A stretch of DNA of 63,987 nucleotides, counting the filler, from Malassezia furfur (Eukaryota): assembly GCA_052055015.1 (NCBI GenBank). It is 6 parts of 6 records of this genome, joined end to end, with 100 filler letters (N's around TTAATTAATTAA, not from the genome) between each part and the next. Parts side by side here need not be neighbours in the genome. Positions count along the whole stretch, not along the records: positions 1 to 11,258 come from JBQJIT010000363.1; 5 more parts are not named here. One strand, 5' to 3'. Under the pieces are notes generated by a model. It was not told the DNA's origin, did not search any database, and saw nothing but the letters and a program-made list of their open reading frames with translations. The position numbers and the translations under genes were made by a program. The number at the start of each line of letters is the position of its first letter. Position 1 is the stretch's first letter. This document shows, piece by piece, positions 1 through 63,987 of the stretch.

Positions 1-407
1 GGCGTCTTGCGCACCTGCGCGTCCCAAGCCGCGCGGTCTTCGCCCGGCTCCAGCGACGCGACGGGTTGTGTGAGGTCGAGCTGCTGCCCGTGTGTGCGCA
101 GGTGCGTCTGTACCGTGTCCAGGAAGAAGTCGAGTGACCCACGCACGAACCGCTCGTCGGATGCCATAAATGCGTGCAGCGGGTCGAAGCGCAGCGGGAA
201 CGAGGCGTGCTTACGCTGCTCGAGCTGCGACGTATGCACAGTGACTGTGTGAGCATGCGCCGACGTACTCGACTCGATGCTCTGCTCGAACGGGCGCATG
301 AGCTGTGCAAAGTCCTGGGCGCCATTTCGCTGTGCGACCGCATCAACGTCAGCACCGCTGAGCACCGCGACGCGCGGGCACAGCGCGCGGTGCACCGTGT
401 CGGCCAT
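1..407 (-). CDS. TRS85: TRAPP III subunit Trs85/TRAPPC8, N-terminal part (runs off window start)
   Basis: ATG 407; MADTVHRALCPRVAVLSGADVD...FAQLMRPFEQSIES, 24-nt intron 245-268, then ITVHTSQLEQRK..FPLRF; resembles the Trs85 N-terminus. Confidence 0.6.
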   Translation of the reverse strand, partial: MADTVHRALCPRVAVLSGADVDAVAQRNGAQDFAQLMRPFEQSIESSTSAHAHTVTVHTSQLEQRKHASFPLRFDPLHAFMASDERFVRGSLDFFLDTVQTHLRTHGQQLDLTQPVASLEPGEDRAAWDAQVRKT

Positions 408-473
408 GGCGGGCGCAGGCGGTAGTCCACGTGGTACCACGTGCGGTGTGGGGCCCCTCCGGCTCTCGACACC

Positions 474-1975
474 ATGGCACCGGAGCCGGTGACCACGGAG
501 AACCTGGCACTGCTCGTCGACGGGCCGTCGCCGACGTCGCCAACATCTGAAACGAGGGATGAGCGTGGCTCGGTTTCGCCCAAGAGCGCACGCACCAGCA
601 CCTCGCTGTCGCGCCGCGCGAGTGCGTCGATGCACTCGATGATCATCGGCTCGATGGTTAACGTCAAGGGCGAGCCGCCGCGCCTGCCCACCGAGAAGCG
701 CAAGCCGCCGCTGTCACTTGCCACTACCTCGGTCAACTTCCGTGGTTTTGTGCAAAAAAGCGGGCCCGTGTTCTACTTCCAGGACAATGTCGAGTCGACG
801 CTCATGTGGGACGACTGGCCCTGGACGGTGATGTGGATGGGCATCTGGGCCGTGCTGTGTACGTATACCGCACTCACACAGCGCTCAACCCGCGCCTCTT
901 GTTTTGCGTGCCGCCCGCGATCCTCGTGACGATCCTGTGCAACACCTACTTTATCCGCTTTCCCCAGACGCAGGTGGAGCGCGATGCATCGCCCGGCGAC
1001 GCGCTGCGCGCCTCGCTCTTTTTCTCGCCGATCCTCAATGAGGAGCCGCGGCACGCACCCATCGAGCCGCACCCGGTTACCGAGGGCGAGATGCAGTACT
1101 TTTACAACATGCGTGATATCCAGAACATGATGCGCCTCGTCATCGACGGCTACGACCACATTGCGCCACTCGTCAAGTACCTCAACTGGTCGAGCGTGCC
1201 GCGAACATTGCGTCTGCTGCAGGCCGCAATCGCGGCCATGGTGTTCATGTTCTTCCTCGGACCCTACATTCCTGTACGGCTCACTTTGTTCCTCGTCGGC
1301 GAAGGGGTGCTCATTATGAACCACCCGTGGGTGAAGCCCACCGCCGAGGCCGTGCACAAGCATCTCAACTCGGGCCGCGCGGCACAGAAACGCATTTTGC
1401 GCAAGCGTCAGCTTACGCAGCGCATCTCGGACCTCCTCGACGAGGACCGCTTGCCCGAGTCTGTCTGGGAGCGCGGCTGGCGCGACGTGGAACTCTTTGA
1501 GAACCAGCGCTTCCGCCCAGGAAAGAAGCGCGGTGGCGGCGAGAAGGACGCCAACTGGTCGGGGAATGCGCTCCAATCCTCTGAGCGCCAGGCCTGGACG
1601 CATGGTAGCGATGGCTATGCCTCGGACAAGGAGGCCGCTATTCAAAACAAGCAGTCGCTTCGCCCCGATGAAGGCTGGGAGTGGATCGACGGCGATGACT
1701 GGCGCATCGACTGGGGCGGCCTATGGAGCACCGTGGGCGTGGACGAAAATGGGTTCCTGTATACCGACAACTCGTGGCAAAACCCGGCGCCGTACGCGTA
1801 CGGCACCGACCCCAAGGCGCCCAAGGCCCCGGCACGGCTCCTGGACGAGGGGGATGCGGACGACGATGAGGACGACGACGAGGCAGACGCGTTGGACGAC
1901 GACATCGTGCCACCCAAATACTTTGCCGTGACACGCCGCAGGCGGTGGCTGCGGCGCGCCGTCAAGGTCGTATAA
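474..1975 (+). CDS. Pex24/Pex29-family integral peroxisomal membrane protein with C-terminal dysferlin-like domain
   Basis: ATG 474; 23-nt intron 859-881 joins ORFs 441..929 and 806..1975; motifs NMRDIQNMM, LNWS, ELFENQR, GWEW, DENGFLYTD, TRRRRWLR. Confidence 0.8.
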
Positions 1976-1991
1976 GTGTGTGATGCGGTAG

Positions 1992-3528
1992 CTACGAATA
2001 CATCCAGCGAGTCTGGTCCTGGTCCATAGACGGCATCGCGTGCGCCTGCGTCTGGGGAGAGTTGAATGCTGTGGGCAGCCCCTGCATACCCAGCGTGGGT
2101 GTGCCGTAGCCGGGCAGAATCGCATTGTTCGGCAGCATAGTTTGGGCGCTCATCGCATTGCCGCCAGGCAGCAGCAGCGACTTGTCGTCGAAACCCATTT
2201 TGCCCTGCAACTGCTGCGGCATACCGAACGCATTGAATGCGGCCTGCTGCTGCTGCTGCATCTTGGGCGTACCTGTGCCTTGGCTCGCCGCGTACATTGC
2301 CGCCTGCTTGGGCTGCTTTGCAGCCGCCGATGCGGGCGGCGAGGTGGCCTCTTCGGTCTTGCGCCGCTTCGTTTTACCACGCCCCTTGTTCCCGGCGTCG
2401 TCCGGCGGCGACGCGGCCACCGTTGGAGTCTCGGGCTTCTTGGGCGCCTCTTTGGTCTTGGTTGTCTTTTTCTTCTTAGTGGAGGAGGCACCCGTCGCAG
2501 TAAGCTCGGGCGCTTTGGCCGTCGTCGCAGCCGCCTCTTTCGGCGAGGCGGTCCCGGCACCGCTACGCGACTTGCGCCAGTTGCGAAGAAACTCGATGCG
2601 AGAAAACCTGCGTAAGATGTGCACACGTACGTCGGCACAAAGGGCCCTTCGGGAGTGAGATCCGCGTTGCCATTGGAGGACGACGAGGTCGTGGCCCAGC
2701 CGCCTTTCATCATCGACATGATTTGCTCGCGCCGCGCATCCTGCGACCGCTCTAGCTCGAGCTCCACCGAGTTGAGCTTGTTCCCGGTGGTCTTGTCGCG
2801 ACGATAGCGGTGGAACGTGGGCGTCTCGGGGTAGTTGTGCGGCGGCATGGTGCTGCTCAGCATCAGGTTGGCCATGCGCATTGCATGGGGGTCCGGCGAA
2901 AGGCACAGCGGCGGTGCAGTGAGGTTGAGGATCTTGGACTCGATTTGGAGCGCCTTTTCGTCGCTCCAGATACCACCATGCTTGGCATCCAAGGACTTGA
3001 GGTCGTTCCAGAGCGCCTCGACGGTTGGCTGCAGCACGATACGGTAGATCTCGACGCCGTTCGGACTAGGGTATGTTTCCTGGCTGCGTAGCAGCGAGCG
3101 GCCCATCATTCCGGACGCACTCATTCCGTACTTTCCGCCATCGCGGAGGTACATGAGGTCGGCGTGGGCCGAGTCCGAGCGGCCATACTCCAGACGGGAC
3201 GACGTATCGGACGTGACGGTCGGCTTCCGGTGGTCATGCACTTCTACCAGCAAACAACCCTCAAAAAAAGGCACACCTGCTTGCTCAAACACATCCACGA
3301 GGTCCACGGGTAGCTGTTGGTCGCGAATGTAGTGCAAAAAGTCCTGCAATCGTGAGGCAGGCCGCGTACCTTTGTGCGCGACTCGAACATAAAGCAACCA
3401 TCCTGCTTCTCGAATCGCATAAACTGCGGATGGATGTGAACGACGAAGCTCGTCGGGTCCTTTCGGTGCCGCTTTAGGATCTGCCGCACCGTCCGCTGGT
3501 AGTTGTACACCGACGCGGACGTCGCCAT
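1992..3528 (-). CDS. SPT20: SAGA subunit Spt20 (Spt20 SEP domain)
   Basis: ATG 3528; introns 3344-3369 (26 nt) and 2608-2630 (23 nt); motifs SFVVHIHPQFMRF, FFEGCLLVEVHDHR, TAPPLCLSPDP. Confidence 0.8.
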
Positions 3529-3578
3529 GGTGGGCCGTGGGGAGGGGCGTCGGAGGAGGGGCCTCCACATGGCATGGA

Positions 3579-5158
3579 CTACTCATCGTCGCTATCGAAC
3601 GTCAGATCGATCACGTCCGCCGTGCGTTCTGCGGGCATCGGGGGCGGTGTGGGTGTAGGCATGTCATTTTCGAGTACCGGATCGTGTGCCATTGCATCGC
3701 CATCGGCAAGAAGGTCGTCTTCATCCATCAAAAAGTCGCCGATGTCCATCGAGTCAGCGCTTTCCTCGGCCGGCGGCGGCACCGACCGCGGTGGCGCTTG
3801 GAGAATGGGCGAGGTGTCGGAGTATTTGCCATCGGTGGTGTGCCACGACCCATCTGACTCCACAAGCACCGTGTCAATGTCGGTCGGCACACGCTGCAGA
3901 ATGTCCTCGACATAGCCGTCCAGTCGCAGCTGCTCCGCCACAACCGTTTGGTTGCACACCGGGCATAACCATTGCGGTGATTGCTCGTTCAGCGAAAAGA
4001 AGCTCTGTGCGTCAAAGCACTGGATGTGCTCGCACAGGTCCGACCGACACGGCGTGACCATCCGCACATAGGTCAGTGGGCATGTCAGTTTCAGCGTCGA
4101 GGCACCCGTCACAATCTCCTCGTCTAGTGCCTGCTTCTGCATATGCGCCAGCACTTCGTCTTTGGTGCGAATTTGTCGCTGCTGCAACTGCGCTGTGAGT
4201 TGCTCGGCGCTTGTAATCCGGCACAGAGCGACGGCCACGGCATGGCGCTGGATGAGAAAGACAAACGTACATTCTGCGCGTTGGCATACGCCAGTTCCAC
4301 CCGGTTCACGCGTCCAGGCTGTAAAAGCAGCGAGCCATTCCGGTTCACGTCCGGCGGGGCGACCCGGCCAGGGTGCTTTTTGCTACCCTTGAGGCTTACA
4401 CCGAGTGCCTTGTCGTTGACGCGCGCCTCGCTGGTAAACGGAAATTCGACCGGTGCCAGATGCCCGCTCGTAATCGACGCCATGTAATGCTCAAACGTCG
4501 TGCAAAAGAGGCGTAGCTGGTAGCGTTTGGGGGTATCTTGAAGAAGCTCGCGCTGTTTTTGCGAGAGGGTGAAGGCAACCGTTACCTGGCGCCGTCCAGA
4601 TGGCGCAGGCGCCTCGGGAACTTGTACAATGCCCGAAACGTACTCGAGCATCTCGTAGAACGGCGACGCACGGAAGCGCAAACGGTGAAGTGCACCCGAC
4701 GACGAGCGGGACGCCATCGCCGGCGCTGGGGACGATGCGCCGTTCGGCGCAGTCGACACAGAGGGTTTTTTAGGAAGCGGGGATGCCTGCATCTCGCTCA
4801 TGCGGCCGTACATTTGCGGCATTCTAGGGGTCAGCGAAGCGTCGACGTACTGGCTCGCTTGCCGGATGTTTTGCAGACCACGCATATACGCGTACAAACC
4901 GAGGGGCGCGATAAGTACCGCAAACTCATGGAGTCGCTTGGGAGTGTGACTGTTCGCATCGACGACCTCGAGGAGCCGCGAGGTCAGATCAGACTTGGTG
5001 CCACTGAGCCGCACATGCGAAGAATACGGCAGTTGCTCGTTAATGAGGCGGATATGGTCCTTGAGCTCGGCGACTTTGAGCGACTTTATAAAGTCTGATA
5101 TATCGTTCACGTTAACATTCTCCATGACGCTCGAGGTGTCGGGTCCGCTGTACGCCAT
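3579..5158 (-). CDS. SIZ1: SIZ/PIAS SUMO E3 ligase (SAP, PINIT, SP-RING/zf-MIZ, C-terminal SIM)
   Basis: 23-nt intron 4248-4270; LRFRASPFY, LTCPLTYVRM..PCR..CEHIQCFDA, WLCPVC, VIDLTFDSDDE. Confidence 0.9.
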
Positions 5159-5219
5159 CCCGCCCTACCTCCGTCTCGGCCACGCCGAGGATGGTCGGGG
5201 GATCACGTGGGAGTGGAGT

Positions 5220-6983
5220 CTATGTGGAGCTATTCGTGCGCTGCGCCAACCGCTCGAGCTCCGCACGGCCCTCCCACGGCCGCCCGTCGTTGTGGATGCG
5301 CTCCCACTCGTCCAACAGGTCCAAGTCCACTGCACGTGCACCCAGTGCAAATTGGCGTTGGCATGCCCCGGGACCCGTAGATGCCTCGGACGCGAGCTGT
5401 GCCTCGTTGCCGTCGCGCGGCGGTGACAAAAAGCGCGTGCTGCGTAGTTGCTCGGGGAAGAACTCTTGGTGCACGGGGTGCGCAAAGTTGGGCTCGTAGC
5501 GATACTCGGCGCCATAGCCCAGGTTGCGCATGAGCGCCGTGGGTGCGTTGCGGATGTGGAGCGGCACGGGGTAGTTGAAATCATTTTGGACCATTTTGAG
5601 TGCCTTCTTCCAGGCGCGATAGGTGCGCGTTGATTTGGGGTATTCGGCGAGCGTCACGACGCAGTGCGATAAGTTGATACCGCACTCGGGGTATCCGACG
5701 ATCTCGCAGGCTCGGTACGTCGCGACGGCCAGATTGAGCATTTCGGGCGAGCAGCAGTCCTCGGACGCGCACACTATCAGCCGCCGTGCAATGAACAAGG
5801 GATCATCGCCGGCAGCAACCATGCGGGCAAGCCAGTAGAGCGCCGCGTCAGGGTTGGAGCCACGGATGCTTTTCTGGGTAAGCGCAGGACTACGCACGTG
5901 CAGGGCACTGATGGTATCGTAGTGGGCGTCGCCGGCACGGTCTGGGTCAGGTCTGGGGCGCAGTGACGTACCGTACTTGAGCGCGGTGCGCTTGAGCGCC
6001 TCCTTGAGGCTGCGTACGTTTTCTTCGTGCGATGCTTTCTCGTCGCCCGTGACGAGCGCGAGCTCGAGCGCATTGAGCGCCGCGCTGGGTCAATGGGTCG
6101 ACATACCGAGCATCGCCGTCGGCACTTTGTGCGATCCATTCGAGGAGTGCGTCGTCGATCCACGGCGCCACAACATCGCCTTCTTCTTTGACTCGCTCGA
6201 GTGCTTGTTTCAGTACCTCGAAAGAGTCCTTGAGCGATAGCTTGGAGAGGACCACGACACTGCGTCAGTTCAGCACGTACCGGAGCCGCGACAGCAGCGC
6301 ACCCTGCAGGCGAAACGACGGATTCTCGGTGGTGGCCGCCAGCAGCGTGATATGACTGCGTAAGCAGCGTGTACGCACCCCTTTTCGAGTGCAGGCAGGA
6401 AGATGTCCTGCTGCGAGCGGTTCAAGCGCTGGATTTCGTCGATGAACAAAACGCTGCGTTGCCCGGTGAGCTGCTGGCGGTGCACGGCCTCATCCATGAC
6501 TTTTTTCATCTCAGTGACAGTCGCAACGGTTGCTGACATCTCAATGAAGCGGTACGGCATGCCATGCGCGTCCGCCGACGCCTCTTTGGTGACAAGACGC
6601 GCGAGCGTCGTTTTGCCGGTGCCGGGCGGACCCCATAGCACCATCGACGGCACCTGACCGCGCTGAAGGAGCGCAAGCAGCGCGCCTCGCACGACGGCCT
6701 CCTGCCCAACGTACTCTTTTAGTGAGCGTGGACGCATGCGTTCGGCAAACGGCCGCGACGACGCCATGGGGTCCTTCCGTGGACGCGTGTCCCGCGCGTC
6801 GCGACGCGTCGGCGCGTCTGGCGGCGCGTCTGCTTTGCGTTTTCCCGGAGGTGGCTCCTTTTTGGGTGAGCTGGACCGCTCGCGCGCGAGACACTGATCC
6901 AGGTGCTCGTTGAGCACGCCGAACGCGACGCGTTCCCCGCAATTTGGGCACGCGACGCTCTCGTACGACGCGGGGGCGGCCAT
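5220..6983 (-). CDS. MGS1: Mgs1/WRNIP1 AAA+ ATPase with N-terminal UBZ zinc finger
   Basis: ATG 6983; CPNC..LNEHLDQCL, PFAERMRP, GPPGTGKTT, FIDEIQR, AATTENPSF, HYDTISALHKSIRGS; introns 6356-6378, 6260-6280, 6085-6106, 5942-5971, 5874-5897. Confidence 0.93.
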
Positions 6984-7050
6984 GGCGGGACACGTGACCG
7001 GCGGGGCCCGAGTCCGGCCGGGCGCAGGGATGGTTTGGCCACGAGCCAAG

Positions 7051-7659
7051 ATGAGCAAGCCCAGCGGCCATCTCGCGAGCGAAGAGGTGCTGAACAAGAA
7101 GGTGCGTGACGTGTCTGACCGCAGCTGGATCTTTGCATCAGCAATGCCATTGTGAAGACCGGTATCGGTTTCAGCGCCGGTGTGGTGCTCTCGGTGGTGC
7201 TCCTGAAGCGTACGTCCTTCTCCGCGTACTGACGCAGGCCGCTCGTGGCCCGTTTGGCTCGGCACCGGTTTTGGCCTGGGTGCAGGCTACACCGACTGTG
7301 AGCGCTCATTCAACCCTGTCGCCGTTCCTGGTGTGCGTGTGATCCCGAGCAGCGCTGCGGCCAATGTGCCGGACACGCAGATGGGCAAGATCCAGCAGCG
7401 TGTTGGCGAACTGTTTGGCCAAGCGAAGGACGAGACCGAGCAGAAGGTGCCTGCGGCTACGCAAAATATCCGTGACCAGGTGCAGAACCGCTTTGCCGAC
7501 CTCACCAACAAGGGCCGCGACGTCGTCGAGCAGCAGGTGAGCAACCTGCAGGACGCCGCGCACGACGTCGCCTCCAAGTTCCAGGAGAAGACGCAGGACC
7601 TGACGGATGCGGTTAAGCAGACCGAGCAGAAGGCCGAGGACAAGGTGCGCCGCATCTAA
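7051..7659 (+). CDS. MIC10: MICOS subunit Mic10 with extended helical C-terminal tail
   Basis: Introns 7102-7124 (23 nt) and 7210-7237 (28 nt) give SEEVLNKKLDLCISNAIVKTGIGFSAGVVLSVVLLKRRSWPVWLGTGFGLGAGYTDCERSFNP; Gly-rich TM motifs typical of Mic10. Confidence 0.9.
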
Positions 7660-7675
7660 CGGCGGGCATTCGTAG

Positions 7676-7940
7676 ATGCTGCGCGTAGTACCAAGGCGGA
7701 CTTCTAACGCTGCAGACGCTCTCGCGTGTCTATTCGGTTCACGCGCCGCACGAGCCGTGCTTGGCGTGCAAACTTACAGGTGCCGCGGCGCTCGCATGTG
7801 TGGGCATCGGCGCGCTCACCGAGGCGCACCGGGTCGGCTTCTTTTATGCGGCGCGTCGCACGCAGCCCAAATGGGGCGCATTTCTCACACTCGTAGGCAT
7901 TGCAGGGCTCGGTGGCAGCATCGCGCGCCTGACTACATAG
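7676..7940 (+). CDS. Small two-TM mitochondrial protein, DMAC1/DUF4536-like (not in ORF track)
   Basis: ATG-CTG-CGC 7676-7684, 31-nt intron 7685-7715 (CTAAC..CAG), open frame 7716-7940: ...EPCLACKLTGAAALACVGIGAL...WGAFLTLVGIAGLGGSIARLTT*; CxxC before TM1. Confidence 0.65.
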
Positions 7941-9039
7941 GGGTATCCAGCCATGCACGCAGATCCTGCTCGCGTTCTGCCAACGACGACACATGCAGCG
8001 TCTGCAGCTCGCGCGCGACCTCGGTGTCGGCGCCGCGCACTATCGACCAGTCGGCGTGCCGTTTGCATCGCCGCTTGGGCTCGCCGCAGACTACCTCGGG
8101 GCCTGTGCCGTCGTGCTGCCCCGCAAAGCGCCCGTCGAGCGGCGCCTCCTCTTGGAGCATCGTGCGGCCCGCTGGCGATGTCGCCCACGCCCATAGCGGC
8201 TCGTCATCCCATGCGAGACGCGCATCAAACCCGCACCGCGGGATGCTCGCATCACGCTGCTTCCCCACGTCCTCCTCCGCCGCAGGTGGCAGCGTCGACA
8301 GCCGGTCCTCGGCGAGCTGCAGCAGCTTGCCGCGCACCGCAAGCACGTCAAGCAGCACATTCCCACGCGCGCTCTCGGTACGCACACGTGCGAGCTCCGC
8401 GGCCCACTGCGCGTGCTCTTGCTTGCCGTCGAGCGGCGTCGCATGCGCGCGAGCATACGCACCGACACTCGTGCCTGGCGGTGGCCCCGCGATTGGCGCG
8501 AGCGTACGGATGCCGTCCTGCATGCGCGCGAGCCATGCATGGGTCGACTCCTGTGTGGATGCACCCTGGGCGAGTGAGGGACGCGTCCATACCGCATATC
8601 CGCGTGGGTGGTGCGCCGAACGCACGGCGTCGGTTGTGAGCCGCGTGGCGGCGTTGGGCGCGTCATCGAGTGCGAGCACGCGGTCACGCACGGTGCGCAT
8701 ACCACATTCATCCGAGCAGTACAGTGAGATGGGCAACCGCGCGGCGTTGGTGCATCTGGGGCTCTTGCACGGCTGCTTGTACGACGTACGTGCATCGGTG
8801 CCTGGGTGAGCGGAGCGACATACGTGTCTCGCACGACGAGCAAATGAACTGGTCGATACGCTCCACGGCATCGTCATCAATGTGCAGGCATGACGCGTGA
8901 AACCACTCGTCGCAGTGGTCGCACGCGATCATCACGCGGTCGTCCTCTGGGTCAGTGGTCGCGACATACCGAGCTCCGTGCGGCATACGCAGTACCGCTT
9001 GGCCTCCGTAGGCGGTGCCGCATCTATCGGGCCATGCAT
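7933..9039 (-). CDS. SPP1: COMPASS subunit Spp1/CXXC1-like PHD-finger protein
   Basis: ATG 9039; introns 8947-8969 (23 nt), 8802-8823 (22 nt); YCVCR..VMIACDHCDEWFHASC, YCSDECG, CGFDARL, C..RRCKRHADW. Confidence 0.85.
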
Positions 9040-9130
9040 GTCAGTACGCTTGGCGTCCGCGGGCGCATCCGGCGCGTCGCCGTGGATGCGCTTGCGCGCG
9101 TCGGCGCCCGCCGCGTTCGCCTCCACCACC

Positions 9131-10340
9131 ATGGAAGAACGGTCGTGGATGGAGCACGTGGGTCGTGCCGCCGAGTCGCTGCTGGACACAGCGTATGCGC
9201 TACTCTCGGCGCTGCCGTGCGGCACGGGGGCCGCACACGTTGAGCTCAACGGGCGCACGTACGAGGTCGTGAAGCTGCTTGGCGAGGGCGGCTTTAGCTT
9301 GGTGTACCTGGTGCGCGACCCCGCATCGGGGCAGCAGTTCGCGCTGAAAAAGATCCGATGCCAATATGGCGAGGCGTCAGTGCGCGATGCACTCGCCGAG
9401 GTCGATGCAATGAACCGCTTCCGCGGTCCCAATGTGATCCGCGCGTGCGACACGGCTGTTGTGCGCGACGATGCACGCGCGTCGGTGCTTGGCAATGTGC
9501 CGACGCACGACGAGGAGAGCGGTCAGGGTCGCGTGGTGTACATCCTGCTGCCGTACTATGCGAATGGGAATCTACAGGATGCCATCAATGCGCACGTCAT
9601 CCATGCGACGCACTTTGACGAGCGGACGCTGCTGCACCTGTTTCTCGGCGCGTGCCGCGGCGTGCAGACGATGCACCACTATGTGCCGCCGCGCACGGGC
9701 GACGAGCGCACGGCAACGGCCACTGCACCACAGGGCGAGAGCGCCGCGCTCCTGTTTGATGCCGAGTCCGACGCGGCGTACCCTCCGGCACCGCCGATGC
9801 GCGTGGCCAATGCGCAGGAAGCCGTCGATGCAGCGGCGCGCGAGGCGTATGCGCACCGCGACATCAAGCCAGCGTATGTTGCTTTACTAACTCAGCAACA
9901 TTATGATTGCCGACGACCGGCGCACGGCGGTGCTGATGGACTTTGGCAGCACGCTCAAGGCCAGAATACCCATCCAGTCGCGCAAGGAGGCCGTTGCGCA
10001 TCAGGATTTGGCCGCCGAGCGCTCCAGCATGCCTTACCGTGCGCCAGAGCTGTTCGACGTGAAGACAGACGTGGTGCTCGACGAAAAGGTGGACATCTGG
10101 GCGCTGGGATGCACGCTGTATGCCATGGCCTACCTCCACTCGCCGTTCGAGACGGCGTCCACAACGGAGCAGGGCGGCTCGCTGGCGCTTGCCGTAACGA
10201 ATGGAGCCTACAAGTTCCCTGCTAACGACAGCTACTCGGACGTAGTGCGCGACGTGATCCGGTCGTGCTTGCAGACGAATCCGGCAAAGCGCCCCTCGAT
10301 TGAGGCGCTCATCGCACAGGTGGAAGCGGCACTCGCCTAG
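9131..10340 (+). CDS. ENV7: NAK-family Ser/Thr kinase Env7/STK16
   Basis: LGEGGFSLVY, ALKKI, HRDIKPAN (22-nt intron 9874-9895), MDFGS, MPYRAPELF, DIWALGC. Confidence 0.9.
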
Positions 10341-11241
10341 GCAGTCGCCTTCCACGTCGTAACCATACCACCAATCGCCGCGATCGCACCAAAGAAGCCG
10401 ACCCACGACTCGGCCATCACACCAGACGGCACGGCCCAGTGCACGCTTGCCGGCAGGTAGCCAAAGTAGATCCAGAAGTTGGTGACCAGCGCGTCCTTGC
10501 GCTCCTGGATCTCGTCCCACATGCGCCGCGTGGTCTGCTGCTCCTCGCTGAGCGGCTCGGCCTTTCCGTCCGTCTTTTTGCCCGCGTGCGGCTGCGGGTG
10601 GCCGCGGCTGCGCTCGAGTGCCTTGGCACGCGAACGGAGCAGGCGGTTGTCCTCGACAATGTGCACAAACTGAAGCACAACGTACAACAGCCACAGGCGC
10701 AGCGCATGCTTCCACAGCCAGCCCTGGCGCTGCGGCGAGATGTTGAGCACCTTGTGGTAGCCGAGATACGCCAAGGCCTCCATAGGGCAGTAGGCGACCA
10801 TCGACCACGCCTGGATGCGTTCCACCTGCAACAGCAACTTGGTGGGTGGCGGCGTGCGCTCGAGCGAGATGAGCCATTGAATCATGGGCACAATGCCCCA
10901 AATACGGTACAGAATGCGCGCGTCGCCGATGAGGTCGGCGAGTGCCGTCAGGCGCGCAACACCGCTCGGCACCTTGCTAGCGGTCGCGAGGCTCAGGCGC
11001 GCACGCAGTCCGTGCAGAAAGAGCAGCACGCCGACAATTGCCTTGGAGCTATATTGGACCGTCATCAGGGACTGGGGTCAGCAGCCTGGCCACCCACCTT
11101 ATCAGTGCCCGTCCAGGTGCTCAGGAAGCGGCCAAGGTGGTCCAGCGTCTTGGACGGCGGCACATGGCGGAAGACGCCCAGCACTTCGTCAATCGCTGTA
11201 CGCTTGTTCGTGCGCGCAGGAGCTCGTGCCGGCTGGCTCAT
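10337..11241 (-). CDS. PEX11: Pex11-family peroxisomal membrane protein
   Basis: ATG 11241; 26-nt intron 11072-11097; FLSTWTGTDKSLMTVQY, IGDARILYRIWG, YLPASVHWA. Confidence 0.75.
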
Positions 11242-11258
11242 GACCAGGGTGGGGTGGG

Positions 11259-11358
11259 NNNNNNNNNNNNNNNNNNNNNNNNNNNNNNNNNNNNNNNNNN
11301 NNTTAATTAATTAANNNNNNNNNNNNNNNNNNNNNNNNNNNNNNNNNNNNNNNNNNNN
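11259..11358. other. Artificial contig linker
   Basis: 44 N + TTAATTAATTAA (stops in all six frames) + 44 N. Confidence 0.98.
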
Positions 11359-12595
11359 CCGCCTCCCCCGGGGCGGGGGGCGGTGCGGCGGCCGCCGGTG
11401 TCTCGGCCGCGGCGTGCGCCTCGGCCTCCTTGTGCAGCGCAAGCGACTCGATCAGCGGCATCGAGCGCGACAGCGGGAGCTGCACCCCGTCCGCGGGCGC
11501 CGGCGCCGCACCGGCTGCCGACTCGCTGCCCGCGTCGCCGTGCGCTGCCTCCTCGTTCGCCTCCGCGAGGAGCCGCGCACGCTCCAGCGCCGCAAAGCCC
11601 CACAGCTGGTCCTGGATGTTTTGGACGACGAGCCGCTCGTGGTGCGGGTCGCCGACCATGCGTGCCTTGATCCGCTCGCCATCCAGGAGCGTCACCATCC
11701 CTGTGCCGCCCGGACGCGTCGCACGGATCATGCCGCGGCGCCGCATGCGCTCCTCCTGCGTGCGCGGCGGAGGACTCTCGCTCTCGGACGCCTGCCGCTG
11801 CCACGACCGGCGCCAGGAGCGCAGAGGCCGACCGCGGTCGTCGTCGTCGAGCGCGAGGCGCCGGCGCTCGAGCGCAAGGCGCAGGCCCAGCGCACCCGTA
11901 CTGAGCCGCCGGATGGGCTTGGGCGTCGTGGGCAGCTCGTCGTCGTCGTCGTCGTCGTCGAGCGCGAATTCGTCGTCGGGCGCGTCTTCTACATGGTCCT
12001 CTTCGATCGGCTCGGGGAACGGCGCGAACCGGATGCGCCGCGTAGAGCCAAACGCCGAGCGCACCGACGGCGAGGGCGGACCGAGCATCGGCGGCGTCGT
12101 CGACATGGACGTCGATAGAGAGTAGGTGCGAAGAAGGTCCTTGGACGTGGACGGCTTCGAGGCGGTCATCTCGGCGAGGGCGCGGGCCGTCTCCATGCTC
12201 TTGCGTGTGTTGATGATGGCATTGAGCGCCGCGAGCTCCTCGGGGTCCATCGGCGTGAAATCGGCGTCGTTGTTGGCGCCCGTCGACCTGCGCCGCGACG
12301 CGTTCCGGCGTGATCGCGTCCACGGCATCGGCAGCAGACGCAGCGGGAGCGTGGCCGGCGACACGAGGTCCCGCCAGCGCCGGCGCTCGATCGATCCGGA
12401 CGACGACGCGCCGGACGCCGGCGGCGCCGGCGAGGTGTGTGGGGTAAGGGAGTTGCGCCGCTGCAGCGGATTCTGCAAGATCGACGGCGGCGGTGAGCTA
12501 GACGTGGAGAGCCGCACGGGGGTGTCGGATGCGTCCGTGGTATCGTGGCGCATCGCGACGTCTGACGCGGTCAGTGCGGGGCCGGCATGATGCAT
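11359..12595 (-). CDS. Hypothetical low-complexity protein, 3'-truncated at contig end
   Basis: Long open frame from ATG 12595 with acidic and Arg-rich tracts; no recognisable domain. Confidence 0.55.
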
Positions 12596-12913
12596 GGCGT
12601 GAGCAGCCACCCCGCGGGGGCGCGGTCAGTGGAGGCATATCCTGCGTGGTATTCGTCCGATCCAATCAGCGCGCGCGTCCGTTCGATCGGCAGCGAACAG
12701 CCCCACGCTTCGGCCTTGGCAGAAGATGGGCGGCGCCTATGAGCAGACGCCGCGTGCACGACGCCGACGTGGAACACCGCGCCACGATGACACGGTGGCG
12801 TGTCGGCGTGGAGGGTCAGGGCATCGCAGCTACACCGTACGGACACACGGGGATGTATGGGAGGCGCGCAAGAGAGCTGCCAGGAAGTAGAGACCTTGTT
12901 AAATATGCATCAT

Positions 12914-13711
12914 CTATGACTCGTCAGCCAGGGCGGGCTCCGCGGGAGTGTTGGTTCCCGTCGTGGCGTTGCCGGGGAAGAACAATACACGCGAGCGATG
13001 GAGCTGGGTGAGCGATGTAGGCGACGTACGATAGGGAGTTTGGGGAACAGAACAATCAGGAGGGCGCTCAGGTTCAACCAGAACAGCCAGGGGTCGTAGT
13101 GGGAATAATGGGTTGACAGCAAAAACCTGCGTGAGCGCACACGGCGACGTACAGTCCGATCGGGAGACTGGTGAGGTACTTTTTCGCGGGGGTGTACTGG
13201 TAGCCCTGGTCGATCTGCTCCCAGAGCGTGAGGTTGTCGTATGCGCCCGAGTCCTGGTCAAACGGCGTGCCCTGGACGCAGTGGAACATGATGAAAGACA
13301 CCTGGTGTGAGTCGGGCAAGCACGTACCGCCATGTAGCCCAGGTTGACCATACTCCATTTGACCGAGTTCGAGATGCCGGGAAGCTCGTTGACGAGCAGT
13401 TTGGCGATCACGATCAGCACGACATGGATGACCCAGGCGCCTGTGTGAGTGATGCGCGACGTACCCTTCATATTCACCCACTCGGCGTTGGCGTTCGGTG
13501 CGATGTTCTGATCGACGAGTTGTTCGGGCGTCTCGCGCACATGCTTCACCACGACGAAGCTGCTGCTCCGCCGGCGGTGGTGGCCGCGCTTGCCACTCTC
13601 CGAGGTCGTCTTCGTCGGCTCGCTAAGCTTGTCGCTCGGCGACGTGCGGATGTCCGCGTGGCTCTGCTGCCCAGCGGGCGCCGGTTCCACAACGGTCGGC
13701 ACGTTGAGCAT
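12914..13711 (-). CDS. ORM1: ORM/ORMDL sphingolipid synthesis regulator
   Basis: NANAEWVNMKGAWVIH, FHCVQGTPF, GAYDNLTLWEQID.G.QYTPAKKYL; introns 13441-13464, 13302-13327, 13127-13152, 13004-13029. Confidence 0.93.
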   Translation of the reverse strand: MLNVPTVVEPAPAGQQSHADIRTSPSDKLSEPTKTTSESGKRGHHRRRSSSFVVVKHVRETPEQLVDQNIAPNANAEWVNMKGTSRITHTGAWVIHVVLIVIAKLLVNELPGISNSVKWSMVNLGYMAVRACPTHTRCLSSCSTASRARRLTRTRAHTTTSRSGSRSTRATSTPPRKSTSPVSRSDCTSPCALTQVFAVNPLFPLRPLAVLVEPERPPDCSVPQTPYRTSPTSLTQLHRSRVLFFPGNATTGTNTPAEPALADES

Positions 13712-13830
13712 GGCGTATCGAGAAAGATTTCCACACGCGCCACTTGGGCCGCGCCGGCCGCAGCTGATGTAAGACATGTCTACAGGACGGCCTAGTAGGC
13801 GCCCCCTCAGGGACCCCGGCCGAAACGTGA

Positions 13831-16513
13831 CTACGGCGTGCGCAGCGGCAAATTATCGCGCGAGTGGACAAAGAGCGACGCCCAGCGGGGATAGACGCGT
13901 TTGTAGAGGCTCATGAGTACCGTGTCCATCTGCGACAGCGGCCCGTCGAAGTGCGCCTTGAAGTAGCCGTGCGTGCCGAGCGACTCCTTGATGTGCCCGG
14001 TGCGCCCCATCTTGGTGTGCAGCGTGATGGGCTGGAAGTAGCGCACGTCGTCCGCGTTGAAGAACATGAAGCGGATCGTCGCCGTGCGCTTGTGCAGCTT
14101 GTACGGGTGCCCGGACAGCACGACGCGCTTCGTGATGATGCGCGTCGGTGCCACATCGAGCACCGAGCCGGCGCCCACGAGATGCGGCGACTGCTCCGCA
14201 CTCACGCCGAGATCGTCGTAGCCAAACTCGTGGCCCTCGGCGCGCATGCGCAGCAGCACCACGGGCACATTCGCCCCGCCGAACGTCACGGGCGCATAGA
14301 TGCTGCCGACCGCCGCACCGATGCCGTGCGGCAGGAACCGCTCCCACTTGTACACTTGGTTGCCGCGGCGCCCGACGTTGCGCACGTGCTGGGAATACAC
14401 GGGCTGCGCCATGTACCGGCGGAACCCGAGGCAGACGAGCAGCGGGTCCTTGGACTTGACGGGCGCGTCGTACTCGGTGTTGCGCGTGACGGTAAAGTTG
14501 ACCACGCTCTTCTTGTGCTCGTGGCGCAGCAGGCCAAACAGCACAAACGGCACATCGTCGCGCTTCTTGTCGACCTCCGCATGGCCACGCACGCGGATCG
14601 CGCGCTCGGCCGCCGCCGCGGGCACGTCCTTGATCCACACGCTGACGCGCACGCCGGGCGCCACGCCGTCGAGTACCGCGTCGCTCTCGACGCGCTTGCG
14701 CGTCTTGCTAAAGTCGTCAAACTGGAACAGGCGCGCATAGTCCGGCGGCAAGTCCTCGTACGGGTCCCAGTAGCTCGTGTAGATGCTCTCGAGCCCGCGG
14801 TAGCGCGCGAACCGCTGCCGCGCGGGCACCTCGAGGGGGGTATCGACCTCGTCGGGGAACTGCGCGGCCTGCTGCTCCTCCTTGGCCGCCTCGCGCTCGC
14901 GACGCTGCTGCGCGCGGTACGCCTCGAGCTCCGCGAGGTCCAGATCGTCGTCCGCGTCGTCCGCGTCGTCCGCGGGCGCGTCGTCCATCGCCTCCGCCTC
15001 GTCCTCCTCCTCCTCGTCCTCCTCCTCCTCCTCGTCGTCCTGCATCTCGGCCGCACCGCTGCTCACCTCGTCTGCGTCGTCGGACCCACTCGCACTCGCG
15101 TCCTCGTCGTCGTCCTCAATGATCCACGCCGCTTGGTACCGCTTGCGTGCGTCCTCCTCGGCCTTCTTCTTGAGGATCTCGTGCGGCGTCGTGCCGGGCG
15201 CGGCGGGCGGCAGCTCTGCGTCGTCGGGCGCGCCCTGTGCGGCGGGCGCGTCGGCCATCTCCTCCTCGGTCGGCCACGTCTGCTCGTTCGCGAGCAAGTC
15301 CGGCTCGTTCTCGCTCACGAGGTCGTCGGCGTCCTCGTCGTTGCGCTCGTCAAGCACGTCGCCGGCACGCAGCGCGCGCGGTGTGTCCGGCGCCGCTGCA
15401 TCGTCCATCGCGGCGTCGGCGACCGGCTGTGCGCCGACGGGCATGTACGTGATGCGGTCCACGGCAAAGTCGCCAAAGTCGGGGATGTGCACGAGGCGGT
15501 TCGCACTGAGCGGCGCGCCACGGATCCAGCCCTGCACCTGGAGCAGGCCGCGGCCGTCGTCGCCGGGCACGTACGTCGCCTCCTCGCCGACGACCCACGA
15601 GCGGAAGTCGCGCCATGCGACGCGCTTCGGCGCGGAGGTCACGAGCGTGCGCACCAGCACACTGCGGCTCGCCGCCTCGTCGAGGACGTGCACCTTTTGC
15701 ACCTCGGGGCAGAAGTACTGCACGAAGCTCAGGAGCGACTTGCGCACGCCCTGTGCGTCCTTGGCGTGCGCCTGCTTCTTGGACTTGGCCCACGGCTGCT
15801 CGTCGGCGGTGCGCAGCGTCGGCACGACGGCGAGGGCCATCGGCATGCCCTGCGCCTGGAGCGTGCGCAGGCACAGCTCGCCCCACGACCCCGGCTCGAT
15901 CGACGTGCTCGCCGAGAGCACGAGCATCACAAAGTCGGCGCACCGGCACGCATCGAGCGTCGGGAGCAGCGCGCCGTACGGCAGCGGGAGGAACTGGATC
16001 GCCTGCCGGAAGCGGGTCGCATCGAGCTCGCAGTACGCCATGTGCTGCGCGCGCGCCTCCTCCGGCCCGCGCCCGGGCATGCCGCGCACGCCGAGCGCCT
16101 CGCCGTCGCGCTCCAGCGCACACACCACGTCCCACGCGTCATTGTCGGGGGTGAGCGTGACCACCGCACAGATGCGCGGCGCGCCGGCCTTGCTCGGCCC
16201 ACCGCGCCCGCCCGTGCGCTGCTCGCCGCGCAGGCCGCTGCCGGTGAAGATGCGCGTGCTCTCGACGAGCGCCGCGCGCTTCTGCTGCGAGATCTGCTTC
16301 GCCTCGTTCTGCCGGTTGCTGCGCGAGCCCGGCGCATTGCCGGCGGCGCGCAGCGGATTCGCCTTGTGCGGCCGCGCAACGGCGGGCGCCTCGTTTTTGC
16401 CTGCGTCAGACACGACACGCACCCTTCGCGGCGCGCTTCTGCGCGCCCTTGGTCGCGTGGCCCGACTTGAACGGCTTGTTCACCTGCTTCAGCGTCGGTC
16501 GATGCGTCGGCAT
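13831..16513 (-). CDS. TSR1: 40S ribosome biogenesis factor Tsr1
   Basis: ATG 16513 (KQVNKPFKSGHATKG), 22-nt intron 16401-16422; FPDEVDTP, RFARYRGL, GRTGHIKESLGTHGYFK. Confidence 0.95.
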
Positions 16514-16600
16514 CGTGAACAGGAACCAGACAAAAAAAGTGAGTGCGCTGACTCAGCAGCACGCCGATCGGGCACAGGGGGTGGGGGCAAGCTACAGCGG

Positions 16601-17580
16601 CTACGCAGCGGCGGGGTCGGCGTCCTTGGGCGCGTCGCCGTCCTTGGGCGCGTCCTTGGCGTCCGCCTGCGTCGGGTTCTCGGAGCGCGCCATCTCCAGC
16701 CGGTTGTTGACGAGCGCATGGAGCGCAATCACCGAGCGGATCAGGCTGCTGAGGTATACAAGGAGCAGGCGGTCGTTGTTCGCCACCCGGAAGCTGCGCA
16801 CGGTCTCGGGCTTCTCGAGATCGGGCAGGTAGTTGAAGATGTTCTGCAGCTCGTACACGATCTCGTGGTTCACCGGGAGCTCGCCACGCAGCACCGCCTC
16901 GAGGTAGTCGCGGATCTCGAGCAGGCGGCGGTGCAGGCCGCGCAATGCGCCGAGCTGCGACGAGACGCGCTCCGACAGCGACCCGACCGACGTCGTGTCG
17001 TGGATGTCGCGCAGCAGGTGCTCGACGCCGACCTCCTCGGCCTCCTCGGCCTCGATGATCGTGGGGACGTGCATAAACGTCTTTTGCGTTGCGGTGCCGT
17101 CGTCCTTGATCTCCTCGACGGCGACGTACGCGTCGGTCGGCAGCCCGACGTCCTGGCGCTTCGGGTCAATGATCACCATGACCGAGCGCGGCGTGAACCG
17201 CTTCATCAGCTCGTTGATCTCCAGGTCCGAAGAGCGCAGCTTCGGTCCGGTATGGTACCACCCAATCATCTTTTCGCGCGCTGCGTGAGCGCACTCCACG
17301 TACCGTTCACCTTCTTGAACATCTCCATCATGCCCTCGATATAGTCGTGGTCCAGGAACCACGTCTTGCCGTCGCGCTCGTCCTCCTCGAACGGCACCGC
17401 GAAGCTGTTCGCGACGTTGATCGTCTTGCCGTTGTCCTGGCCGAGCAGCACGCCGACGACGCGCTTGCCCTTGCCGACGGCCACACGCGACGCATGGTCC
17501 GTCACCGAGAGCAGCACGAGCGGGTGCACCACCACCGAGGTGCCGGCCAGCGAGCTCGTCTCTTCCGACGTCGTAGGCAT
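16601..17580 (-). CDS. RPN8: 26S proteasome lid subunit Rpn8 (MPN domain)
   Basis: [49 protein letters not shown]; 23-nt intron 17281-17303. Confidence 0.96.
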
Positions 17581-17630
17581 GGCGACGTACGCTTCGACGC
17601 GCGCCCCGCTCGATCACCCCGCCACGTGAT

Positions 17631-19572
17631 ATGTGGAGGCGGCTCCTTCGCGCGTCCACGCGCGGCAGCAGCGTGGGGGAGGAAGCGAGCACACCGGCGC
17701 ACGCGCGCGCGCCGCTGCTGCGCCTCGTGGGGCGCGCGGCGGACGCGCGCAGCGCGCCACAGGACCGCGTACGTCCAAGTCCTGACGCAGATCGCGTGCC
17801 TCGAGCAGCTCACGCAAGCAGCCCGCGACGCGTCGCTCACACGCGACGCGGCCGACCTGCTCCGCGACGCGTACGGCGCACTGTTCGCCGCGCTCGACTG
17901 CGCAGACGTGCGGTACGTCAGGCCCGCTCACACAGCACACCGCTCTGCACGCTCCTCGTCCTGCTCACCGAGCGCCGGCACGTACGCGCCTTTCGCGTGC
18001 GCAAAGTGTGCGTCTGCCCCCCACTGACCCAGCCGCGCGCTGTACGCCGCCTCGAACCGCGACCGCGCGCTGTACGCGCTGCTCGATACCTATGCCACCT
18101 TTGTGCCTGCGCTCCTGCTCCCGGTCGAACGCCCCGCATCGCACACGCGCCGCGGCGGGCAGGCCACGGCGCTGAGTGACGTGCGCCTCGTGCGCTGGGC
18201 GCGCACGCTCCCCGCCCTCGTGCTGCCCGAGATGGTACCCGGGCTGTGCACGCATGTCGGCGATAGTTCCTTGTCATGTGTGCCGCAGTTTCTGCACCTC
18301 GCCGCGCTCGTCGGCGCCGGCAGCCGCACGACGCAGCTCGCCGCGCTCAACCACGAGATCGGCGCGCGCATCGCCGCGTCGCTCGGGCGCCTGCTCGCGG
18401 TGAACCACGTGTACCGCCTGCGGCAGCACCCGCACGCACGCGACGCACGCGCGCCGGGCGACGTGCCGCCGTTCGACCCGGTCGCGAGCGTGATGCTCGA
18501 CCAGGTGTACGTGCGGTGCGCGCAGCTCGGCGAGGTGCCGCCGAGCCTGTTTGCATTCCTCGCGCACGTCGTGCACTCGGCCGGCGCGGACGCGGTCGCG
18601 CGCCTCAAAAACGGCACCGACGCGGGCCTCGCCGCCTGGGAGGACGCATGGCGGCCGACGCTCGTTGCACTCGCGCGCCTCGTCGGCCTCGTGCACGCGG
18701 TGCAGTGGAGCGACATGTTTGTGCCGCTGCTGCGCCCGCTGTGCCACTTTGCCACGATGGATGGCGTGTCGGACGACGTGTCGGCGCGCATCGTGCGCGG
18801 CCTCGTGCAGCTGCTCCTCCACTGGTCGCGGCGAGCGCCGCACGACGCAGCCGCACGCGACGCGGGCGACGCGCTCTTCCCGTGGCTGCTCGAGCTCGAG
18901 GAGGCGCTCCTCATGGACGGCGACCCGTCGCTGCCCATCTACCACGCGGCGCTCGAGCTGCACGCGGCGTCGCTCGCGGCGCGCGGCGCCGACGCCGTCG
19001 CGGCGCTGTACCCGTTCCCCTTTTATGTACTCGCATCGCCGCCCGCGCTGCACGGCTCGATCGCGACGCTCGCGCCGCTGTGCGGCATGGTCGAGGCGCT
19101 GCGCGGCAAGGCGCAGGCGCACGCCGTGCCGGCGGCGCCCGTCAACGAGATGCTCCTCGCGCTCGTCGACCTGGTGTGGAGCGGGCGCGCGTTCGGCTCG
19201 CTGCTGCAGCACGGCCTGGCCATCGATACCCACCGCGCCATCGACCCGCAGACCATCGCCGCGCTGAAGCACGCGTGCGACGCGCGGCGCGTCGTGCCGT
19301 TTGTGCTGGTCGGCTCGCTGTCGCACAGTGCGCTGCTCGCAGCGCTGTTCGAGGTGTACTGCAACGAGCACCTGCTCACCGGCGAGCACGCGTTTGTGCG
19401 CGCGCCCATCACGCCGTCGGCGCTGCGCCCCGTGCGCGCACACAGCCTGCCCGCCAACGTGCAGTACACCGACATCCGCATCCAGTTCCTGCACTGGCTC
19501 GCGGCGCGCGGCGCGCCGCAGGTGTGGCAGCTGCTGCACGCGACCGTGCCGTCGCTCCATAGCGTCTCGTAA
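17631..19572 (+). CDS. Putative kinetochore protein CENP-I/Mis6 (start uncertain)
   Basis: Introns 17769-17790, 17913-17935, 18008-18032 give [34 protein letters not shown], similar to the Mis6 conserved block. Confidence 0.55.
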
Positions 19573-19599
19573 AACGGTTCGTCTGATTATGCTACAATG

Positions 19600-20505
19600 C
19601 TATGCACGCTGCCGCATCCGGGAGCTGATCGTACGCAGCTTCGCATACACCTTGCCGGGCGGACTGCCCATGATCAGCGCCACGATCGAGTCCTTGGCGA
19701 TCCGGATGTTTTGGAACGCGCCGAGGATGTGGATCTTGGTATCGGCGAGCACGATGCGTGTCCGGCTCGCGTTCTCGATCGCAAAGCGCGTGCGCCCGTC
19801 CTTGCCGGCAATGCGGCCGATCGCGCGGCTCAGGTGGTCGCCGTGCAGCGTCTTGACGTCCTTCATCTCGAACGAGTCCACGTACAAGTCGTCGAGACGC
19901 AGCAGCGCCAGCGCGTCGTCCGCCTCAAAGCCCAGCGCGTACGCCTTGACAAAGTCGGCCGCTTTTTGCAGCACACCCAGGTCGTCGGTGTGCTTCGACG
20001 TCTTGATCTCCACGCACCGTGTGCGGGGGTTCATGCGCACCATCAGGTTCGCCTGCTCGACCAGCGGCGTGTAGATCTTCGGCCAGTCGCGCTTCAGCGG
20101 CGACATGCGGTGGGGGGGGATCGGCACCTTGCGCAGCTGCGACTTGGTCACATTCCCGTCGCGTGCATGTTGCGCGGCCGCCAGCGACGCGGCGCTGATC
20201 GGCGCAAACTGCAGCGCATCGTCGTCGACGCCAGCACTGCGCGCGGGCGCATCGTCCGCGACGGCATCCTCAATCATCAAGTCGTCGTCGTCGTCCGCAG
20301 GCACGGCGCCGTCCGTACCCGCCGCATCGTCGAGCATCAAATCGTCGTCGTCCTCGTCGTCCGAGCCCTCCTGCCCGAACGGCTTGCGCTCAGGCAGCGC
20401 AGCAGCGGCCGGAGCCTCGGGTTCTTTTTTCACACTCTTCGCCTTGCCCTTCTTGGTCGAGGCGCGCTTCGGCGGCACGGACGCCCCGGCGTCCAATTTG
20501 CCCAT
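19600..20505 (-). CDS. PNO1: Pre-rRNA processing KH-domain protein Pno1/Dim2
   Basis: RKVPIPPHRMSPLK..WPKIY, GDHLSRAIGRIAGKDG, GSPPGKVY. Confidence 0.96.
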   Translation of the reverse strand: MGKLDAGASVPPKRASTKKGKAKSVKKEPEAPAAAALPERKPFGQEGSDDEDDDDLMLDDAAGTDGAVPADDDDDLMIEDAVADDAPARSAGVDDDALQFAPISAASLAAAQHARDGNVTKSQLRKVPIPPHRMSPLKRDWPKIYTPLVEQANLMVRMNPRTRCVEIKTSKHTDDLGVLQKAADFVKAYALGFEADDALALLRLDDLYVDSFEMKDVKTLHGDHLSRAIGRIAGKDGRTRFAIENASRTRIVLADTKIHILGAFQNIRIAKDSIVALIMGSPPGKVYAKLRTISSRMRQRA

Positions 20506-20803
20506 CCTGCACGTCGTGTTCCAAAAAAAAAAAAGCGGTGAGCGCTTAGTCATCTATCGGCCAGTAGGGCTCTCTCAGACCAGGTCCAGGCACCGCAACG
20601 GGGGTCCAGGGGAGGCGGCGGCGGTGCCAAGAGCACGGTACCGCGCCGTGGTGGCAAAACGCCGCCCACACCGCACTTGCCTCCCATGCGGTGCACGGCA
20701 TCCAAGCAAACGCGAGCCTTCACAAACTAGGAGAGTGCACTTCTATTTGACACGGCCGGTTTTGTATAGCACCGTGTGCTCCGGCGCATCTCTGTGTGCC
20801 ATA

Positions 20804-21528
20804 TTAGAGGCCGTGAGCCTGGAAGCCCGTCGTGGTGCTCTGCGTCGGCTCAACCGACACGGTCGACGGCTTGACGCCAGTCGAGCGCGTGAACTGCAGG
20901 AAGAGCGGGCGGAGCGCCTTGTGGTACACGAGCTTGGCGCCCTGGGTCTGGGGCAGGATGAGCCAGACAATGGCGAGCGTCTTGAATGTGTAGTAGAAGG
21001 GGAACCAGTAGAGCACGACGCTCACGAACGACTCAATGAACGTGAAGAAGCCGAACACGACCCAGTAGGTGAGCCACTGCACGTCGTCCTGCGGCTGCGG
21101 CGTCTCAAGGGCCGCGAGCGAGAAGTAGCTCGGGATGAAGAAGCCGACAAAGTTGGTCAGGAAGCCAGCGGCGCTGTGTGAGTGGGCGGGAGCGACCTAC
21201 ATGTTGAAGAACACGAGCTGTGGTTAGCCAACCTCTCCCACACAGTTGCAACGTACCACGGTGAACACGACAAAGATGCCGACGATGACGTACGACTTAG
21301 GCACCGGCAGGTACTTGTCGAGACGGTTCAGGGCAGGGTACTTCGACATCTGTGGTCAGCGCCGGCGATCACGGTCAGGTACGTACCTCCTTGTCGAGCT
21401 GCGATCCGTGGCGTAAACACGCCGGGTGTCAGCATGCTGTTCGCGCGCCTATGCGCCGCAGCGCCTTAACGTACCTGCGCCATGAAGTGGTCGACCTTCT
21501 GTTGAATCACTTGAGCCTGAGAAGCCAT
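20804..21528 (-). CDS. YOP1: ER-shaping protein Yop1/REEP
   Basis: Exons 21528-21475, 21398-21387, 21349-21257, 21217-21201, 21173-20804; DDVQWLTYWVVFGFF, WFPFYY, LPQTQGA. Confidence 0.92.
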
Positions 21529-21773
21529 GTTGTTTTTTTTTCCAAGCAAAATCTGTCGATTGCGGTGTGGTAGCAGGAGAGGCTATCGGGACCGGCCGTA
21601 TATACTCGCCCGAACGGCGCGCGCCGCCGGCGACCCTAACACGGGCCTACAGGGCACGCACAACACGATCTGCCACGCGCCGCAGCGATCCGCTTTAGTC
21701 AGCGATCGACGCTTCTCGACGGCCGACGTGTGGAGGTCTTCGCGGCGTGCGCGGAAGCTTGCTCCAGACGACA

Positions 21774-22463
21774 ATGTCGCTCGTGTCGAGTGTGACCCGT
21801 GGCGGTGTGTTGGGCGTGTTCGCGCGCCCTCTGCGTATGCCTGCGGCGCTTGCGCTGCCGCGCAGCGCGGTGCGTGCCTACTCCGACAAGGCCGAAGAGA
21901 AGCCCACCGATGAGAAGGCCGCCGCGCCCGATGCGGAGAAGAGCGAGGGCAACGATGTTGAGGCGCAGCTCAAGGAGAAGGACGCGCGCATCAAGGACCT
22001 CACCGACCAGATCCTGTATGGCAAGGCGGAGCTGCAGAACCTGCAGCGCCGCTCGGCAGAGGAGAAGAAGACGGCGGGCGAGTTTGGCATGTCGAAGCTC
22101 GCCAAGGACCTCACGGACTCGATCGATGTGCTGGATCTGGCGCTCAAGTCGGTGCCCGAGGAGCTGCGTGCCGCGGGCCAGGGCGAGTCGGACGCCAAGA
22201 GCCCCCAGCGTGCGCTCACCGAGCTGTACGACGGTGTGAGTCTGACGCGCAAGAGCATCCTCGACATGCTCCGGAAACACGGCATTGAGCGGTTCGACCC
22301 GACGGGCGAGCCGTTTGACCCGACGCTGCACGAGGCGCTGTACCAGGTGCCGATCCCCGGCAAGGAGCCCGGCAGTGTGCTGGACTGCAGCAAGGTCGGC
22401 TACAAGATCAAGGGCCGTCTGCTGCGTGTTGCGCAGGTCGGTGTGGTGCAGGACGCATCGTAA
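21774..22463 (+). CDS. MGE1: Mitochondrial GrpE nucleotide exchange factor
   Basis: Basic presequence; AELQNLQRR, FDPTLHEAL, GYKIKGRLLRVAQVGV. Confidence 0.95.
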   Translation: MSLVSSVTRGGVLGVFARPLRMPAALALPRSAVRAYSDKAEEKPTDEKAAAPDAEKSEGNDVEAQLKEKDARIKDLTDQILYGKAELQNLQRRSAEEKKTAGEFGMSKLAKDLTDSIDVLDLALKSVPEELRAAGQGESDAKSPQRALTELYDGVSLTRKSILDMLRKHGIERFDPTGEPFDPTLHEALYQVPIPGKEPGSVLDCSKVGYKIKGRLLRVAQVGVVQDAS

Positions 22464-22599
22464 TGAGCTACGGCAGTGTGCGAGGCGACTACGCCATAAT
22501 ACCATAGGACAAAACAGCCACCTCCTACGCGTCCCCGGAGTGCGGGTGGCGTCGCGCGCGGCACGCCGCGGCGCGTGCGGCGGCGTGCGCCGTGCGCCG

Positions 22600-22699
22600 N
22601 NNNNNNNNNNNNNNNNNNNNNNNNNNNNNNNNNNNNNNNNNNNTTAATTAATTAANNNNNNNNNNNNNNNNNNNNNNNNNNNNNNNNNNNNNNNNNNNN
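22600..22699. other. Artificial contig linker
   Basis: N44-TTAATTAATTAA-N44. Confidence 0.98.
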
Positions 22700-23411
22700 C
22701 AGCGCACGCACGAGGGCGTCGTGGTCGGCCGCGCGCGTCTGTGCGCGCGTGCGGCTGTCCTGCTGCGTCTGGGCGATGTGCTCGTCGAGCGTGTGCACGG
22801 CGCGCTCGGCGCGCTGCGCCCACGTCTGCAGCGCTGCAAGCAGCGGCGCAAGTGCATCCGATGCGCTGCCGTCCGCGCCCAGCCGCGGCACATCGCGCGC
22901 CGTGACTTGGTCGACATGGAATTCGCGCGCGAGGCCATCGAGGCGTCCGGCAAAGAAGGACTGGTAGATCCCGTCAATCACCAAATCCTCAAGCATGCGC
23001 GTCGCATGCGTGCTGTCGGCAGGGGTATCGAGGCCGAGCGCGCGCTGCAGCTCCGCGTACGACAGCACACGGGAGCGGTGGGCCATGGACAGGATGGTCA
23101 GCTGTCGGAGCTTGACGATCTGCGCCTCAGTGAGCTCTGTGTAGGTGGATGCATTCGCGGCATAGTCGGCCCAGGTGCCCGTAGCAAACAGCTGGAGCGT
23201 GCGCCACGCCGGGGCGTGCGCGGGATCGGTCGCGAGCTGCGTCAGGGACACGACATACCGCCTGGATCGCCGGGAACGCGAGCAGTTCGCCAAATACGGA
23301 CGTGTTGGGAGCCTCAGTGGCTTCTTGTACGATACGTGCCGCGTGTGTGGCGTCGGCACACTGCTGTGCCTGCGCACACCACGGCGCGAGCGCCGTGCCT
23401 CCGTCGTGCAT
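22700..23411 (-). CDS. CSN7: COP9 signalosome subunit 7 (PCI domain), 3'-truncated
   Basis: ATEAPNTSVFGELL, 22-nt intron 23237-23258, LQLFATGTWADY, KLRQLTILS, LEDLVIDGIY, ARDV. Confidence 0.85.
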
Positions 23412-23477
23412 GGTGCGGGGTGCGAGGTGCGAGACCAAAGGAGAGGGGCCTCCACTTGCCTACAAAAGGGGCATTTT

Positions 23478-25814
23478 CTACGACATGCTCGGGGTGCGCG
23501 AGTGCGACTCGCTCAGCCGGCGGCTCATGTTCCAGTTCTTGTGCCGCTCGGCAAAGAAGTCGTCGGGGTGCTGGCACGCCGCCACGGCCTTGCGCATGTG
23601 GCTCGTGAGGTAGGTGAGGCCTACCTGGAAGGATGCGTTCATCCACCCGAACCCCTCGCGCGGCACAAAGTTAAAGTCGGTTCCCTGGTTGCCGTACTCC
23701 GCGTTGACGAGGTGCGAGAGTGCGACGGCGTCAAACTTTTCCGGGACGACGCCATTGAAGTCGACAAACGCCGTGATCAGCATAAAGAGCCAGCGGTACG
23801 CGAGGCGGCGCGCATCGTCCATGTAGCCGTAGCGCTTCAGTCCCTCCCAGGCGAGCATCTGGTGCGGCGGCCACGCGAACGGGTAGTCCCACTGCCGGTT
23901 GGGCCGCGCGACCGAGATGGGCCCGCGCGACTCTTCGGTGCCCGGCACGAGGCCGCCCGTCTCCTCAAACTTGGAGAGCGACATCTTGACCATGCGCTCG
24001 GCCTGCGCCTCGGACGCCATGCCGGCCCACATCGCCCAGAAGCTCGTCACGCTCTCGTACAGGCTCTGCTCCTTCTCGACGAGGTCGTAGTCAAAGTAGA
24101 GCCCCTCGCTCTGGTTCCAGCAGTACTTGTCGACCTGCGCCTTGCGGAAATCGGCGCGCGCCAACCACTCGTCGCTGTGCTGCGGCATGGAGCGCGCACG
24201 GCGCTCGCCCTCGGGCGGCGTGCTGCCCGGCGAGGCAGGCGCATGCAACACAAAGTCCTCCTCGAGCTCGAGGTTGTCGTCAAACTCGTCGTAAATCACG
24301 CGCGCAATGTCCGTCTCGTATTTGTACAGCAGCGCATTCAGGTCGATCGTCGCGAGGTTGGCGCACCGGCGCTCGAGGCGGTACGTCGTGTCGTGCCCGC
24401 TCTCGCGCACCGCACGGTCGTGCACAAAGTAGGCGTCGAGCTCCGGCTCGTCGACCTGCTGGTGGTCGTACATGCGCCGGAACTCTTTGATGCTGCAGTT
24501 GTACTTTTCCGCATACGGCCGGAGAATCGCGGTAAAGTGCGTGCGCTCCGTCTCGGGCGTCACACCAAGCCCCTCGGCGTAGTAGCGCGAAAGACCCGTC
24601 TCGGGGTTGTAGCGCGGCGTGTTCATCCAGACGGTGTGGTACTCTTTGATCGCCGCTTGGATGGCACGCTTCAAAAAGTCCTTGTTGTCGCGCTCGCGCT
24701 CGGGATCCGGCTGGGGCAGCGCCGCGAGGTTGGCCTTTTCTTTCTCGTAGATGCGGATCGCAAAGTCGGTGAGGAATGGCGGCTGCGAGCGCAGCAGGTA
24801 GTAGGTGCGGTTCCCGTTGAGGATCTTGCCATAGTGCCGGATCTCAAAGATGAAGTGCTCCACTGCCCCGCGCGCGAGGTCCAGGCGGTTGTCCTGGATG
24901 AGTCCGAGGGCAATAAAGTAGCTGTCCCAGTTGTACAGCTCGTTGAAGCGCGCACCCGGCACAACGAACGGAATGCCCTCCATGTCCACCAGCCCCGTCT
25001 TCGGATCCGTGTGCGACTTCATCGCGATCGCCAGCAGGCCAGGGCGCGGGTTCAGGCTAAGCATGTACTCGGGCGTAATCTTCTCGGGGAGCGCCTCGAC
25101 CACCAAGTTGAGGTTCGGCCGCTCGCGCGCCACGCGATGGTAGTATTCGAGCATCTCTGTCTCGGCTGCCGGCACGTAGATGATGTTCTCCGTGTTGGTC
25201 CCCGCGCCTTTGGTGTCGACGAGAACCTGCTCAAGACCATCGGCGTCGATGCGTCGAGTCAAATTGTCCCAGAACATCTCGCGGATCATGCGCGACAGGC
25301 GGTCCACCGGGTTCTCGGCCAGACGCGCCTCCTCAATCACGACGCGCTTTTCGCCGCGGTCCTTGGCAATCGCGAGCTCCTGCAGCAGATTGGAGAGCAT
25401 ATAGGTACCTCGCACTTCCACGCCTTTGTATCCATTGCTCGCGACCGTGACGAGCGTGACCGACTTGGGGCCGCTATCGGTGATCGAAATCTGGTTGTTT
25501 CCGTCCGTATCCTCCTGCGCCAAAATATGGTTCATCATCGGCTCAACATCCACGATAAACTGGCGCTGCATCGGCTTCTCGATGGACTCTGCATCGTGGC
25601 TCATGCGCCGCGACGGCAAAATACGCTCCTCGCCCATCGTCGACGGGCGTCGCTTGCGATGTCGCATACTAAACGTCCGACGCATGCCCGGATGTGAGAA
25701 TGGGCCGACACTCTTCACCTCGGGGGACGAGCTGATGTCCAGCGCTGATTCATTTTCGTCTGCATTCAGAATCTGCGACTCGATCAACGTCTCCAGGTCG
25801 GGACTCGCACTCAT
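23478..25814 (-). CDS. NTH1: Neutral trehalase (GH37, Ca-binding region)
   Basis: EDTDGNNQISITDSGPK, RGTYMLSNLLQEL, VPGARFNELYNWDSY, RSQPPFL, ESGHD, QWDYPFAW. Confidence 0.96.
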   Translation of the reverse strand: MSASPDLETLIESQILNADENESALDISSSPEVKSVGPFSHPGMRRTFSMRHRKRRPSTMGEERILPSRRMSHDAESIEKPMQRQFIVDVEPMMNHILAQEDTDGNNQISITDSGPKSVTLVTVASNGYKGVEVRGTYMLSNLLQELAIAKDRGEKRVVIEEARLAENPVDRLSRMIREMFWDNLTRRIDADGLEQVLVDTKGAGTNTENIIYVPAAETEMLEYYHRVARERPNLNLVVEALPEKITPEYMLSLNPRPGLLAIAMKSHTDPKTGLVDMEGIPFVVPGARFNELYNWDSYFIALGLIQDNRLDLARGAVEHFIFEIRHYGKILNGNRTYYLLRSQPPFLTDFAIRIYEKEKANLAALPQPDPERERDNKDFLKRAIQAAIKEYHTVWMNTPRYNPETGLSRYYAEGLGVTPETERTHFTAILRPYAEKYNCSIKEFRRMYDHQQVDEPELDAYFVHDRAVRESGHDTTYRLERRCANLATIDLNALLYKYETDIARVIYDEFDDNLELEEDFVLHAPASPGSTPPEGERRARSMPQHSDEWLARADFRKAQVDKYCWNQSEGLYFDYDLVEKEQSLYESVTSFWAMWAGMASEAQAERMVKMSLSKFEETGGLVPGTEESRGPISVARPNRQWDYPFAWPPHQMLAWEGLKRYGYMDDARRLAYRWLFMLITAFVDFNGVVPEKFDAVALSHLVNAEYGNQGTDFNFVPREGFGWMNASFQVGLTYLTSHMRKAVAACQHPDDFFAERHKNWNMSRRLSESHSRTPSMS

Positions 25815-26492
25815 CGTGTCGTAGACGTTGGGGTGCGGGCGGGCCTCCACACAACTCAAAATCTATGCGCGAATTGCTTGATGGGGCGGCTAGGCCAGGG
25901 CGGAGGTCTTTTTTTATGTAAGGAAGAATGTCACGGTGATGCGGATGCGAGACGGTGGATGAATTTGTATCTGCCAACAGGCAGTGCTGGCATTCGCGGT
26001 ACTCCGTAGAGAACCGTAATAGACTAATAGGGACCATAACGTTCCTTTATCACTGGGGCATGGGCCTTCTTCTAAGCAAGATTCTGCACGCAAGCTCCCT
26101 TTGGAAGTCAGGACCACCATGGCACCTAGAACGTGTGATCCCGTGTTGTGTGTAATAAGTCCCATTTGTTCAGCCATCGAAAGGCGCCGAGTAACATCGT
26201 CTGTGTACCGCGCGTATGCCCGCTTTAGACGCGCCGCTGCCGCTCACACCTTGGCGCGGCGTGCAAGGCAGTAACCCTACCGCACACAGCACCGGCCACA
26301 CACACTCTATTGTTGTATAAAGGGGAATAGGAGTATATTTTTTCACCACTACGCAACAGTAGCTAACCGCACAAAATGGCAGTTGTATGCGTATCGCCCA
26401 GACATGCTAGGCGCTTGCCAGCAGTTGAGCGCGGTTGTAACACCATGGCACTGACAACAGCGTGCCAGTATAGACAGAACAAAGCGTTGCAT

Positions 26493-27019
26493 TTAGTCGA
26501 AGAGACCAAAGCCCATCTGTTGCATGTGTTAGCGTCTCGCCCAGAACGCGCTGAGTACGTACGTCCTCGTCAGACTCCTCCTTCTCCTCCTCCTTCTTCT
26601 CCTCCTCCTTGGGGGCCTCAGCACCGCCAGCAGCGGCACCAGCAGCGGCGGCAGGAGCAGCAGCAGCACCACCGCCCGAGCCGACGTTGGTCAGGAGCTC
26701 CTTGACGTCCTTGCCCTCAAGAGCCTTGGCGAGCAGGCTCGCCCAGATCGGCTCAACGGGGGTGCCCGCGGCGTTCGTGAGCTCAACGATCTTGTCGCTC
26801 TGCGTCGTGTTAGTATCTCGGTTCGCTCATCTACCGTTCGGTCGGTGAACAGCATGTCGACGTTTCGGCGCGCCATGTCACATCACCGCCGAATCGATGA
26901 TACGTACGGTGATCTCGATGCCCTCGTCGGCGAGAATCAGAGCAGCGTAAGTGGCGGCAAGGTCGCTGTAGCAGTGTCAGTACACATCCTCGCGCATCCA
27001 ACACATACGTAGAAGCCAT
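26493..27019 (-). CDS. RPP1: 60S acidic ribosomal protein P1
   Basis: [46 protein letters not shown]-terminal EESDEDMGFGLFD; three introns, longest 26800-26907. Confidence 0.95.
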
Positions 27020-27221
27020 TGTGAATTGGTCTTGCTAGGTGAGCGAGAAAGAAGCATCGCGCCGCAAGCACCTGTGCCAGCCATACGTGCACGTGACATG
27101 TATATACAGATTCACGTGCGGGTTGAGCACGTCTTCGGGTGTGTTCGCTCCACATGTGGAGGTGTGGCGACGCCACCTCGGAGCTAGCGCATGACCCCCG
27201 CTTCATCCTTCCCAGTTGCCC

Positions 27222-27476
27222 ATGAGTGAAGCTAAGGAGGTGAAGACGTCGCCACATCTCGTATCGGAACTCAATCCGAAGGGGATCAGGCCGTACGTAT
27301 TCTACCGAATCTAACATCTTAGCTGCTGCGCCTGCCCCGAAACCAAGGCTGCGCGCGACGACTGCTTCCTGAAGTTCGGCCACAGTGTTGAGGAGCACGG
27401 TGAATCGGCGCGCAAGTGCGAGGAGCTCGTCCGGAAGCACCGGGAATGTATGGCAAGCCTTGGGTTTAAGGTTTAA
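27222..27476 (+). CDS. COX17: Cytochrome c oxidase copper chaperone Cox17 (not in ORF track)
   Basis: 30-nt intron 27293-27322; [15 protein letters not shown]...[19 protein letters not shown] (CC + twin CX9C). Confidence 0.95.
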
Positions 27477-27743
27477 TCTTACTCTACCAAAACCATAGAC
27501 GCATACCACAAAATCCCCATTTCCTGCTGTGACGATATGCGCGCAAGCGGCACGCGAACCACTGCGCTGCGTGGAGGAGCTCCAAGCGTAGGGACACGCG
27601 ATCTGGTCCGTGCCCGGCTGCACGTGGCTATGCGCACGTGGACGCGGTACGGCCTACCATAACTCTCGGCAACTGCGCGTGTACCCCGCCGAGTGGACTT
27701 CGCCCTCTCCCTTTCCTCTGAACCAGTTTAACGCACATTAACC

Positions 27744-28428
27744 ATGTCGCGAATCCAGTCGGTATCCTCCACTGTCGGTGGATACATCTCGAACTTGTAT
27801 GAGCGTGCGTCGCAGATGGTGCACTCTTCCGATGAACGTACGGGAGAACAGCAGCCCCTGCTCCACGGCCAATCCTCGCCTGAGTATGGTAGCACACCGA
27901 GGGACACGATTCCTGTGCCGAAGCCTCGCAAGGTGAAGAGCCCGGTGAAGGTCGAGGCCAAGGTCTGGTTTGCCAACGAGGTATGTCCCGCATAGCGCAT
28001 CCCCCACTGACCGATAGCGCACCTGGATTTCATGGCTGCGTTGCTCCGTGCTTATGGGCACGCTCTCACTCGCGCTCTTCAATTCCGCTTCGTACTTCAA
28101 GCCAGAGCCTGTGCCGCCGCCATTTGAACCTGGCCCGGAGCAGTCTTATCAAATGCGCATGTTCCGGACCGTCCGCACATTTGGTATCATCTACGCTCTG
28201 ATTTCGGTCATGACGCTTCTTTGGGGCCTTTACAACTATCAGCGCCGCATTACCCTGATCAAGAGCAAGTGGCCGGGCAGTTTCGGTACGTGCGATCGTT
28301 GGCTGACCGTCAGATGATATGATTGGACCGCCGGTGGTGTGTGCTGCCACTTTTATTGCCATTCTCGCCAACTTCATCATCTCAGGTACGTTCTCCCTTC
28401 TGATGATTCAGTGAAACAGCACTATTAA
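27744..28428 (+). CDS. VTC1: VTC1-like / DUF202 vacuolar transporter chaperone subunit
   Basis: VKVEAKVWFANERTWISWL, FDDMIGPPVVC; introns 27981-28017 and two short downstream introns. Confidence 0.8.
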
Positions 28429-28944
28429 ACGGCGTATGGCGACAGGTCATGGGTCCGGCGTACCCAACCCTGGCATGTCGTATGTTGACATGGCCGACAT
28501 GTATTTATATGGAGTCCAATCTCTACGTCGCATCGTATGAGCACAAACGCCGACGCCTGATCTTCTGCTCCGCATGCCTAGCACACAGTTACGCACGATG
28601 GATTGCGGTGCAATGCTGTTTCCACTACGTGACGCTTCGAGATATACCAACGTACCAAACTCTGGCGCGTCGTATATGGTCATAGCGATAAGGTGTTTCT
28701 AGAATCTAGTTTCTACATCGGACGGTAGGAGCGCTTACACCGATATTCGTTCGCTTTTCCGCGCCTTTTTATTCAGTGATCCTGCGGAGTTAAAGTTTCG
28801 GGCCAATTACAGTTTCGTATGCTGGCTCTGGGTAGGAACGAAATTAGTTCAACCGCGGGACAGATTTACGTCATTGCAGTATGGCCCGTGCCTCACACGA
28901 CACATTTAAGAGCACGGGTTTGATGGGTTGAACTGCTATCAAAA

Positions 28945-29970
28945 ATGTCGACGCAAGTGGATCTAGGTACCGTGTTCAAGGGCAGCTCGAGTGGCAAGAT
29001 CGTCCAGGCCAAGGGTGAGACGGTCGAGCTCAAGCCTGACCAGGTGGTCATTGATATCGCCTACTCGGGTCTGTGTGGTACGGATATGCACTTCCGCAAG
29101 AACCCTAACATGGTTCTTGGTCACGAGGGTGTTGGTGTGATCTCGCAGATTGGCAAGGATGTCAAACTGTTCAAGGTTGGCGACCGTGTCGGCTGGGGCT
29201 ACAACCACAACTCCTGCGGCTTCTGCAAGGAGTGCTGGAACGGCATTGATACGCTGTGCCATGAGCGTCAGATGTACGGTGAGGCCGACCTCCATTTCGG
29301 TAGCTTCGGCGACCGTGCAGTGCTGAACGCCTACTTCGTCCACAAGATTCCGGACGACATCCCTCTCCGTCTGGCTGGTCCGCTGCAATGTGGTGGTGCG
29401 ACGGTGTACGGTGCGATTGACAGCGCCGGTGTCCACCCAGCGAACCGTGTCGGTGTGGTTGGCTTGGGTGGCCTTGGCCACCTGGCTGTGCAGTACCTGA
29501 ACAAGATGGGCTGCGATGTCGTTGTGTTCAGCCACACCAACAGCAAGAAGGCACAGGCTGAGGAGCTGGGCGCGAAGGAGTTTGTGGCTGTGAGCGAGAA
29601 CCCTGAGATGAAGGGTGTGAAGCCGGTGGACTACCTGTTCATCTCTACGAGCCAGCAGCCCGACTGGAACCAGTTCTTCAAGGTCATGGCCCCTCGCGGC
29701 ACGATTGTGCCGCTGACGGTGTCGTTCGAGGAGATGAAGCACCCTTACGCGGAGATTCTGATGTACGAGCTGTCTATTACGGGCAGTGTCGTTGCTCGCC
29801 GCCAGGTGCACCGCGAGATGCTCGAGTTCACGGCGCGTCACCAGGTGAAGCCTTGGATCGAGGAGCTGCCCATGACCGAAGAGGGTGTGAACGAGGCCTT
29901 CGACCGCCTCGACAAGGGCGATGTCCGTTACCGCTTCGTGCTCAAGTCGCAGCGTACGAACGCGGAGTAA
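28945..29970 (+). CDS. Zn/NADP-dependent alcohol dehydrogenase (cinnamyl-ADH/Adh6-like MDR), copy 1
   Basis: GLCGTD.H, GHEGVG, structural Zn CxxCxxC, GLGGLGHLA, RYRFVL. Confidence 0.92.
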   Translation: MSTQVDLGTVFKGSSSGKIVQAKGETVELKPDQVVIDIAYSGLCGTDMHFRKNPNMVLGHEGVGVISQIGKDVKLFKVGDRVGWGYNHNSCGFCKECWNGIDTLCHERQMYGEADLHFGSFGDRAVLNAYFVHKIPDDIPLRLAGPLQCGGATVYGAIDSAGVHPANRVGVVGLGGLGHLAVQYLNKMGCDVVVFSHTNSKKAQAEELGAKEFVAVSENPEMKGVKPVDYLFISTSQQPDWNQFFKVMAPRGTIVPLTVSFEEMKHPYAEILMYELSITGSVVARRQVHREMLEFTARHQVKPWIEELPMTEEGVNEAFDRLDKGDVRYRFVLKSQRTNAE

Positions 29971-30168
29971 GCAATTTTTGTAGCTCTATCACTTCGTACT
30001 AAATCTGCATGCAACTTCGCGTCATTAAAAAATGTATTGGGAATGGGAACGTAGATTGTTGATCGGGAGTGTAAGCCCGAACGAATTTTCCAGTGGCCCG
30101 CGCGAGGTGTCACGCGACTGCGGTACCTGGCTGACACTCCAGTGCTCGACACTATTCTCTCACACATC

Positions 30169-31194
30169 ATGGCGACGCAAGTGGATTTGGGGACCGTATT
30201 CAAGGGCAGTTCGAGTGGCAAGATCGTCCAGGCCAAGGGTGAGACGGTCGAGCTCAAGCCCGACCAGGTGGTCATCGACATTGCTTACTCGGGCCTGTGC
30301 GGCTCCGACTTGCACTTCCGCAAGAAGGGCGACATGGTGCTGGGCCACGAAGGTGTTGGTATCATCTCGCAGGTCGGAAAAGACGTCGACTTCCTCAAGG
30401 TTGGTGACCGTGTTGGCTGGGGCTGCAACCACAATGCTTGCAACTACTGCAAGCAGTGCTGGAACGGTGTTGACACGCTGTGCCCCCACCGTGTGATGTA
30501 CGCCATGGCCGACTCTCAGTTCGGGAGCTTTGGCGACCGTGCGGTGCTGAGTGGGTACTTTGTACACAAGATTCCGGATGACCTTCCGCTGAAGTACGCT
30601 GGTCCTCTGCAGTGTGGTGGAGCGACAGTGTACGGTGCGATTGTCAAGGCGGGTGTGCGCCCCATGGAACGCGTGGGTGTGGTCGGCCTGGGTGGCCTGG
30701 GCCACTTGGCAGTGCAGTACCTGAACAAGATGGGCTGTGAAGTGGTCGTGTTCAGTCATTCGAACAGCAAAAAGGAGGAGGCGAAGAAGCTCGGTGCGCA
30801 CGAGTTTGTGGCCGTGAAGGAGAACCCCGAGCTGAAGGGTGTGAAGCCGATCAATCACTTGCTGGTGTCTACAAGCCAGCAGCCGGATTGGGAGCTCTTC
30901 TTCAAGGTCATGGCGCCGCGTGGTGCGATCATTCCCCTGTCTGTGTCCTTTGAGGAAATGAAGCACCCCTATGGCCAGATTCTTGCGCAAGAATTAACCA
31001 TCACTGGTAGCCTTGTGGCCCGTCGCGAGGTTCACCAGGAGATGCTCCAGTTCTCGGCACGCCACAACATTTACCCCTGGATCGAGGAGATGGCCATGAC
31101 TGAAGAGAATATCAACACGGCGTTTGACCGTCTCGAGAAGGGTGATGTGCGGTACCGGTTTGTGCTCAAGTCGCAACGCACGGACGCTGAGTGA
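30169..31194 (+). CDS. Zn/NADP-dependent alcohol dehydrogenase, copy 2
   Basis: Same motifs; ATG 30169. Confidence 0.92.
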   Translation: MATQVDLGTVFKGSSSGKIVQAKGETVELKPDQVVIDIAYSGLCGSDLHFRKKGDMVLGHEGVGIISQVGKDVDFLKVGDRVGWGCNHNACNYCKQCWNGVDTLCPHRVMYAMADSQFGSFGDRAVLSGYFVHKIPDDLPLKYAGPLQCGGATVYGAIVKAGVRPMERVGVVGLGGLGHLAVQYLNKMGCEVVVFSHSNSKKEEAKKLGAHEFVAVKENPELKGVKPINHLLVSTSQQPDWELFFKVMAPRGAIIPLSVSFEEMKHPYGQILAQELTITGSLVARREVHQEMLQFSARHNIYPWIEEMAMTEENINTAFDRLEKGDVRYRFVLKSQRTDAE

Positions 31195-31771
31195 CTATTT
31201 TCTGAGGCTTCTCCGGCTCATTTGTAGATGACCTAGACTGTCTGCTCTCATAGGAAATTTTTGAGAGCCCTTCTACATGGTCCTTCTGGCGCTAAGCGCG
31301 AAAATCGCTCACGTGGTCCGTGCACAGCAAATAAGGAAGACAGTGCATCTTAGCTAGGTACGCAATCGTTCGTTGTTAGAAGCTTTCACAATCGAAAAAA
31401 ACTTGTTTTCATGGAGCGACTTGTATTGAACGCAACCATTTGCGGAGGAAGCCAAGGACCTATATGTACATATACCGTGGCATGGAGTACTGTTTATTTG
31501 TTCCTTTCAGGAATAGTACGTCGAGGCACTCCACCATGAGGTCAGACTCATTTTAGGATACCCAAGTAAACATTTCGTAGTACTAGTTTGTGTGCGAAGG
31601 TGTTTCGTCTTCTAGTGCATCTGGATCTCAACGATCCCGTAGAAGTCGAATCGAGCCGTTCCTATGTCGCGAGGTGGAGGCGGGGAAAGTTTATCAGCGC
31701 GGCCTTGATAGCCGATTAGGCTGGCGTACCGAGATGTAAGGACTCGTCTTATCGCCTTCTTCACCACGACT

Positions 31772-32797
31772 ATGTCGACGCAAGTGGATTTGGGTACCGT
31801 ATTCAAGGGAAGCTCGAGTGGCAAGATCGTCCAGGCCAAGGGTGAGACGGTCGAGCTCAAGCCCGACCAGGTGGTCATCGACATTGCTTACTCGGGCCTG
31901 TGCGGCTCCGACTTGCACTTCCGCAAGAAGGGCGACATGGTGCTGGGCCACGAAGGTGTTGGTATCATCTCGCAGGTCGGCAAAGACGTCGACTTCCTCA
32001 AGGTTGGTGACCGTGTTGGCTGGGGCTGCAACCACAATGCTTGCAACTACTGCAAGCAGTGCTGGAACGGTGTCGATACGCTGTGCCCGCACCGGGCATT
32101 TTATTCTATGGCGGACCCTCAGTTTGGGAGCTTTGGCGACCGTGCAGTGCTGAGTGGGTACTTTGTACACAAGATTCCAGACGACCTTCCGCTGAAGTAC
32201 GCTGGTCCTCTGCAATGTGGTGGAGCGACAGTGTACGGTGCGATTGTCAAGGCGGGTGTGCGCCCGATTGACCGTGTTGGTGTGGTCGGCCTGGGTGGCC
32301 TGGGCCACTTGGCAGTGCAGTACCTGAACAAGATGGGCTGTGAAGTGGTCGTGTTCAGTCATTCGAACAGCAAAAAAGAGCAAGCCGCCAAGCTCGGCGC
32401 ACACGAGTTTGTGGCCGTGAAGGAGAATCCTGAGATGAAAGGGGTGAAGCCGATCAATCACTTGCTGGTGTCTACAAGCCAGCAGCCGGACTGGACACAG
32501 TTTTTCAAGGTGATGGCGGCGCGCGCGAGTATTGTGCCGCTGAGTGTGTCGATGGAGGCGATGGAGCACCCGTACGAGGCCGTCGTCGAGCAGGAGCTGC
32601 GGGTCACCGGGAGTCTGGTGGCGCGCCGCGAACTGCACAAGGAAATGCTCGAGTTCTCTGCGCGGCAAGAGGTCCTGCCGTGGATCGAGGAGCTGCCCAT
32701 GACCGAAGAGGGTCTGAACGAGGCGTTTGACCGGTTGGAAAAGGGCGATGTGTGCTACCGCTTTGTGCTCAAGTCGCAGCGTACACAGGCCGAGTAG
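31772..32797 (+). CDS. Zn/NADP-dependent alcohol dehydrogenase, copy 3
   Basis: Same motifs; 5' two-thirds nearly identical to copy 2. Confidence 0.92.
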   Translation: MSTQVDLGTVFKGSSSGKIVQAKGETVELKPDQVVIDIAYSGLCGSDLHFRKKGDMVLGHEGVGIISQVGKDVDFLKVGDRVGWGCNHNACNYCKQCWNGVDTLCPHRAFYSMADPQFGSFGDRAVLSGYFVHKIPDDLPLKYAGPLQCGGATVYGAIVKAGVRPIDRVGVVGLGGLGHLAVQYLNKMGCEVVVFSHSNSKKEQAAKLGAHEFVAVKENPEMKGVKPINHLLVSTSQQPDWTQFFKVMAARASIVPLSVSMEAMEHPYEAVVEQELRVTGSLVARRELHKEMLEFSARQEVLPWIEELPMTEEGLNEAFDRLEKGDVCYRFVLKSQRTQAE

Positions 32798-32833
32798 GTA
32801 GTCACGCCAAACCTATGTATGCTGTCGGAAGGA

Positions 32834-33936
32834 CTAGAGCGGCGTGGGCCAGTAGGTCCCGTCGTGCTGGTTCCAGCGCTTGGCGAGGCGTTCGTCGCCG
32901 CCCGGCACACCGTACTCGGGCTTTTCCTCGTCCGAGTCGGGGTCGATGATTTCGCCGTCGCCGGCGTACTGTGGCTCGATATCCTCGTCGTCGTCGGTGC
33001 GCATCGCCTTGCGCACCTTGGAGAGACCCGAGCGCGGCTCGCGCACGGCCATGTCGTGGAGGAGTGCCTGCATCTGCGACTGTTTCGAGTCGTCGAGGCG
33101 CGCCTTGCGTTCGCGCTGGACGCGCTGCATCTCGGGGAGGTAGTCGCTGAGGTACTCGCTGCGTGCCTCGTGCACGGCACCGAGGAACGCGTCCATCCCG
33201 TCGCCCGTAGCCGACGACACACCCACAGCGCGCAGGTTTTTGTAGAATTCGTCGAGGACGAGGCTCATCGAGTTCATCAGGCTGTTAAGGTAGCTCGGCT
33301 CCTCGGTGCCGCGCGCCGGGAGCGGCGCATCGGGGTTTGTGGCGAGCGCCGACGGGTCGCGTGCGTTGCCGGCCATGAGCGCGCGCTGGAAGGCCTCAAA
33401 GTCGTGCATCCAGTCGAAGGCAAACGTGGGGTCCTGGACGTCGGTCTTGTTGAACACGATGATGAACGGCATCTTGGTCTTGTACATGATGCTGCACGCG
33501 TACAGCATGTTGCTCATGAACGTCGCTGGTGCGGTCGTCCGCGGGGTATCCACGACGTAGGCCACGACCGTCGGCATCGCACTGGCGAGCGCATCGGTGA
33601 TGATGGACCCCGACGCGCTCCATGTGAAGATCTCGATTTGGCCGGGCGTGTCGAGTACGACGAGGTCCGTGTCATTGGCGCGCTTCTCGACGATCTGGAG
33701 CACCTGGTCAAACTTGGTGGTGAACAGGTTGAGCGCCGTGAGGATGCCGCCGTTCGGGCCGAGGTTGTATTCCTGCATGACGCGTGCGTAGTCGACCGTG
33801 TCGCGGATGTCGACGTTCGGCGAGTACCCTAGCCCCGCCACGGCCGGGTCAATGTTGAGCAGGTACGGCCGCGTCGCGGGCGTGCGTGCGGGCGCCGTTT
33901 GGGCGTCGGCTGCCTGGGCGCCGGCCGCTTGGGCGC
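32834..33936 (-). CDS. NPA3: GPN-loop GTPase Gpn1/Npa3, 5'-truncated
   Basis: [42 protein letters not shown]. Confidence 0.95.
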
Positions 33937-34036
33937 NNNNNNNNNNNNNNNNNNNNNNNNNNNNNNNNNNNNNNNNNNNNTTAATTAATTAANNNNNNNN
34001 NNNNNNNNNNNNNNNNNNNNNNNNNNNNNNNNNNNN
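33937..34036. other. Artificial contig linker
   Basis: N44-TTAATTAATTAA-N44. Confidence 0.98.
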
Positions 34037-34090
34037 CCTAATCCTAATCCTAATCCTAATCCTAATCCTAATCCTAATCCTAATCCTAAT
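34037..34090. repeat. Telomeric repeat (CCTAAT)9, i.e. TTAGGA on the G strand
   Basis: Perfect tandem hexamer at contig start, C-rich strand pointing inward. Confidence 0.9.
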
Positions 34091-34236
34091 CTCAGCATTA
34101 CGTTTGCAGAGGACCTCCGCGGAATTCCTGGCTTGGGGTGGCCCGTGCCTGTTTCGCAGGCCTCCGCAAGCTACTTATTACTTAGATTCTTCGCACAAGC
34201 CACTACCCATCTGCACTCTTCTTCGTCTCAGCGTTT

Positions 34237-35277
34237 ATGATGGAATACGTCAACCTTGGCAACTCCGGTCTAAAAGTGTCTCGTATCGTGATGGGCTGTA
34301 TGAGCTTCGGCTCAAGCAAATTCCAGTCTTGGATGATGGATGAAGACCAAGCGCTTCCCATATTCGAATATGCGTTCAACGCAGGCATCAATACTTGGGA
34401 CACTGCTGATGTTTACAGCAATGGAAAATCTGAAGAAATCATCGGCAAAGCTTTGAAAAAGTACAACATCCCCCGGGAACGTGTCGTCATTCTCACCAAG
34501 CTCTACTATCCCATCGACGAGGAAGGTCAAGATGTTCTCGCATTGTCTCTGAACGATCCGAAGCTGGTCAATTGTTGGGGTCTTTCTAGGAAGCACATCT
34601 TCGATGCCGTTGCTAAAAGCGTTAAGCGCCTTGGGACCTACATCGATGTCCTTCAGATCCATCGTCTCGACTCTACACCAAAACACGAAATCATGCGTGC
34701 TCTAAATGATGTTGTTGATCAAGGCTATGCACGTTACATTGGAGCCAGTTCAATGGCCGCCTGGGAGTTCCAGATGCTTCAAAATATCGCAGACAAGAAT
34801 GGTTATCACAAGTTCATCTCCATGGAAAACCTTTACAATTTGCTTTATCGTGAAGAAGAACGTGAGATGATCCCCTACTGCCAAAATGCAGGTATTGGTC
34901 TTATCCCCTGGTTTTCGCTTGCTGGAGGTGTTCTAGCACGCCCCTGGAATGACAATTCTTCAAAACGGGCACAAAGTGATGCTTTGGTCAATGAGATTAT
35001 TCGCAAGGATTCTGGTGATGCAGATCAAGAGATTGTTCGTCGAGTTGAGAGTCTAGCATCAAAGAAGCAGGTTTCCATGGCTCGGATCTCTATTGCATGG
35101 ATGCTTTCCCACAAAGGTGTAAATCCGATCTTGGGTCTCACCAAACCTAAACGTATTGATGAAGCCATTGAAGCTCTGAAAGTCAAGCTCACCAATGAAG
35201 AAATTGCCTATCTCGAAGAGCCTTACAAGCCGAAAACTATTCGTGGCATAGCTCATTCCCAAAAATCCTTTGACTGA
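34237..35277 (+). CDS. Aldo-keto reductase (aryl-alcohol dehydrogenase/YajO-like), telomere-adjacent
   Basis: LGNSGLKVSRIVMGCMSFG, WDTADVYSNG, GLSRKHI, YIDVLQIHR, YNLLYREEEREM; intronless, AT-richer. Confidence 0.93.
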   Translation: MMEYVNLGNSGLKVSRIVMGCMSFGSSKFQSWMMDEDQALPIFEYAFNAGINTWDTADVYSNGKSEEIIGKALKKYNIPRERVVILTKLYYPIDEEGQDVLALSLNDPKLVNCWGLSRKHIFDAVAKSVKRLGTYIDVLQIHRLDSTPKHEIMRALNDVVDQGYARYIGASSMAAWEFQMLQNIADKNGYHKFISMENLYNLLYREEEREMIPYCQNAGIGLIPWFSLAGGVLARPWNDNSSKRAQSDALVNEIIRKDSGDADQEIVRRVESLASKKQVSMARISIAWMLSHKGVNPILGLTKPKRIDEAIEALKVKLTNEEIAYLEEPYKPKTIRGIAHSQKSFD

Positions 35278-35653
35278 GATCTCAGAAACCTCCCTGGTCT
35301 GGTCTTGCAGTAAGAAGCCATCGGTAAATGATTCACCACTCCGAAAAGATCCACCGTTTGACAGGGCAACAGTCTATAGCATCTAGTTCTACCATGGTCG
35401 TACAACGCGCCCTGTCTTCTCCATATCAAGACTCCACTGTGGATAATGCTTCTTAGCTTAGCAACGTTTCGAAGCTAAACAGAAGTCATCCAGCTGAAGC
35501 AATTGGACCTCTTTCAATCGAGAGCATTCATCGTTTCTAAAAATCCTTTGGGTAGTCATTTCGCATTACTGTATCCAATATAATAACACATGAAAGTCGT
35601 TATAAAATCTTGTTAATCAACCCCGCATTTTTGTCGGTGTCTTGTGATAAAGT

Positions 35654-37305
35654 TTATCCAACCGTTTCATCATTCTTTTCTTCACATTCAAGGCACTCCT
35701 GCGATGACTGGTCCGAGTTGGGAGCGCTCTCAACATCCGGCTTCTTCTCGGAATCTTGGTTTGTTGCCCTTCCAGCATGTTTCGAAATAGCACGCAGTTT
35801 GGCACCATACATGTAAAACACGACCGTGATAGGTACCAAGAGTGCAGCAAGTCCACCGAGAAGACTGCATCCACCTTGCAAGGTCAGGCGATTGAACATT
35901 TGGGTCGCAAAAAGTGGGAATGCGCCACCCACCAGCGCCCTAAAGAGACCGTTGCTTGCATACGCCGATGCGAGGAAGCGAGGATAGTTCTCACCGATGT
36001 AAGAAAGGAATCCTTGGAAAAGGAGGAAAGTGCCAGAAAGGAAAAGTCCAAACGCAATCAGAGGGACGATCCAGTGGACGGCACTAAACGACGTCCAGCC
36101 AAACCAAAACACGGACGCGGGGAAGAAGAGGCCACCAACAAATGCAGGTTCCATGCGGTATTCTGGGCGCCATTTCCCTTGTTTGAAGCGGGGAATGACA
36201 ATTTTGAGATTGTAGATGCAGAACACCACAAACGTAAGTGCAACTCCGATGTAGCCGCTGACATAGGCAATGCCCATTGCACCCACCGAGAATCCGTGCC
36301 TGCCCTAGAAGGCCAACGGGAAAGCCTCGAAGAAGCAGTACATGATCCCGTAGAGGTATGCAATGTAGAGATTCGCGCAAAGTAGCACGGGCTCCGTGAA
36401 GGTCAACTCAATGGGCCGACAGAGCGTTTCGTAAAGAAGCGAACTCAGCGAGATCCTCCGGTCTTGCATTTCTCCGCGTGACCGATACTTGTCGTTGCCC
36501 GTTTGCTTGCGCAGCATCTTGGCGCGCCGTGTGAGGATCGTGGCACCGCTCGTCTCGGGAAGCGTAAAGAACAACACGATCCATACGATCCCGTTTAAGC
36601 ACAGAAGAGGCCAAATTGACCAGCGCCATCCAAGGTTCTGGACAGCATAGCCAGACAGCAGTGGCCCAAGCGTCGGACCACCACATGCACCCAGGCCCCA
36701 GAACGCAAGTCCATTCATGAACCCGCCATCGATCCGCCAGATGTCGCCCACAGTCGCACCGCCGGTGGCCAAAACAGGGCTCCCCACAAAGCCGGAAATG
36801 AACCTCAGAATCATATATCCGGCAATGTTGTCCACCAGCGCATTGGGGATCTGCATGATGGTGAACAAACCGAGGCCAATGATATAGGGCATATTCCGCC
36901 CGATCCAGGAAATCTCGGTAATGGGTGACAGGATCATAGGCCCGAAACCATAGGCCCACACGAACAATGACATGGACAGGGTAGCGACGGTTTCAGAAAC
37001 TTCAAAGTACTGTGCCAATTCGGGTATACTGGGAGACACAATACTGCTGCCATGTAGACAGCCATGGTCATGCAGAACAAGAGTACGTTCACGTATACCT
37101 TGTACAAGAATGACCAGTTGTATGGGTTCTCTGGGTCGTCGTCCCCGTACCAGTCCACGATAATTTCACCAGTGTCGGGGTCCACTTGGAAGTACTGGTC
37201 AGGGTTCGGATAGTCATGGCGCTCGGTCTCGGTTTGGCACACCTTTCCTCCTGAGAGGAGGTGCAAGACGTCTCCAAATGCTGTGTTGCGGATGAGTGAA
37301 CTCAT
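35654..37305 (-). pseudogene. DHA1-family MFS drug:H+ antiporter (Flr1/Caf5-like), disrupted
   Basis: WYGDDDPENPYNW, PETS, YPRFLASAYASN; frameshift near 37045 and in-frame TAG 36305-36307, no compensating intron. Confidence 0.85.
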
Positions 37306-37939
37306 ATCCGCAAGAAACTTCTTGAGGAGAGCGGGTAATAGGAACAGCGAGCGCTGTTTTAAGTGGTGAGGAGCTCGGAGTTAAAGGTGCTTTTCATCGA
37401 GCATACTCCGAGAAAATCTGGTGGAGGTATGGCTATCTCCTTTCATTCTCGGACATTGGATGACAAATCAGGGTCAACAAGCACGGGCCAAGTTCGTCAG
37501 GGTTTGCACGTCTAGCTGACCCTACGAACTGGCTCATGTACGTGTGTTTATGTCAGCGGTCTTAATTAAGCGATGGCTTCATTCTTGTCTTATCTAAGCG
37601 TTTCATTTCCAACTGAGGGCCAGCACGGTGTAACTTAGTTTGTATGTCTCGATCTCGTCTGTTTGTTTGTTCGATACATCTCTTTTGATAGCTGTGCTTC
37701 TACGAAGCTCTTGGTGCGTTTGCCCAAGCAAGCCCCCTTCTGTTCTCATTCACAGTTCCCATTCCAGAGTAACGCGTGCGCGGTTCAGTCGAGTGGAGGT
37801 GGATCAGTTTATTTAGGCAAAATGTGCCAATTTGTACTTCCAGGCTCCATAGTATTCTGCTGGCCTGCGCCCCTTCACACCATAACCTCGGCTACGTTTT
37901 CGCGGCATCAAAGGAGAATGAAATGATTCTAAACGGCGT

Positions 37940-38310
37940 CTCCATCTTCTCGGAAGTGGGCAGAGTCGCTCTGCCTGCGGAGCTTGGCGCTCTACACGTA
38001 GAACACGACCGTAAGAGGAAACAGGAGAGCAGCGAGACCACCAGGCAGACTACAACTTCCTTGCAAGGCAAGCCCGTTGAACATTTGCCTAGCGAACAAT
38101 AGAAAGGCACCGCCTACCAATGCCCGGACCAAGCCGTTGCTCGCATACGCCGATGCTAAGAAGCGGGGATAGTTTTCGACGATGCATGCCAGGAAGGCCT
38201 GGAATGGCAAGATGTCCCACAAACGAACACTGAGAGCCTTCACCAAGAGGACGATCCATGGCACCGCGCCTAGTGTAGCGTGGCCAAAACAGAAAAGCGA
38301 CATTGGGGGT
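37940..38310 (-). pseudogene. Degraded paralogous 3' fragment of the DHA1 MFS gene
   Basis: ENYPRFLASAYASNGLVRALVGGAF..QMFNGLALQGSCSL..VVFYV*SAKLR matches about 35790-36120. Confidence 0.85.
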
Positions 38311-38822
38311 ACCTAGTACGGCAGTATCAAATACAGAACCTATGGTTACTCTTGCTCACAGCTAAAACGAGTTGCACAGACAGAGCGCTGACGCATCGCA
38401 CGCGCACGCACGCGCACGCACGCCTCTTCTCATCATCCTCGGTGGTGTACAAATTGAATTTCTGCCAAATGAACACAGGACTTCGCCGAAAATTTGGCGA
38501 GCCTGCGGCAGTCTCGCGCACGTCCCATCGTCCACTCAATTCTGATTGGGCGACTACTCGCTCGCCCCGATCCGCGGACGTACGGTACAGCACACGTGAC
38601 CAACCAGGGGGAAAAGCTGCCTTGGGCAGTCCGTGAAAAGCCTTACCTAAGAAATCGCCGCTTCGAGTGCCGCCTTTGGGCCAATCGGCGCGCCTTTTGA
38701 CCCGTCAAGATTCAGGGGCATGCAGGACGCCTCCTGTACGCGACGCCCACGCGGGGCTTTTGCCGCGTGGTGTGGGCGAACGCCGACTGTGGAGCCGGCG
38801 CGTCCTGTCCGAGCCCACCATC

Positions 38823-40235
38823 ATGCTGTTGCACGTCCTCTTTGCCGCGGTCCTGGCCCTGCTTGCCGTAGTAGGTGCCGAGCCACAGCGACGCGTGCGT
38901 CATGTGCGTCGCGACGGTGCCAAGGCGCCACTGTCGCCGACATTGGATCCGTTTTACGTGGCGCCGAATGGCTGGGAGAAGACCAAGCCTGGCACCATTC
39001 TGAGCTCGCGCGAGATTCAGGCGAGCTTCAGCACCACACAAAAGATGAACCTGGACAAGGCGTATCAGATTCTGTACCGGACGTCGGGGACGTCGACGGA
39101 CCAGCCGTCGTACACGGTGACCACTGTGCTCGTCCCCCACAATGCCAACACGGACAGCCTGGTGATGGTGATGCCGTACGAGGACTCCAACTTTGTCGAG
39201 TGTGCGCCGAGCTACAAGATCCAGCTTGGTGCGCCGGCCGAGCTGAACCCCCTGCAGTCGCTCGAAGAACTCATGTGGACATCGATGCTGAACGACGGGT
39301 GGATTCTGACGGTGCCCGACCACGAGGGCCCGCTGTCGGCCTTTTCGTCGGGCATGCTCGAGGGCTATGCGTCGCTGGACGCGCTGCGTGCGACGCTGGC
39401 CTTTGAGCCGCTCAAGCTCCCGTCGGACACCAAGATCGTGGGCACGGGCTATTCTGGCGGCGCCATTGCCGGCGGATGGGCGGCGTCACTGCAGAACACG
39501 TATGCGCCCGAGCTCAACGTGCTCGGGTGGGCGATTGGCGGCACGCCGGCCAACATCACCGCCACGTTCTACGACATGGACTCGACCATGTTTGCGGGGC
39601 TGACCGCGGCGGGTCTGGCCGGCATTGTGGATTCGTACCCCGAGGCGAACGACTACGTCGGCTCGGTCATTACCGAGACGGGCAACACGGCGCTGCAGTA
39701 CACGCGTGAGCACTGCATGAGCGACATCATCATGGGCCTGCGGAACGTCAACACGCTCAACAAGGGCTTTGTGTCGAACACGCAAGACTTTCTCACGTCG
39801 CCCTCGATCGTGGGGTTGCTGAACAACCTCACGATGGGCACCAATGCGGACCTTGTGCCGAAAGCGCCCGTGTACATGTACCACTCGGTCAACGACGAGG
39901 TGATCAGCTTCTCTATGGCGAACCGTACGGCGCAGCTGTGGTGCGACCAAGGCGCCACGATGCAGTTCCAGGCGTTCACGGGCCTGGAGATGGGCCACGT
40001 GTCTACGGAGCTACTCAACTCGCCGTTTGTGCTCAAGTTTATTCGGGACCGGATGGCCAACTCGGAATTCGGCACGGGCTGCAACTGGACGACGACCGTT
40101 GACCCGATGTGGCGGCCCGACGTGCTAGGTGCCAAGCTCACCGAGGTGTTCAACGCGCTCACCAACCTGCTCGGCTCGGCCATTGGCCCTGGCGACCACC
40201 TACTCAAGGAACACATTCAGCAGGGCCATTACTAA
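38823..40235 (+). CDS. Secreted lipase (LIP/secretory lipase family)
   Basis: Signal peptide, dibasic RR propeptide, DPFY, YQILYRT, PDHEGP, GYSGG nucleophile, HSVNDEVI. Confidence 0.93.
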   Translation: MLLHVLFAAVLALLAVVGAEPQRRVRHVRRDGAKAPLSPTLDPFYVAPNGWEKTKPGTILSSREIQASFSTTQKMNLDKAYQILYRTSGTSTDQPSYTVTTVLVPHNANTDSLVMVMPYEDSNFVECAPSYKIQLGAPAELNPLQSLEELMWTSMLNDGWILTVPDHEGPLSAFSSGMLEGYASLDALRATLAFEPLKLPSDTKIVGTGYSGGAIAGGWAASLQNTYAPELNVLGWAIGGTPANITATFYDMDSTMFAGLTAAGLAGIVDSYPEANDYVGSVITETGNTALQYTREHCMSDIIMGLRNVNTLNKGFVSNTQDFLTSPSIVGLLNNLTMGTNADLVPKAPVYMYHSVNDEVISFSMANRTAQLWCDQGATMQFQAFTGLEMGHVSTELLNSPFVLKFIRDRMANSEFGTGCNWTTTVDPMWRPDVLGAKLTEVFNALTNLLGSAIGPGDHLLKEHIQQGHY

Positions 40236-40794
40236 CCGCCTGCGACCCTTTCGCACGGGCATACCTTTGTTCTCTGTCCGTGGGGACGCACTGCGGCTGT
40301 CAACGAGCGACGTCGAGCGACGACGTGTGCCCTACCTGCACATGCCGCGGGCTAGCTCACATTCCGGGGACCGTGGGTTCGCTCTCCCGCCCCCCCGGAC
40401 CCTCAGCCTTTGCGTTTCGACATGCGCGCCATTACGTCATTGTGGCGCCTTCTCCTGTACAATCCTCCATTTAGTCATGTTCTATAGACATTCCACCAAT
40501 GCCTAGCCACGAATCACGCTGTACGGCGGTTCTGCGTAGATTCTACAGTAAGGGGGCGTGGGCCACACATGTTAAGCACTACGCCCGCTGTCCATTCTGA
40601 CAGGCTTGCTGCACTGGACAGGTGAGCACATAGTCGTACGCGTGCGTGCAGCGTGCATCCGTGGGCGTTGCGTTTATCATTGTTGATTTTTGGATCGGGC
40701 GCCGGGTGGGACGTGCCAGACAAGCTACGCGTTTCTTTCTTCCAACAACAGCCTCCCCTCCCACCTCCTCAAGCAAAACCCCCCCATCTTGAGC

Positions 40795-42201
40795 ATGTTT
40801 GGGTTCCGGCTGTTCATTCTGGCAGCTGTGGCGTTGGCCTACATCCAGTGTGCGGCGGCGCGCATGACGGTCGCGCACCGCCTGGGTGCGCGGTCGCTTC
40901 CGACGCCTGAAAACGACCCATTCTACACGCCCGACGACGGCTGGGAGAGTGCCGCGCCCGGCACGATCCTCAAGAAGCGCGAGATCACCGTCGCCAACTC
41001 GGGCGTCTTCCAGTACGGTGTGCGTGGATTCCAGCTTCTGTACCGCACGAGCGGCGTGAACCGGGGCGATGCGAGCCACACCGTGACGACCGTCATTATC
41101 CCTGAAAACTACGACAAGGACAAGCTTGTGTCGGCCAACATGTACGAGGACTCGTACTCGTCGAACTGCGCCCCGAGCTACTCGATGCGCAAGGGCTCCA
41201 AGGTGTTTAACGACCTGGCCAACTCGTACCAGATGCTCTTTATTACGACACTGCTGCACGAGGGGTGGGCGGTCACTGTGCCGGACCACGAGGGCCCGAA
41301 CAACGCGTTCACCTCGGGCCGCGTCGAGGGCCATGCGATCCTGGACGGGATCCGTGCGACGCTCAACTACAAGAAGCTCGGCCTGAACTCGGATGCCAAG
41401 GTGATTGGCTACGGGTACTCGGGTGGTGCGCTGGCGACCGGCTGGGCGGCGAGTCTGCACAGCCAGTACGCGCACGAGCTCAACGTCGCCGGCTGGTCGA
41501 TGGGCGGCACGGTCTCGAATGTGACCGAGTGGCTCGGCTACATTGACAACACGACCGGTGCCGGCTTTGCGCTCGCGAGTCTGGGTGGCCTTTCGTCGAG
41601 CTACTCGGAGCTTGCGTGGGTGCAGGACAACCTCACCTCCAAGGGTCGCCGCCTGCTGGACCAGAGCGCGCAGAACTGCATGTATCAGAACCTCTGGGCG
41701 GTCGGCAAGCAAAAGATCCTGGACGACAGTGTGTTTGCCGGCGGCTCGACGTTCCTGCAGAACGACGGCGCGCTCAACATCCTCAACAAGCTCACGCTGG
41801 GCCGCTTCAGCAAGTTTGTGCCGATTGCGCCCGTGTTCATGTTCCATGCGACGCACGACGAGGTCGTGCCGTTCAACATGGCGATCACCACGGCGGACGC
41901 GTGGTGCGCGCAGGGTGCGCAGATCAAGTTCTTGAGCAACACGGGCAGCGAGATGGAGCACACCAACACGGAGCTCTTCAACCTGCCCAACGTCATCTTC
42001 TTCATGCGTGACCGCTTCAAGGGCAAGGACTTTGGCGGCCAGTGCCAGTACCCGTCGTCCAACGACCCGTGGTTCAACCCCCAGATCCTCGGCACGAGTG
42101 CCGCGATCTACCTGCAGCAGGTGCTCGACCTGATTGGCAACCGCATTGGCGGGCACGACAGCATTCTGTGGGACAAGGTGCACAGCAAGCAGCAGCCGTA
42201 A
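40795..42201 (+). CDS. Secreted lipase (LIP family), tandem paralogue
   Basis: Signal peptide, PENDPFY, QLLYRT, PDHEGP, GYSGG, HATHDEVV. Confidence 0.93.
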   Translation: MFGFRLFILAAVALAYIQCAAARMTVAHRLGARSLPTPENDPFYTPDDGWESAAPGTILKKREITVANSGVFQYGVRGFQLLYRTSGVNRGDASHTVTTVIIPENYDKDKLVSANMYEDSYSSNCAPSYSMRKGSKVFNDLANSYQMLFITTLLHEGWAVTVPDHEGPNNAFTSGRVEGHAILDGIRATLNYKKLGLNSDAKVIGYGYSGGALATGWAASLHSQYAHELNVAGWSMGGTVSNVTEWLGYIDNTTGAGFALASLGGLSSSYSELAWVQDNLTSKGRRLLDQSAQNCMYQNLWAVGKQKILDDSVFAGGSTFLQNDGALNILNKLTLGRFSKFVPIAPVFMFHATHDEVVPFNMAITTADAWCAQGAQIKFLSNTGSEMEHTNTELFNLPNVIFFMRDRFKGKDFGGQCQYPSSNDPWFNPQILGTSAAIYLQQVLDLIGNRIGGHDSILWDKVHSKQQP

Positions 42202-42377
42202 ACGCACACGCACTGGGCCATTTTCTCTCTTTTATGCTTGGCGCCTGTGGCGCAAGCGTGGCATTGTGTGTACGCATTGCGCAGCCATCTGCCTTTGGTG
42301 TTCAGTGTTCCCAGAGGCAAACACTGTATGTAGGTTTAGTACGTTTCGAGAACTGTCGACATTCTTTCTTTCGGTAA

Positions 42378-43805
42378 CTATGGCTGGGTTTGCTCGACGT
42401 GGCGGCGCACCTCGTCCCAGACCTCGGCGTCTGCGTAGGGCGCGTCGTACGTGCGGCCGTCCGGGGGATGCATCCAGTAGTTAAAGGCCATGTGGGGTGC
42501 ATCCGGCGACGCCCACGACGTCACTTCGTGGAACCACGACGCGGGGAGGTACAGCATCTGTCCCGGCTCCAAGTCGACCACGAGTGGCGCAGGGCACGTC
42601 GGGCCAGGTACAAGCGGCGACGCGTCGGGGTGTGGGGCGGGAATGGGGGGGTCGACGTGGAAGTGCGTGTGGAGGGCATGCGGCTTGATGCGCGAGAAGC
42701 TCGGCGGCTCTTGGGGGGTATCTGTGGGTGTGGTGGTGCCGTTGGCGCGTGCTGCGCCTGGCGTTTTCCCGTCGTCCCTGTCGCCGCTGAGCGCGTCATC
42801 GTCGTCGTCGTCGTCCTCTTCCTCGTCCTCGTCGCCGTCGACGTCCTCTTCCTCGTCCTCTTCGTCCTCTTCGTCCTCGTCGCCCTCTTCCAGAGCGTTC
42901 ACATCACCCTCGTCTGCGGAATCCCACGCAGCGGCGCCATCCGCATCATCGTATGTCTCGCGCAGGAGCAAAAAGGTATCTTTGGCGTCGTCGTACGCCG
43001 CCTGCGCCTCGTTGTTCGCGCCGCGCGCACGCTTCGTCGGGCGCGCATGCAGTGTGCGTGCGCGTGCAGCGACGCGCCAGTGTGCCGCTTCGAGCGCATC
43101 GAGGCCATCCGCACGGATCCGCCCAGGGTCTTCGTACACGATCAGGCCGTTCGGGTGGACACGCTGCACCGCGCCACGGAGCGCAAGCGTGTCGTGCGCC
43201 GACGCGGGAAACAGGACGAAGCGCTTGTGCCCTGAGAGGAGGATGTAGAGGTTGTCGTGAAAGTCGTGATGGAGTCCGGAGCTCTTGGGCTGGTGACTGT
43301 TGCCGAGCCACAAGTTGCACTGCTGCAGGACGAGGCGGCCAAGGAGGCGCGGGTGCAGCGGGAAGTCGGGAAGGAGGCGGTGTGTCGGGGTCGGGAGAAG
43401 CGTATCGAGCCTTGGACCTGCGTCGAGGTCGTCGCTGGCGGGCGGCTCGTCGAGTTCGTACTGCGTCGTGAGGTAGTATTTGCCTGCGGTGTCGTGCTGG
43501 AGGGTGTCGAGGTACTCGGCAAACGTCATCGTCGTGCGTGGCGTGGCCGTGCCAAAGCAGTCGTCTTGTGGGTGCACGGGCTCGACGCGCACGACGGCGT
43601 CGCCGGCCTGTTGGCGCAAGTGCGCCAGGTCCGTCCAGGACGTGCCGCGCCATTGCGGGTCGTCCAGCAAGCCGTTGAGGACAACAGGCTTGCGTGGAGC
43701 AATGTAGCGTTCCCACATGTCGTGTGCCGACAGCGACGCCGGTTCGACGGCGACACGGTCGCCGGCGCGCGGCACGTAGCCTGCGTACGCGCTGCTGCTG
43801 GGCAT
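42378..43805 (-). CDS. JmjC/Cupin_8 2-oxoglutarate oxygenase with acidic insertion
   Basis: NLWLGN, SSGLHHDFHDNLY, GQMLYLPASWFHEV, FNYWMHPP. Confidence 0.88.
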   Translation of the reverse strand: MPSSSAYAGYVPRAGDRVAVEPASLSAHDMWERYIAPRKPVVLNGLLDDPQWRGTSWTDLAHLRQQAGDAVVRVEPVHPQDDCFGTATPRTTMTFAEYLDTLQHDTAGKYYLTTQYELDEPPASDDLDAGPRLDTLLPTPTHRLLPDFPLHPRLLGRLVLQQCNLWLGNSHQPKSSGLHHDFHDNLYILLSGHKRFVLFPASAHDTLALRGAVQRVHPNGLIVYEDPGRIRADGLDALEAAHWRVAARARTLHARPTKRARGANNEAQAAYDDAKDTFLLLRETYDDADGAAAWDSADEGDVNALEEGDEDEEDEEDEEEDVDGDEDEEEDDDDDDDALSGDRDDGKTPGAARANGTTTPTDTPQEPPSFSRIKPHALHTHFHVDPPIPAPHPDASPLVPGPTCPAPLVVDLEPGQMLYLPASWFHEVTSWASPDAPHMAFNYWMHPPDGRTYDAPYADAEVWDEVRRHVEQTQP

Positions 43806-43880
43806 GGTGCGCCTTTTTTTTTTGGCGGGTGGGGGTGTGAAGTGGAGCCCACGTGGCGCGGGCGGCGGTTCGTTGGCGCG

Positions 43881-44618
43881 ATGATGCACGAAGGGGACCA
43901 AGCGGGTGCGCAGGCCGGCTTCTCGCCGCAGAAGCTGGTGCGCGAGGCGCACATGCTGCACATGCGCGCACAGCATCTCATCGACAGTACGGCGCCATAC
44001 ACGGTGCAGCGGTGGGCGGCGACGGGTGCGCTGCTCTTCCTGTTCATGCTGCGCATTGTGCTCGCGGAAGGATGGTACATTGGTACGTGGGCGCGCGCGT
44101 GTGTGTGCTGACGCAGTGTGCTATGCGCTGTTCATCTACCTGCTCAATCTATTCCTGGCGTTCCTGACGCCGAAGTTTGACCCTGCGCTTGAGTCGGATC
44201 TCGCCGCGCAGGACGTCGAAGAAGGCGAGCCGGGCCTGCCGACGAGTGCGCGTGCGGCGGCCTCGTCGGGCGGGCTGATGAGCAGTGTGTTCCACCCGAC
44301 GCAGCAGGATGGCGACCAGGACGAGTTCCGTCCGTTCATCCGGCGCCTGCCGGAGTTCAAGGTGGGTTGTGGACGATGCTGACGCAGTTCTGGCTGAGTG
44401 CGACGCAGGCGACGGTGCTGTCCATCTTTGCGACTTTCTTTGAGGCGTTCAACATCCCCGTGTTCTGGCCTGTGCTCGTGGTGTACTTTATGGTGCTGTT
44501 TGTGCTGACGATGCGCCGGCAGATCCAGTACGTGCGCGGATGCTCACCCAGGCACATGATCCAGTACAAGTACCTTCCTTTTGATATTGGGCGCAAGGTG
44601 CGCTACGGCTCGTCGTAG
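43881..44618 (+). CDS. RER1: Golgi-to-ER retrieval receptor Rer1
   Basis: GWYIVCYAL, AFLTPKFDP, EFRPFIRRLPEFKFW, HMIQYKYLPF; introns 44083-44116, 44362-44387, 44528-44551. Confidence 0.95.
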
Positions 44619-44635
44619 GAGTGTGCAAATAGGCG

Positions 44636-45268
44636 CTACGACGTTTCCGGGGCATGCGCTGCTGCCGGCGCTGCTGCCGCCGCACGCGGGTTCGACAGCA
44701 CGCCGCGGTGGGCGTCGTCGCGGCGCACGTACACCACGAGGTAGGCCGTGGCGCCGGTCGGGCTGGGGTCAGTGCATTGCGGGCAGGACGTACTCTTGCT
44801 GCACCTCGGCGAGCGGGATGGGGTGCACCCGGGTATCGTTGAGCATGATCCATGCGTCCTGGTGCGCCGTGTCGCGCTGGTCGAGGAAGTAGTGGCCGTG
44901 AGAGGCCTCGCCTCGGTGCATAAACACGGCCGCGAGCTCGTACGCGACGTGCTCGGCGCCCGCCCAGCGCGCGTGCAGCTGCTCGCGCGTGGCGTGCAGT
45001 TCGCGGCGCACGTCGTCCGCCTCGGCGCGCAGTGCGTCGGCGGCGTGCGTGAGCTGTGCGGTGCGTTCTGGCGCGAGGAGCGCCGCGAGGCTCGGCGACG
45101 TGCCCTGGACGTGTGCGAGTGTCTCGGCGAGGGTGGTGAGCTGCGTCGGGAGCGCGGCGTCGTCGCCCGTGAGCTGTGCCAGGCGTGTGCGCAGGGCCGC
45201 CATGCGCTGGCGGTCGGCGCGCGTCGCGTCGGCGCGTGCGGCGGCCTCCGGCGTGGGCGCAGCGCCCA
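44636..45268 (-). CDS. UBP2: Ubiquitin-specific protease C-terminus (Ubp2-like), 5'-truncated
   Basis: His box YELAAVFMHRGEASHGHY, WIMLND, intron 44763-44793, TGATAYLVVYVR. Confidence 0.78.
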   Translation of the reverse strand, partial: WALRPRRRPPHAPTRRAPTASAWRPCAHAWHSSRATTPRSRRSSPPSPRHSHTSRARRRASRRSSRQNAPHSSRTPPTHCAPRRTTCAANCTPRASSCTRAGRAPSTSRTSSRPCLCTEARPLTATTSSTSATRRTRTHGSCSTIPGCTPSRSPRCSKSTSCPQCTDPSPTGATAYLVVYVRRDDAHRGVLSNPRAAAAAPAAAHAPETS

Positions 45269-45368
45269 NNNNNNNNNNNNNNNNNNNNNNNNNNNNNNNN
45301 NNNNNNNNNNNNTTAATTAATTAANNNNNNNNNNNNNNNNNNNNNNNNNNNNNNNNNNNNNNNNNNNN
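45269..45368. other. Artificial contig linker
   Basis: N44-TTAATTAATTAA-N44. Confidence 0.98.
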
Positions 45369-45422
45369 ATCCTAATCCTAATCCTAATCCTAATCCTAAT
45401 CCTAATCCTAATCCTAATCCTA
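45369..45422. repeat. Telomeric repeat (CCTAAT)~9
   Basis: Perfect tandem hexamer at contig start. Confidence 0.9.
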
Positions 45423-45471
45423 GGCAAAAAAAATTGCGGAAAGTCTGCTTTAGTTTCTATTGGGCGTATAT

Positions 45472-46578
45472 TTATTGGAAAGTGAATGCCGTCGAGCTAC
45501 CCCACGTCGAATGTTCCGCAGCGAACTTGAAGGCGTCTTCCCAACTATTTAGTTGGTAGGTCGCAATGTCCTGACCTCCCTTGGAGCCGAGAGCCAATGC
45601 GCCACTTTCTGCAAGTCTCACAACTTGCTGTAAGTCTTCCCGGGAATACATGAAGTTGAAGTAGAATTCAAGATTCTTGAACATAACAAGCGCATACGGA
45701 ATTTCAACATTCCCTTGCGGAGCTCCTAGCAGACAAATCCGTCCCCGTGGCTTCAAAGCTTGAATCGCACTAGCAAAGTGACTTGGAATGGCTGGCATCT
45801 GCGGGGTAAAGTCCAGGAAAGCATCTGGTGCTCCCCATTGTTGCATCCCTTCCGCGTCTTTCTGTACATCCCCTGTTAGCTGCAAAGCATAGACTCGCGG
45901 GAATGCTTTCGCCAATTTATCCAAAATTGTTTTGTTGCGTGAAGCAGCAATGACTGTGGCACCCATTGCACTAGCCAGTTGCACAGCATCTCCAGAGAAT
46001 TTCCCGGTTGAGGGAGCAATAACGACCGTGTCGCCAGGTTTCACATGAGCACGATTAAGTCCGCCCATTCCGACTGCGAATCGCGTTAGCTGCGGCAAGT
46101 CTTCCATCTTATAGCCGTATTGGTTAAAAAGTTTCTCTTCCTCCAGGACATGAACATTCTCGAGTGGAACTTTCGCGTATTGTGCGTAAAACCCATCCTT
46201 ATACATTTCCATCAGCTTCTTCGATTGTGGTGCAAATTTGTGAAAAAGCCCTTGAATCGCGGTAACTTCCTCAATGTCACGCGCACGGAGCAGGTTATCC
46301 ATGACGACCAGGTCACCCTTTTTCACGTGAACCTGATCTCCTCCAGTTGCCTCTACCCTTCCAACAGCTTGACATCCCCATACAAAAGGGAAATCCGACC
46401 CTGGAAGAAAATTGGCTCCTTCCACAAGCACCTCCTGGCTATTGGGATTAACATAGGACGCCAATACCCGAACAATCACGTCGCCACGCTCGGCTAGGGA
46501 GAAGGGGACATCTTTGATGGATAGTTTACCCTTGGATTCAACAACAAGCGCCTTGTATTCCTTAGGTGCAGGGGTCAT
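45472..46578 (-). CDS. MDR-superfamily (GroES-like) dehydrogenase/reductase, telomere-adjacent
   Basis: GDVIVRVLA, AVGRVEATG, DGFYAQYAKVPLEN, APSTGKFSG, LKPRGRICLLG; intronless, AT-richer. Confidence 0.85.
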   Translation of the reverse strand: MTPAPKEYKALVVESKGKLSIKDVPFSLAERGDVIVRVLASYVNPNSQEVLVEGANFLPGSDFPFVWGCQAVGRVEATGGDQVHVKKGDLVVMDNLLRARDIEEVTAIQGLFHKFAPQSKKLMEMYKDGFYAQYAKVPLENVHVLEEEKLFNQYGYKMEDLPQLTRFAVGMGGLNRAHVKPGDTVVIAPSTGKFSGDAVQLASAMGATVIAASRNKTILDKLAKAFPRVYALQLTGDVQKDAEGMQQWGAPDAFLDFTPQMPAIPSHFASAIQALKPRGRICLLGAPQGNVEIPYALVMFKNLEFYFNFMYSREDLQQVVRLAESGALALGSKGGQDIATYQLNSWEDAFKFAAEHSTWGSSTAFTFQ

Positions 46579-46809
46579 GACGGGATTCAATACAGGGCCT
46601 TAAACGACTAGGAATTCGGTTTTATATGTTTGTCTGGAGCGCGGGGATTTTTTTGACTCCTTATCGCCGCGGAGAAAACTGATGAGATTTGTAATCTTGT
46701 TTCGGGATCGAGTAATCGTGTTAGAGCTGGCTCGTGCGGCTCTATTACCCCCATGTCCAAATATCGAAACAGACGTAATTCATCCGAGAATAACGGCCAG
46801 CTGTACACT

Positions 46810-47790
46810 TTGGGAATACAGAGAATTTAGGGATCTTCATAGTTACGAGGGTTTCGAAAAAGATGAGTGGCTACCTTGGGTAATGAATGAGAGGAATGCG
46901 TTATCCATCGTTGAATATGCGCGCAGGTCAGACATTAGGCCAAGGCACGTAGAAAATGATCTAGATAAAGGAAATAAGAAGACATTGTTGAAAGGGATCA
47001 AAGAGATATAGTATCAGCCGTAACTGTTTTGTGCTCAAGACTAGTTTCTACTTTCTCATAGACAGGAATCACACCGAAACTAACCAGAGAACATAATCGC
47101 AAATTCTTATGAGCGTGAAGAAATGTTTGAAGAAAAAGCATGTTGCCTTAGTGCATCAATCCAATATACGGTTGCTAAGCCAAAAGAGCACATCTCGATT
47201 CTTGAACTTTCAAAACGAAAAGAATGCAGGAGATGGCTGGGGAACTCAAGGTATCACGATGACTGATAAGTTCATATTGTTCAGGGGAGCCTATAGACTT
47301 CCAACTTATCCTAGATTTGTGCGGTTCGTCACTAAGCTGTCTTTGGGTTTGGCATTTCATTAATGGGAAAACGGACCTATTTTGACCTCCACTTGATTTC
47401 TACCCACTTCCTACGCTACCGATCGGTGTGTGCATCTTTTCCAGAGCCCCATACGTGTTTACATCGATCGAGAATACATACCAATCGGAACTGATGCTAT
47501 CGCGTTTATGGCTGCTAATCATTGGACCTCATGATTACAGGCAATGGCAACGGTTTTTAATTTATCTATTGATAACTTCATTTTCTCTATAGATCGACAC
47601 GCTGCCTCAGTGTTACCGTTTCGAAAGTTGCAATCATCAAATGATGGTGGTCTATTAGCGCGAAATGCTCTATATGACCTATGTTTACTTTTCCTACCTA
47701 GAGCATGGGTCTTATATATCAAGGTAGCGAGTAACAACACTTGGATAGGAGAACTTTGGGTACAGGATGGTAATCAACGACTGTAATCAA
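46810..47790 (+). pseudogene. Ancient relic of an aldo-keto reductase gene
   Basis: Collinear frame-hopping peptides EWLPWVMNERNALSIVEYA, KRYSISRNCFVLKTSFYF, CLKKKHV, EHISILEL, AWVLYIKV match the order of motifs in the AKR at 34237. Confidence 0.55.
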
Positions 47791-47837
47791 CTTGGAATGG
47801 AATTTGCAAGATGTGTTTCCTCGTAGGAAGCACAGTT

Positions 47838-48842
47838 TTAAGAAGAAGCCACTCGGTTAGCTCCGATATCCGTCGAGGGCATAGTGATCGCCTGGTGATC
47901 GCTCACGGCTTGTGGTACCTGTGCCTGGGTCGCATAGGGTGCCGACATCATTTCGGGTTGGTTAGGAGCAGCATTCTGTACGGTGAAGTTGTTCCCATTC
48001 CCCTGCGCGACTTCATTACGCAGCTCCGGAACGTGGCGCGACGGCTCAAAGAGCTGCACTGCCTCAGGGCTGAGAAGAATGATGAAGAAGGCAAAGTCTT
48101 CCAGCAAGCAAAAGACATAGTAGAACGGTGTGACGAAGTAAAGAATCACAAGCACGAACGAAATAGTCAGGAAAATTGTCTTCACCAGCATAACGGTAGA
48201 TAGCACGACGAGGATGACCATCATGTTGTCAAGCATCTTATGACTGGTGACGACCGGGACCGAGTTCCTGTGAGCTTGATCCATCAAGCTTAAAACAACT
48301 GCCTTTTCATGCTGAGCGGGTTTGCGACGACGGTGTCGGATTAATGCGATAATGGTGGTGATCCACATGCCCAGGTACAGGGCTAGGAACACGACCCACA
48401 TGATAGAAGGAACCCAGACGCCTGCAATAATGAGACCGATCATCAACAAAACAAAGAGTGTAGGGAAAGCGGGATGGAACATGACCAAGTTGAAAATGCG
48501 CTCGCCATAGTAGTGGTCTGCGATCATTGTCCAGCGAGCATAGAGAGAGTAGACGATGCAGAGAGAGACGGCAATGGCTGCCGAGTAAATGATGATTCCA
48601 ATGAGCGCATCAATGATATCGCCATATATGCGCATGACGAAAGATCCCACCTCGAGGCCGCAAAAGATGACCAACAAGGCATACTCCGTCTTTGGCCGGC
48701 GTGTCAATAGGTAGTAGATGAACACCAGCGTGAAGATACCGAAGATGGTCGTGAGCAGGATATGCGTGTTGGGATCATGGTATGCAGTGAACGTCTCGTC
48801 CCAGCAGTACTTGTGACGAAAGGGGGAATGGTCCGTACTCAT
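47838..48842 (-). CDS. Multi-pass membrane protein, RTA1-like
   Basis: ATG 48842; about 7 hydrophobic segments, IFGIFTLVF..LVIFCGLEVGSFVMR. Confidence 0.55.
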   Translation of the reverse strand: MSTDHSPFRHKYCWDETFTAYHDPNTHILLTTIFGIFTLVFIYYLLTRRPKTEYALLVIFCGLEVGSFVMRIYGDIIDALIGIIIYSAAIAVSLCIVYSLYARWTMIADHYYGERIFNLVMFHPAFPTLFVLLMIGLIIAGVWVPSIMWVVFLALYLGMWITTIIALIRHRRRKPAQHEKAVVLSLMDQAHRNSVPVVTSHKMLDNMMVILVVLSTVMLVKTIFLTISFVLVILYFVTPFYYVFCLLEDFAFFIILLSPEAVQLFEPSRHVPELRNEVAQGNGNNFTVQNAAPNQPEMMSAPYATQAQVPQAVSDHQAITMPSTDIGANRVASS

Positions 48843-48978
48843 CGTGGGCGATGGGCAGTACCTTCGGGATCGGCAACGTCCCAGATCGGACACCAGGGTC
48901 AAAAAAAAATATTCGGCCCTGGACCCCCATTTAATCCGAAATGACGTACATCGGGGCCGCATAGATACACGTGACTAC

Positions 48979-50416
48979 CTAAGCAAAATAGAGATCGACC
49001 AACACTGTGGTAAGCTTCGCGCGACGTACTGGTCGTGACACCCAAGATGATTCTGATGGTTAGTTTGTAGGACGTACTCTAGCACAATCAAGATGATGAC
49101 AATAATCTCGAGCCACTCGGAATGACTTGATGTCACCTGGTCCTTGAGCAACTGGAGCATATCCTGGAGAACCTCGACACGAATGTTGAGCAAGTCGATA
49201 CGTTGCGGGATCTCCAAGTAGCTCCGTGCAGCAGAGTACAGCGGCTCCAGGTCGGGTTGTGCCCAGAAAATTTCCGGAGAGTCCACGATCGAGCCGACCA
49301 GGTGGATGTTCATGCGCAGGATGAATAGGTGTCCGATGTGTTTCATGATATCGACCGGGGGCATGCCAACTTTGCCACTTTCTGCGATACTCCGGGGAAT
49401 ATCTTTGGTGGTATCGATTGTTGCTTCGATCACGCTCTCGAAGAAGCTGATCTTCGTCGACTGGGCGAGCGCATGCGATAGAGACAGCTTGGTCATGTAG
49501 CTCGAGCCGCGGCGTAGCGTGATGACATCGTTGTAGATCCTGGTGTGAGTTGTGCGGAAACATACCGGCTGTAGTCGGCCAGGTACCAGTTCAGGTCCTC
49601 GCTTTCCACGTCCTCTAGCGCAAGTCGCTCCACCTCAAACTTGCGGATCTCGCGCAAGAGGCGCTTCTCCTCAGTCTGCGACATGCCCCAGATCACGATC
49701 GTGCCGTACTCCATGATGAAGATTTCTGGCACGAAGTGCAAGGTGGATGTCGGCTTCTTGGGCGTGCCTTGATTCCCCGTATTCCGCGCGCCTTCTTCGC
49801 CTTCCTCGCTGATGGTTTGTAGCCCGTGGTTGCTTGCGTCAGTAAAACACATACCTCGACGCATTCTCCTGCAGTTCGGGGATCCCGAGCAGGTCGCCCG
49901 TCTTTGCGTCGCCGCCGCCGTGCGAGCGGCTGCGGTGCATCGCGAAGGGTGACGAGCTGGGGACGCCGCGCGCCTCGTCCACGGATTGATACGTATACGT
50001 GGTGTACACGCACTCATCGAAGCGCAAAACATTCGTATGGTGCGACTCCTTGCGCGCCTCGAGCCACTGGACCAGCTCGCGCATCCGGTACGAGGTTGCC
50101 GTGCTGTAGGCGGTGACGCGCGGCAGGCGCGAGCGCGCCTTGCGCGTGAGACGCAGGGCATCGCGACGCATACTTCCCTCCGGGATGTGCTCGAGGCGAG
50201 CGAGGTTGGCGTCGTCCACATCTCCGTCGTCGTCCCAATGGAGATCGGGGTGGACGTCGCCGTCCATATCCTCGAGCGACGACTTGGACGAGGGCTCCGT
50301 GGTCGGCGCCTCAGGCAAGATTTTGTGCTTAATCGCACCCTTTGTCGATCTGGAATGAGTGTTTCGTCTACGCACCGCTGCGGCCCCGCTTTCGGGGCGT
50401 ACGTATTGCTGCTCAT
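48979..50416 (-). CDS. RMD1: Rmd1/DUF155 family protein
   Basis: LPRVTAYSTATSY, EYGTIVIWG, KLSLSHALAQSTK, LEIPQRIDLLN, LEIIVIILI; introns 50350-50375, 49833-49854, 49540-49565, 49053-49077, 49005-49029. Confidence 0.9.
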
Positions 50417-50508
50417 GGCGGCAAGGCAAAAGCACCGAGCTGTGCGGCCGACCCGGCACAGATCGGGATCGGGCCTCGTGGCTGGGCCCACGCCCAGGGT
50501 GCGTTGCA

Positions 50509-51429
50509 TTACAGGGAGGTGTAGTCTACAAAAAGGCCCTCGTCTTGCACGATCGTGGCTTCGACGAGGAAACGCAGTGCGCCAGGGGCGTGTAATGGTG
50601 CACAAAGATCGGAGACTGGTCGTGGCGAGTCTAGACGCAAGGGCGTCTCGCCTCGACCTGCGCCGGCTTGTATGGTCGCATCGAATCGCGCTAACCGCCG
50701 TACGCGGCGCGAGTCGAGGTAGCGCTGTCGCGCCGCGGAGGGCATCTTGCCGTTGGACGTAGCGGCGGGGATATCTACTGCTTGGGTGGCGGGTCGGGGG
50801 GTGTCCTTGTCGGTGTCCCGCACGAATGGCAAGGTCAGGTCAGTGGCATGGGTGGGTGAAACCAGCTCGATAGCGAGTGCGTCGGTGGAAATGGTCGTAT
50901 CGATCGCCTCTGCTGGCGGCAGCCCCCTTGTGAGGTCGAGGAGGCTGCGCACCTCGTCTTCGGTGGTAGCAATGTGCAAGGTATCAAATCCCGTGGTCTC
51001 GGAAGTGTCTGTGGATGTCTTGGTGATTAGCCGTTGGAGTGAGACGTGCGCGCCAACGGTCTGGGCCATGGCACACAGGTAGGTCAAGCTCTGACGCATG
51101 TCGTCCAGCGATATGCCCACGAGCGCACCGTCGTCGCGCACGCCCAGTTCGTACACACACGAGCCGCCGCCCTCGGTGAGCCGCCAGCTAAGCTGAGTGA
51201 CAAGCCGATCGAACCGGTCAGCGGACACGGGCAGGATTTGCAGCTTGTACTCGATATTGCCACTCTCGTCTTCCTCCGGAACGAGCGGCGAAAGTCCCGC
51301 ACGGGGGGCCGGAGCACATGGCGGTTGGGGAGAGCGCGCAGCTCCATTTTCGTGTGACGTCCAGGGGGATCTTGATCTTTGTGAGCATGCGACGTACGAG
51401 TGGGGCGCGAGCAGCTCCTCGCCAAACAT
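50509..51429 (-). CDS. GTPBP1/2 N-terminal-domain protein without GTPase domain
   Basis: PEEDESGNIEYKL, LVTQLSWRLTEGGG, YELGVRDDGALVG; no P-loop before stop. Confidence 0.7.
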   Translation of the reverse strand: MFGEELLAPHSYVACSQRSRSPWTSHENGAARSPQPPCAPAPRAGLSPLVPEEDESGNIEYKLQILPVSADRFDRLVTQLSWRLTEGGGSCVYELGVRDDGALVGISLDDMRQSLTYLCAMAQTVGAHVSLQRLITKTSTDTSETTGFDTLHIATTEDEVRSLLDLTRGLPPAEAIDTTISTDALAIELVSPTHATDLTLPFVRDTDKDTPRPATQAVDIPAATSNGKMPSAARQRYLDSRRVRRLARFDATIQAGAGRGETPLRLDSPRPVSDLCAPLHAPGALRFLVEATIVQDEGLFVDYTSL

Positions 51430-51526
51430 GTAGGGGCAGTGTGGGTATGACTCTAAAGCGTGTCTGTGCGGTACCTCCACGTGTGCCTACCAACACATCG
51501 GGTGCATCGGGTACGGACGCGCGACG

Positions 51527-52851
51527 ATGTCGACGCGGGGTGTGTGGGCGTGCGCGACGTCGTGGGCGTACCGGTTGTGCTTGGGTGCCGAGGGCTATCG
51601 CTTTCTCGTGCCGTGGCTTTTACTGTGTGATGGCCTGCTGACTGCGCTGATTGTCCAGCGTGTGCCCTACACTGAAATTGACTTCACGACGTATGTGGGG
51701 CAGGCGCGTCTCTTTCTCGAAGGCGAGCGCGTGTATACGCGGCTGGACCCCGTGAATGGCTCGGGGCCTTGCGTATACCCCGCTGGACACCTGTATGTGT
51801 ATGCCGCGCTAGCCTCCTTGAGCAAGGGCGCGTCCGACTTGGTCCCTGCGCAGCTCTTCTTCGCGGCGCTGTACCTGGCGACGTTTGCGCTAGTCGCGCA
51901 GCTATACCGCCTCGCCGGTGCACCGCCCATCCTCTTGGTGTTCTTGGTGCTGTCCAAGCGGCTGCATTCCATCTTTGTGCTGCGCATGTTCAACGACCCT
52001 GTTTGCATGTTCTGGGTGTATGGAAGCATCTACCTTCTTTGCACCCGCCGCTGGCGTCTTGCGTGTGTGGTGTACAGGTGCGTGGGCGTACTCACCAAGT
52101 TTGGGTCTCGGTGTCAAGATGAATGCGCTGTTGTTCTTGCCCGGCCTGTGCGTTGTGCTGTTCCGTGCGCTGGGCGCTGTCCAGACGTTGGTGTCGCTGG
52201 CGATCATCGCTGGGGTGCAAGCGATCCTGGGCGCACCCTTTCTGCTTACCAACTGGCGTGCCTACGTGAGCTCGGCATTTGACTTCTCGCGCGTCTTTCT
52301 GTACAAATGGACCGTCAACTGGCGGTTCCTCAACGAGGCGACGTTTTTGGAGGCGCGCACGGCGCGTGTCTTGCTGTGTGCGCATGCTGCGCTGTTGGCC
52401 GCGTTTGGTCTATTCCGCTGGACTGGCATCGGCACCCAGGGCGTATCCTGGATCACGCGGCGCTGGCACGGCGAGCGGCCACTGATGCTGACTCCGGCGT
52501 GTACGTCTTGCGCTCACCCAGACATCATCGTCACGCTGTTCACCAGCAATTTGATCGGGGTCGTGGTAGCGCGCAGCTTGCACTACCAGTTTTACAGCTG
52601 GTATGCCCATGCATTGCCCCTTTTGTGCTGGATGGCCCTACCTTGGGCGGCGGCGAGGTACGTGGGCGCACGCAGCGATGTGCTTATGCAGTGTTGTGGT
52701 GCTTGGCGCAGTCGAGTATGCGTGGAACGTGTTTCCCTCGACCCCCCAGTCATCGCTGGTGTTGCTGGGCGCGCACGCCGTGCTAATTATGGGGCTATGG
52801 ACATCACGGCGTACACCCTGGGATGCGGTGGTACGGGCGCGGATCAGGTGA
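51527..52851 (+). CDS. ALG3: Dol-P-Man alpha-1,3-mannosyltransferase Alg3
   Basis: VPYTEIDF, GPCVYPAGH, SKRLHSIFVLRMFND, KWTVNWRF, RSLHYQFYSWY, EYAWNVFPST; introns 52078-52099, 52501-52521, 52658-52691. Confidence 0.95.
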
Positions 52852-54152
52852 CGATCTTTTTGCCGTCGGGCAGGACCTCTTCCTGGAGGATGTGTCCGCC
52901 GTTCTGTTCCATCACCAAAAGAGCGCCACGGCCCATGCCCGTGTTCACACGGGGGTCCCAGGGAAGGGAATATGGATAGAGTCCCTGGAGCGCCGAGTTG
53001 TCCGCCGGGCACCAATCAATCAGCCCCGAGATCTCGTTGGCGGTGCTGGCGTACGGAGGCAGCCGGCGCGCAATGTTGCGTCTCCGGCGCTTTTCGAGCA
53101 GACGGTGGTGACAACCATACAGGTCCTGCCGGAACTGGTCGTAGGCGTTGTCGCGCTCGGCGGTATTGATGCGGTTGGCGTCGTCGATGCCCACGTAGTT
53201 GAAGCGGCTGCTTCCGTCGCTCGTAGGCTTGTGCATGGGCCAGCGTAGCGCGCGGGCGTGCAGGTCGCGGAAGCGCTTCTCCTTGAACTTGTAGCCCACA
53301 ACGGTGACTTTTTCTGGGTAGGTGTCGGTGTACTCGCGGAAACGCGCGATGCTAAACATCAAGTTCTGGAACGAGTCGAGCGCAAAGTTCTCCGTGGTCA
53401 TGCGCAGGTGTGCAAGGTTGGGTCCACTGTCCTCGGTGGACTGGCCCGTGGGCGGTGCGGCGGCGCCCGAGGATGCTGCGGGGTGCGCACTCTGTGCGCC
53501 GTCGCCAAACAGCGGCTGGAAGGCCGACTTGGGTGCGGTGGCCGCGAGCGCCGTCTGGGGCCAGCGCGGAAGCGTTGGCGAGAGTTGCAACGCAAGACGG
53601 TAGTAGGACTCGGCCTCTGACAGCCACGCCTGATCGCGCGTCTGTCCGCCGCTAAACACCAAGAGGCTGGAGCTGTCGTTGGCGGCGATGCCGACGCTGG
53701 GGTTAGCCATGGGATGCGGCGCGTACGTACCCTGTTTCGATGTGCTTGACAAACGTCTGGACACTGCCGCCACGCTGGTACTCTTCGAGGAACCAGTTGT
53801 TGTCATCGGTGACACTCAGGCCTGGGTTGCCCTTCCACACGGCGTGGCCAGCTACGATTACGAGGTGGGTGAGCTTGACCTTGCCATGACCTGGGAGCAC
53901 TGGGAGCAAGGTGCGTACATTTCCAAAGCGCTCGGGGCACTCGACGCCCGTGGCGGGCTGAATGGGCACCTTGACGACGCGAGTGGTGTGTCGCATATTG
54001 AGGAGCATGGAGAAAACGAGGGCGATGGTGAGCATCACTACGCCGAGGTTGGTGACGCGCGAGCGGGCCGCGAGGCGTGCGCGCAGCGACGCCCACACCC
54101 CCCGGTCCATGAGCTTCCCATGCAGATCCGAGTAGAGATGGGGCAGTGACAT
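52844..54152 (-). CDS. Conserved DUF218-like single-TM protein (YOR238W-like)
   Basis: HLVIVAGHAVW, LLVFSGGQTR, SEAESY, TENFALDSFQNLMFSIARF, FKEKRF; intron 53697-53730. Confidence 0.75.
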
Positions 54153-54344
54153 CGAGACTCGGTAGCACCCGTCGACCTGCTGCGAAGCGAAGCGTGGAGG
54201 GCAGGCTGAGGTGCGCGCGGCGGCCCCTCTGGAGCGCGGCTGGGTCGGCCGACACGCCTCCCTGCCGCTTAGCTCAGCATGCAGCCCCCCGGTGCCCGTT
54301 GCGCGGGCGCCGGTGCGTTGGGCGTAGCTCAGTCGTTGGTGGTC

Positions 54345-55214
54345 ATGGTGCGTCGTGGGCGACTGACGCAGCTGAAAGCAAGTGCCCCCCACCTGATCTG
54401 GGCCGCTGGCCACTTCATCACATTTTTTGCTGGTCTCCGTTACCTGTTGACGATCGCTACGTTCTCGTGGACCGGCTATGATGCGTGGTACCGCGTCGCG
54501 TACTTTGGCGCGATCGTGAGCTACGGTGTGGTGATCTACAAGAGCTTTGGTGTGCCGCGCACGGACAAGGCCTACGTGCAGCGTGCGCTGATGGATGAGA
54601 ATGTGCAGTACCTCGTGATGGCCGTGTACTGGTGCTATGTGAAGCCTATCTCGAGTACGTTGCGTGTGTCTGACGATGCAGTTACGCTGATCCCCTACAT
54701 CACCTTTTCGCTGTTCCACCTGCTCACCTTTACGCGCACCACCATCCTGCCGGCGATGGTTTCGCCGAGCGCGGACAGCAGTGCGCCGCCGCCGCACAGC
54801 CAGCTGTCCAAGTCGATCCAGACGTGGGTGAAGGAGAACTACGACCGTGCGATGCGTTTTGTGTCGTACGCCGAGGTGGTGATCTTTGTGCGTGTGCTGG
54901 TCGGCGCGCTGCTGTTCCGCAACTCGCTGCTTGCGCCGCTGCTGTACGCCCACTTTTTGCGCCTGCGCTTCTACATGAGCAGCTTCACGCGCGCCGCGTT
55001 CCACCATGTGCGCTCGGAGCTGGACGGCCTTGTGCAGCACCCGTCGTGCCCGCCCGTGGTGCGCAAGGGCTACTTTATGCTGACCGACCTCGTGACGCGG
55101 TATGCCTCGACGGTGCTGAGCATCAACAAGGACCAGCCGACGCCGGCCACGGCGGCGCGTCCGACGCCCCAGTCGAGTACCCCGGCGGACCCGACCAAGA
55201 CCAAGTTGCGCTGA
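54345..55214 (+). CDS. POM33: Pom33/Per33 (TMEM33) ER/nuclear pore membrane protein
   Basis: IWAAGH, SYGVVIYKS, DENVQYL, FSLFHLLTF, FLRLRF; introns 54348-54371 (right after ATG) and 54655-54681. Confidence 0.85.
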   Translation: MVRRGRLTQLKASAPHLIWAAGHFITFFAGLRYLLTIATFSWTGYDAWYRVAYFGAIVSYGVVIYKSFGVPRTDKAYVQRALMDENVQYLVMAVYWCYVKPISSTLRVSDDAVTLIPYITFSLFHLLTFTRTTILPAMVSPSADSSAPPPHSQLSKSIQTWVKENYDRAMRFVSYAEVVIFVRVLVGALLFRNSLLAPLLYAHFLRLRFYMSSFTRAAFHHVRSELDGLVQHPSCPPVVRKGYFMLTDLVTRYASTVLSINKDQPTPATAARPTPQSSTPADPTKTKLR

Positions 55215-55279
55215 GGCGCATGGGCGCAGGCGCGTGTCGTGTAGAGGTGCTGTGTATGTCATAGACGCCATTGCATCGG

Positions 55280-56589
55280 CTAGTGTGCATTTTGTACGGA
55301 CGGTGCGCCCGCCACGCCCGGCTCGATGCCGCGGGGCGTGATGGCAAAGTAGGCCGCGTGCCCCGCCGGGGCGTGCGGCGCAAAGACGACGGCCAGGCGC
55401 CGAGCTGTGCCGCGCTGCGGCGTGTGTGATACGAGGAAGCGCGCGTTTACGCAGTTGGCCCACACCAGGCCGAGCTGGGCGGTTTTCAGGGCGTCGTCGC
55501 CGCGCTGGACGCTCGCCAAGAGCCCCGAGAAGTGCGCCGCCTGCGTCGCGTACGGGAGTGGGAGGAGGTGCGCGGGGTCGGACGCGTAACGTGGCGTGAA
55601 TGCGGCGTCCTCCGAGGCGCGCAGTGCGTGCGCATGCCGCACGAGCGCCTGGTCGTGCTCAAATGCGTCGCTCACATGGTTTACGACGACGACGGCGAGT
55701 GGGCGCGTCGCCGCAGCCTTGGGCGTGTGCGTGCCCGCCGCGAGCCGGCGGAGCCACTCGGCGAGGGCATGGAGGCGAGCAGCGCGCAGCGTGTGCGCCG
55801 CGGTCGCCGACCGCGGCGCCTCTTCCTGGAGCGAGTCGTCCTGGAGCAGCGGCGGAACGCTGTCCAGCACGACGAGCGCGATGGCCGGTGGGTCGTGCGT
55901 GTCGCGCTGGTGCGTGTGTGTACGCTCGAGCAGGCCTGGTAGCGTGTAGCACAGGACGTGCTGCGCCGACTCGAACGTAAACGCGCACGCGATCGTCACG
56001 TTGCGCAGCATCTTGCGCGTGGCCTGTGCGAGGCTCGACGCGTCGGCGCGTGCGCCGAGGGCGTCTTGGAGACAGGCATGTGCCATATCGACCATGCGCT
56101 GTACCATGTGCCGTGCGGCGCTGCGTCCGTGTGTGGTAATGAGCGCGACGCCGCGGCCCTGCCCACCGAGGGCGACCGAGTCGGGCGTGTCGAGCGCGAG
56201 GGCCGTATGCACGGTTGTGTAGAGCAGGAGCTGGGTCTTGCCCGCGGCGCTCTCGCCCAAGAGCTCCGAGACCATGCCGCGTGCGTAGCCGCCGCCGAGG
56301 CACGCGTCGAGCGACGCGACGCCTGTCGACAGGAAGGCGGGAGCAGGGGTGGGCGCGGCGTGCACGGCCGGGCTCGGGCTCGGCTCGTCGGCGCGGGGTG
56401 TGCCTGGAACGACGCTCGGCGGAGTGGTATCGGTGTGCAGTGTGTCCCAGACACAGTGCATCGGCGGCACGGCCGCGCGTTGGATGGCCGTGCGGATGCG
56501 CGCGGCATGGTCTTCCGACACGGCGAGGCGGCGAGCGAGGTCCGCGCGCGGCTCGATGAGCACCTGCTCGACGCTATGCAGGCCGGCTG
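55280..56589 (-). CDS. RAD57: Rad51 paralogue (Rad57/XRCC3-like), 5'-truncated
   Basis: LSTGVASLDACLGGG, Walker A GESAAGKTQ, Walker B LVVLDSV, LGLVWANCVNAR, VVFAPH. Confidence 0.8.
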
Positions 56590-56689
56590 NNNNNNNNNNN
56601 NNNNNNNNNNNNNNNNNNNNNNNNNNNNNNNNNTTAATTAATTAANNNNNNNNNNNNNNNNNNNNNNNNNNNNNNNNNNNNNNNNNNNN
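56590..56689. other. Artificial contig linker
   Basis: N44-TTAATTAATTAA-N44. Confidence 0.98.
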
Positions 56690-58046
56690 CCGGCGGCGCC
56701 CGCGCCACGGCGCCCGCCAGCGCGGGGCTGACGCTCGCGAGGTTGGTCAGCGCCATCGCCGCCTCAAACAGCTGGAGCAGCGAGCCTTGGGGCACGAAAA
56801 AAAGCGCCGCGACGTACTGCACACCCTGCTCCGCCGCGCCGTCCTGCCGAAAGAGCAGTGCAGGGTCCGTCGAGATGCACAGTTTCGCGAGCGCCTGCAG
56901 CGCCGACACGTCGGCATTCACGGCGCGCTCTGCACACGCCGCGTACGCATCCTTGCACAGTGCCACCACCGCGCGGCCCACGCCGAGCTGCAGCAGCCGG
57001 CCGCGCAGCGGCGTATTTTGCTCCGTCACCAGCGAGAGCAGCAACGCCGACAGCGTGCGCCGCAGTTCAACATCCGCCGACGACGACGTGCGCAACGCAA
57101 GTGCCACAAGCGGCGGCACACACCCCGCCTCGACCACTGCGCGCGCACGACGCGCCGCGTCGGCGGGCGCCACTGGTGCCTCGGGCGCGGGCGCCGCACC
57201 CCGCGCCGCCGACCGACGTAGCGCCTCGATGCGCCGCTGTTCGTCAGTACGCGGTGCAGCGTATGCACATGCGGTGGCGAGTAGCGACACGATCACAAAC
57301 GCCACCGAAGAGCGCTGCAGCGTGCCTGACGCGGCCTGTTGGACAAGCAACAGGCGCGCAAGCGCTTCGAGCAGGGGGCGATCGTTGCACAGCACGTCGC
57401 GAAGCGCGGGGAGCCGTACCAAGTAATACATGCCCTCGAGCGCGTCCGCACGCGCCGCCGCTGCCGCATCAAATGCGAGTAGTCCGGGGTCCGCAGCGCT
57501 CGATGCATGCACGATCGTCGTGCGCAGGCGCGCAAACAGCTGGATGCAGGTGTCTTGTGGCAGCGAAAATGACCCCTTGGTCGCGTCGCTTTCGATCGCG
57601 AGCTTGATGCGCACCAGGTCGATACATGCCGCTGCATTGTCGCCGACCTCGACGATCGGTGCGTCGGACGCGTACCGCGCAAGCCACGCTTGCACGTCGG
57701 CGTCGGCGGCAAGCATCTTGCGCACGGGCGCCTGAGACGCAGCACCCGCAAGCATGTGCGCCAACGCGCACCGTGTCCGTGTATCCTGTTCTCGACAGAA
57801 CAGCTCGTGGAGCAGCCCCTCGCGCTCGAGCACGCGCTGCGCGAGCGCCGCTTGAACGAGGGTAAGCACGTGCAGCGCAACGAGCACCTGCACCGTGTCG
57901 TGCGCAGCGGCGTCGCGCAGCGACTGAGCGACCGCGCCGGCCTCGTTTGTATCCAGCTTAGCAAGTGACTGCAATAGCGCTGCATCGCCCGCAGCAGGCG
58001 TGCTGCGGCCGAGCACATCGAGCAACCGCACGACTAGGTCGGCCAT
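56690..58046 (-). CDS. SHE4: UCS-domain myosin chaperone (She4/UNC-45), 3'-truncated
   Basis: ALEGMYYL, RGRLLQLG, ALQALAKLCISTDP, LLQLFEAAMALTNLAS. Confidence 0.82.
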
Positions 58047-58210
58047 CAGGAGCGACCTGGGCGCCCTCCACCGACGCACGGCCACGTTGCGGGCGGCTGG
58101 GCATTTTTGCATTTGCGACGCTCGCGAAATTTTGCTGGACACCACCCCGCCAGTGCGCCACCAGCAGAGTCCGGTGCGTGGTGCGCGCACAAAGCCGCAG
58201 CGTAACCAAG

Positions 58211-61200
58211 ATGAAGGAGCTAGTGTATGTGATGATCTGCTAACCCAAGTACGCAGGATGCACCCAAGAAAATGTACGCCGCTCACCGCTAACGCAGCAA
58301 AAACATTCAGTTCGGCGTCATGTCGCAGGAGGAGATTGTGAACCTCGCCGAGCTCGAGGTGGTCACGCGCGACATCTATGACCTGCCGAACCGGCAGCCA
58401 CGCGTCGGAGGTGTGCTCGACCGCCGCATGGGCGTGAGTGACAAGGTATCGACGTGTCAGACGTGCGGGCACCGTATGGCCGACTGTGTGGGCCACTATG
58501 GCTACATCAAGCTCGTGCTCCCCGTGTTCCACATTGGCTTCTTCAAACACGTCATCAGCATTCTACAGATGGTGTGCAAGTCGTGTGCCGGCATCTTGCT
58601 CGAGGAGAGCGACCGCCGGCGGTTTTTGCGCCGCTTCCGGCGGCCCAACTTGGAGAATCTGCAGCGCACGCAGACGTTCAAGGCAGCCAATGCCGTGGCA
58701 CGTAAGACGCTCTACTGCCCACACTGCGGCGCGACGAATGGCACTGTGAAAAAGGTCGGCGCGCTCAAAGTGGTCCACGAAAAGTTCCGCCAAAAGAAGA
58801 CAGAGGAGGAGTTGCTCGAGTTCCGCAAAACGTTCACCACCGCCGTCAGTATGGGCGGCGGCGAGCTCGGCCCGCATTTGAGCAAGGCCCAGGAAGATCT
58901 GAACCCGCTGCGTGTGCTTGACCTATTCAAGCGGATCAGCGACGAGGACTGCGAGCTGCTTGGCCTCAAGCCCGAGTACGGCCGGCCGGAGGAGTACATT
59001 TGGCAATACATTTGTGTGCCGCCCGTGTGCATCCGCCCAAGCGTTGCACAGGACGGCGCGACGAACGAGGACGACTTGACGGTGAAGCTGACCGAAATTG
59101 TGTTCACGAACAACATCATCAAATCGGGCCTGTCCAAGGGCAGCAAGGGGACCACCACGGCACAGCTCGTGGAGCAATGGGACTTTCTGCAGTTGAGCGT
59201 CGCGATGTACATCAACTCGGAGATGCCCGGCGTGCCGCCAATGAGCGGACACAAGCCGATCCGCGGCTTCTGCCAGCGGCTCAAGGGCAAGCAGGGCCGG
59301 TTCCGTGGCAATCTGTCCGGCAAGCGTGTCGACTTTTCTGCCCGCACGGTCATTTCGCCGGACCCCAACCTGGCGATTGACGAGCTGGCGGTGCCCGAGC
59401 GCGTCGCCAAGATCCTGACCTATCCTGAGCGTGTTTTTGCGCACAATATCGAGGCGATGCGCCAGGCCGTACGGAACGGCACCGATACACACCCTGGGGC
59501 CAATTACCACATCAACGGACGCGATGGGTTCAAGCGTTTCCTTAAGTTCCCGCAGATGCGTGAGGAGCTCGCAGCCAATTTGCACGTCGGCGACATTGTC
59601 GAGCGGCACATCCGTGACGGCGACATTGTACTCTTCAACCGGCAGCCAAGTTTGCACAAGCTGTCCATCATGTGCCACCGCGTCAAGGTACGGCCGTGGC
59701 GCACTTTCCGGCTGAACGAGTGCGTTTGCAATCCGTACAACGCAGACTTTGATGGCGACGAGATGAACATGCACGTGCCGCAGACCGAGGAGGCGCGCAC
59801 CGAGGCGCTGACGCTGATGGGCGTCAAGCACAACCTCGTGACGCCGCGCAACGGTGAGCCGATCATTGCGGCGATCCAAGACTTTATCACCGCCTCGTTC
59901 CTCCTGTCGCGTCGCGATCGGCTGTTCACGCGGCCCGAATTTGTGCAGATCTGCTCCTACTTTGGTGACGCGACGCTGCACATTGATGTGCCGCCACCCG
60001 CGATCCAAAAACCCGTTCGACTCTGGACGGGGAAACAGCTGTTCAGCGTGCTCATCCGCCCGAACCGTGCGTCCAACGTCCTCGTGAACCTTGAGGCACG
60101 ATGCCGCACATTTGAGAAGCCGTCGGGTAACCACATCAAGGAGATGTCGCCTAACGACGGCTACCTCGTCATCCAAAACTCCGAGGTGCTGTGTGGTGTG
60201 ATGGACAAGGCCACGGTCGGTGACGGCAACAAGCACTCGCTGTTTGGCGTAATTCTGCGCGACTATGGCCCTGACGCCACGATCGAGGCGATGAACCGCC
60301 TTGCCAAGATGTGTGCGCGCTGGCTTGCCAACCAGGGCTTCTCGCTGGGGATCAGCGACGTGACGCCGGGGCAGCACCTGCGCCGCACCAAGGACGAGAA
60401 TGTGGAGGTGGCCTACCGCCAGTGCCGCGACCTGATCGAGCTCGCGAAGCGCGGCAAGCTCGAGAACCTGCCTGGGTGCAACCAGGAACAGACGCTCGAG
60501 AGCAAGATCTCGGGCGTGCTGTCCGGTGTGCGCAGCGACGTCGGCGAGATTTGCATGACCGAGCTGAGTCGGCACAACGCCGCGCTGATGATGGCCGTGT
60601 GTGGCTCCAAGGGCTCCAAGATCAACGTCGCGCAGATGGTCGCGTGTGTCGGACAGCAGATTATTTCGGGATCGCGTGTGCCCAACGGTTTCCAGGATCG
60701 CTCCTTGCCGCATTTCCCAAAAAAGAGCAAAGATCCGCCGAGCAAGGGCTTTGTGCGCAACTCCTTCTTCTCCGGCCTTGAGCCCACCGAGTTTCTCTTC
60801 CACGCAATCAGTGGGCGTGAGGGACTGGTTGATACGGCGGTCAAGACCGCCGAGACAGGCTACATGCAGCGCCGCCTCATGAAGGCGCTCGAGGACCTCT
60901 CGACGCACTACGACTTTTCGGTGCGCAACTCAGTAGGGGGCGTTGTGCAATTCCTGTACGGCGACGACGGCCTTGATCCCGCCGAGCTCGAGGGGAATGC
61001 ACTGCCGGTCGAGTACCATCGTACCTTCCGGCACGCCACCGCCAAGGCCGCGCACATCCCGGCGCGCAGCCTGATGCCGTTCGAGATCCGGGAGCGAGTC
61101 GACGCAACGCTGCGTACGGACCGTTTCCGGCGCGTGTGCACCGACAAGTACCTGGAGCAGATCCGTGCGTTTTGCGACGTGCAGATCGCCGAGCATGTTG

Positions 61201-62476
61201 CGCGCACGCGCGAGGCCTATGGCATGTTCCCCGCGCGCGTGCGCGAAGGCGACTGGGATGAGGAGACAGACTTGTCGCTCGGCGCCGATGCCGCGCAGTG
61301 GGCTATCGTCGCCAACAAGGCGCGCGTCACCGAGCCGATTCTGGACGAGTTCCTGAACGAATGCTGGGAAAAGTACATGAAGGCGAAGATCGAGCCGGGC
61401 ACGGCCGTCGGTGCGGTGGGTGCGCAGTCGATCGGCGAACCGGGCACGCAGATGACGCTCAAGACGTTTCACTTTGCGGGTGTCGCCTCGATGAACGTTA
61501 CACTCGGTGTGCCGCGCATCAAGGAGATCATCAATGCCGCCAAGGTGATCAACACCCCGATCATTGCCGCCAAACTCGTGAGCGAACGCAGCGAGCAGGC
61601 AGCACGGATCGTCAAGGGCCGCATCGAGAAGACCTACCTCGGGGACGTGGCAGCGACCATCGAGGAGGCCTGGGCAGGGACGCACACCTACCTCGGTGTG
61701 AACATCGATATGGACGCCATCCAGAAGCTCCAGCTGGAGGTGACGCTGGACGACATCAAGGTCGCCATTGCGCAGATGCCCAAACTCAAGATCCGGCCGG
61801 AACGGATCACGATCCTCCCGCGCAAGAACCAGCTCAAGATTCACGTGTACCCGGACGAAAAGGAAAAAGATGTATATTATACGCTGAAGCAACTCAAGCG
61901 GCTCCTGCCCAAGGTGGTGATCAAGGGCATTCCGCACGCCTCGCGCGCCGTGATCAGCGACGAGAAGGGCGAGCGCAAGCTGCTGGTCGAAGGTTACGGC
62001 CTCAAGGAGGTGATGACCACCGAGGGCGTGATCGGCACCCAGACCCAGACAAACCATGTCATGGAGATGCAGCAGGTGCTCGGCATTGAGGCGGCCCGCA
62101 ACGCCATCTACCGTGAAATCGATTACACGATGGCGTCGCACGGCATGTCGATCGACCCGCGCCATGTGATGCTCCTCGCAGACGTCATGACGTACAAGGG
62201 TGAGGTGCTCGGTATCACGCGCTTCGGCGTCGCCAAGATGAAGGACTCGGTGCTGATGCTCGCCTCGTTCGAGAAGACGACGGACCATCTCTTCGATGCT
62301 GCGCTCTACGGCAAGTCGGATTCGATCGCCGGTGTGAGCGAGAGCATTATTATGGGCAACCCGGCGCAGACCGTCGGTACCGGCATGTACGTATCCGTTG
62401 CACTGACCCCAGGCCCGCACTCGTCTCGCCCAAGCCCACGCTGCCGCCGCTGCGCCCGCTCCTCTTTGACGCCTAG
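58211..62476 (+). CDS. RPC1: RNA polymerase III largest subunit
   Basis: MKELV start with introns 58225-58249, 58274-58297 and 62387-62412; RLKGKQGRFRGNLSGKRVDF, YNADFDGDEMN, SFEKTTDHLFDAA; no CTD. Confidence 0.96.
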
Positions 62477-62589
62477 ATCTCCACCCGTAGATATATTAGT
62501 CAGCCTGCAGGCCGCAGAGAAAAATTTTGCGGGCAAAAAAAAATGTGGTGGCCAACGCTGCGCTTTCTTGGTTTCATACACCGACCAGG

Positions 62590-63987
62590 ATGGGCAAGAA
62601 GGATAAGTCTGTTGCTCCCGCGGTCTCGGCCAAGGCCAGCAAGAATAGCTCCGAGAAGGCGAGCAAGGTGACGGCGAAGTCGGCCGCCCCTGCCAAGAAG
62701 GACGCGAAGAGCAAGGCGAAGAAGGTGGAGTCCGAATCCGAGTCCGAGTCCAGCTCCGAGTCCGAGTCTGAGTCTAGCTCCAGCTCTGAGTCTGAGTCTA
62801 GCTCCAGCTCTGAGTCCGAGTCTAGCTCCAGCTCCGAGTCCGAGTCCAGCTCCGAGTCCGAGTCCGAGTCCAGCTCCGAGTCCGAGTCTAGCTCCAGCTC
62901 CGAGTCCGAGTCCAGCTCCAGCTCCGAGTCCGAGTCCAGCTCCAGCTCCGAGTCCGAGTCCAGCTCTGACGAAGAGTCGGACCAGGAGGAGGACACGAGC
63001 AAGGTGGCCACCAGTAAGTCGGACAGTTCCGAGTCCTCGGACAGCTCGGACGAGTCGAGCTCGTCGGAGTCCTCGGAGTCGGACAACTCTAGCGACGAAG
63101 AGGAAGATGCGGACAAGGCGGAGAAGAGCGAGTCGGATTCCGACAGCTCCGACAGCTCCGACTCGGACAGCTCTGAATCCGACAGCTCCGACAGCTCCGA
63201 CTCGGACTCGTCCGAGTCGTCGGACAGTTCCGACGAAGAGGAGGCGCCTAAGGCGAAAGACTCGAAAAAGCGCAAGGCTGACGAGGAGGAACCTGCGATT
63301 GCGAAAAAGTCTAAGGTGGACGCGCCCGTCGAGGGTGCCGACGACGGCATCAAGACGCTCTGGGTCGGTCAGCTCAGCTGGAACGTGGACAACGACTGGC
63401 TCAGGAGCGAGTTTGAGGAATACGGTACGGTTGTCGATGCGCGTGTGCAGTGCGACCGTGACACGGGCCGCAGCCGCGGGTTTGGTTACGTCGACTTTGC
63501 GACCGCGCAAGATGCGCTGACCGCCTCGCAAAAGGCGCAAGGCAAGGAGGTCGACGGCCGTGCCCTCCGTGTTGACCTCCAGGCTCCCCGTGCTCCGAAG
63601 GAGCGCGTCGAGGGCCGCGCCAAGCACTTCAACGATGAGCGCAGTGCTCCCTCGAACACGCTATTCCTGGGTGGTCTTGCATGGTCGCTGACCGAGGACG
63701 ATATCTGGAACACTTTCTCGGAATTCGGCGAGGTTTCGGCCGTCCGTCTCCCGAAGGACATGGAATCCGGCCGCCCTAAGGGCTTCGGCTATGTCGAGTT
63801 TGACACGGAAGAAAATGCGGGCAAGGCGCTCGAGGCGCTCAACGGGCAAGAGCTCGGTGGCCGTCCTGTGCGCATCGACTTTGCTGGCAAGCGTGACAAC
63901 TCGAACAGCTCGCGCAGCGGCTCGCCGGCTGGCGGCTTTGGTGGTCGCGGCGGCGGCCGCGGCGGCGGCCGTGGTGGCGGCCGTGGT
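62590..63987 (+). CDS. NSR1: Nucleolin-like Nsr1/Gar2 (acidic Ser tract, two RRMs, RGG), runs off window end
   Basis: ATG 62590; [43 protein letters not shown]. Confidence 0.93.
62728..62967 (+). repeat. Coding minisatellite (TCCGAG/TCCAGC units) encoding Ser/Glu tract of Nsr1
   Basis: Imperfect tandem 18-24 nt units. Confidence 0.85.

Follow-up and report, generated by a model that had tools for sequence, protein, structure and literature searches.

The window, meaning the whole analysed stretch of 63,987 nucleotides (filler included), joins parts of six records of a Malassezia furfur genome (GCA_052055015.1) and most plausibly belongs to the nuclear genome of a yeast from the M. furfur group of Malassezia. 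Its protein-coding genes are interrupted by introns situated on the coding strand, at approximately 1.4 introns per gene model. Curation yielded 56 introns, 45 of which are 21-30 nt long. A preliminary description had claimed over 40 introns of this size between positions 245 and 62412, and these positions indeed delimit the first and last intron of the curated list. The four examples it cited were all found in place (6260-6280 and 16401-16422 on the minus strand, 859-881 and 52501-52521 on the plus strand). Homology support was obtained for 26 introns, in keeping with its statement that intron removal restores conserved proteins. For 17 introns this support came from homologue alignment (ORMDL, ALG3, RMD1 and Mgs1/WRNIP1) and for 9 from Pfam matches of single exons, which meet at the junction or begin there (Rer1, MPN/JAB, Mic10, TMEM33, kinase, Spt20 and COX17).

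For three genes, alignment scores summed over homologues were compared between the fully spliced protein and versions with one intron retained. Mgs1/WRNIP1 (5 introns, 20 homologues) scored 17625 spliced versus 4943 to 17316, RMD1 (5 introns, 16 homologues) 19999 versus 569 to 19575, and ALG3 (3 introns, 16 homologues) 13838 versus 13664, 12796 or 6666. ORMDL was aligned with 5 of 14 fetched proteins, gapless across its four intron junctions. The introns are listed below, with scores for the retained version.
5874..5897, minus strand: Mgs1/WRNIP1 24-nt intron (17265; gapless junction)
5942..5971, minus strand: Mgs1/WRNIP1 30-nt intron (17295)
6085..6106, minus strand: Mgs1/WRNIP1 22-nt intron, branch motif TTGAC (7305)
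6260..6280, minus strand: Mgs1/WRNIP1 21-nt intron (17316; gapless junction)
6356..6378, minus strand: Mgs1/WRNIP1 23-nt intron (4943; motif-blind finder)
13004..13029, minus strand: ORMDL 26-nt intron (homologue alignments gapless over junction)
13127..13152, minus strand: ORMDL 26-nt intron (Pfam ORMDL 49-96 in exon 3, 99-130 in exon 4; gapless homologues)
13302..13327, minus strand: ORMDL 26-nt intron (Pfam ORMDL 12-47, then 49-96; homologue alignments; motif-blind finder)
13441..13464, minus strand: ORMDL 24-nt intron, length a multiple of three (gapless versus P0010, P0009, P0003 and P0005)
49005..49029, minus strand: RMD1 (DUF155) 25-nt intron after a 23-nt microexon (homologue alignments; relatives L001 and L007)
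49053..49077, minus strand: RMD1 25-nt intron before microexon 49030-49052 (homologue alignments)
49540..49565, minus strand: RMD1 26-nt intron (8837; Pfam DUF155 1-50, then 58-174)
49833..49854, minus strand: RMD1 22-nt intron, AAG acceptor (5557)
50350..50375, minus strand: RMD1 26-nt intron (569)
52078..52099, plus strand: ALG3 22-nt intron, AAG acceptor (6666)
52501..52521, plus strand: ALG3 21-nt intron, multiple of three, stop-free (13664; gapless junction)
52658..52691, plus strand: ALG3 34-nt intron, branch motif CTTAT (12796)

Retention of 6260..6280 introduces an in-frame TGA, and 5942..5971 appears as a 10-residue insertion when Pfam AAA_assoc_2 is read through. In a related ORF call (P0012), nine residues are inserted exactly at the 13441..13464 junction. 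Splicing at 49005..49029 rebuilds the RMD1 C-terminus, gapless versus proteins of Sympodiomycopsis, Sporisorium and Cryptococcus, so that the 23-nt microexon restores a C-terminus kept as far as Cryptococcus. Related contigs share RMD1 intron positions while intron lengths differ (25 nt here versus 29, 44 and 53): at 49005..49029 the intron measures 29 nt in L001 and 44 nt in L007, at 49053..49077 it measures 53 nt in L007 and is absent from L001, where coding is continuous, and at 50350..50375 L001 has an intron of 34 nt. In one relative, three of these five RMD1 introns are missing and the coding sequence runs on uninterrupted. At 52078..52099 the Pfam ALG3 profile runs 2-153, a split codon, then 155-264. 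Support for 52501..52521 is moderate, the alignments favouring splicing by approximately 11 score units per homologue. An 18-nt gene-finder candidate in Mgs1/WRNIP1 (6716-6733), which served as negative control, reached a higher score (18265) without splicing and was discarded.

Three sets of public Malassezia protein models appear to be mis-spliced at window introns, in line with the expectation that gene models go wrong at short introns (ORMDL, a gene fusion, and ALG3). One M. brasiliensis model merges three window genes. Of the four named ALG3 models from Malassezia, three terminate right at a junction or close to it. In the public M. furfur protein P0005, an ORMDL model, nine conserved residues are missing at 13127-13152, which would fit annotation of a longer intron, and the gene finder of the present analysis itself picked a 91-nt intron in ALG3 in place of the 34-nt 52658..52691. 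It might be argued from such models that the true junctions belong to longer introns enclosing the short ones. This is very unlikely, however: the nine residues are conserved in the other four aligned homologues, including a glomeromycete protein, the 91-nt ALG3 version scored 13005 versus 13838 for the 34-nt intron, and at the short junctions the Pfam profile coordinates adjoin exactly. The introns backed by Pfam matches are as follows.
3344..3369, minus strand: Spt20-like 26-nt intron (Pfam Spt20_SEP 2-33 in exon 1, 36-174 in exon 2; motif-blind finder)
7210..7237, plus strand: Mic10 (DUF543) 28-nt intron (Pfam DUF543 23-49 in exon 2, 51-75 in exon 3)
9874..9895, plus strand: protein kinase 22-nt intron (Pfam Pkinase resumes at profile 128 with residue 1 of exon 2)
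17281..17303, minus strand: MPN/JAB plus MitMem_reg 23-nt intron (Pfam JAB 3-82 in exon 1, 84-116 in exon 2)
27293..27322, plus strand: 30-nt intron of the COX17 gene at 27221-27476 (strict motif; Pfam COX17)
44083..44116, plus strand: Rer1 34-nt intron (Pfam Rer1 exon 1 ends at 47, split codon 48, exon 2 49-102)
44362..44387, plus strand: Rer1 26-nt intron (Pfam Rer1 49-102 then 103-148, exact abutment)
44528..44551, plus strand: Rer1 24-nt intron, multiple of three (Pfam Rer1 103-148, split codon 149, then 150-166)
54655..54681, plus strand: TMEM33/Pom33 27-nt intron, multiple of three, stop-free (Pfam TMEM33 19-104, split codon 105, then 106-239)

The exon-wise Spt20 matches nearly abut at the junction, and the split codons of Mic10 and JAB correspond to profile positions 50 and 83, respectively. 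In COX17 the match (profile 6-47 of 47) begins at the first residue past the acceptor. Kinase exon 1 ends with HRDIKP and exon 2 begins with N one split codon later, which rebuilds the catalytic-loop motif HRDxKPxN.

Most introns without homology support passed a codon-usage frame test, and all 19 of them with lengths not divisible by three passed it in spliced context. Furthermore, a motif-blind gene finder, working from nothing but GT, AG and codon usage, predicted 21 introns of at most 45 nt, 13 of which fell exactly at motif sites. The introns backed by frame margins, stops, this finder or other sequence matches are as follows.
859..881, plus strand: Pex24p-like 23-nt intron (frame margins 30/36; motif-blind finder)
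2608..2630, minus strand: Spt20-like 23-nt intron (margins 42/23; strict motif)
4248..4270, minus strand: 23-nt intron of a PIAS-type SUMO ligase, between PINIT and zf-MIZ (margins 38/34)
7102..7124, plus strand: Mic10 23-nt intron (margins 18/42, 17-codon first exon; stop if retained)
8802..8823, minus strand: PHD-finger gene 22-nt intron (margins 42/25; strict motif)
8947..8969, minus strand: PHD-finger gene 23-nt intron (margins 35/41; stop if retained)
11072..11097, minus strand: PEX11 26-nt intron (margins 37/50; stop if retained)
16401..16422, minus strand: Tsr1 22-nt intron (margins 17/36; in-frame stop if retained; motif-blind finder)
17769..17790, plus strand: 22-nt intron of gene 17631-19572, which has no Pfam match (margins 12/29; strict motif)
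17913..17935, plus strand: 23-nt intron of the same gene (margins 28/31)
18008..18032, plus strand: 25-nt intron of the same gene (margins 27/43)
23237..23258, minus strand: CSN7/PCI-like 22-nt intron (margins 18/37; motif-blind finder)
27981..28017, plus strand: DUF202 37-nt intron (margins 47/22; stop if retained)
28286..28313, plus strand: DUF202 28-nt intron (margins 29/11; stop if retained)
44763..44793, minus strand: ubiquitin hydrolase (UCH) 31-nt intron (margins 50/15; stop if retained)
51377..51397, minus strand: 21-nt intron of gene 50631-51429, multiple of three (strict motif; spliced N-terminus gapless versus the start of P0135)
53697..53730, minus strand: 34-nt intron of gene 52844-54152, which has no Pfam match (margins 56/33; stop if retained)
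58274..58297, plus strand: 24-nt intron of the RNA polymerase I largest subunit gene, after a 24-nt microexon (Rpb1 domain 1)
62387..62412, plus strand: 26-nt intron near the 3' end of the same gene (margins 43/11; motif-blind finder)

The frame shift of 2 at 859..881 matches prediction and read-through meets a stop, the PINIT and zf-MIZ domains around 4248..4270 occupy different frames, and the DUF202 match begins at residue 1 of the exon after 27981..28017. In the ORF opening at the 58274..58297 acceptor, the match to Rpb1 domain 1 starts with residue 3; an upstream exon is needed since the first Met of this exon follows the domain start. For 51377..51397, alignment to public P0135, itself a gene prediction, gave 896 for the spliced form, versus 879 with the intron retained and 875 with an alternative of 27 nt.

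The window is approximately 61% GC and contains 293 ORFs of at least 100 codons. Spurious ORFs are common at this composition, so open frames flanking a candidate mean little alone. The pattern might on this ground be ascribed to chance or to the composition of a GC-rich sequence full of long open frames, or the frame breaks to assembly errors or programmed frameshifts. Either is hardly conceivable: frame shifts across introns equal intron length modulo 3, homologous proteins become gapless only once introns are removed, with reading frames and conserved protein sequence restored, and at matching positions related contigs have introns that differ in length. The signals themselves point the same way. 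A strict pattern, GT[AG][CT]GT-N3-18-CTNAC-N1-4-[ACT]AG with a maximum of 35 nt, occurs at 40 distinct acceptor sites in the window versus a mean of 0.92 (sd 0.97, max 4) in 200 dinucleotide-preserving shuffles, an approximately 40-fold enrichment, and at zero sites in the reversed sequence. Of these, 37 coincide exactly with introns of the curated list, a further site is a nested alternative donor for one listed intron, and the last two obtained support later (27293-27322 of COX17, and 51377-51397). A looser pattern gave 69 sites versus 26.05 in shuffles.

The remaining introns are longer, weaker or tentative.
245..268, minus strand: TRAPP Trs85-like 24-nt intron, multiple of three, stop-free, weaker class (strict motif; coding flanks)
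4824..4850, minus strand: 27-nt candidate in the PIAS-type SUMO ligase, multiple of three, stop-free, TAG acceptor (strict motif only)
21174..21200, minus strand: TB2/DP1/HVA22 (Yop1-like) 27-nt intron, multiple of three (stop 3 nt into read-through; margins 72/55)
21218..21256, minus strand: same gene, 39-nt intron, multiple of three (margins 68/53; in-frame stop if retained)
21350..21386, minus strand: same gene, 37-nt intron (downstream margin 64; stop if retained)
21399..21474, minus strand: same gene, putative 76-nt first intron, tentative (gene-finder model only)
26517..26562, minus strand: acidic ribosomal protein (Ribosomal_60s) 46-nt intron (gene model; motif-blind finder)
26800..26907, minus strand: same gene, 108-nt intron (gene model; stop if retained)
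26966..27008, minus strand: same gene, 43-nt intron, tentative (gene model; first exon just 11 nt)
54348..54371, plus strand: TMEM33/Pom33 gene start, 24-nt candidate, multiple of three, stop-free, weaker class (strict motif)
58225..58249, plus strand: RNA polymerase I largest subunit 25-nt intron, tentative (strict motif; stop if retained; 14-nt first exon)

As 26800..26907 measures 108 nt, tiny size is not universal among window introns. Intron 26517..26562 links the acidic tail to a last exon of 8 residues. The tiny first exons 58211-58224, 27009-27019 and 21387-21398 are model-dependent, and with an upstream exon of just 12 nt the model of 21350..21386 is tentative.

Among introns of at most 45 nt, 13 have lengths divisible by three and nine of these lack an in-frame stop; the later addition 51377-51397 makes a tenth. 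Some of these stop-free candidates might not be obligatory introns, being either motif-like coding sequence or facultatively retained, giving two isoforms. Candidate 4824-4850 is ambiguous, scoring +0.26 per codon when read as coding. For this candidate, for 54348-54371, where the upstream exon has a weak coding signal, and for 245-268, which the Pfam Trs85 match reads through as an insertion of about 8 residues, support is confined to the motif, with or without a rough gap in a Pfam match. The loose pattern is moreover expected at 26 sites by chance, and one 18-nt candidate fitting it, 22236-22253 in GrpE, is best read as coding: the GrpE match runs unbroken through the unspliced ORF, the candidate itself scores +0.46 per codon, and the exon pieces do not abut. 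Nevertheless, this reading is judged rather unlikely, since the strict pattern is expected less than once by chance while 39 of its 40 sites have other support as introns, and since 13441-13464, 44528-44551, 54655-54681, 5874-5897 and 5942-5971 were confirmed by exact Pfam abutment or gapless alignment though equally divisible by three and stop-free.

The window thus holds dozens of genuine introns of 21-30 nt with the branch signal nearly touching the intron end, which is confirmed. Size and signal statistics cover the first 54 of the 56 curated introns. Lengths average 29 nt (median 25, minimum 21), with 43 introns of 21-30 nt and 35 of 22-26 nt, the size class that had been called commonest. 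The consensus and the absence of a polypyrimidine tract claimed beforehand also hold. GTRYGT donors are present in 49 of 54, the 3' trinucleotide is CAG in 49, AAG in 3 and TAG in 2, and 31 end in CTNAC-N-CAG. From the A of the branch motif to the 3' end the distance is 5 nt in 31 introns, 6 nt in 13 (5-6 nt in 44 of 54) and 7 nt in 4, leaving no room for a polypyrimidine tract; this adenosine lies 16-21 nt from the 5' end in most introns. The near-universal CTNAC is partly a selection effect because most candidates were first found by a regex demanding the branch motif; the homology-backed Mgs1/WRNIP1 intron 6085-6106, with TTGAC, escaped it.

Very probably, the introns of the window genes are ordinary U2-type GT-AG spliceosomal ones, shrunk almost to the minimal set of signals. 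DNA and homology together suggest that they are excised at the given junctions. Each starts with a 6-nt 5' splice site (GTRYGT, in most cases GTACGT), followed by no fewer than 6 nt of spacer, the 5-nt branch motif CTNAC, usually one base, and CAG; as 6+6+5+1+3 = 21, the smallest introns measure 21 nt. The A of CTNAC is presumably the branch point. If so, the lariat loop would span 16-21 nt, some loops being as small as ~16 nt, with 5-6 nt between branch and 3' site. The latter would be the first AG past the branch, chosen without a polypyrimidine tract, and recognition would proceed across the intron and not across the exon.

The finding is real but essentially known, as tiny introns have already been documented for Malassezia. 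The novelty implied by the preliminary description is not supported: passages of earlier papers already report RNA-seq-supported Malassezia introns averaging 30 bp (PMC5389616) and a nearly fused branch and 3' site in Yarrowia lipolytica (PMC13309789). Table 2 for the curated M. sympodialis annotation lists 5350 introns, averaging 30 bp, of which 99% are RNA-seq supported (Zhu et al. 2017; PMC5389616). Passages on M. restricta give a median of 30 (PMC9241646) and annotation with minimum intron lengths of 15-20 (PMC9241646, PMC6473144), and a review passage mentions 'very short introns' in Malassezia genes (PMC7426719). These species belong to the same genus and show the same scale as the window, with its mean of 29 nt. 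The text and supplement passages of PMC5389616 contain a cumulative length plot, and in them no splice-site or branch consensus, 5-6 nt branch-to-3' distance or 21-nt floor is found.

Window introns resemble those of Yarrowia in the branch motif lying nearly on the 3' splice site, but here the motif tolerates any base at its third position, GTACGT serves as donor and the whole intron measures ~25 nt. Yarrowia introns average hundreds of nucleotides. According to passages of PMC13309789, this ascomycete has a strict ACTAAC motif, a GTGAGT donor and length bins up to 1826 nt. Ciliates, microsporidia, dicyemids and myxozoans share the size class below 30 nt; excerpts report a mean of 25 nt in Paramecium (10.1101/2021.08.05.455221) and, in myxobolids, medians of 22-27 bp, with splice-site motifs that are reduced in myxobolids as well as in Dicyema (PMC13644364). 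In the portion of this 2026 paper listing taxa with introns below 30 bp, Malassezia has 0 occurrences (PMC13644364). Unlike those of myxobolids and Dicyema, window introns have all three signals strong; their GC is as in exons (0.60 versus 0.61). In Giardia and Trichomonas, which have very few introns and divergent spliceosomes, the branch sequence and AG form a single conserved 3' block of a few bases, whereas in the window introns are pervasive and the host is a basidiomycete.

The window has a G+C content of about 61 %, and introns are present at 6260-6280 (-), 16401-16422 (-), 859-881 (+) and 52501-52521 (+), the four examples selected initially. A loose intron-like regular expression gave 88 matches, nested ones included, with a length peak at 22-26 nt. 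The strict pattern GT[AG][CT]GT-N3-18-CTNAC-N1-4-[ACT]AG, limited to a length of 35 nt, was found at 40 distinct acceptor sites, against a mean of 0.92 (sd 0.97, maximum 4) in 200 dinucleotide-preserving shuffles, and at none in the reversed window sequence. The preliminary description was correct in reporting GT-AG introns of 21-30 nt, at a frequency far exceeding chance. A looser pattern proved much less specific, with 69 sites versus 26 in shuffles. Thirty-seven of the 40 strict sites are introns accepted on other evidence, one is a donor nested within a 34-nt Rer1 intron, and the last two are the intron of a COX17 gene missed by the gene finder and a third 21-nt intron. The density of the strict motif is 6.3 per 10 kb in the window compared to 0.27 per 10 kb in 72 other loci (262 kb).

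The interpretation of these elements as ultra-short spliceosomal introns, already put forward in the preliminary description, is strongly supported by homology of the encoded proteins. Removal of 26 of the 56 curated introns restores the reading frame and a conserved protein, and a further 19, all of a length not divisible by three, passed a frame test. Among the 45 introns of 21-30 nt, 24 are supported by homology and 15 by the frame test; for the other six the main support is a motif match, a stop codon in frame or a published gene model. A Pfam scan of all 293 stop-to-stop ORFs of at least 100 codons revealed single domains divided between adjacent ORFs in different frames, with the breaks exactly at candidate introns. 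Exon-by-exon Pfam analysis of gene models cut at the candidate junctions covered 77 of 80 exon pieces, leaving out two alcohol dehydrogenase (ADH) pieces, from a model judged to be a false merge, and a 1362-residue polymerase exon. In a kinase gene, HRDIKP forms the end of one exon and N opens the following exon after a split codon.

Table. Pfam profile positions matched by successive exons
Rer1: 4-47, split codon, 49-102, 103-148, split codon, 150-166
ORMDL: 12-47, 49-96, 99-130
JAB: 3-82, split codon, 84-116
Mic10: 23-49, split codon, 51-75
ALG3: 2-153, split codon, 155-264
TMEM33: 19-104, split codon, 106-239
Spt20: 2-33, then 36-174

Local alignment scores of the window proteins, summed over homologues, were compared with all introns removed and with one intron left in. 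ALG3 scored 13838 after removal of three introns versus 13664, 12796 or 6666 with one retained, a 91-nt alternative giving 13005, and RMD1 scored 19999 after removal of five introns versus 569, 5557, 8837, 19300 or 19575 with one retained (both for 16 of at least 120 homologues). For Mgs1/WRNIP1 the score was 17625 with five introns removed versus 4943 to 17316 with one retained (20 of at least 150 representatives). An 18-nt candidate in the same gene, 6716-6733, was rejected, as the protein aligned better to its homologues with this stretch unspliced (18265), and it serves as a negative control. ORMDL spliced at four introns aligned without gaps at all four junctions with 5 of the 14 proteins found. 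RMD1 contains a 23-nt microexon, 49030-49052 (-), between two 25-nt introns, and splicing around it yields a C-terminus that matches those of Sympodiomycopsis, Sporisorium and Cryptococcus nearly residue for residue. This microexon is confirmed by homologues and is conserved in L007, a related metagenome contig.

The length of open frames around candidates is uninformative alone, because GC-rich DNA has long ORFs in many frames. The frame test used a codon-usage model, trained on 13 long Pfam-supported ORFs, with flanks taken from the spliced gene model; at each intron of a length not divisible by three the best frame shifts by the length modulo 3, with clear margins. A motif-blind gene finder, provided with GT, AG and codon usage only, placed 21 introns of at most 45 nt, of which 13 are exact motif sites. 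This finder is crude, missing in-frame introns and misplacing 8 of the 21 short introns, and served solely as an independent check.

The motif-aware gene finder proposed 67 introns; one of its proposals, 28386-28411, is kept as a candidate outside the accepted set. Several others were rejected. The GrpE ORF runs continuously through 22236-22253, two ADH paralogues had been falsely merged by 29967-30075 and 30123-30142, and 19551-19638, 19790-19833 and 20019-20046 overlap with the PNO1 gene on the opposite strand. Consensus or support was lacking for 35035-35064, 37010-37044, 58034-58075, 50667-50703, 7645-7715, 8566-8625 and 20792-20858. In ALG3, 52601-52691 was superseded by 52658-52691, and 51371-51397 was superseded by 51377-51397.

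Intron anatomy was analyzed for the first 54 curated introns. All 54 begin with GT and end with AG, ends that were fixed by the search design; the 13 introns with GT and AG ends recovered by the motif-blind finder were placed independently. The extended donor GTRYGT is present in 49 introns (GTACGT 31, GTATGT 10, GTGCGT 8, others 5). The branch motif conforms to CTNAC in 50 introns (CTGAC 23, CTCAC 15, CTAAC 8, CTTAC 4), a frequency biased upward because the search pattern demanded such a motif for most introns, and the other four carry CTCAT, CTTAT or TTGAC. The final three bases are CAG in 49, AAG in 3 and TAG in 2 introns. With a mean length of 29 nt, a median of 25 nt and a minimum of 21 nt, and with 43 of the 54 measuring 21-30 nt, the lengths peak below 30 nt, as in the ultra-short class. 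Two introns of 21 nt were found, eight of 22, eight of 23, six of 24, four of 25, nine of 26, three of 27, two of 28, one of 30, one of 31, three of 34 and two of 37 nt, followed by a long tail of one intron each of 39, 43, 46, 76 and 108 nt. The two introns added later measure 30 and 21 nt.

Among the 51 introns of at most 45 nt, the motif A is located 16-21 nt from the 5' end in 40, with a minimum of 16. In every supported intron, 6 nt or more separate the donor hexamer from the branch motif, although the pattern permitted 3-5 nt. A gap of one nucleotide between branch motif and 3' site has been reported for Yarrowia (PMC13309789), and the window introns resemble this nearly fused arrangement: the motif followed by one base and CAG was found in 31 of the 54, and the distance from the motif A to the 3' end is 5 nt in 31, 6 nt in 13 and 7 nt in 4, hence at most 6 nt in 44. 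On average, fewer than 3 nt separate the branch motif from AG, which makes a polypyrimidine tract impossible. The donor-to-branch spacer is 52 % pyrimidine, and the G+C content of the introns is 0.60 versus 0.61 for the window. Intron length modulo 3 leaves a remainder of 1 in 21, of 2 in 17 and of 0 in 13 introns; the last group is too small to judge depletion, and its slight shortage may stem solely from the harder detection of such introns. Nine of the 13 curated introns of at most 45 nt with a length divisible by three contain no in-frame stop, and their retention would therefore add residues in frame instead of truncating the protein.

Minor (U12-type) introns are characterized by AT-AC ends, or by a GTATCCTT-type donor combined with a TCCTTAAC-like branch. 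GTATCC occurs in none of the 54 donor hexamers, which places the introns outside this class. Scans for Rfam families and tRNAs gave no matches in the window, and no snRNA genes were found in it by the former. The introns are most likely ordinary major-spliceosome introns pared down to their signals, with a strong 5' site, branch motif and AG, and with the first AG downstream of the branch as the 3' site. It can reasonably be inferred from the conserved geometry that branching takes place at the motif A, with a loop of 16-21 nt, and recognition would then occur across the intron. It is conceivable, though we hold this only tentatively, that the introns mark a hard architectural floor. If the A of CTNAC is the branch point, lariat loops of 16-21 nt would be routine, with a 3' site 5 nt away and strong, GC-neutral signals. 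Choice of the 3' site would in that case be independent of U2AF and a polypyrimidine tract, and the usual side-by-side occupancy by U1 and U2 would hardly be possible on such introns. The apparent floor of 21 nt and the lack of a tract at the 3' site may be due to specialization of the spliceosome in Malassezia. The genus, with skin commensals and opportunistic pathogens among its members, is amenable to culture and transformation, and could be a tractable model for minimal-intron splicing should the floor exist. The introns are near the smallest size that allows the three splicing signals side by side, and they occur in a growable, transformable organism, so the minimum length at which splicing works can be put to the test.

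Related metagenome contigs provide further evidence for the RMD1 introns. In one of these (L001), two of the five window positions are occupied by introns, of 34 nt (2192-2225) and 29 nt (3518-3546), and the coding sequence is unbroken at the other three. L007 (3490-3609) has introns of 53 and 44 nt around the same 23-nt microexon, where the window introns measure 25 nt. The presence of RMD1 introns varies between related contigs. Such a combination of shared positions, conserved flanks and divergent intron lengths and sequences is what genuine introns usually show. The encoded proteins are near-identical to named Malassezia proteins, in agreement with the genus assignment. The ORMDL piece shares 96 % identity with an M. 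furfur protein, and an RMD1 exon shares 99 % with M. furfur and 100 % with M. brasiliensis; other parts of the same M. brasiliensis protein match at 81-95 % only. Two secretory lipase and four zinc-ADH genes in the window are likewise consistent with the genus Malassezia. On these grounds the window was assigned to the M. furfur group.

Short introns in Malassezia are not new. For the curated annotation of M. sympodialis, Table 2 of PMC5389616 lists 5350 introns, on average 30 bp long and 99 % of them supported by RNA-seq, and its supplement includes a cumulative intron-length plot. A median intron length of 30 was given for M. restricta (PMC9241646), introns down to 20 and 15 in length were allowed in PMC6473144, and PMC7426719 states that Malassezia genes have very short introns. 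An older M. globosa annotation gave mean introns of 76-79 (PMC4634964), values that probably reflect the same annotation problem as that discussed below. The passage of PMC13644364 naming groups with introns below 30 bp does not mention Malassezia. A search of open-access literature, for the most part below full-text level and without figures, listed no description of the Malassezia branch/3' site geometry or of a 21-nt floor. Ultra-short introns are already published for the genus, and a fused branch/3' site is known in another yeast; the window therefore contributes a consensus and a geometry, not the discovery of the phenomenon.

Six public proteins (P0135, P0005, P0017, P0022, P0024 and P0136) were judged to be odd at short introns, likely as a result of mis-annotation to judge from their alignments. 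The M. furfur ORMDL model (P0005; window 12914-13711) misses nine conserved residues at one junction. The M. brasiliensis 'rmd1' model of 907 residues spans three neighbouring window genes (47841-51429) and is without the microexon-encoded C-terminus, and one public RMD1 model begins at an internal Met. For four named Malassezia ALG3 proteins (window 51527-52851), the alignment ends just before the third junction in two and before the second in one. Unspliced ORF calls of relatives show insertions of 7-9 residues exactly at in-frame intron positions. The expectation that standard gene finders mis-annotate such genes probably holds for these models, but the M. furfur RMD1 model uses both 25-nt introns, so current pipelines do detect some short introns. 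Gene prediction in Malassezia fails when introns as short as about 21 nt are disallowed.

Other features of the window are the following.
58250-58273 (+), predicted microexon of 24 nt, model-dependent
21387-21398 (-), predicted microexon of 12 nt, model-dependent
21201-21217 (-), predicted microexon of 17 nt, model-dependent
27221-27476 (+), small gene for the copper chaperone COX17, containing a 30-nt intron, missed by both gene-finder runs and found via the intron motif alone
26493-27019 (-), acidic ribosomal protein gene
20743-21528 (-), Yop1-like gene
28945-32797 (+), 45472-46599 (-) and 38823-42201 (+), jointly the ADH and lipase gene regions
62590-63987 (+), open-ended gene with RRM domains
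11259-11358, 22600-22699, 33937-34036, 45269-45368 and 56590-56689, five pairs of 44-N runs, about 11.3 kb apart

The longest introns (43-108 nt) are found in the acidic ribosomal protein and Yop1-like genes, and highly expressed genes may retain longer introns. The zinc-type ADH genes (three tandem paralogues and a fourth elsewhere) and the two tandem LIP-family secretory lipase genes are apparently intronless. The N runs seem to have been masked on purpose and do not resemble gaps in the assembly, and genes crossing them are cut (e.g. 55280-56587 and 22700-23411). A role as splicing factor was considered for the product of 62590-63987 and judged improbable; its best solved relative is nucleolin, hence the gene is uninformative for splicing, and the product is probably a nucleolar protein of the Nsr1/Gar2 type.

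Follow-up and report, generated by a model that had tools for sequence, protein, structure and literature searches.

MIC10 and a downstream DMAC1-like coding sequence in Malassezia furfur: a candidate retained terminal intron between two mitochondrial protein domains

Mic10 is the membrane-bending core of MICOS, and in Malassezia furfur (GenBank assembly GCA_052055015.1) its gene is followed closely, on the same strand, by a second open reading frame. The window analyzed here, the whole stretch of DNA along which all positions are counted, comprises 63,987 nucleotides, filler included. A first-pass annotation had described the downstream frame as a hidden gene of the DMAC1/DUF4536 type that could be spliced in frame onto MIC10, and had left three products in play, namely Mic10 alone, a separate small protein and a fusion of the two. 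The question raised by the locus is whether the downstream frame is a gene in its own right or a part of MIC10. The reading favored here, which on balance is probably correct, is that the DMAC1-like frame is the 3'-terminal exon of MIC10, such that splicing of 7645-7715 would yield a 255-aa fusion protein and retention of the same intron would yield Mic10 alone.

The MIC10 gene and the coding sequence behind it

MIC10 is made up of three exons (Table 1), the last of which remains open to a TAA at 7657-7659, and its spliced product is 185 aa in length. Exons 2 and 3 both exceed the cut-off of the DUF543/Mic10 profile (PF04418; 24.1 bits), and of the 185 residues of the product, 179 are identical in the annotated MIC10 of M. 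brasiliensis and 177 in the M. furfur model. The identity with M. brasiliensis requires removal of intron 1. A two-helix hairpin with a glycine-rich second helix is the typical Mic10 motif; here the G-x-G-x-G-x-G pattern falls in the ...WLGTGFGLGAG... of exon 3 and is invariant in all 23 aligned Mic10 sequences, and the C-terminal extension of the same exon gives weak Apolipoprotein/ApoO matches. Introns as short as those of MIC10 are normal for the genus Malassezia; in the available parts of the two sources, intron size averages 30 bp in the curated annotation of M. sympodialis (PMC5389616), and for the annotation of M. restricta the shortest permitted intron was set at 15-20 nt (PMC6473144). 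A second in-frame ATG lies upstream at 7030 and is the start of the M. furfur model P0008, and a divergent neighbor gene starts 67 nt from the MIC10 ATG.

Table 1. Features of the MIC10 locus, in positions of the window
Feature	Position	Strand	Details
MIC10 exon 1	7051-7101	+	17 codons; ATG at 7051
MIC10 intron 1	7102-7124	+	23 nt; GTGCGT ... CTGAC ... CAG
MIC10 exon 2, first transmembrane helix	7125-7209	+	Pfam DUF543, 33.6 bits
MIC10 intron 2	7210-7237	+	28 nt; GTACGT ... CTGAC ... CAG
MIC10 exon 3 to conserved donor	7238-7644	+	glycine-rich second helix and long amphipathic helical extension; DUF543, 37.2 bits
Donor GTGCGC, intron-encoded V-R-R-I and TAA	7645-7659	+	read only upon intron retention, giving the 185-aa Mic10
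Proposed terminal phase-0 intron	7645-7715	+	71 nt; branch site TTCTAAC 7702-7708; acceptor CAG 7713-7715
Alternative intron	7645-7675	+	31 nt; branch-like ATCTAAC 7654-7660; acceptor TAG 7673-7675
Candidate mini-exon ATG-CTG-CGC	7676-7684	+	followed by non-consensus donor GTAGTA at 7685
Dmo2/Dbi1/DMAC1-like exon	7716-7940	+	74 codons (7716-7937) and TAG 7938-7940; no Met
Overlap of the DMAC1-like exon end with the stop of a long minus-strand ORF (7933-8877)	7933-7940		8 nt
PHD-finger ORF	8708-8986	minus	upstream of ORF 7933-8877, same strand

The downstream exon carries a CxxC motif (C-L-A-C, 7758-7769) at exon residues 15-18, directly before the first of two hydrophobic helices, which lie at about 7770-7826 and 7872-7931 (hydropathy peaks at approximately residues 14-33 and 50-70). 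The same plan, in which CxxC precedes the first of two transmembrane segments in a small protein without a presequence, characterizes yeast Dbi1/Dmo2 (YDL157C), human DMAC1 (TMEM261) and PF15055. The yeast and human proteins, however, are encoded by free-standing genes with start codons of their own, whereas the window exon is without Met and, searched alone, reaches 15 bits (E 0.029) against a Pfam cut-off of 27. In the comparison with DUF4536 (PF15055) that had been proposed as a check, this exon by itself thus stays below the cut-off, and 15 of the 17 aligned family members match the profile at E ≤ 0.05 (best 1.9e-7). When the Malassezia group was aligned with PF15055-bearing domains by hhalign, the match had a probability of 98.1% (E 1.4e-13, 67 columns). 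A phmmer search with the exon over 1.84 billion representatives returned nine matches, one of them the C-terminal domain of the 246-aa protein P0054 (E 9.8e-5 for the whole library). Relatives at 79-96% identity are all ORF calls, with zero NCBI proteins among them, and so far as the searches could show this coding exon is missing from Malassezia protein sets. A PDB sequence search with the profile of the DMAC1-like family gave only chance nanobody matches at E > 0.1.

Codon-level conservation of 7716-7940 was assessed between two related metagenome loci (L002 and L004), where pS is 0.20 and pN 0.01 (pN/pS 0.03). With pS so far above pN, the exon is therefore translated. The first-pass annotation is supported in that genuine coding sequence of the DMAC1/Dmo2 type, hitherto unannotated, lies behind MIC10. 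The minus-strand ORF whose stop it overlaps gave no match in a Pfam search.

Splice signals between the two frames

The sequence elements to which the first-pass annotation had pointed were recovered base for base. The donor, AAG/GTGCGC from 7645, lies on a codon boundary four codons ahead of the MIC10 stop (7657-7659); the ATCTAAC at 7654-7660 overlaps that stop; and the TAG at 7673-7675 stands immediately 5' of the ATG at 7676, with 16 nt between stop and ATG. A second intron-like stretch, 7685-7715, runs from GTAGTA through TTCTAAC (7702-7708) to CAG (7713-7715).

The in-frame splice onto MIC10 that had been put forward does exist, inasmuch as removal of 7645-7715 leaves an open 255-aa frame without an internal stop, and removal of both 7645-7675 and 7685-7715 leaves one of 258 aa. 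The two splices initially offered for the fusion have not fared alike. Removal of 7645-7675 alone is not productive and results in a 558-aa nonsense frame, whereas 7645-7715 fits the local intron architecture better. The branch A is 8 nt from the acceptor in the 71-nt intron and 16 nt from it in the 31-nt option; in the short ORF-joining intron candidates of the window, a heuristic list without transcript validation, the branch-to-acceptor distance is 5-8 nt. The 71-nt intron is favored because its branch distance matches that of the local intron candidates, the 31-nt option being productive only together with the weak second intron.

Only phase, placement and retention in relatives set the splice signal apart from chance. 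The bare motif GTGCGY...CTAAC...YAG occurs once in the window against 0.9 occurrences expected, and at least once in 52 of 100 shuffles. The donor GTGCGC has C at +6, where both verified MIC10 introns have T; the short candidates of the ORF-joining scan that were judged most plausible by eye also have T there, in a choice biased to canonical donors.

Related loci and fused protein models

Eighteen Mic10 loci from metagenome contigs were compared as DNA. A DMAC1-like ORF lies directly downstream, on the same strand, at all seven loci with a Ustilaginomycotina-type Mic10 (L001-L007), and within the flanking DNA examined it is absent downstream at the 11 other fungal Mic10 loci. With the window, the seven loci represent four DNA lineages, namely the window itself, L001-L004 (one Malassezia lineage), L005/L006 (a second Malassezia lineage) and L007 (outside Malassezia), and in every one of them the Mic10 ORF ends AAG/GTGCG(C/G) NNN RTC stop. 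The spacer measures 71 nt in the window, 64 nt in L002/L004, 73 nt in L005 and 219 nt in L007. In the four aligned Malassezia sequences (window, L002, L004 and L005) the run A-AAGGTGCGC and the branch-site TAACGC are invariant, and the spacer otherwise diverges. Every one of the downstream exons has a branch-site-like motif and a YAG on its 5' side. The first AG past the downstream branch site is in phase 0 of the DMAC1 frame in all four lineages, and the stretch from acceptor to CxxC has 14, 11, 12 and 27 residues with the frame kept throughout; a variable length in a constant frame is as coding sequence would behave. In L007 the donor reads AAG/GTGCGG and an in-phase CAG acceptor follows a pyrimidine tract, and L001-L004 no longer have either of the upstream MIC10 introns but still keep the terminal junction. 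The comparison of synteny and splice sites suggested at the outset thus bears out the in-frame junction, with donor, stop position and downstream exon all kept in three further DNA lineages. Between L002 and L004 the spacer has one difference in 64 nt, against 5% overall (279/5537), which is not significant alone. Stop-codon read-through was also considered and is ruled out, as the two frames differ in Malassezia and three stops intervene in L007.

Start codons in the spacer bear upon the possibility that the downstream frame is a separate small gene, with a transcript start in the 3' part of MIC10, translation from the ATG at 7676 and removal of 7685-7715, which would give a free 77-aa Dmo2/DMAC1-like protein. 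An ATG is kept in the spacer in each of the three Malassezia lineages, and all of these ATGs can be brought into frame, in the window by removal of 7685-7715, in L002/L004 by a 26-nt GTAGCG intron and in L005/L006 directly, where it opens a continuous 78-aa ORF. The genome is also extremely compact, with only 67 nt between the start of the divergent neighbor and that of MIC10 and an 8-nt overlap of convergent coding sequences, and yeast Dbi1/Dmo2 is, in the accessible portion of the source, a free-standing protein of 118 aa (PMC11850723). Against this, the ATG at 7676 is in a different frame from the exon and is linked to it only via the GTAGTA donor, and both GTAGTA and GTAGCG are without the +5 G of the two verified MIC10 introns. 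L005 and L006 are the only loci with an in-frame ATG before CxxC; it is missing from L001-L004 and L007, and hence from two of the four lineages, and from every Ustilaginaceae ORF as well. A separate gene would moreover leave unexplained both the conserved donor and the exact join of the fused models there, and we regard it as unlikely.

A true bicistronic mRNA, in which reinitiation or leaky scanning on a single unspliced transcript would yield the small protein besides Mic10, would accord with a stop-to-ATG gap of only 16 nt. Reinitiation past a 185-codon ORF, however, is inefficient in eukaryotes, and this counts against such a mechanism, as do the ATG at 7676, which shares the frame of the exon only after splicing of 7685-7715, and the two lineages of four without an in-frame ATG ahead of CxxC; it is the least probable of the readings considered, and highly so. 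Both the separate 77-aa gene and the bicistron had been entertained in the first-pass annotation, and both have lost ground with the Met-free exon, the poor GTAGTA donor and the missing in-frame ATGs. The terminal-exon reading is the one to which these features point, since an exon with zero Met, preceded in L001-L004 and L007 by no in-frame ATG before CxxC, requires an upstream exon.

The fusion is further backed by four annotated proteins of other Ustilaginomycotina that contain both PF04418 and PF15055, from Testicularia cyperi (P0054, 246 aa), Pseudozyma hubeiensis SY62 (PHSY_003427, P0058, 249 aa), Sporisorium scitamineum (P0060, 251 aa) and Acaromyces ingoldii (P0040, 214 aa). As at the M. 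furfur locus, an amphipathic linker connects the two domains, and the C-terminal domains are homologous; they differ in being database gene models, and Malassezia is set apart by a much shorter spacer (64-73 nt) with an extra ATG in it. In the three Ustilaginaceae fused models the join falls exactly behind ...EDK; its Lys is followed by V-R-R-[IV]-stop in unfused models, with V as the last residue in U. maydis. In two Ustilaginaceae genomic ORF calls a pyrimidine-rich stretch is read directly into the same first residues of the DMAC1-like domain and, to judge from the codons (a CAG-compatible codon pair in one call and a Lys codon in the other), these calls appear to fit a 3' splice site. Gene predictors can merge adjoining ORFs via any in-frame GT..AG path, and for that reason the fused models of the four species do not amount to independent proof. 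JGI gene models are reported to rest on transcriptomes.

Against the fusion stand the NCBI models of Mic10 in six Malassezia species and in a minimum of eight further Ustilaginomycotina, which are unfused and end at V-R-x-[IVL]. Each of the 19 unfused models aligned closes with V-R-x-[IVL]-stop, preceded by K in 18 and by Q in one, while the approximately 90 residues before this tail vary freely in sequence and length. No fused Malassezia model was found among models of 76-244 aa, a range beyond which a fusion of about 255 aa would lie, and in the phmmer search a Malassezia fusion could sit hidden inside a 50% cluster. With the Testicularia fusion as query, the ESM Atlas gave only Mic10 clusters, at scores ≤ 0.82. 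Neither a matching peptide nor a matching gene id turned up in the supplement of the M. sympodialis proteogenomics paper (one file) or in those of the U. maydis EST paper (six files).

Fused models in four species, together with an exon that does not bring its own start codon, might also be read as a constitutive fusion, in which the intron would always be removed, all Mic10 would be the fusion of 255 aa and the models of 185 aa would be annotation truncations. Yet an in-frame stop falls exactly four codons past the donor in every lineage, with I, V or L as the last residue in 19 of 19 models, and an always-spliced sequence is not expected to keep such a stop; the sub-consensus donor, too, is typical of retained introns. 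A constitutive fusion is thus distinctly improbable. Even less probable is a coincidence, in which V-R-x-[IVL] would be a functional Mic10 C-terminus that happens to resemble a donor, the ORF would be expressed otherwise and the fused models would be prediction artefacts. The motif does occur at chance level, and codons such as GTG and CGC are frequent where a genome is GC-rich, but the exon is under purifying selection although it has no start codon, it is bounded by a conserved branch site and acceptor, and the acceptor is in phase 0 in four of four lineages despite the changing length of the N-terminal stretch.

A probable retained terminal intron and its possible consequences

In the favored reading, a phase-0 intron would begin at 7645, at a distance of four codons from the stop of MIC10, and its end would most likely be at 7715. 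Were the intron retained, four intron-encoded residues (V-R-R-I) and a stop would complete the 185-aa Mic10; were it removed, Mic10 and its amphipathic extension would be joined in frame to the CxxC two-helix domain, in a protein of 255 aa with four helices. Intron retention would in this way set the ratio of plain to armed Mic10. V-R are the amino acids encoded by a GTNCGN donor; the stop four codons past the donor and the hydrophobic last residue, by contrast, are not splice signals, and their persistence in spacers of 64-219 nt fits selection on the product of the retained intron. At +6 the donor has C or G and departs from the consensus, a usual trait of retained introns. The arrangement is common to the Ustilaginomycotina. 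The clade is intron-poor (PMC8476143, in the part of the text available), and the intron has apparently been kept there because its stop codon selects between two proteins. From the sequence we infer that both isoforms are made and that the oxidoreductase is tethered to MICOS.

Mic10 has both of its ends in the intermembrane space. In the available portions of the reports on Dbi1 and Dmo2, the CxxC of the yeast protein faces the intermembrane space ahead of the first transmembrane segment, and the C-terminal end becomes exposed once mitoplasts are made (PMC11850723; Dmo2 preprint). The predicted fusion would be topologically coherent, since the Mic10 ends and the CxxC would all be on the intermembrane-space side, and it would tether a Dbi1-type oxidoreductase and assembly chaperone to MICOS at crista junctions. 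The same accessible portions describe the PF15055 family as comprising an inner-membrane oxidoreductase and assembly chaperone as well as a complex I assembly factor, and only recently were Dbi1/Dmo2/DMAC1 shown to oxidize and chaperone inner-membrane proteins (PMC11850723). Besides forming the disulfide of Tim17, Dbi1 acts on Tim22 and Cox20; Dmo2 supports Cox2 maturation, and human DMAC1 associates with complex I assembly intermediates, as far as the available text of these sources goes (PMC11850723; Dmo2 preprint).

Comparable systems are known. Alternative C-termini, of which the peroxisomal isoforms of GAPDH and PGK are an example, arise in U. maydis when one gene gives two proteins by use or non-use of a terminal intron, as proposed for MIC10; the U. 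maydis cases, however, add a short targeting signal, whereas MIC10 would gain an entire further domain of a membrane protein. Two conserved protein units on one strand, with hardly any spacer, are also the pattern of polycistronic or read-through transcripts in fungi and of conjoined genes in metazoans. Unlike these, the DMAC1-like unit has no start codon to itself in most lineages and is joined by a conserved in-phase splice; it is exon-like and not a second cistron. In the accessible part of the source, alternative splicing in U. maydis is dominated by intron retention, with 59% of events (PMC2219887).

A literature search for Mic10 with DMAC1, Dmo2 or Dbi1, and for Malassezia polycistrons, found no fusion or linkage of Mic10 with DMAC1/Dmo2/Dbi1, and Mic10 is unmentioned in the available portions of the Dmo2 and Dbi1 papers. 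The fused models themselves are known, being present in public protein databases under the name MIC10, as is the class of mechanism in which an alternative terminal intron gives two C-termini; the fusion partners and the clade-wide conservation are new. It is possible, if rather doubtful, that the locus exemplifies a subphylum-wide, alternatively spliced 'Rosetta-stone' gene, from which both plain Mic10 and Mic10 covalently carrying the Dbi1/Dmo2/DMAC1 oxidoreductase would be produced, with the retained terminal intron as the switch and its first 15 bases doubling as the Mic10 tail and stop. Of the signs of joint action by two proteins that sequence alone can give, a gene fusion is among the stronger. 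Were this Rosetta-stone reading true, disulfide formation and the assembly of inner-membrane proteins (Tim17, Tim22, Cox20 and parts of complex I) would take place at crista junctions, and a previously undescribed partnership of Mic10 with Dbi1/DMAC1 would be predicted in yeast and humans, whose genes are separate. A natural Mic10-DMAC1 fusion conserved across a fungal subphylum would provide a direct and cheap hypothesis for yeast and human cells. The sole printed hint of such a link that was found lies in the available part of the Dmo2 preprint, where MICOS components are among the many proteins in a Dmo2 pull-down.

The Mic10 C-terminal extension and annotated or possible fusion proteins

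The Mic10 of Ustilaginomycotina carries an amphipathic, helical C-terminal extension of approximately 90 residues (see the table), and a comparable extension is absent from the matching exon in all 11 Mic10 loci examined from fungi outside this group. The extension gives weak profile matches to Apolipoprotein (E 8e-4) and to the ApoO/Mic26 family (E 2.6e-3), both of which fall under the cut-offs. A stretch similar to the end of a Mic10 extension, helical and rich in Ala, Asp and Arg, precedes the DMAC1-like CxxC domain within the single ORF of P0055 (119 aa). This protein may represent an intron-less fusion from another fungus, or a contig of a spliced transcript from one. In the annotated Mic10-DMAC1 fusions of Ustilaginaceae (P0054, P0058, and P0060), the downstream exon starts with Y-R-I, which is similar, perhaps only by chance, to the retained-intron tail V-R-R-V found at the same position in unfused models.

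Start and 5′ introns of MIC10

A second, in-frame ATG lies 21 nt 5′ of the MIC10 start; it is used as the start in the M. furfur model (P0008) and not in that of M. brasiliensis (P0007). In the four metagenome loci of one Malassezia lineage (L001–L004), the MIC10 ORF is unbroken from start to stop (approximately 2501–3046 in L002 coordinates), and that lineage has lost both of the 5′ introns seen in the window. The M. pachydermatis model (P0022) contains nine additional residues, V-C-T-L-C-D-L-P-Q, precisely at the position of intron 1, as if the annotation had failed to splice out an in-frame intron of 27 nt.

Neighbouring genes

The promoter region common to MIC10 and the divergent AAA+ ATPase gene is extremely short, since only 67 nt separate the two starts (6983 and 7051). 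The ATPase has a C2HC-like zinc finger at its N-terminus. On the 3′ side, the coding ends of the DMAC1-like exon and a convergent long ORF overlap by 8 nt; a Pfam search of this minus-strand ORF returned no match. A PHD-finger ORF, also on the minus strand, lies upstream of this long ORF and likely contains a 23-nt intron at 8947–8969.

Features at and around the MIC10 locus (window coordinates)
Feature	Position	Strand	Remark
AAA+ ATPase gene	begins 6983, within 6270–7053 region	minus	divergent to MIC10; RuvB_N/AAA matches
Second ATG to MIC10 start	7030–7053		
Mic10 C-terminal extension	7380–7644		
DMAC1-like exon stop	7938–7940	plus	
Overlap of coding ends	7933–7940		
Long ORF	7933–8877	minus	stop at 7933–7935
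PHD-finger ORF	8708–8986	minus
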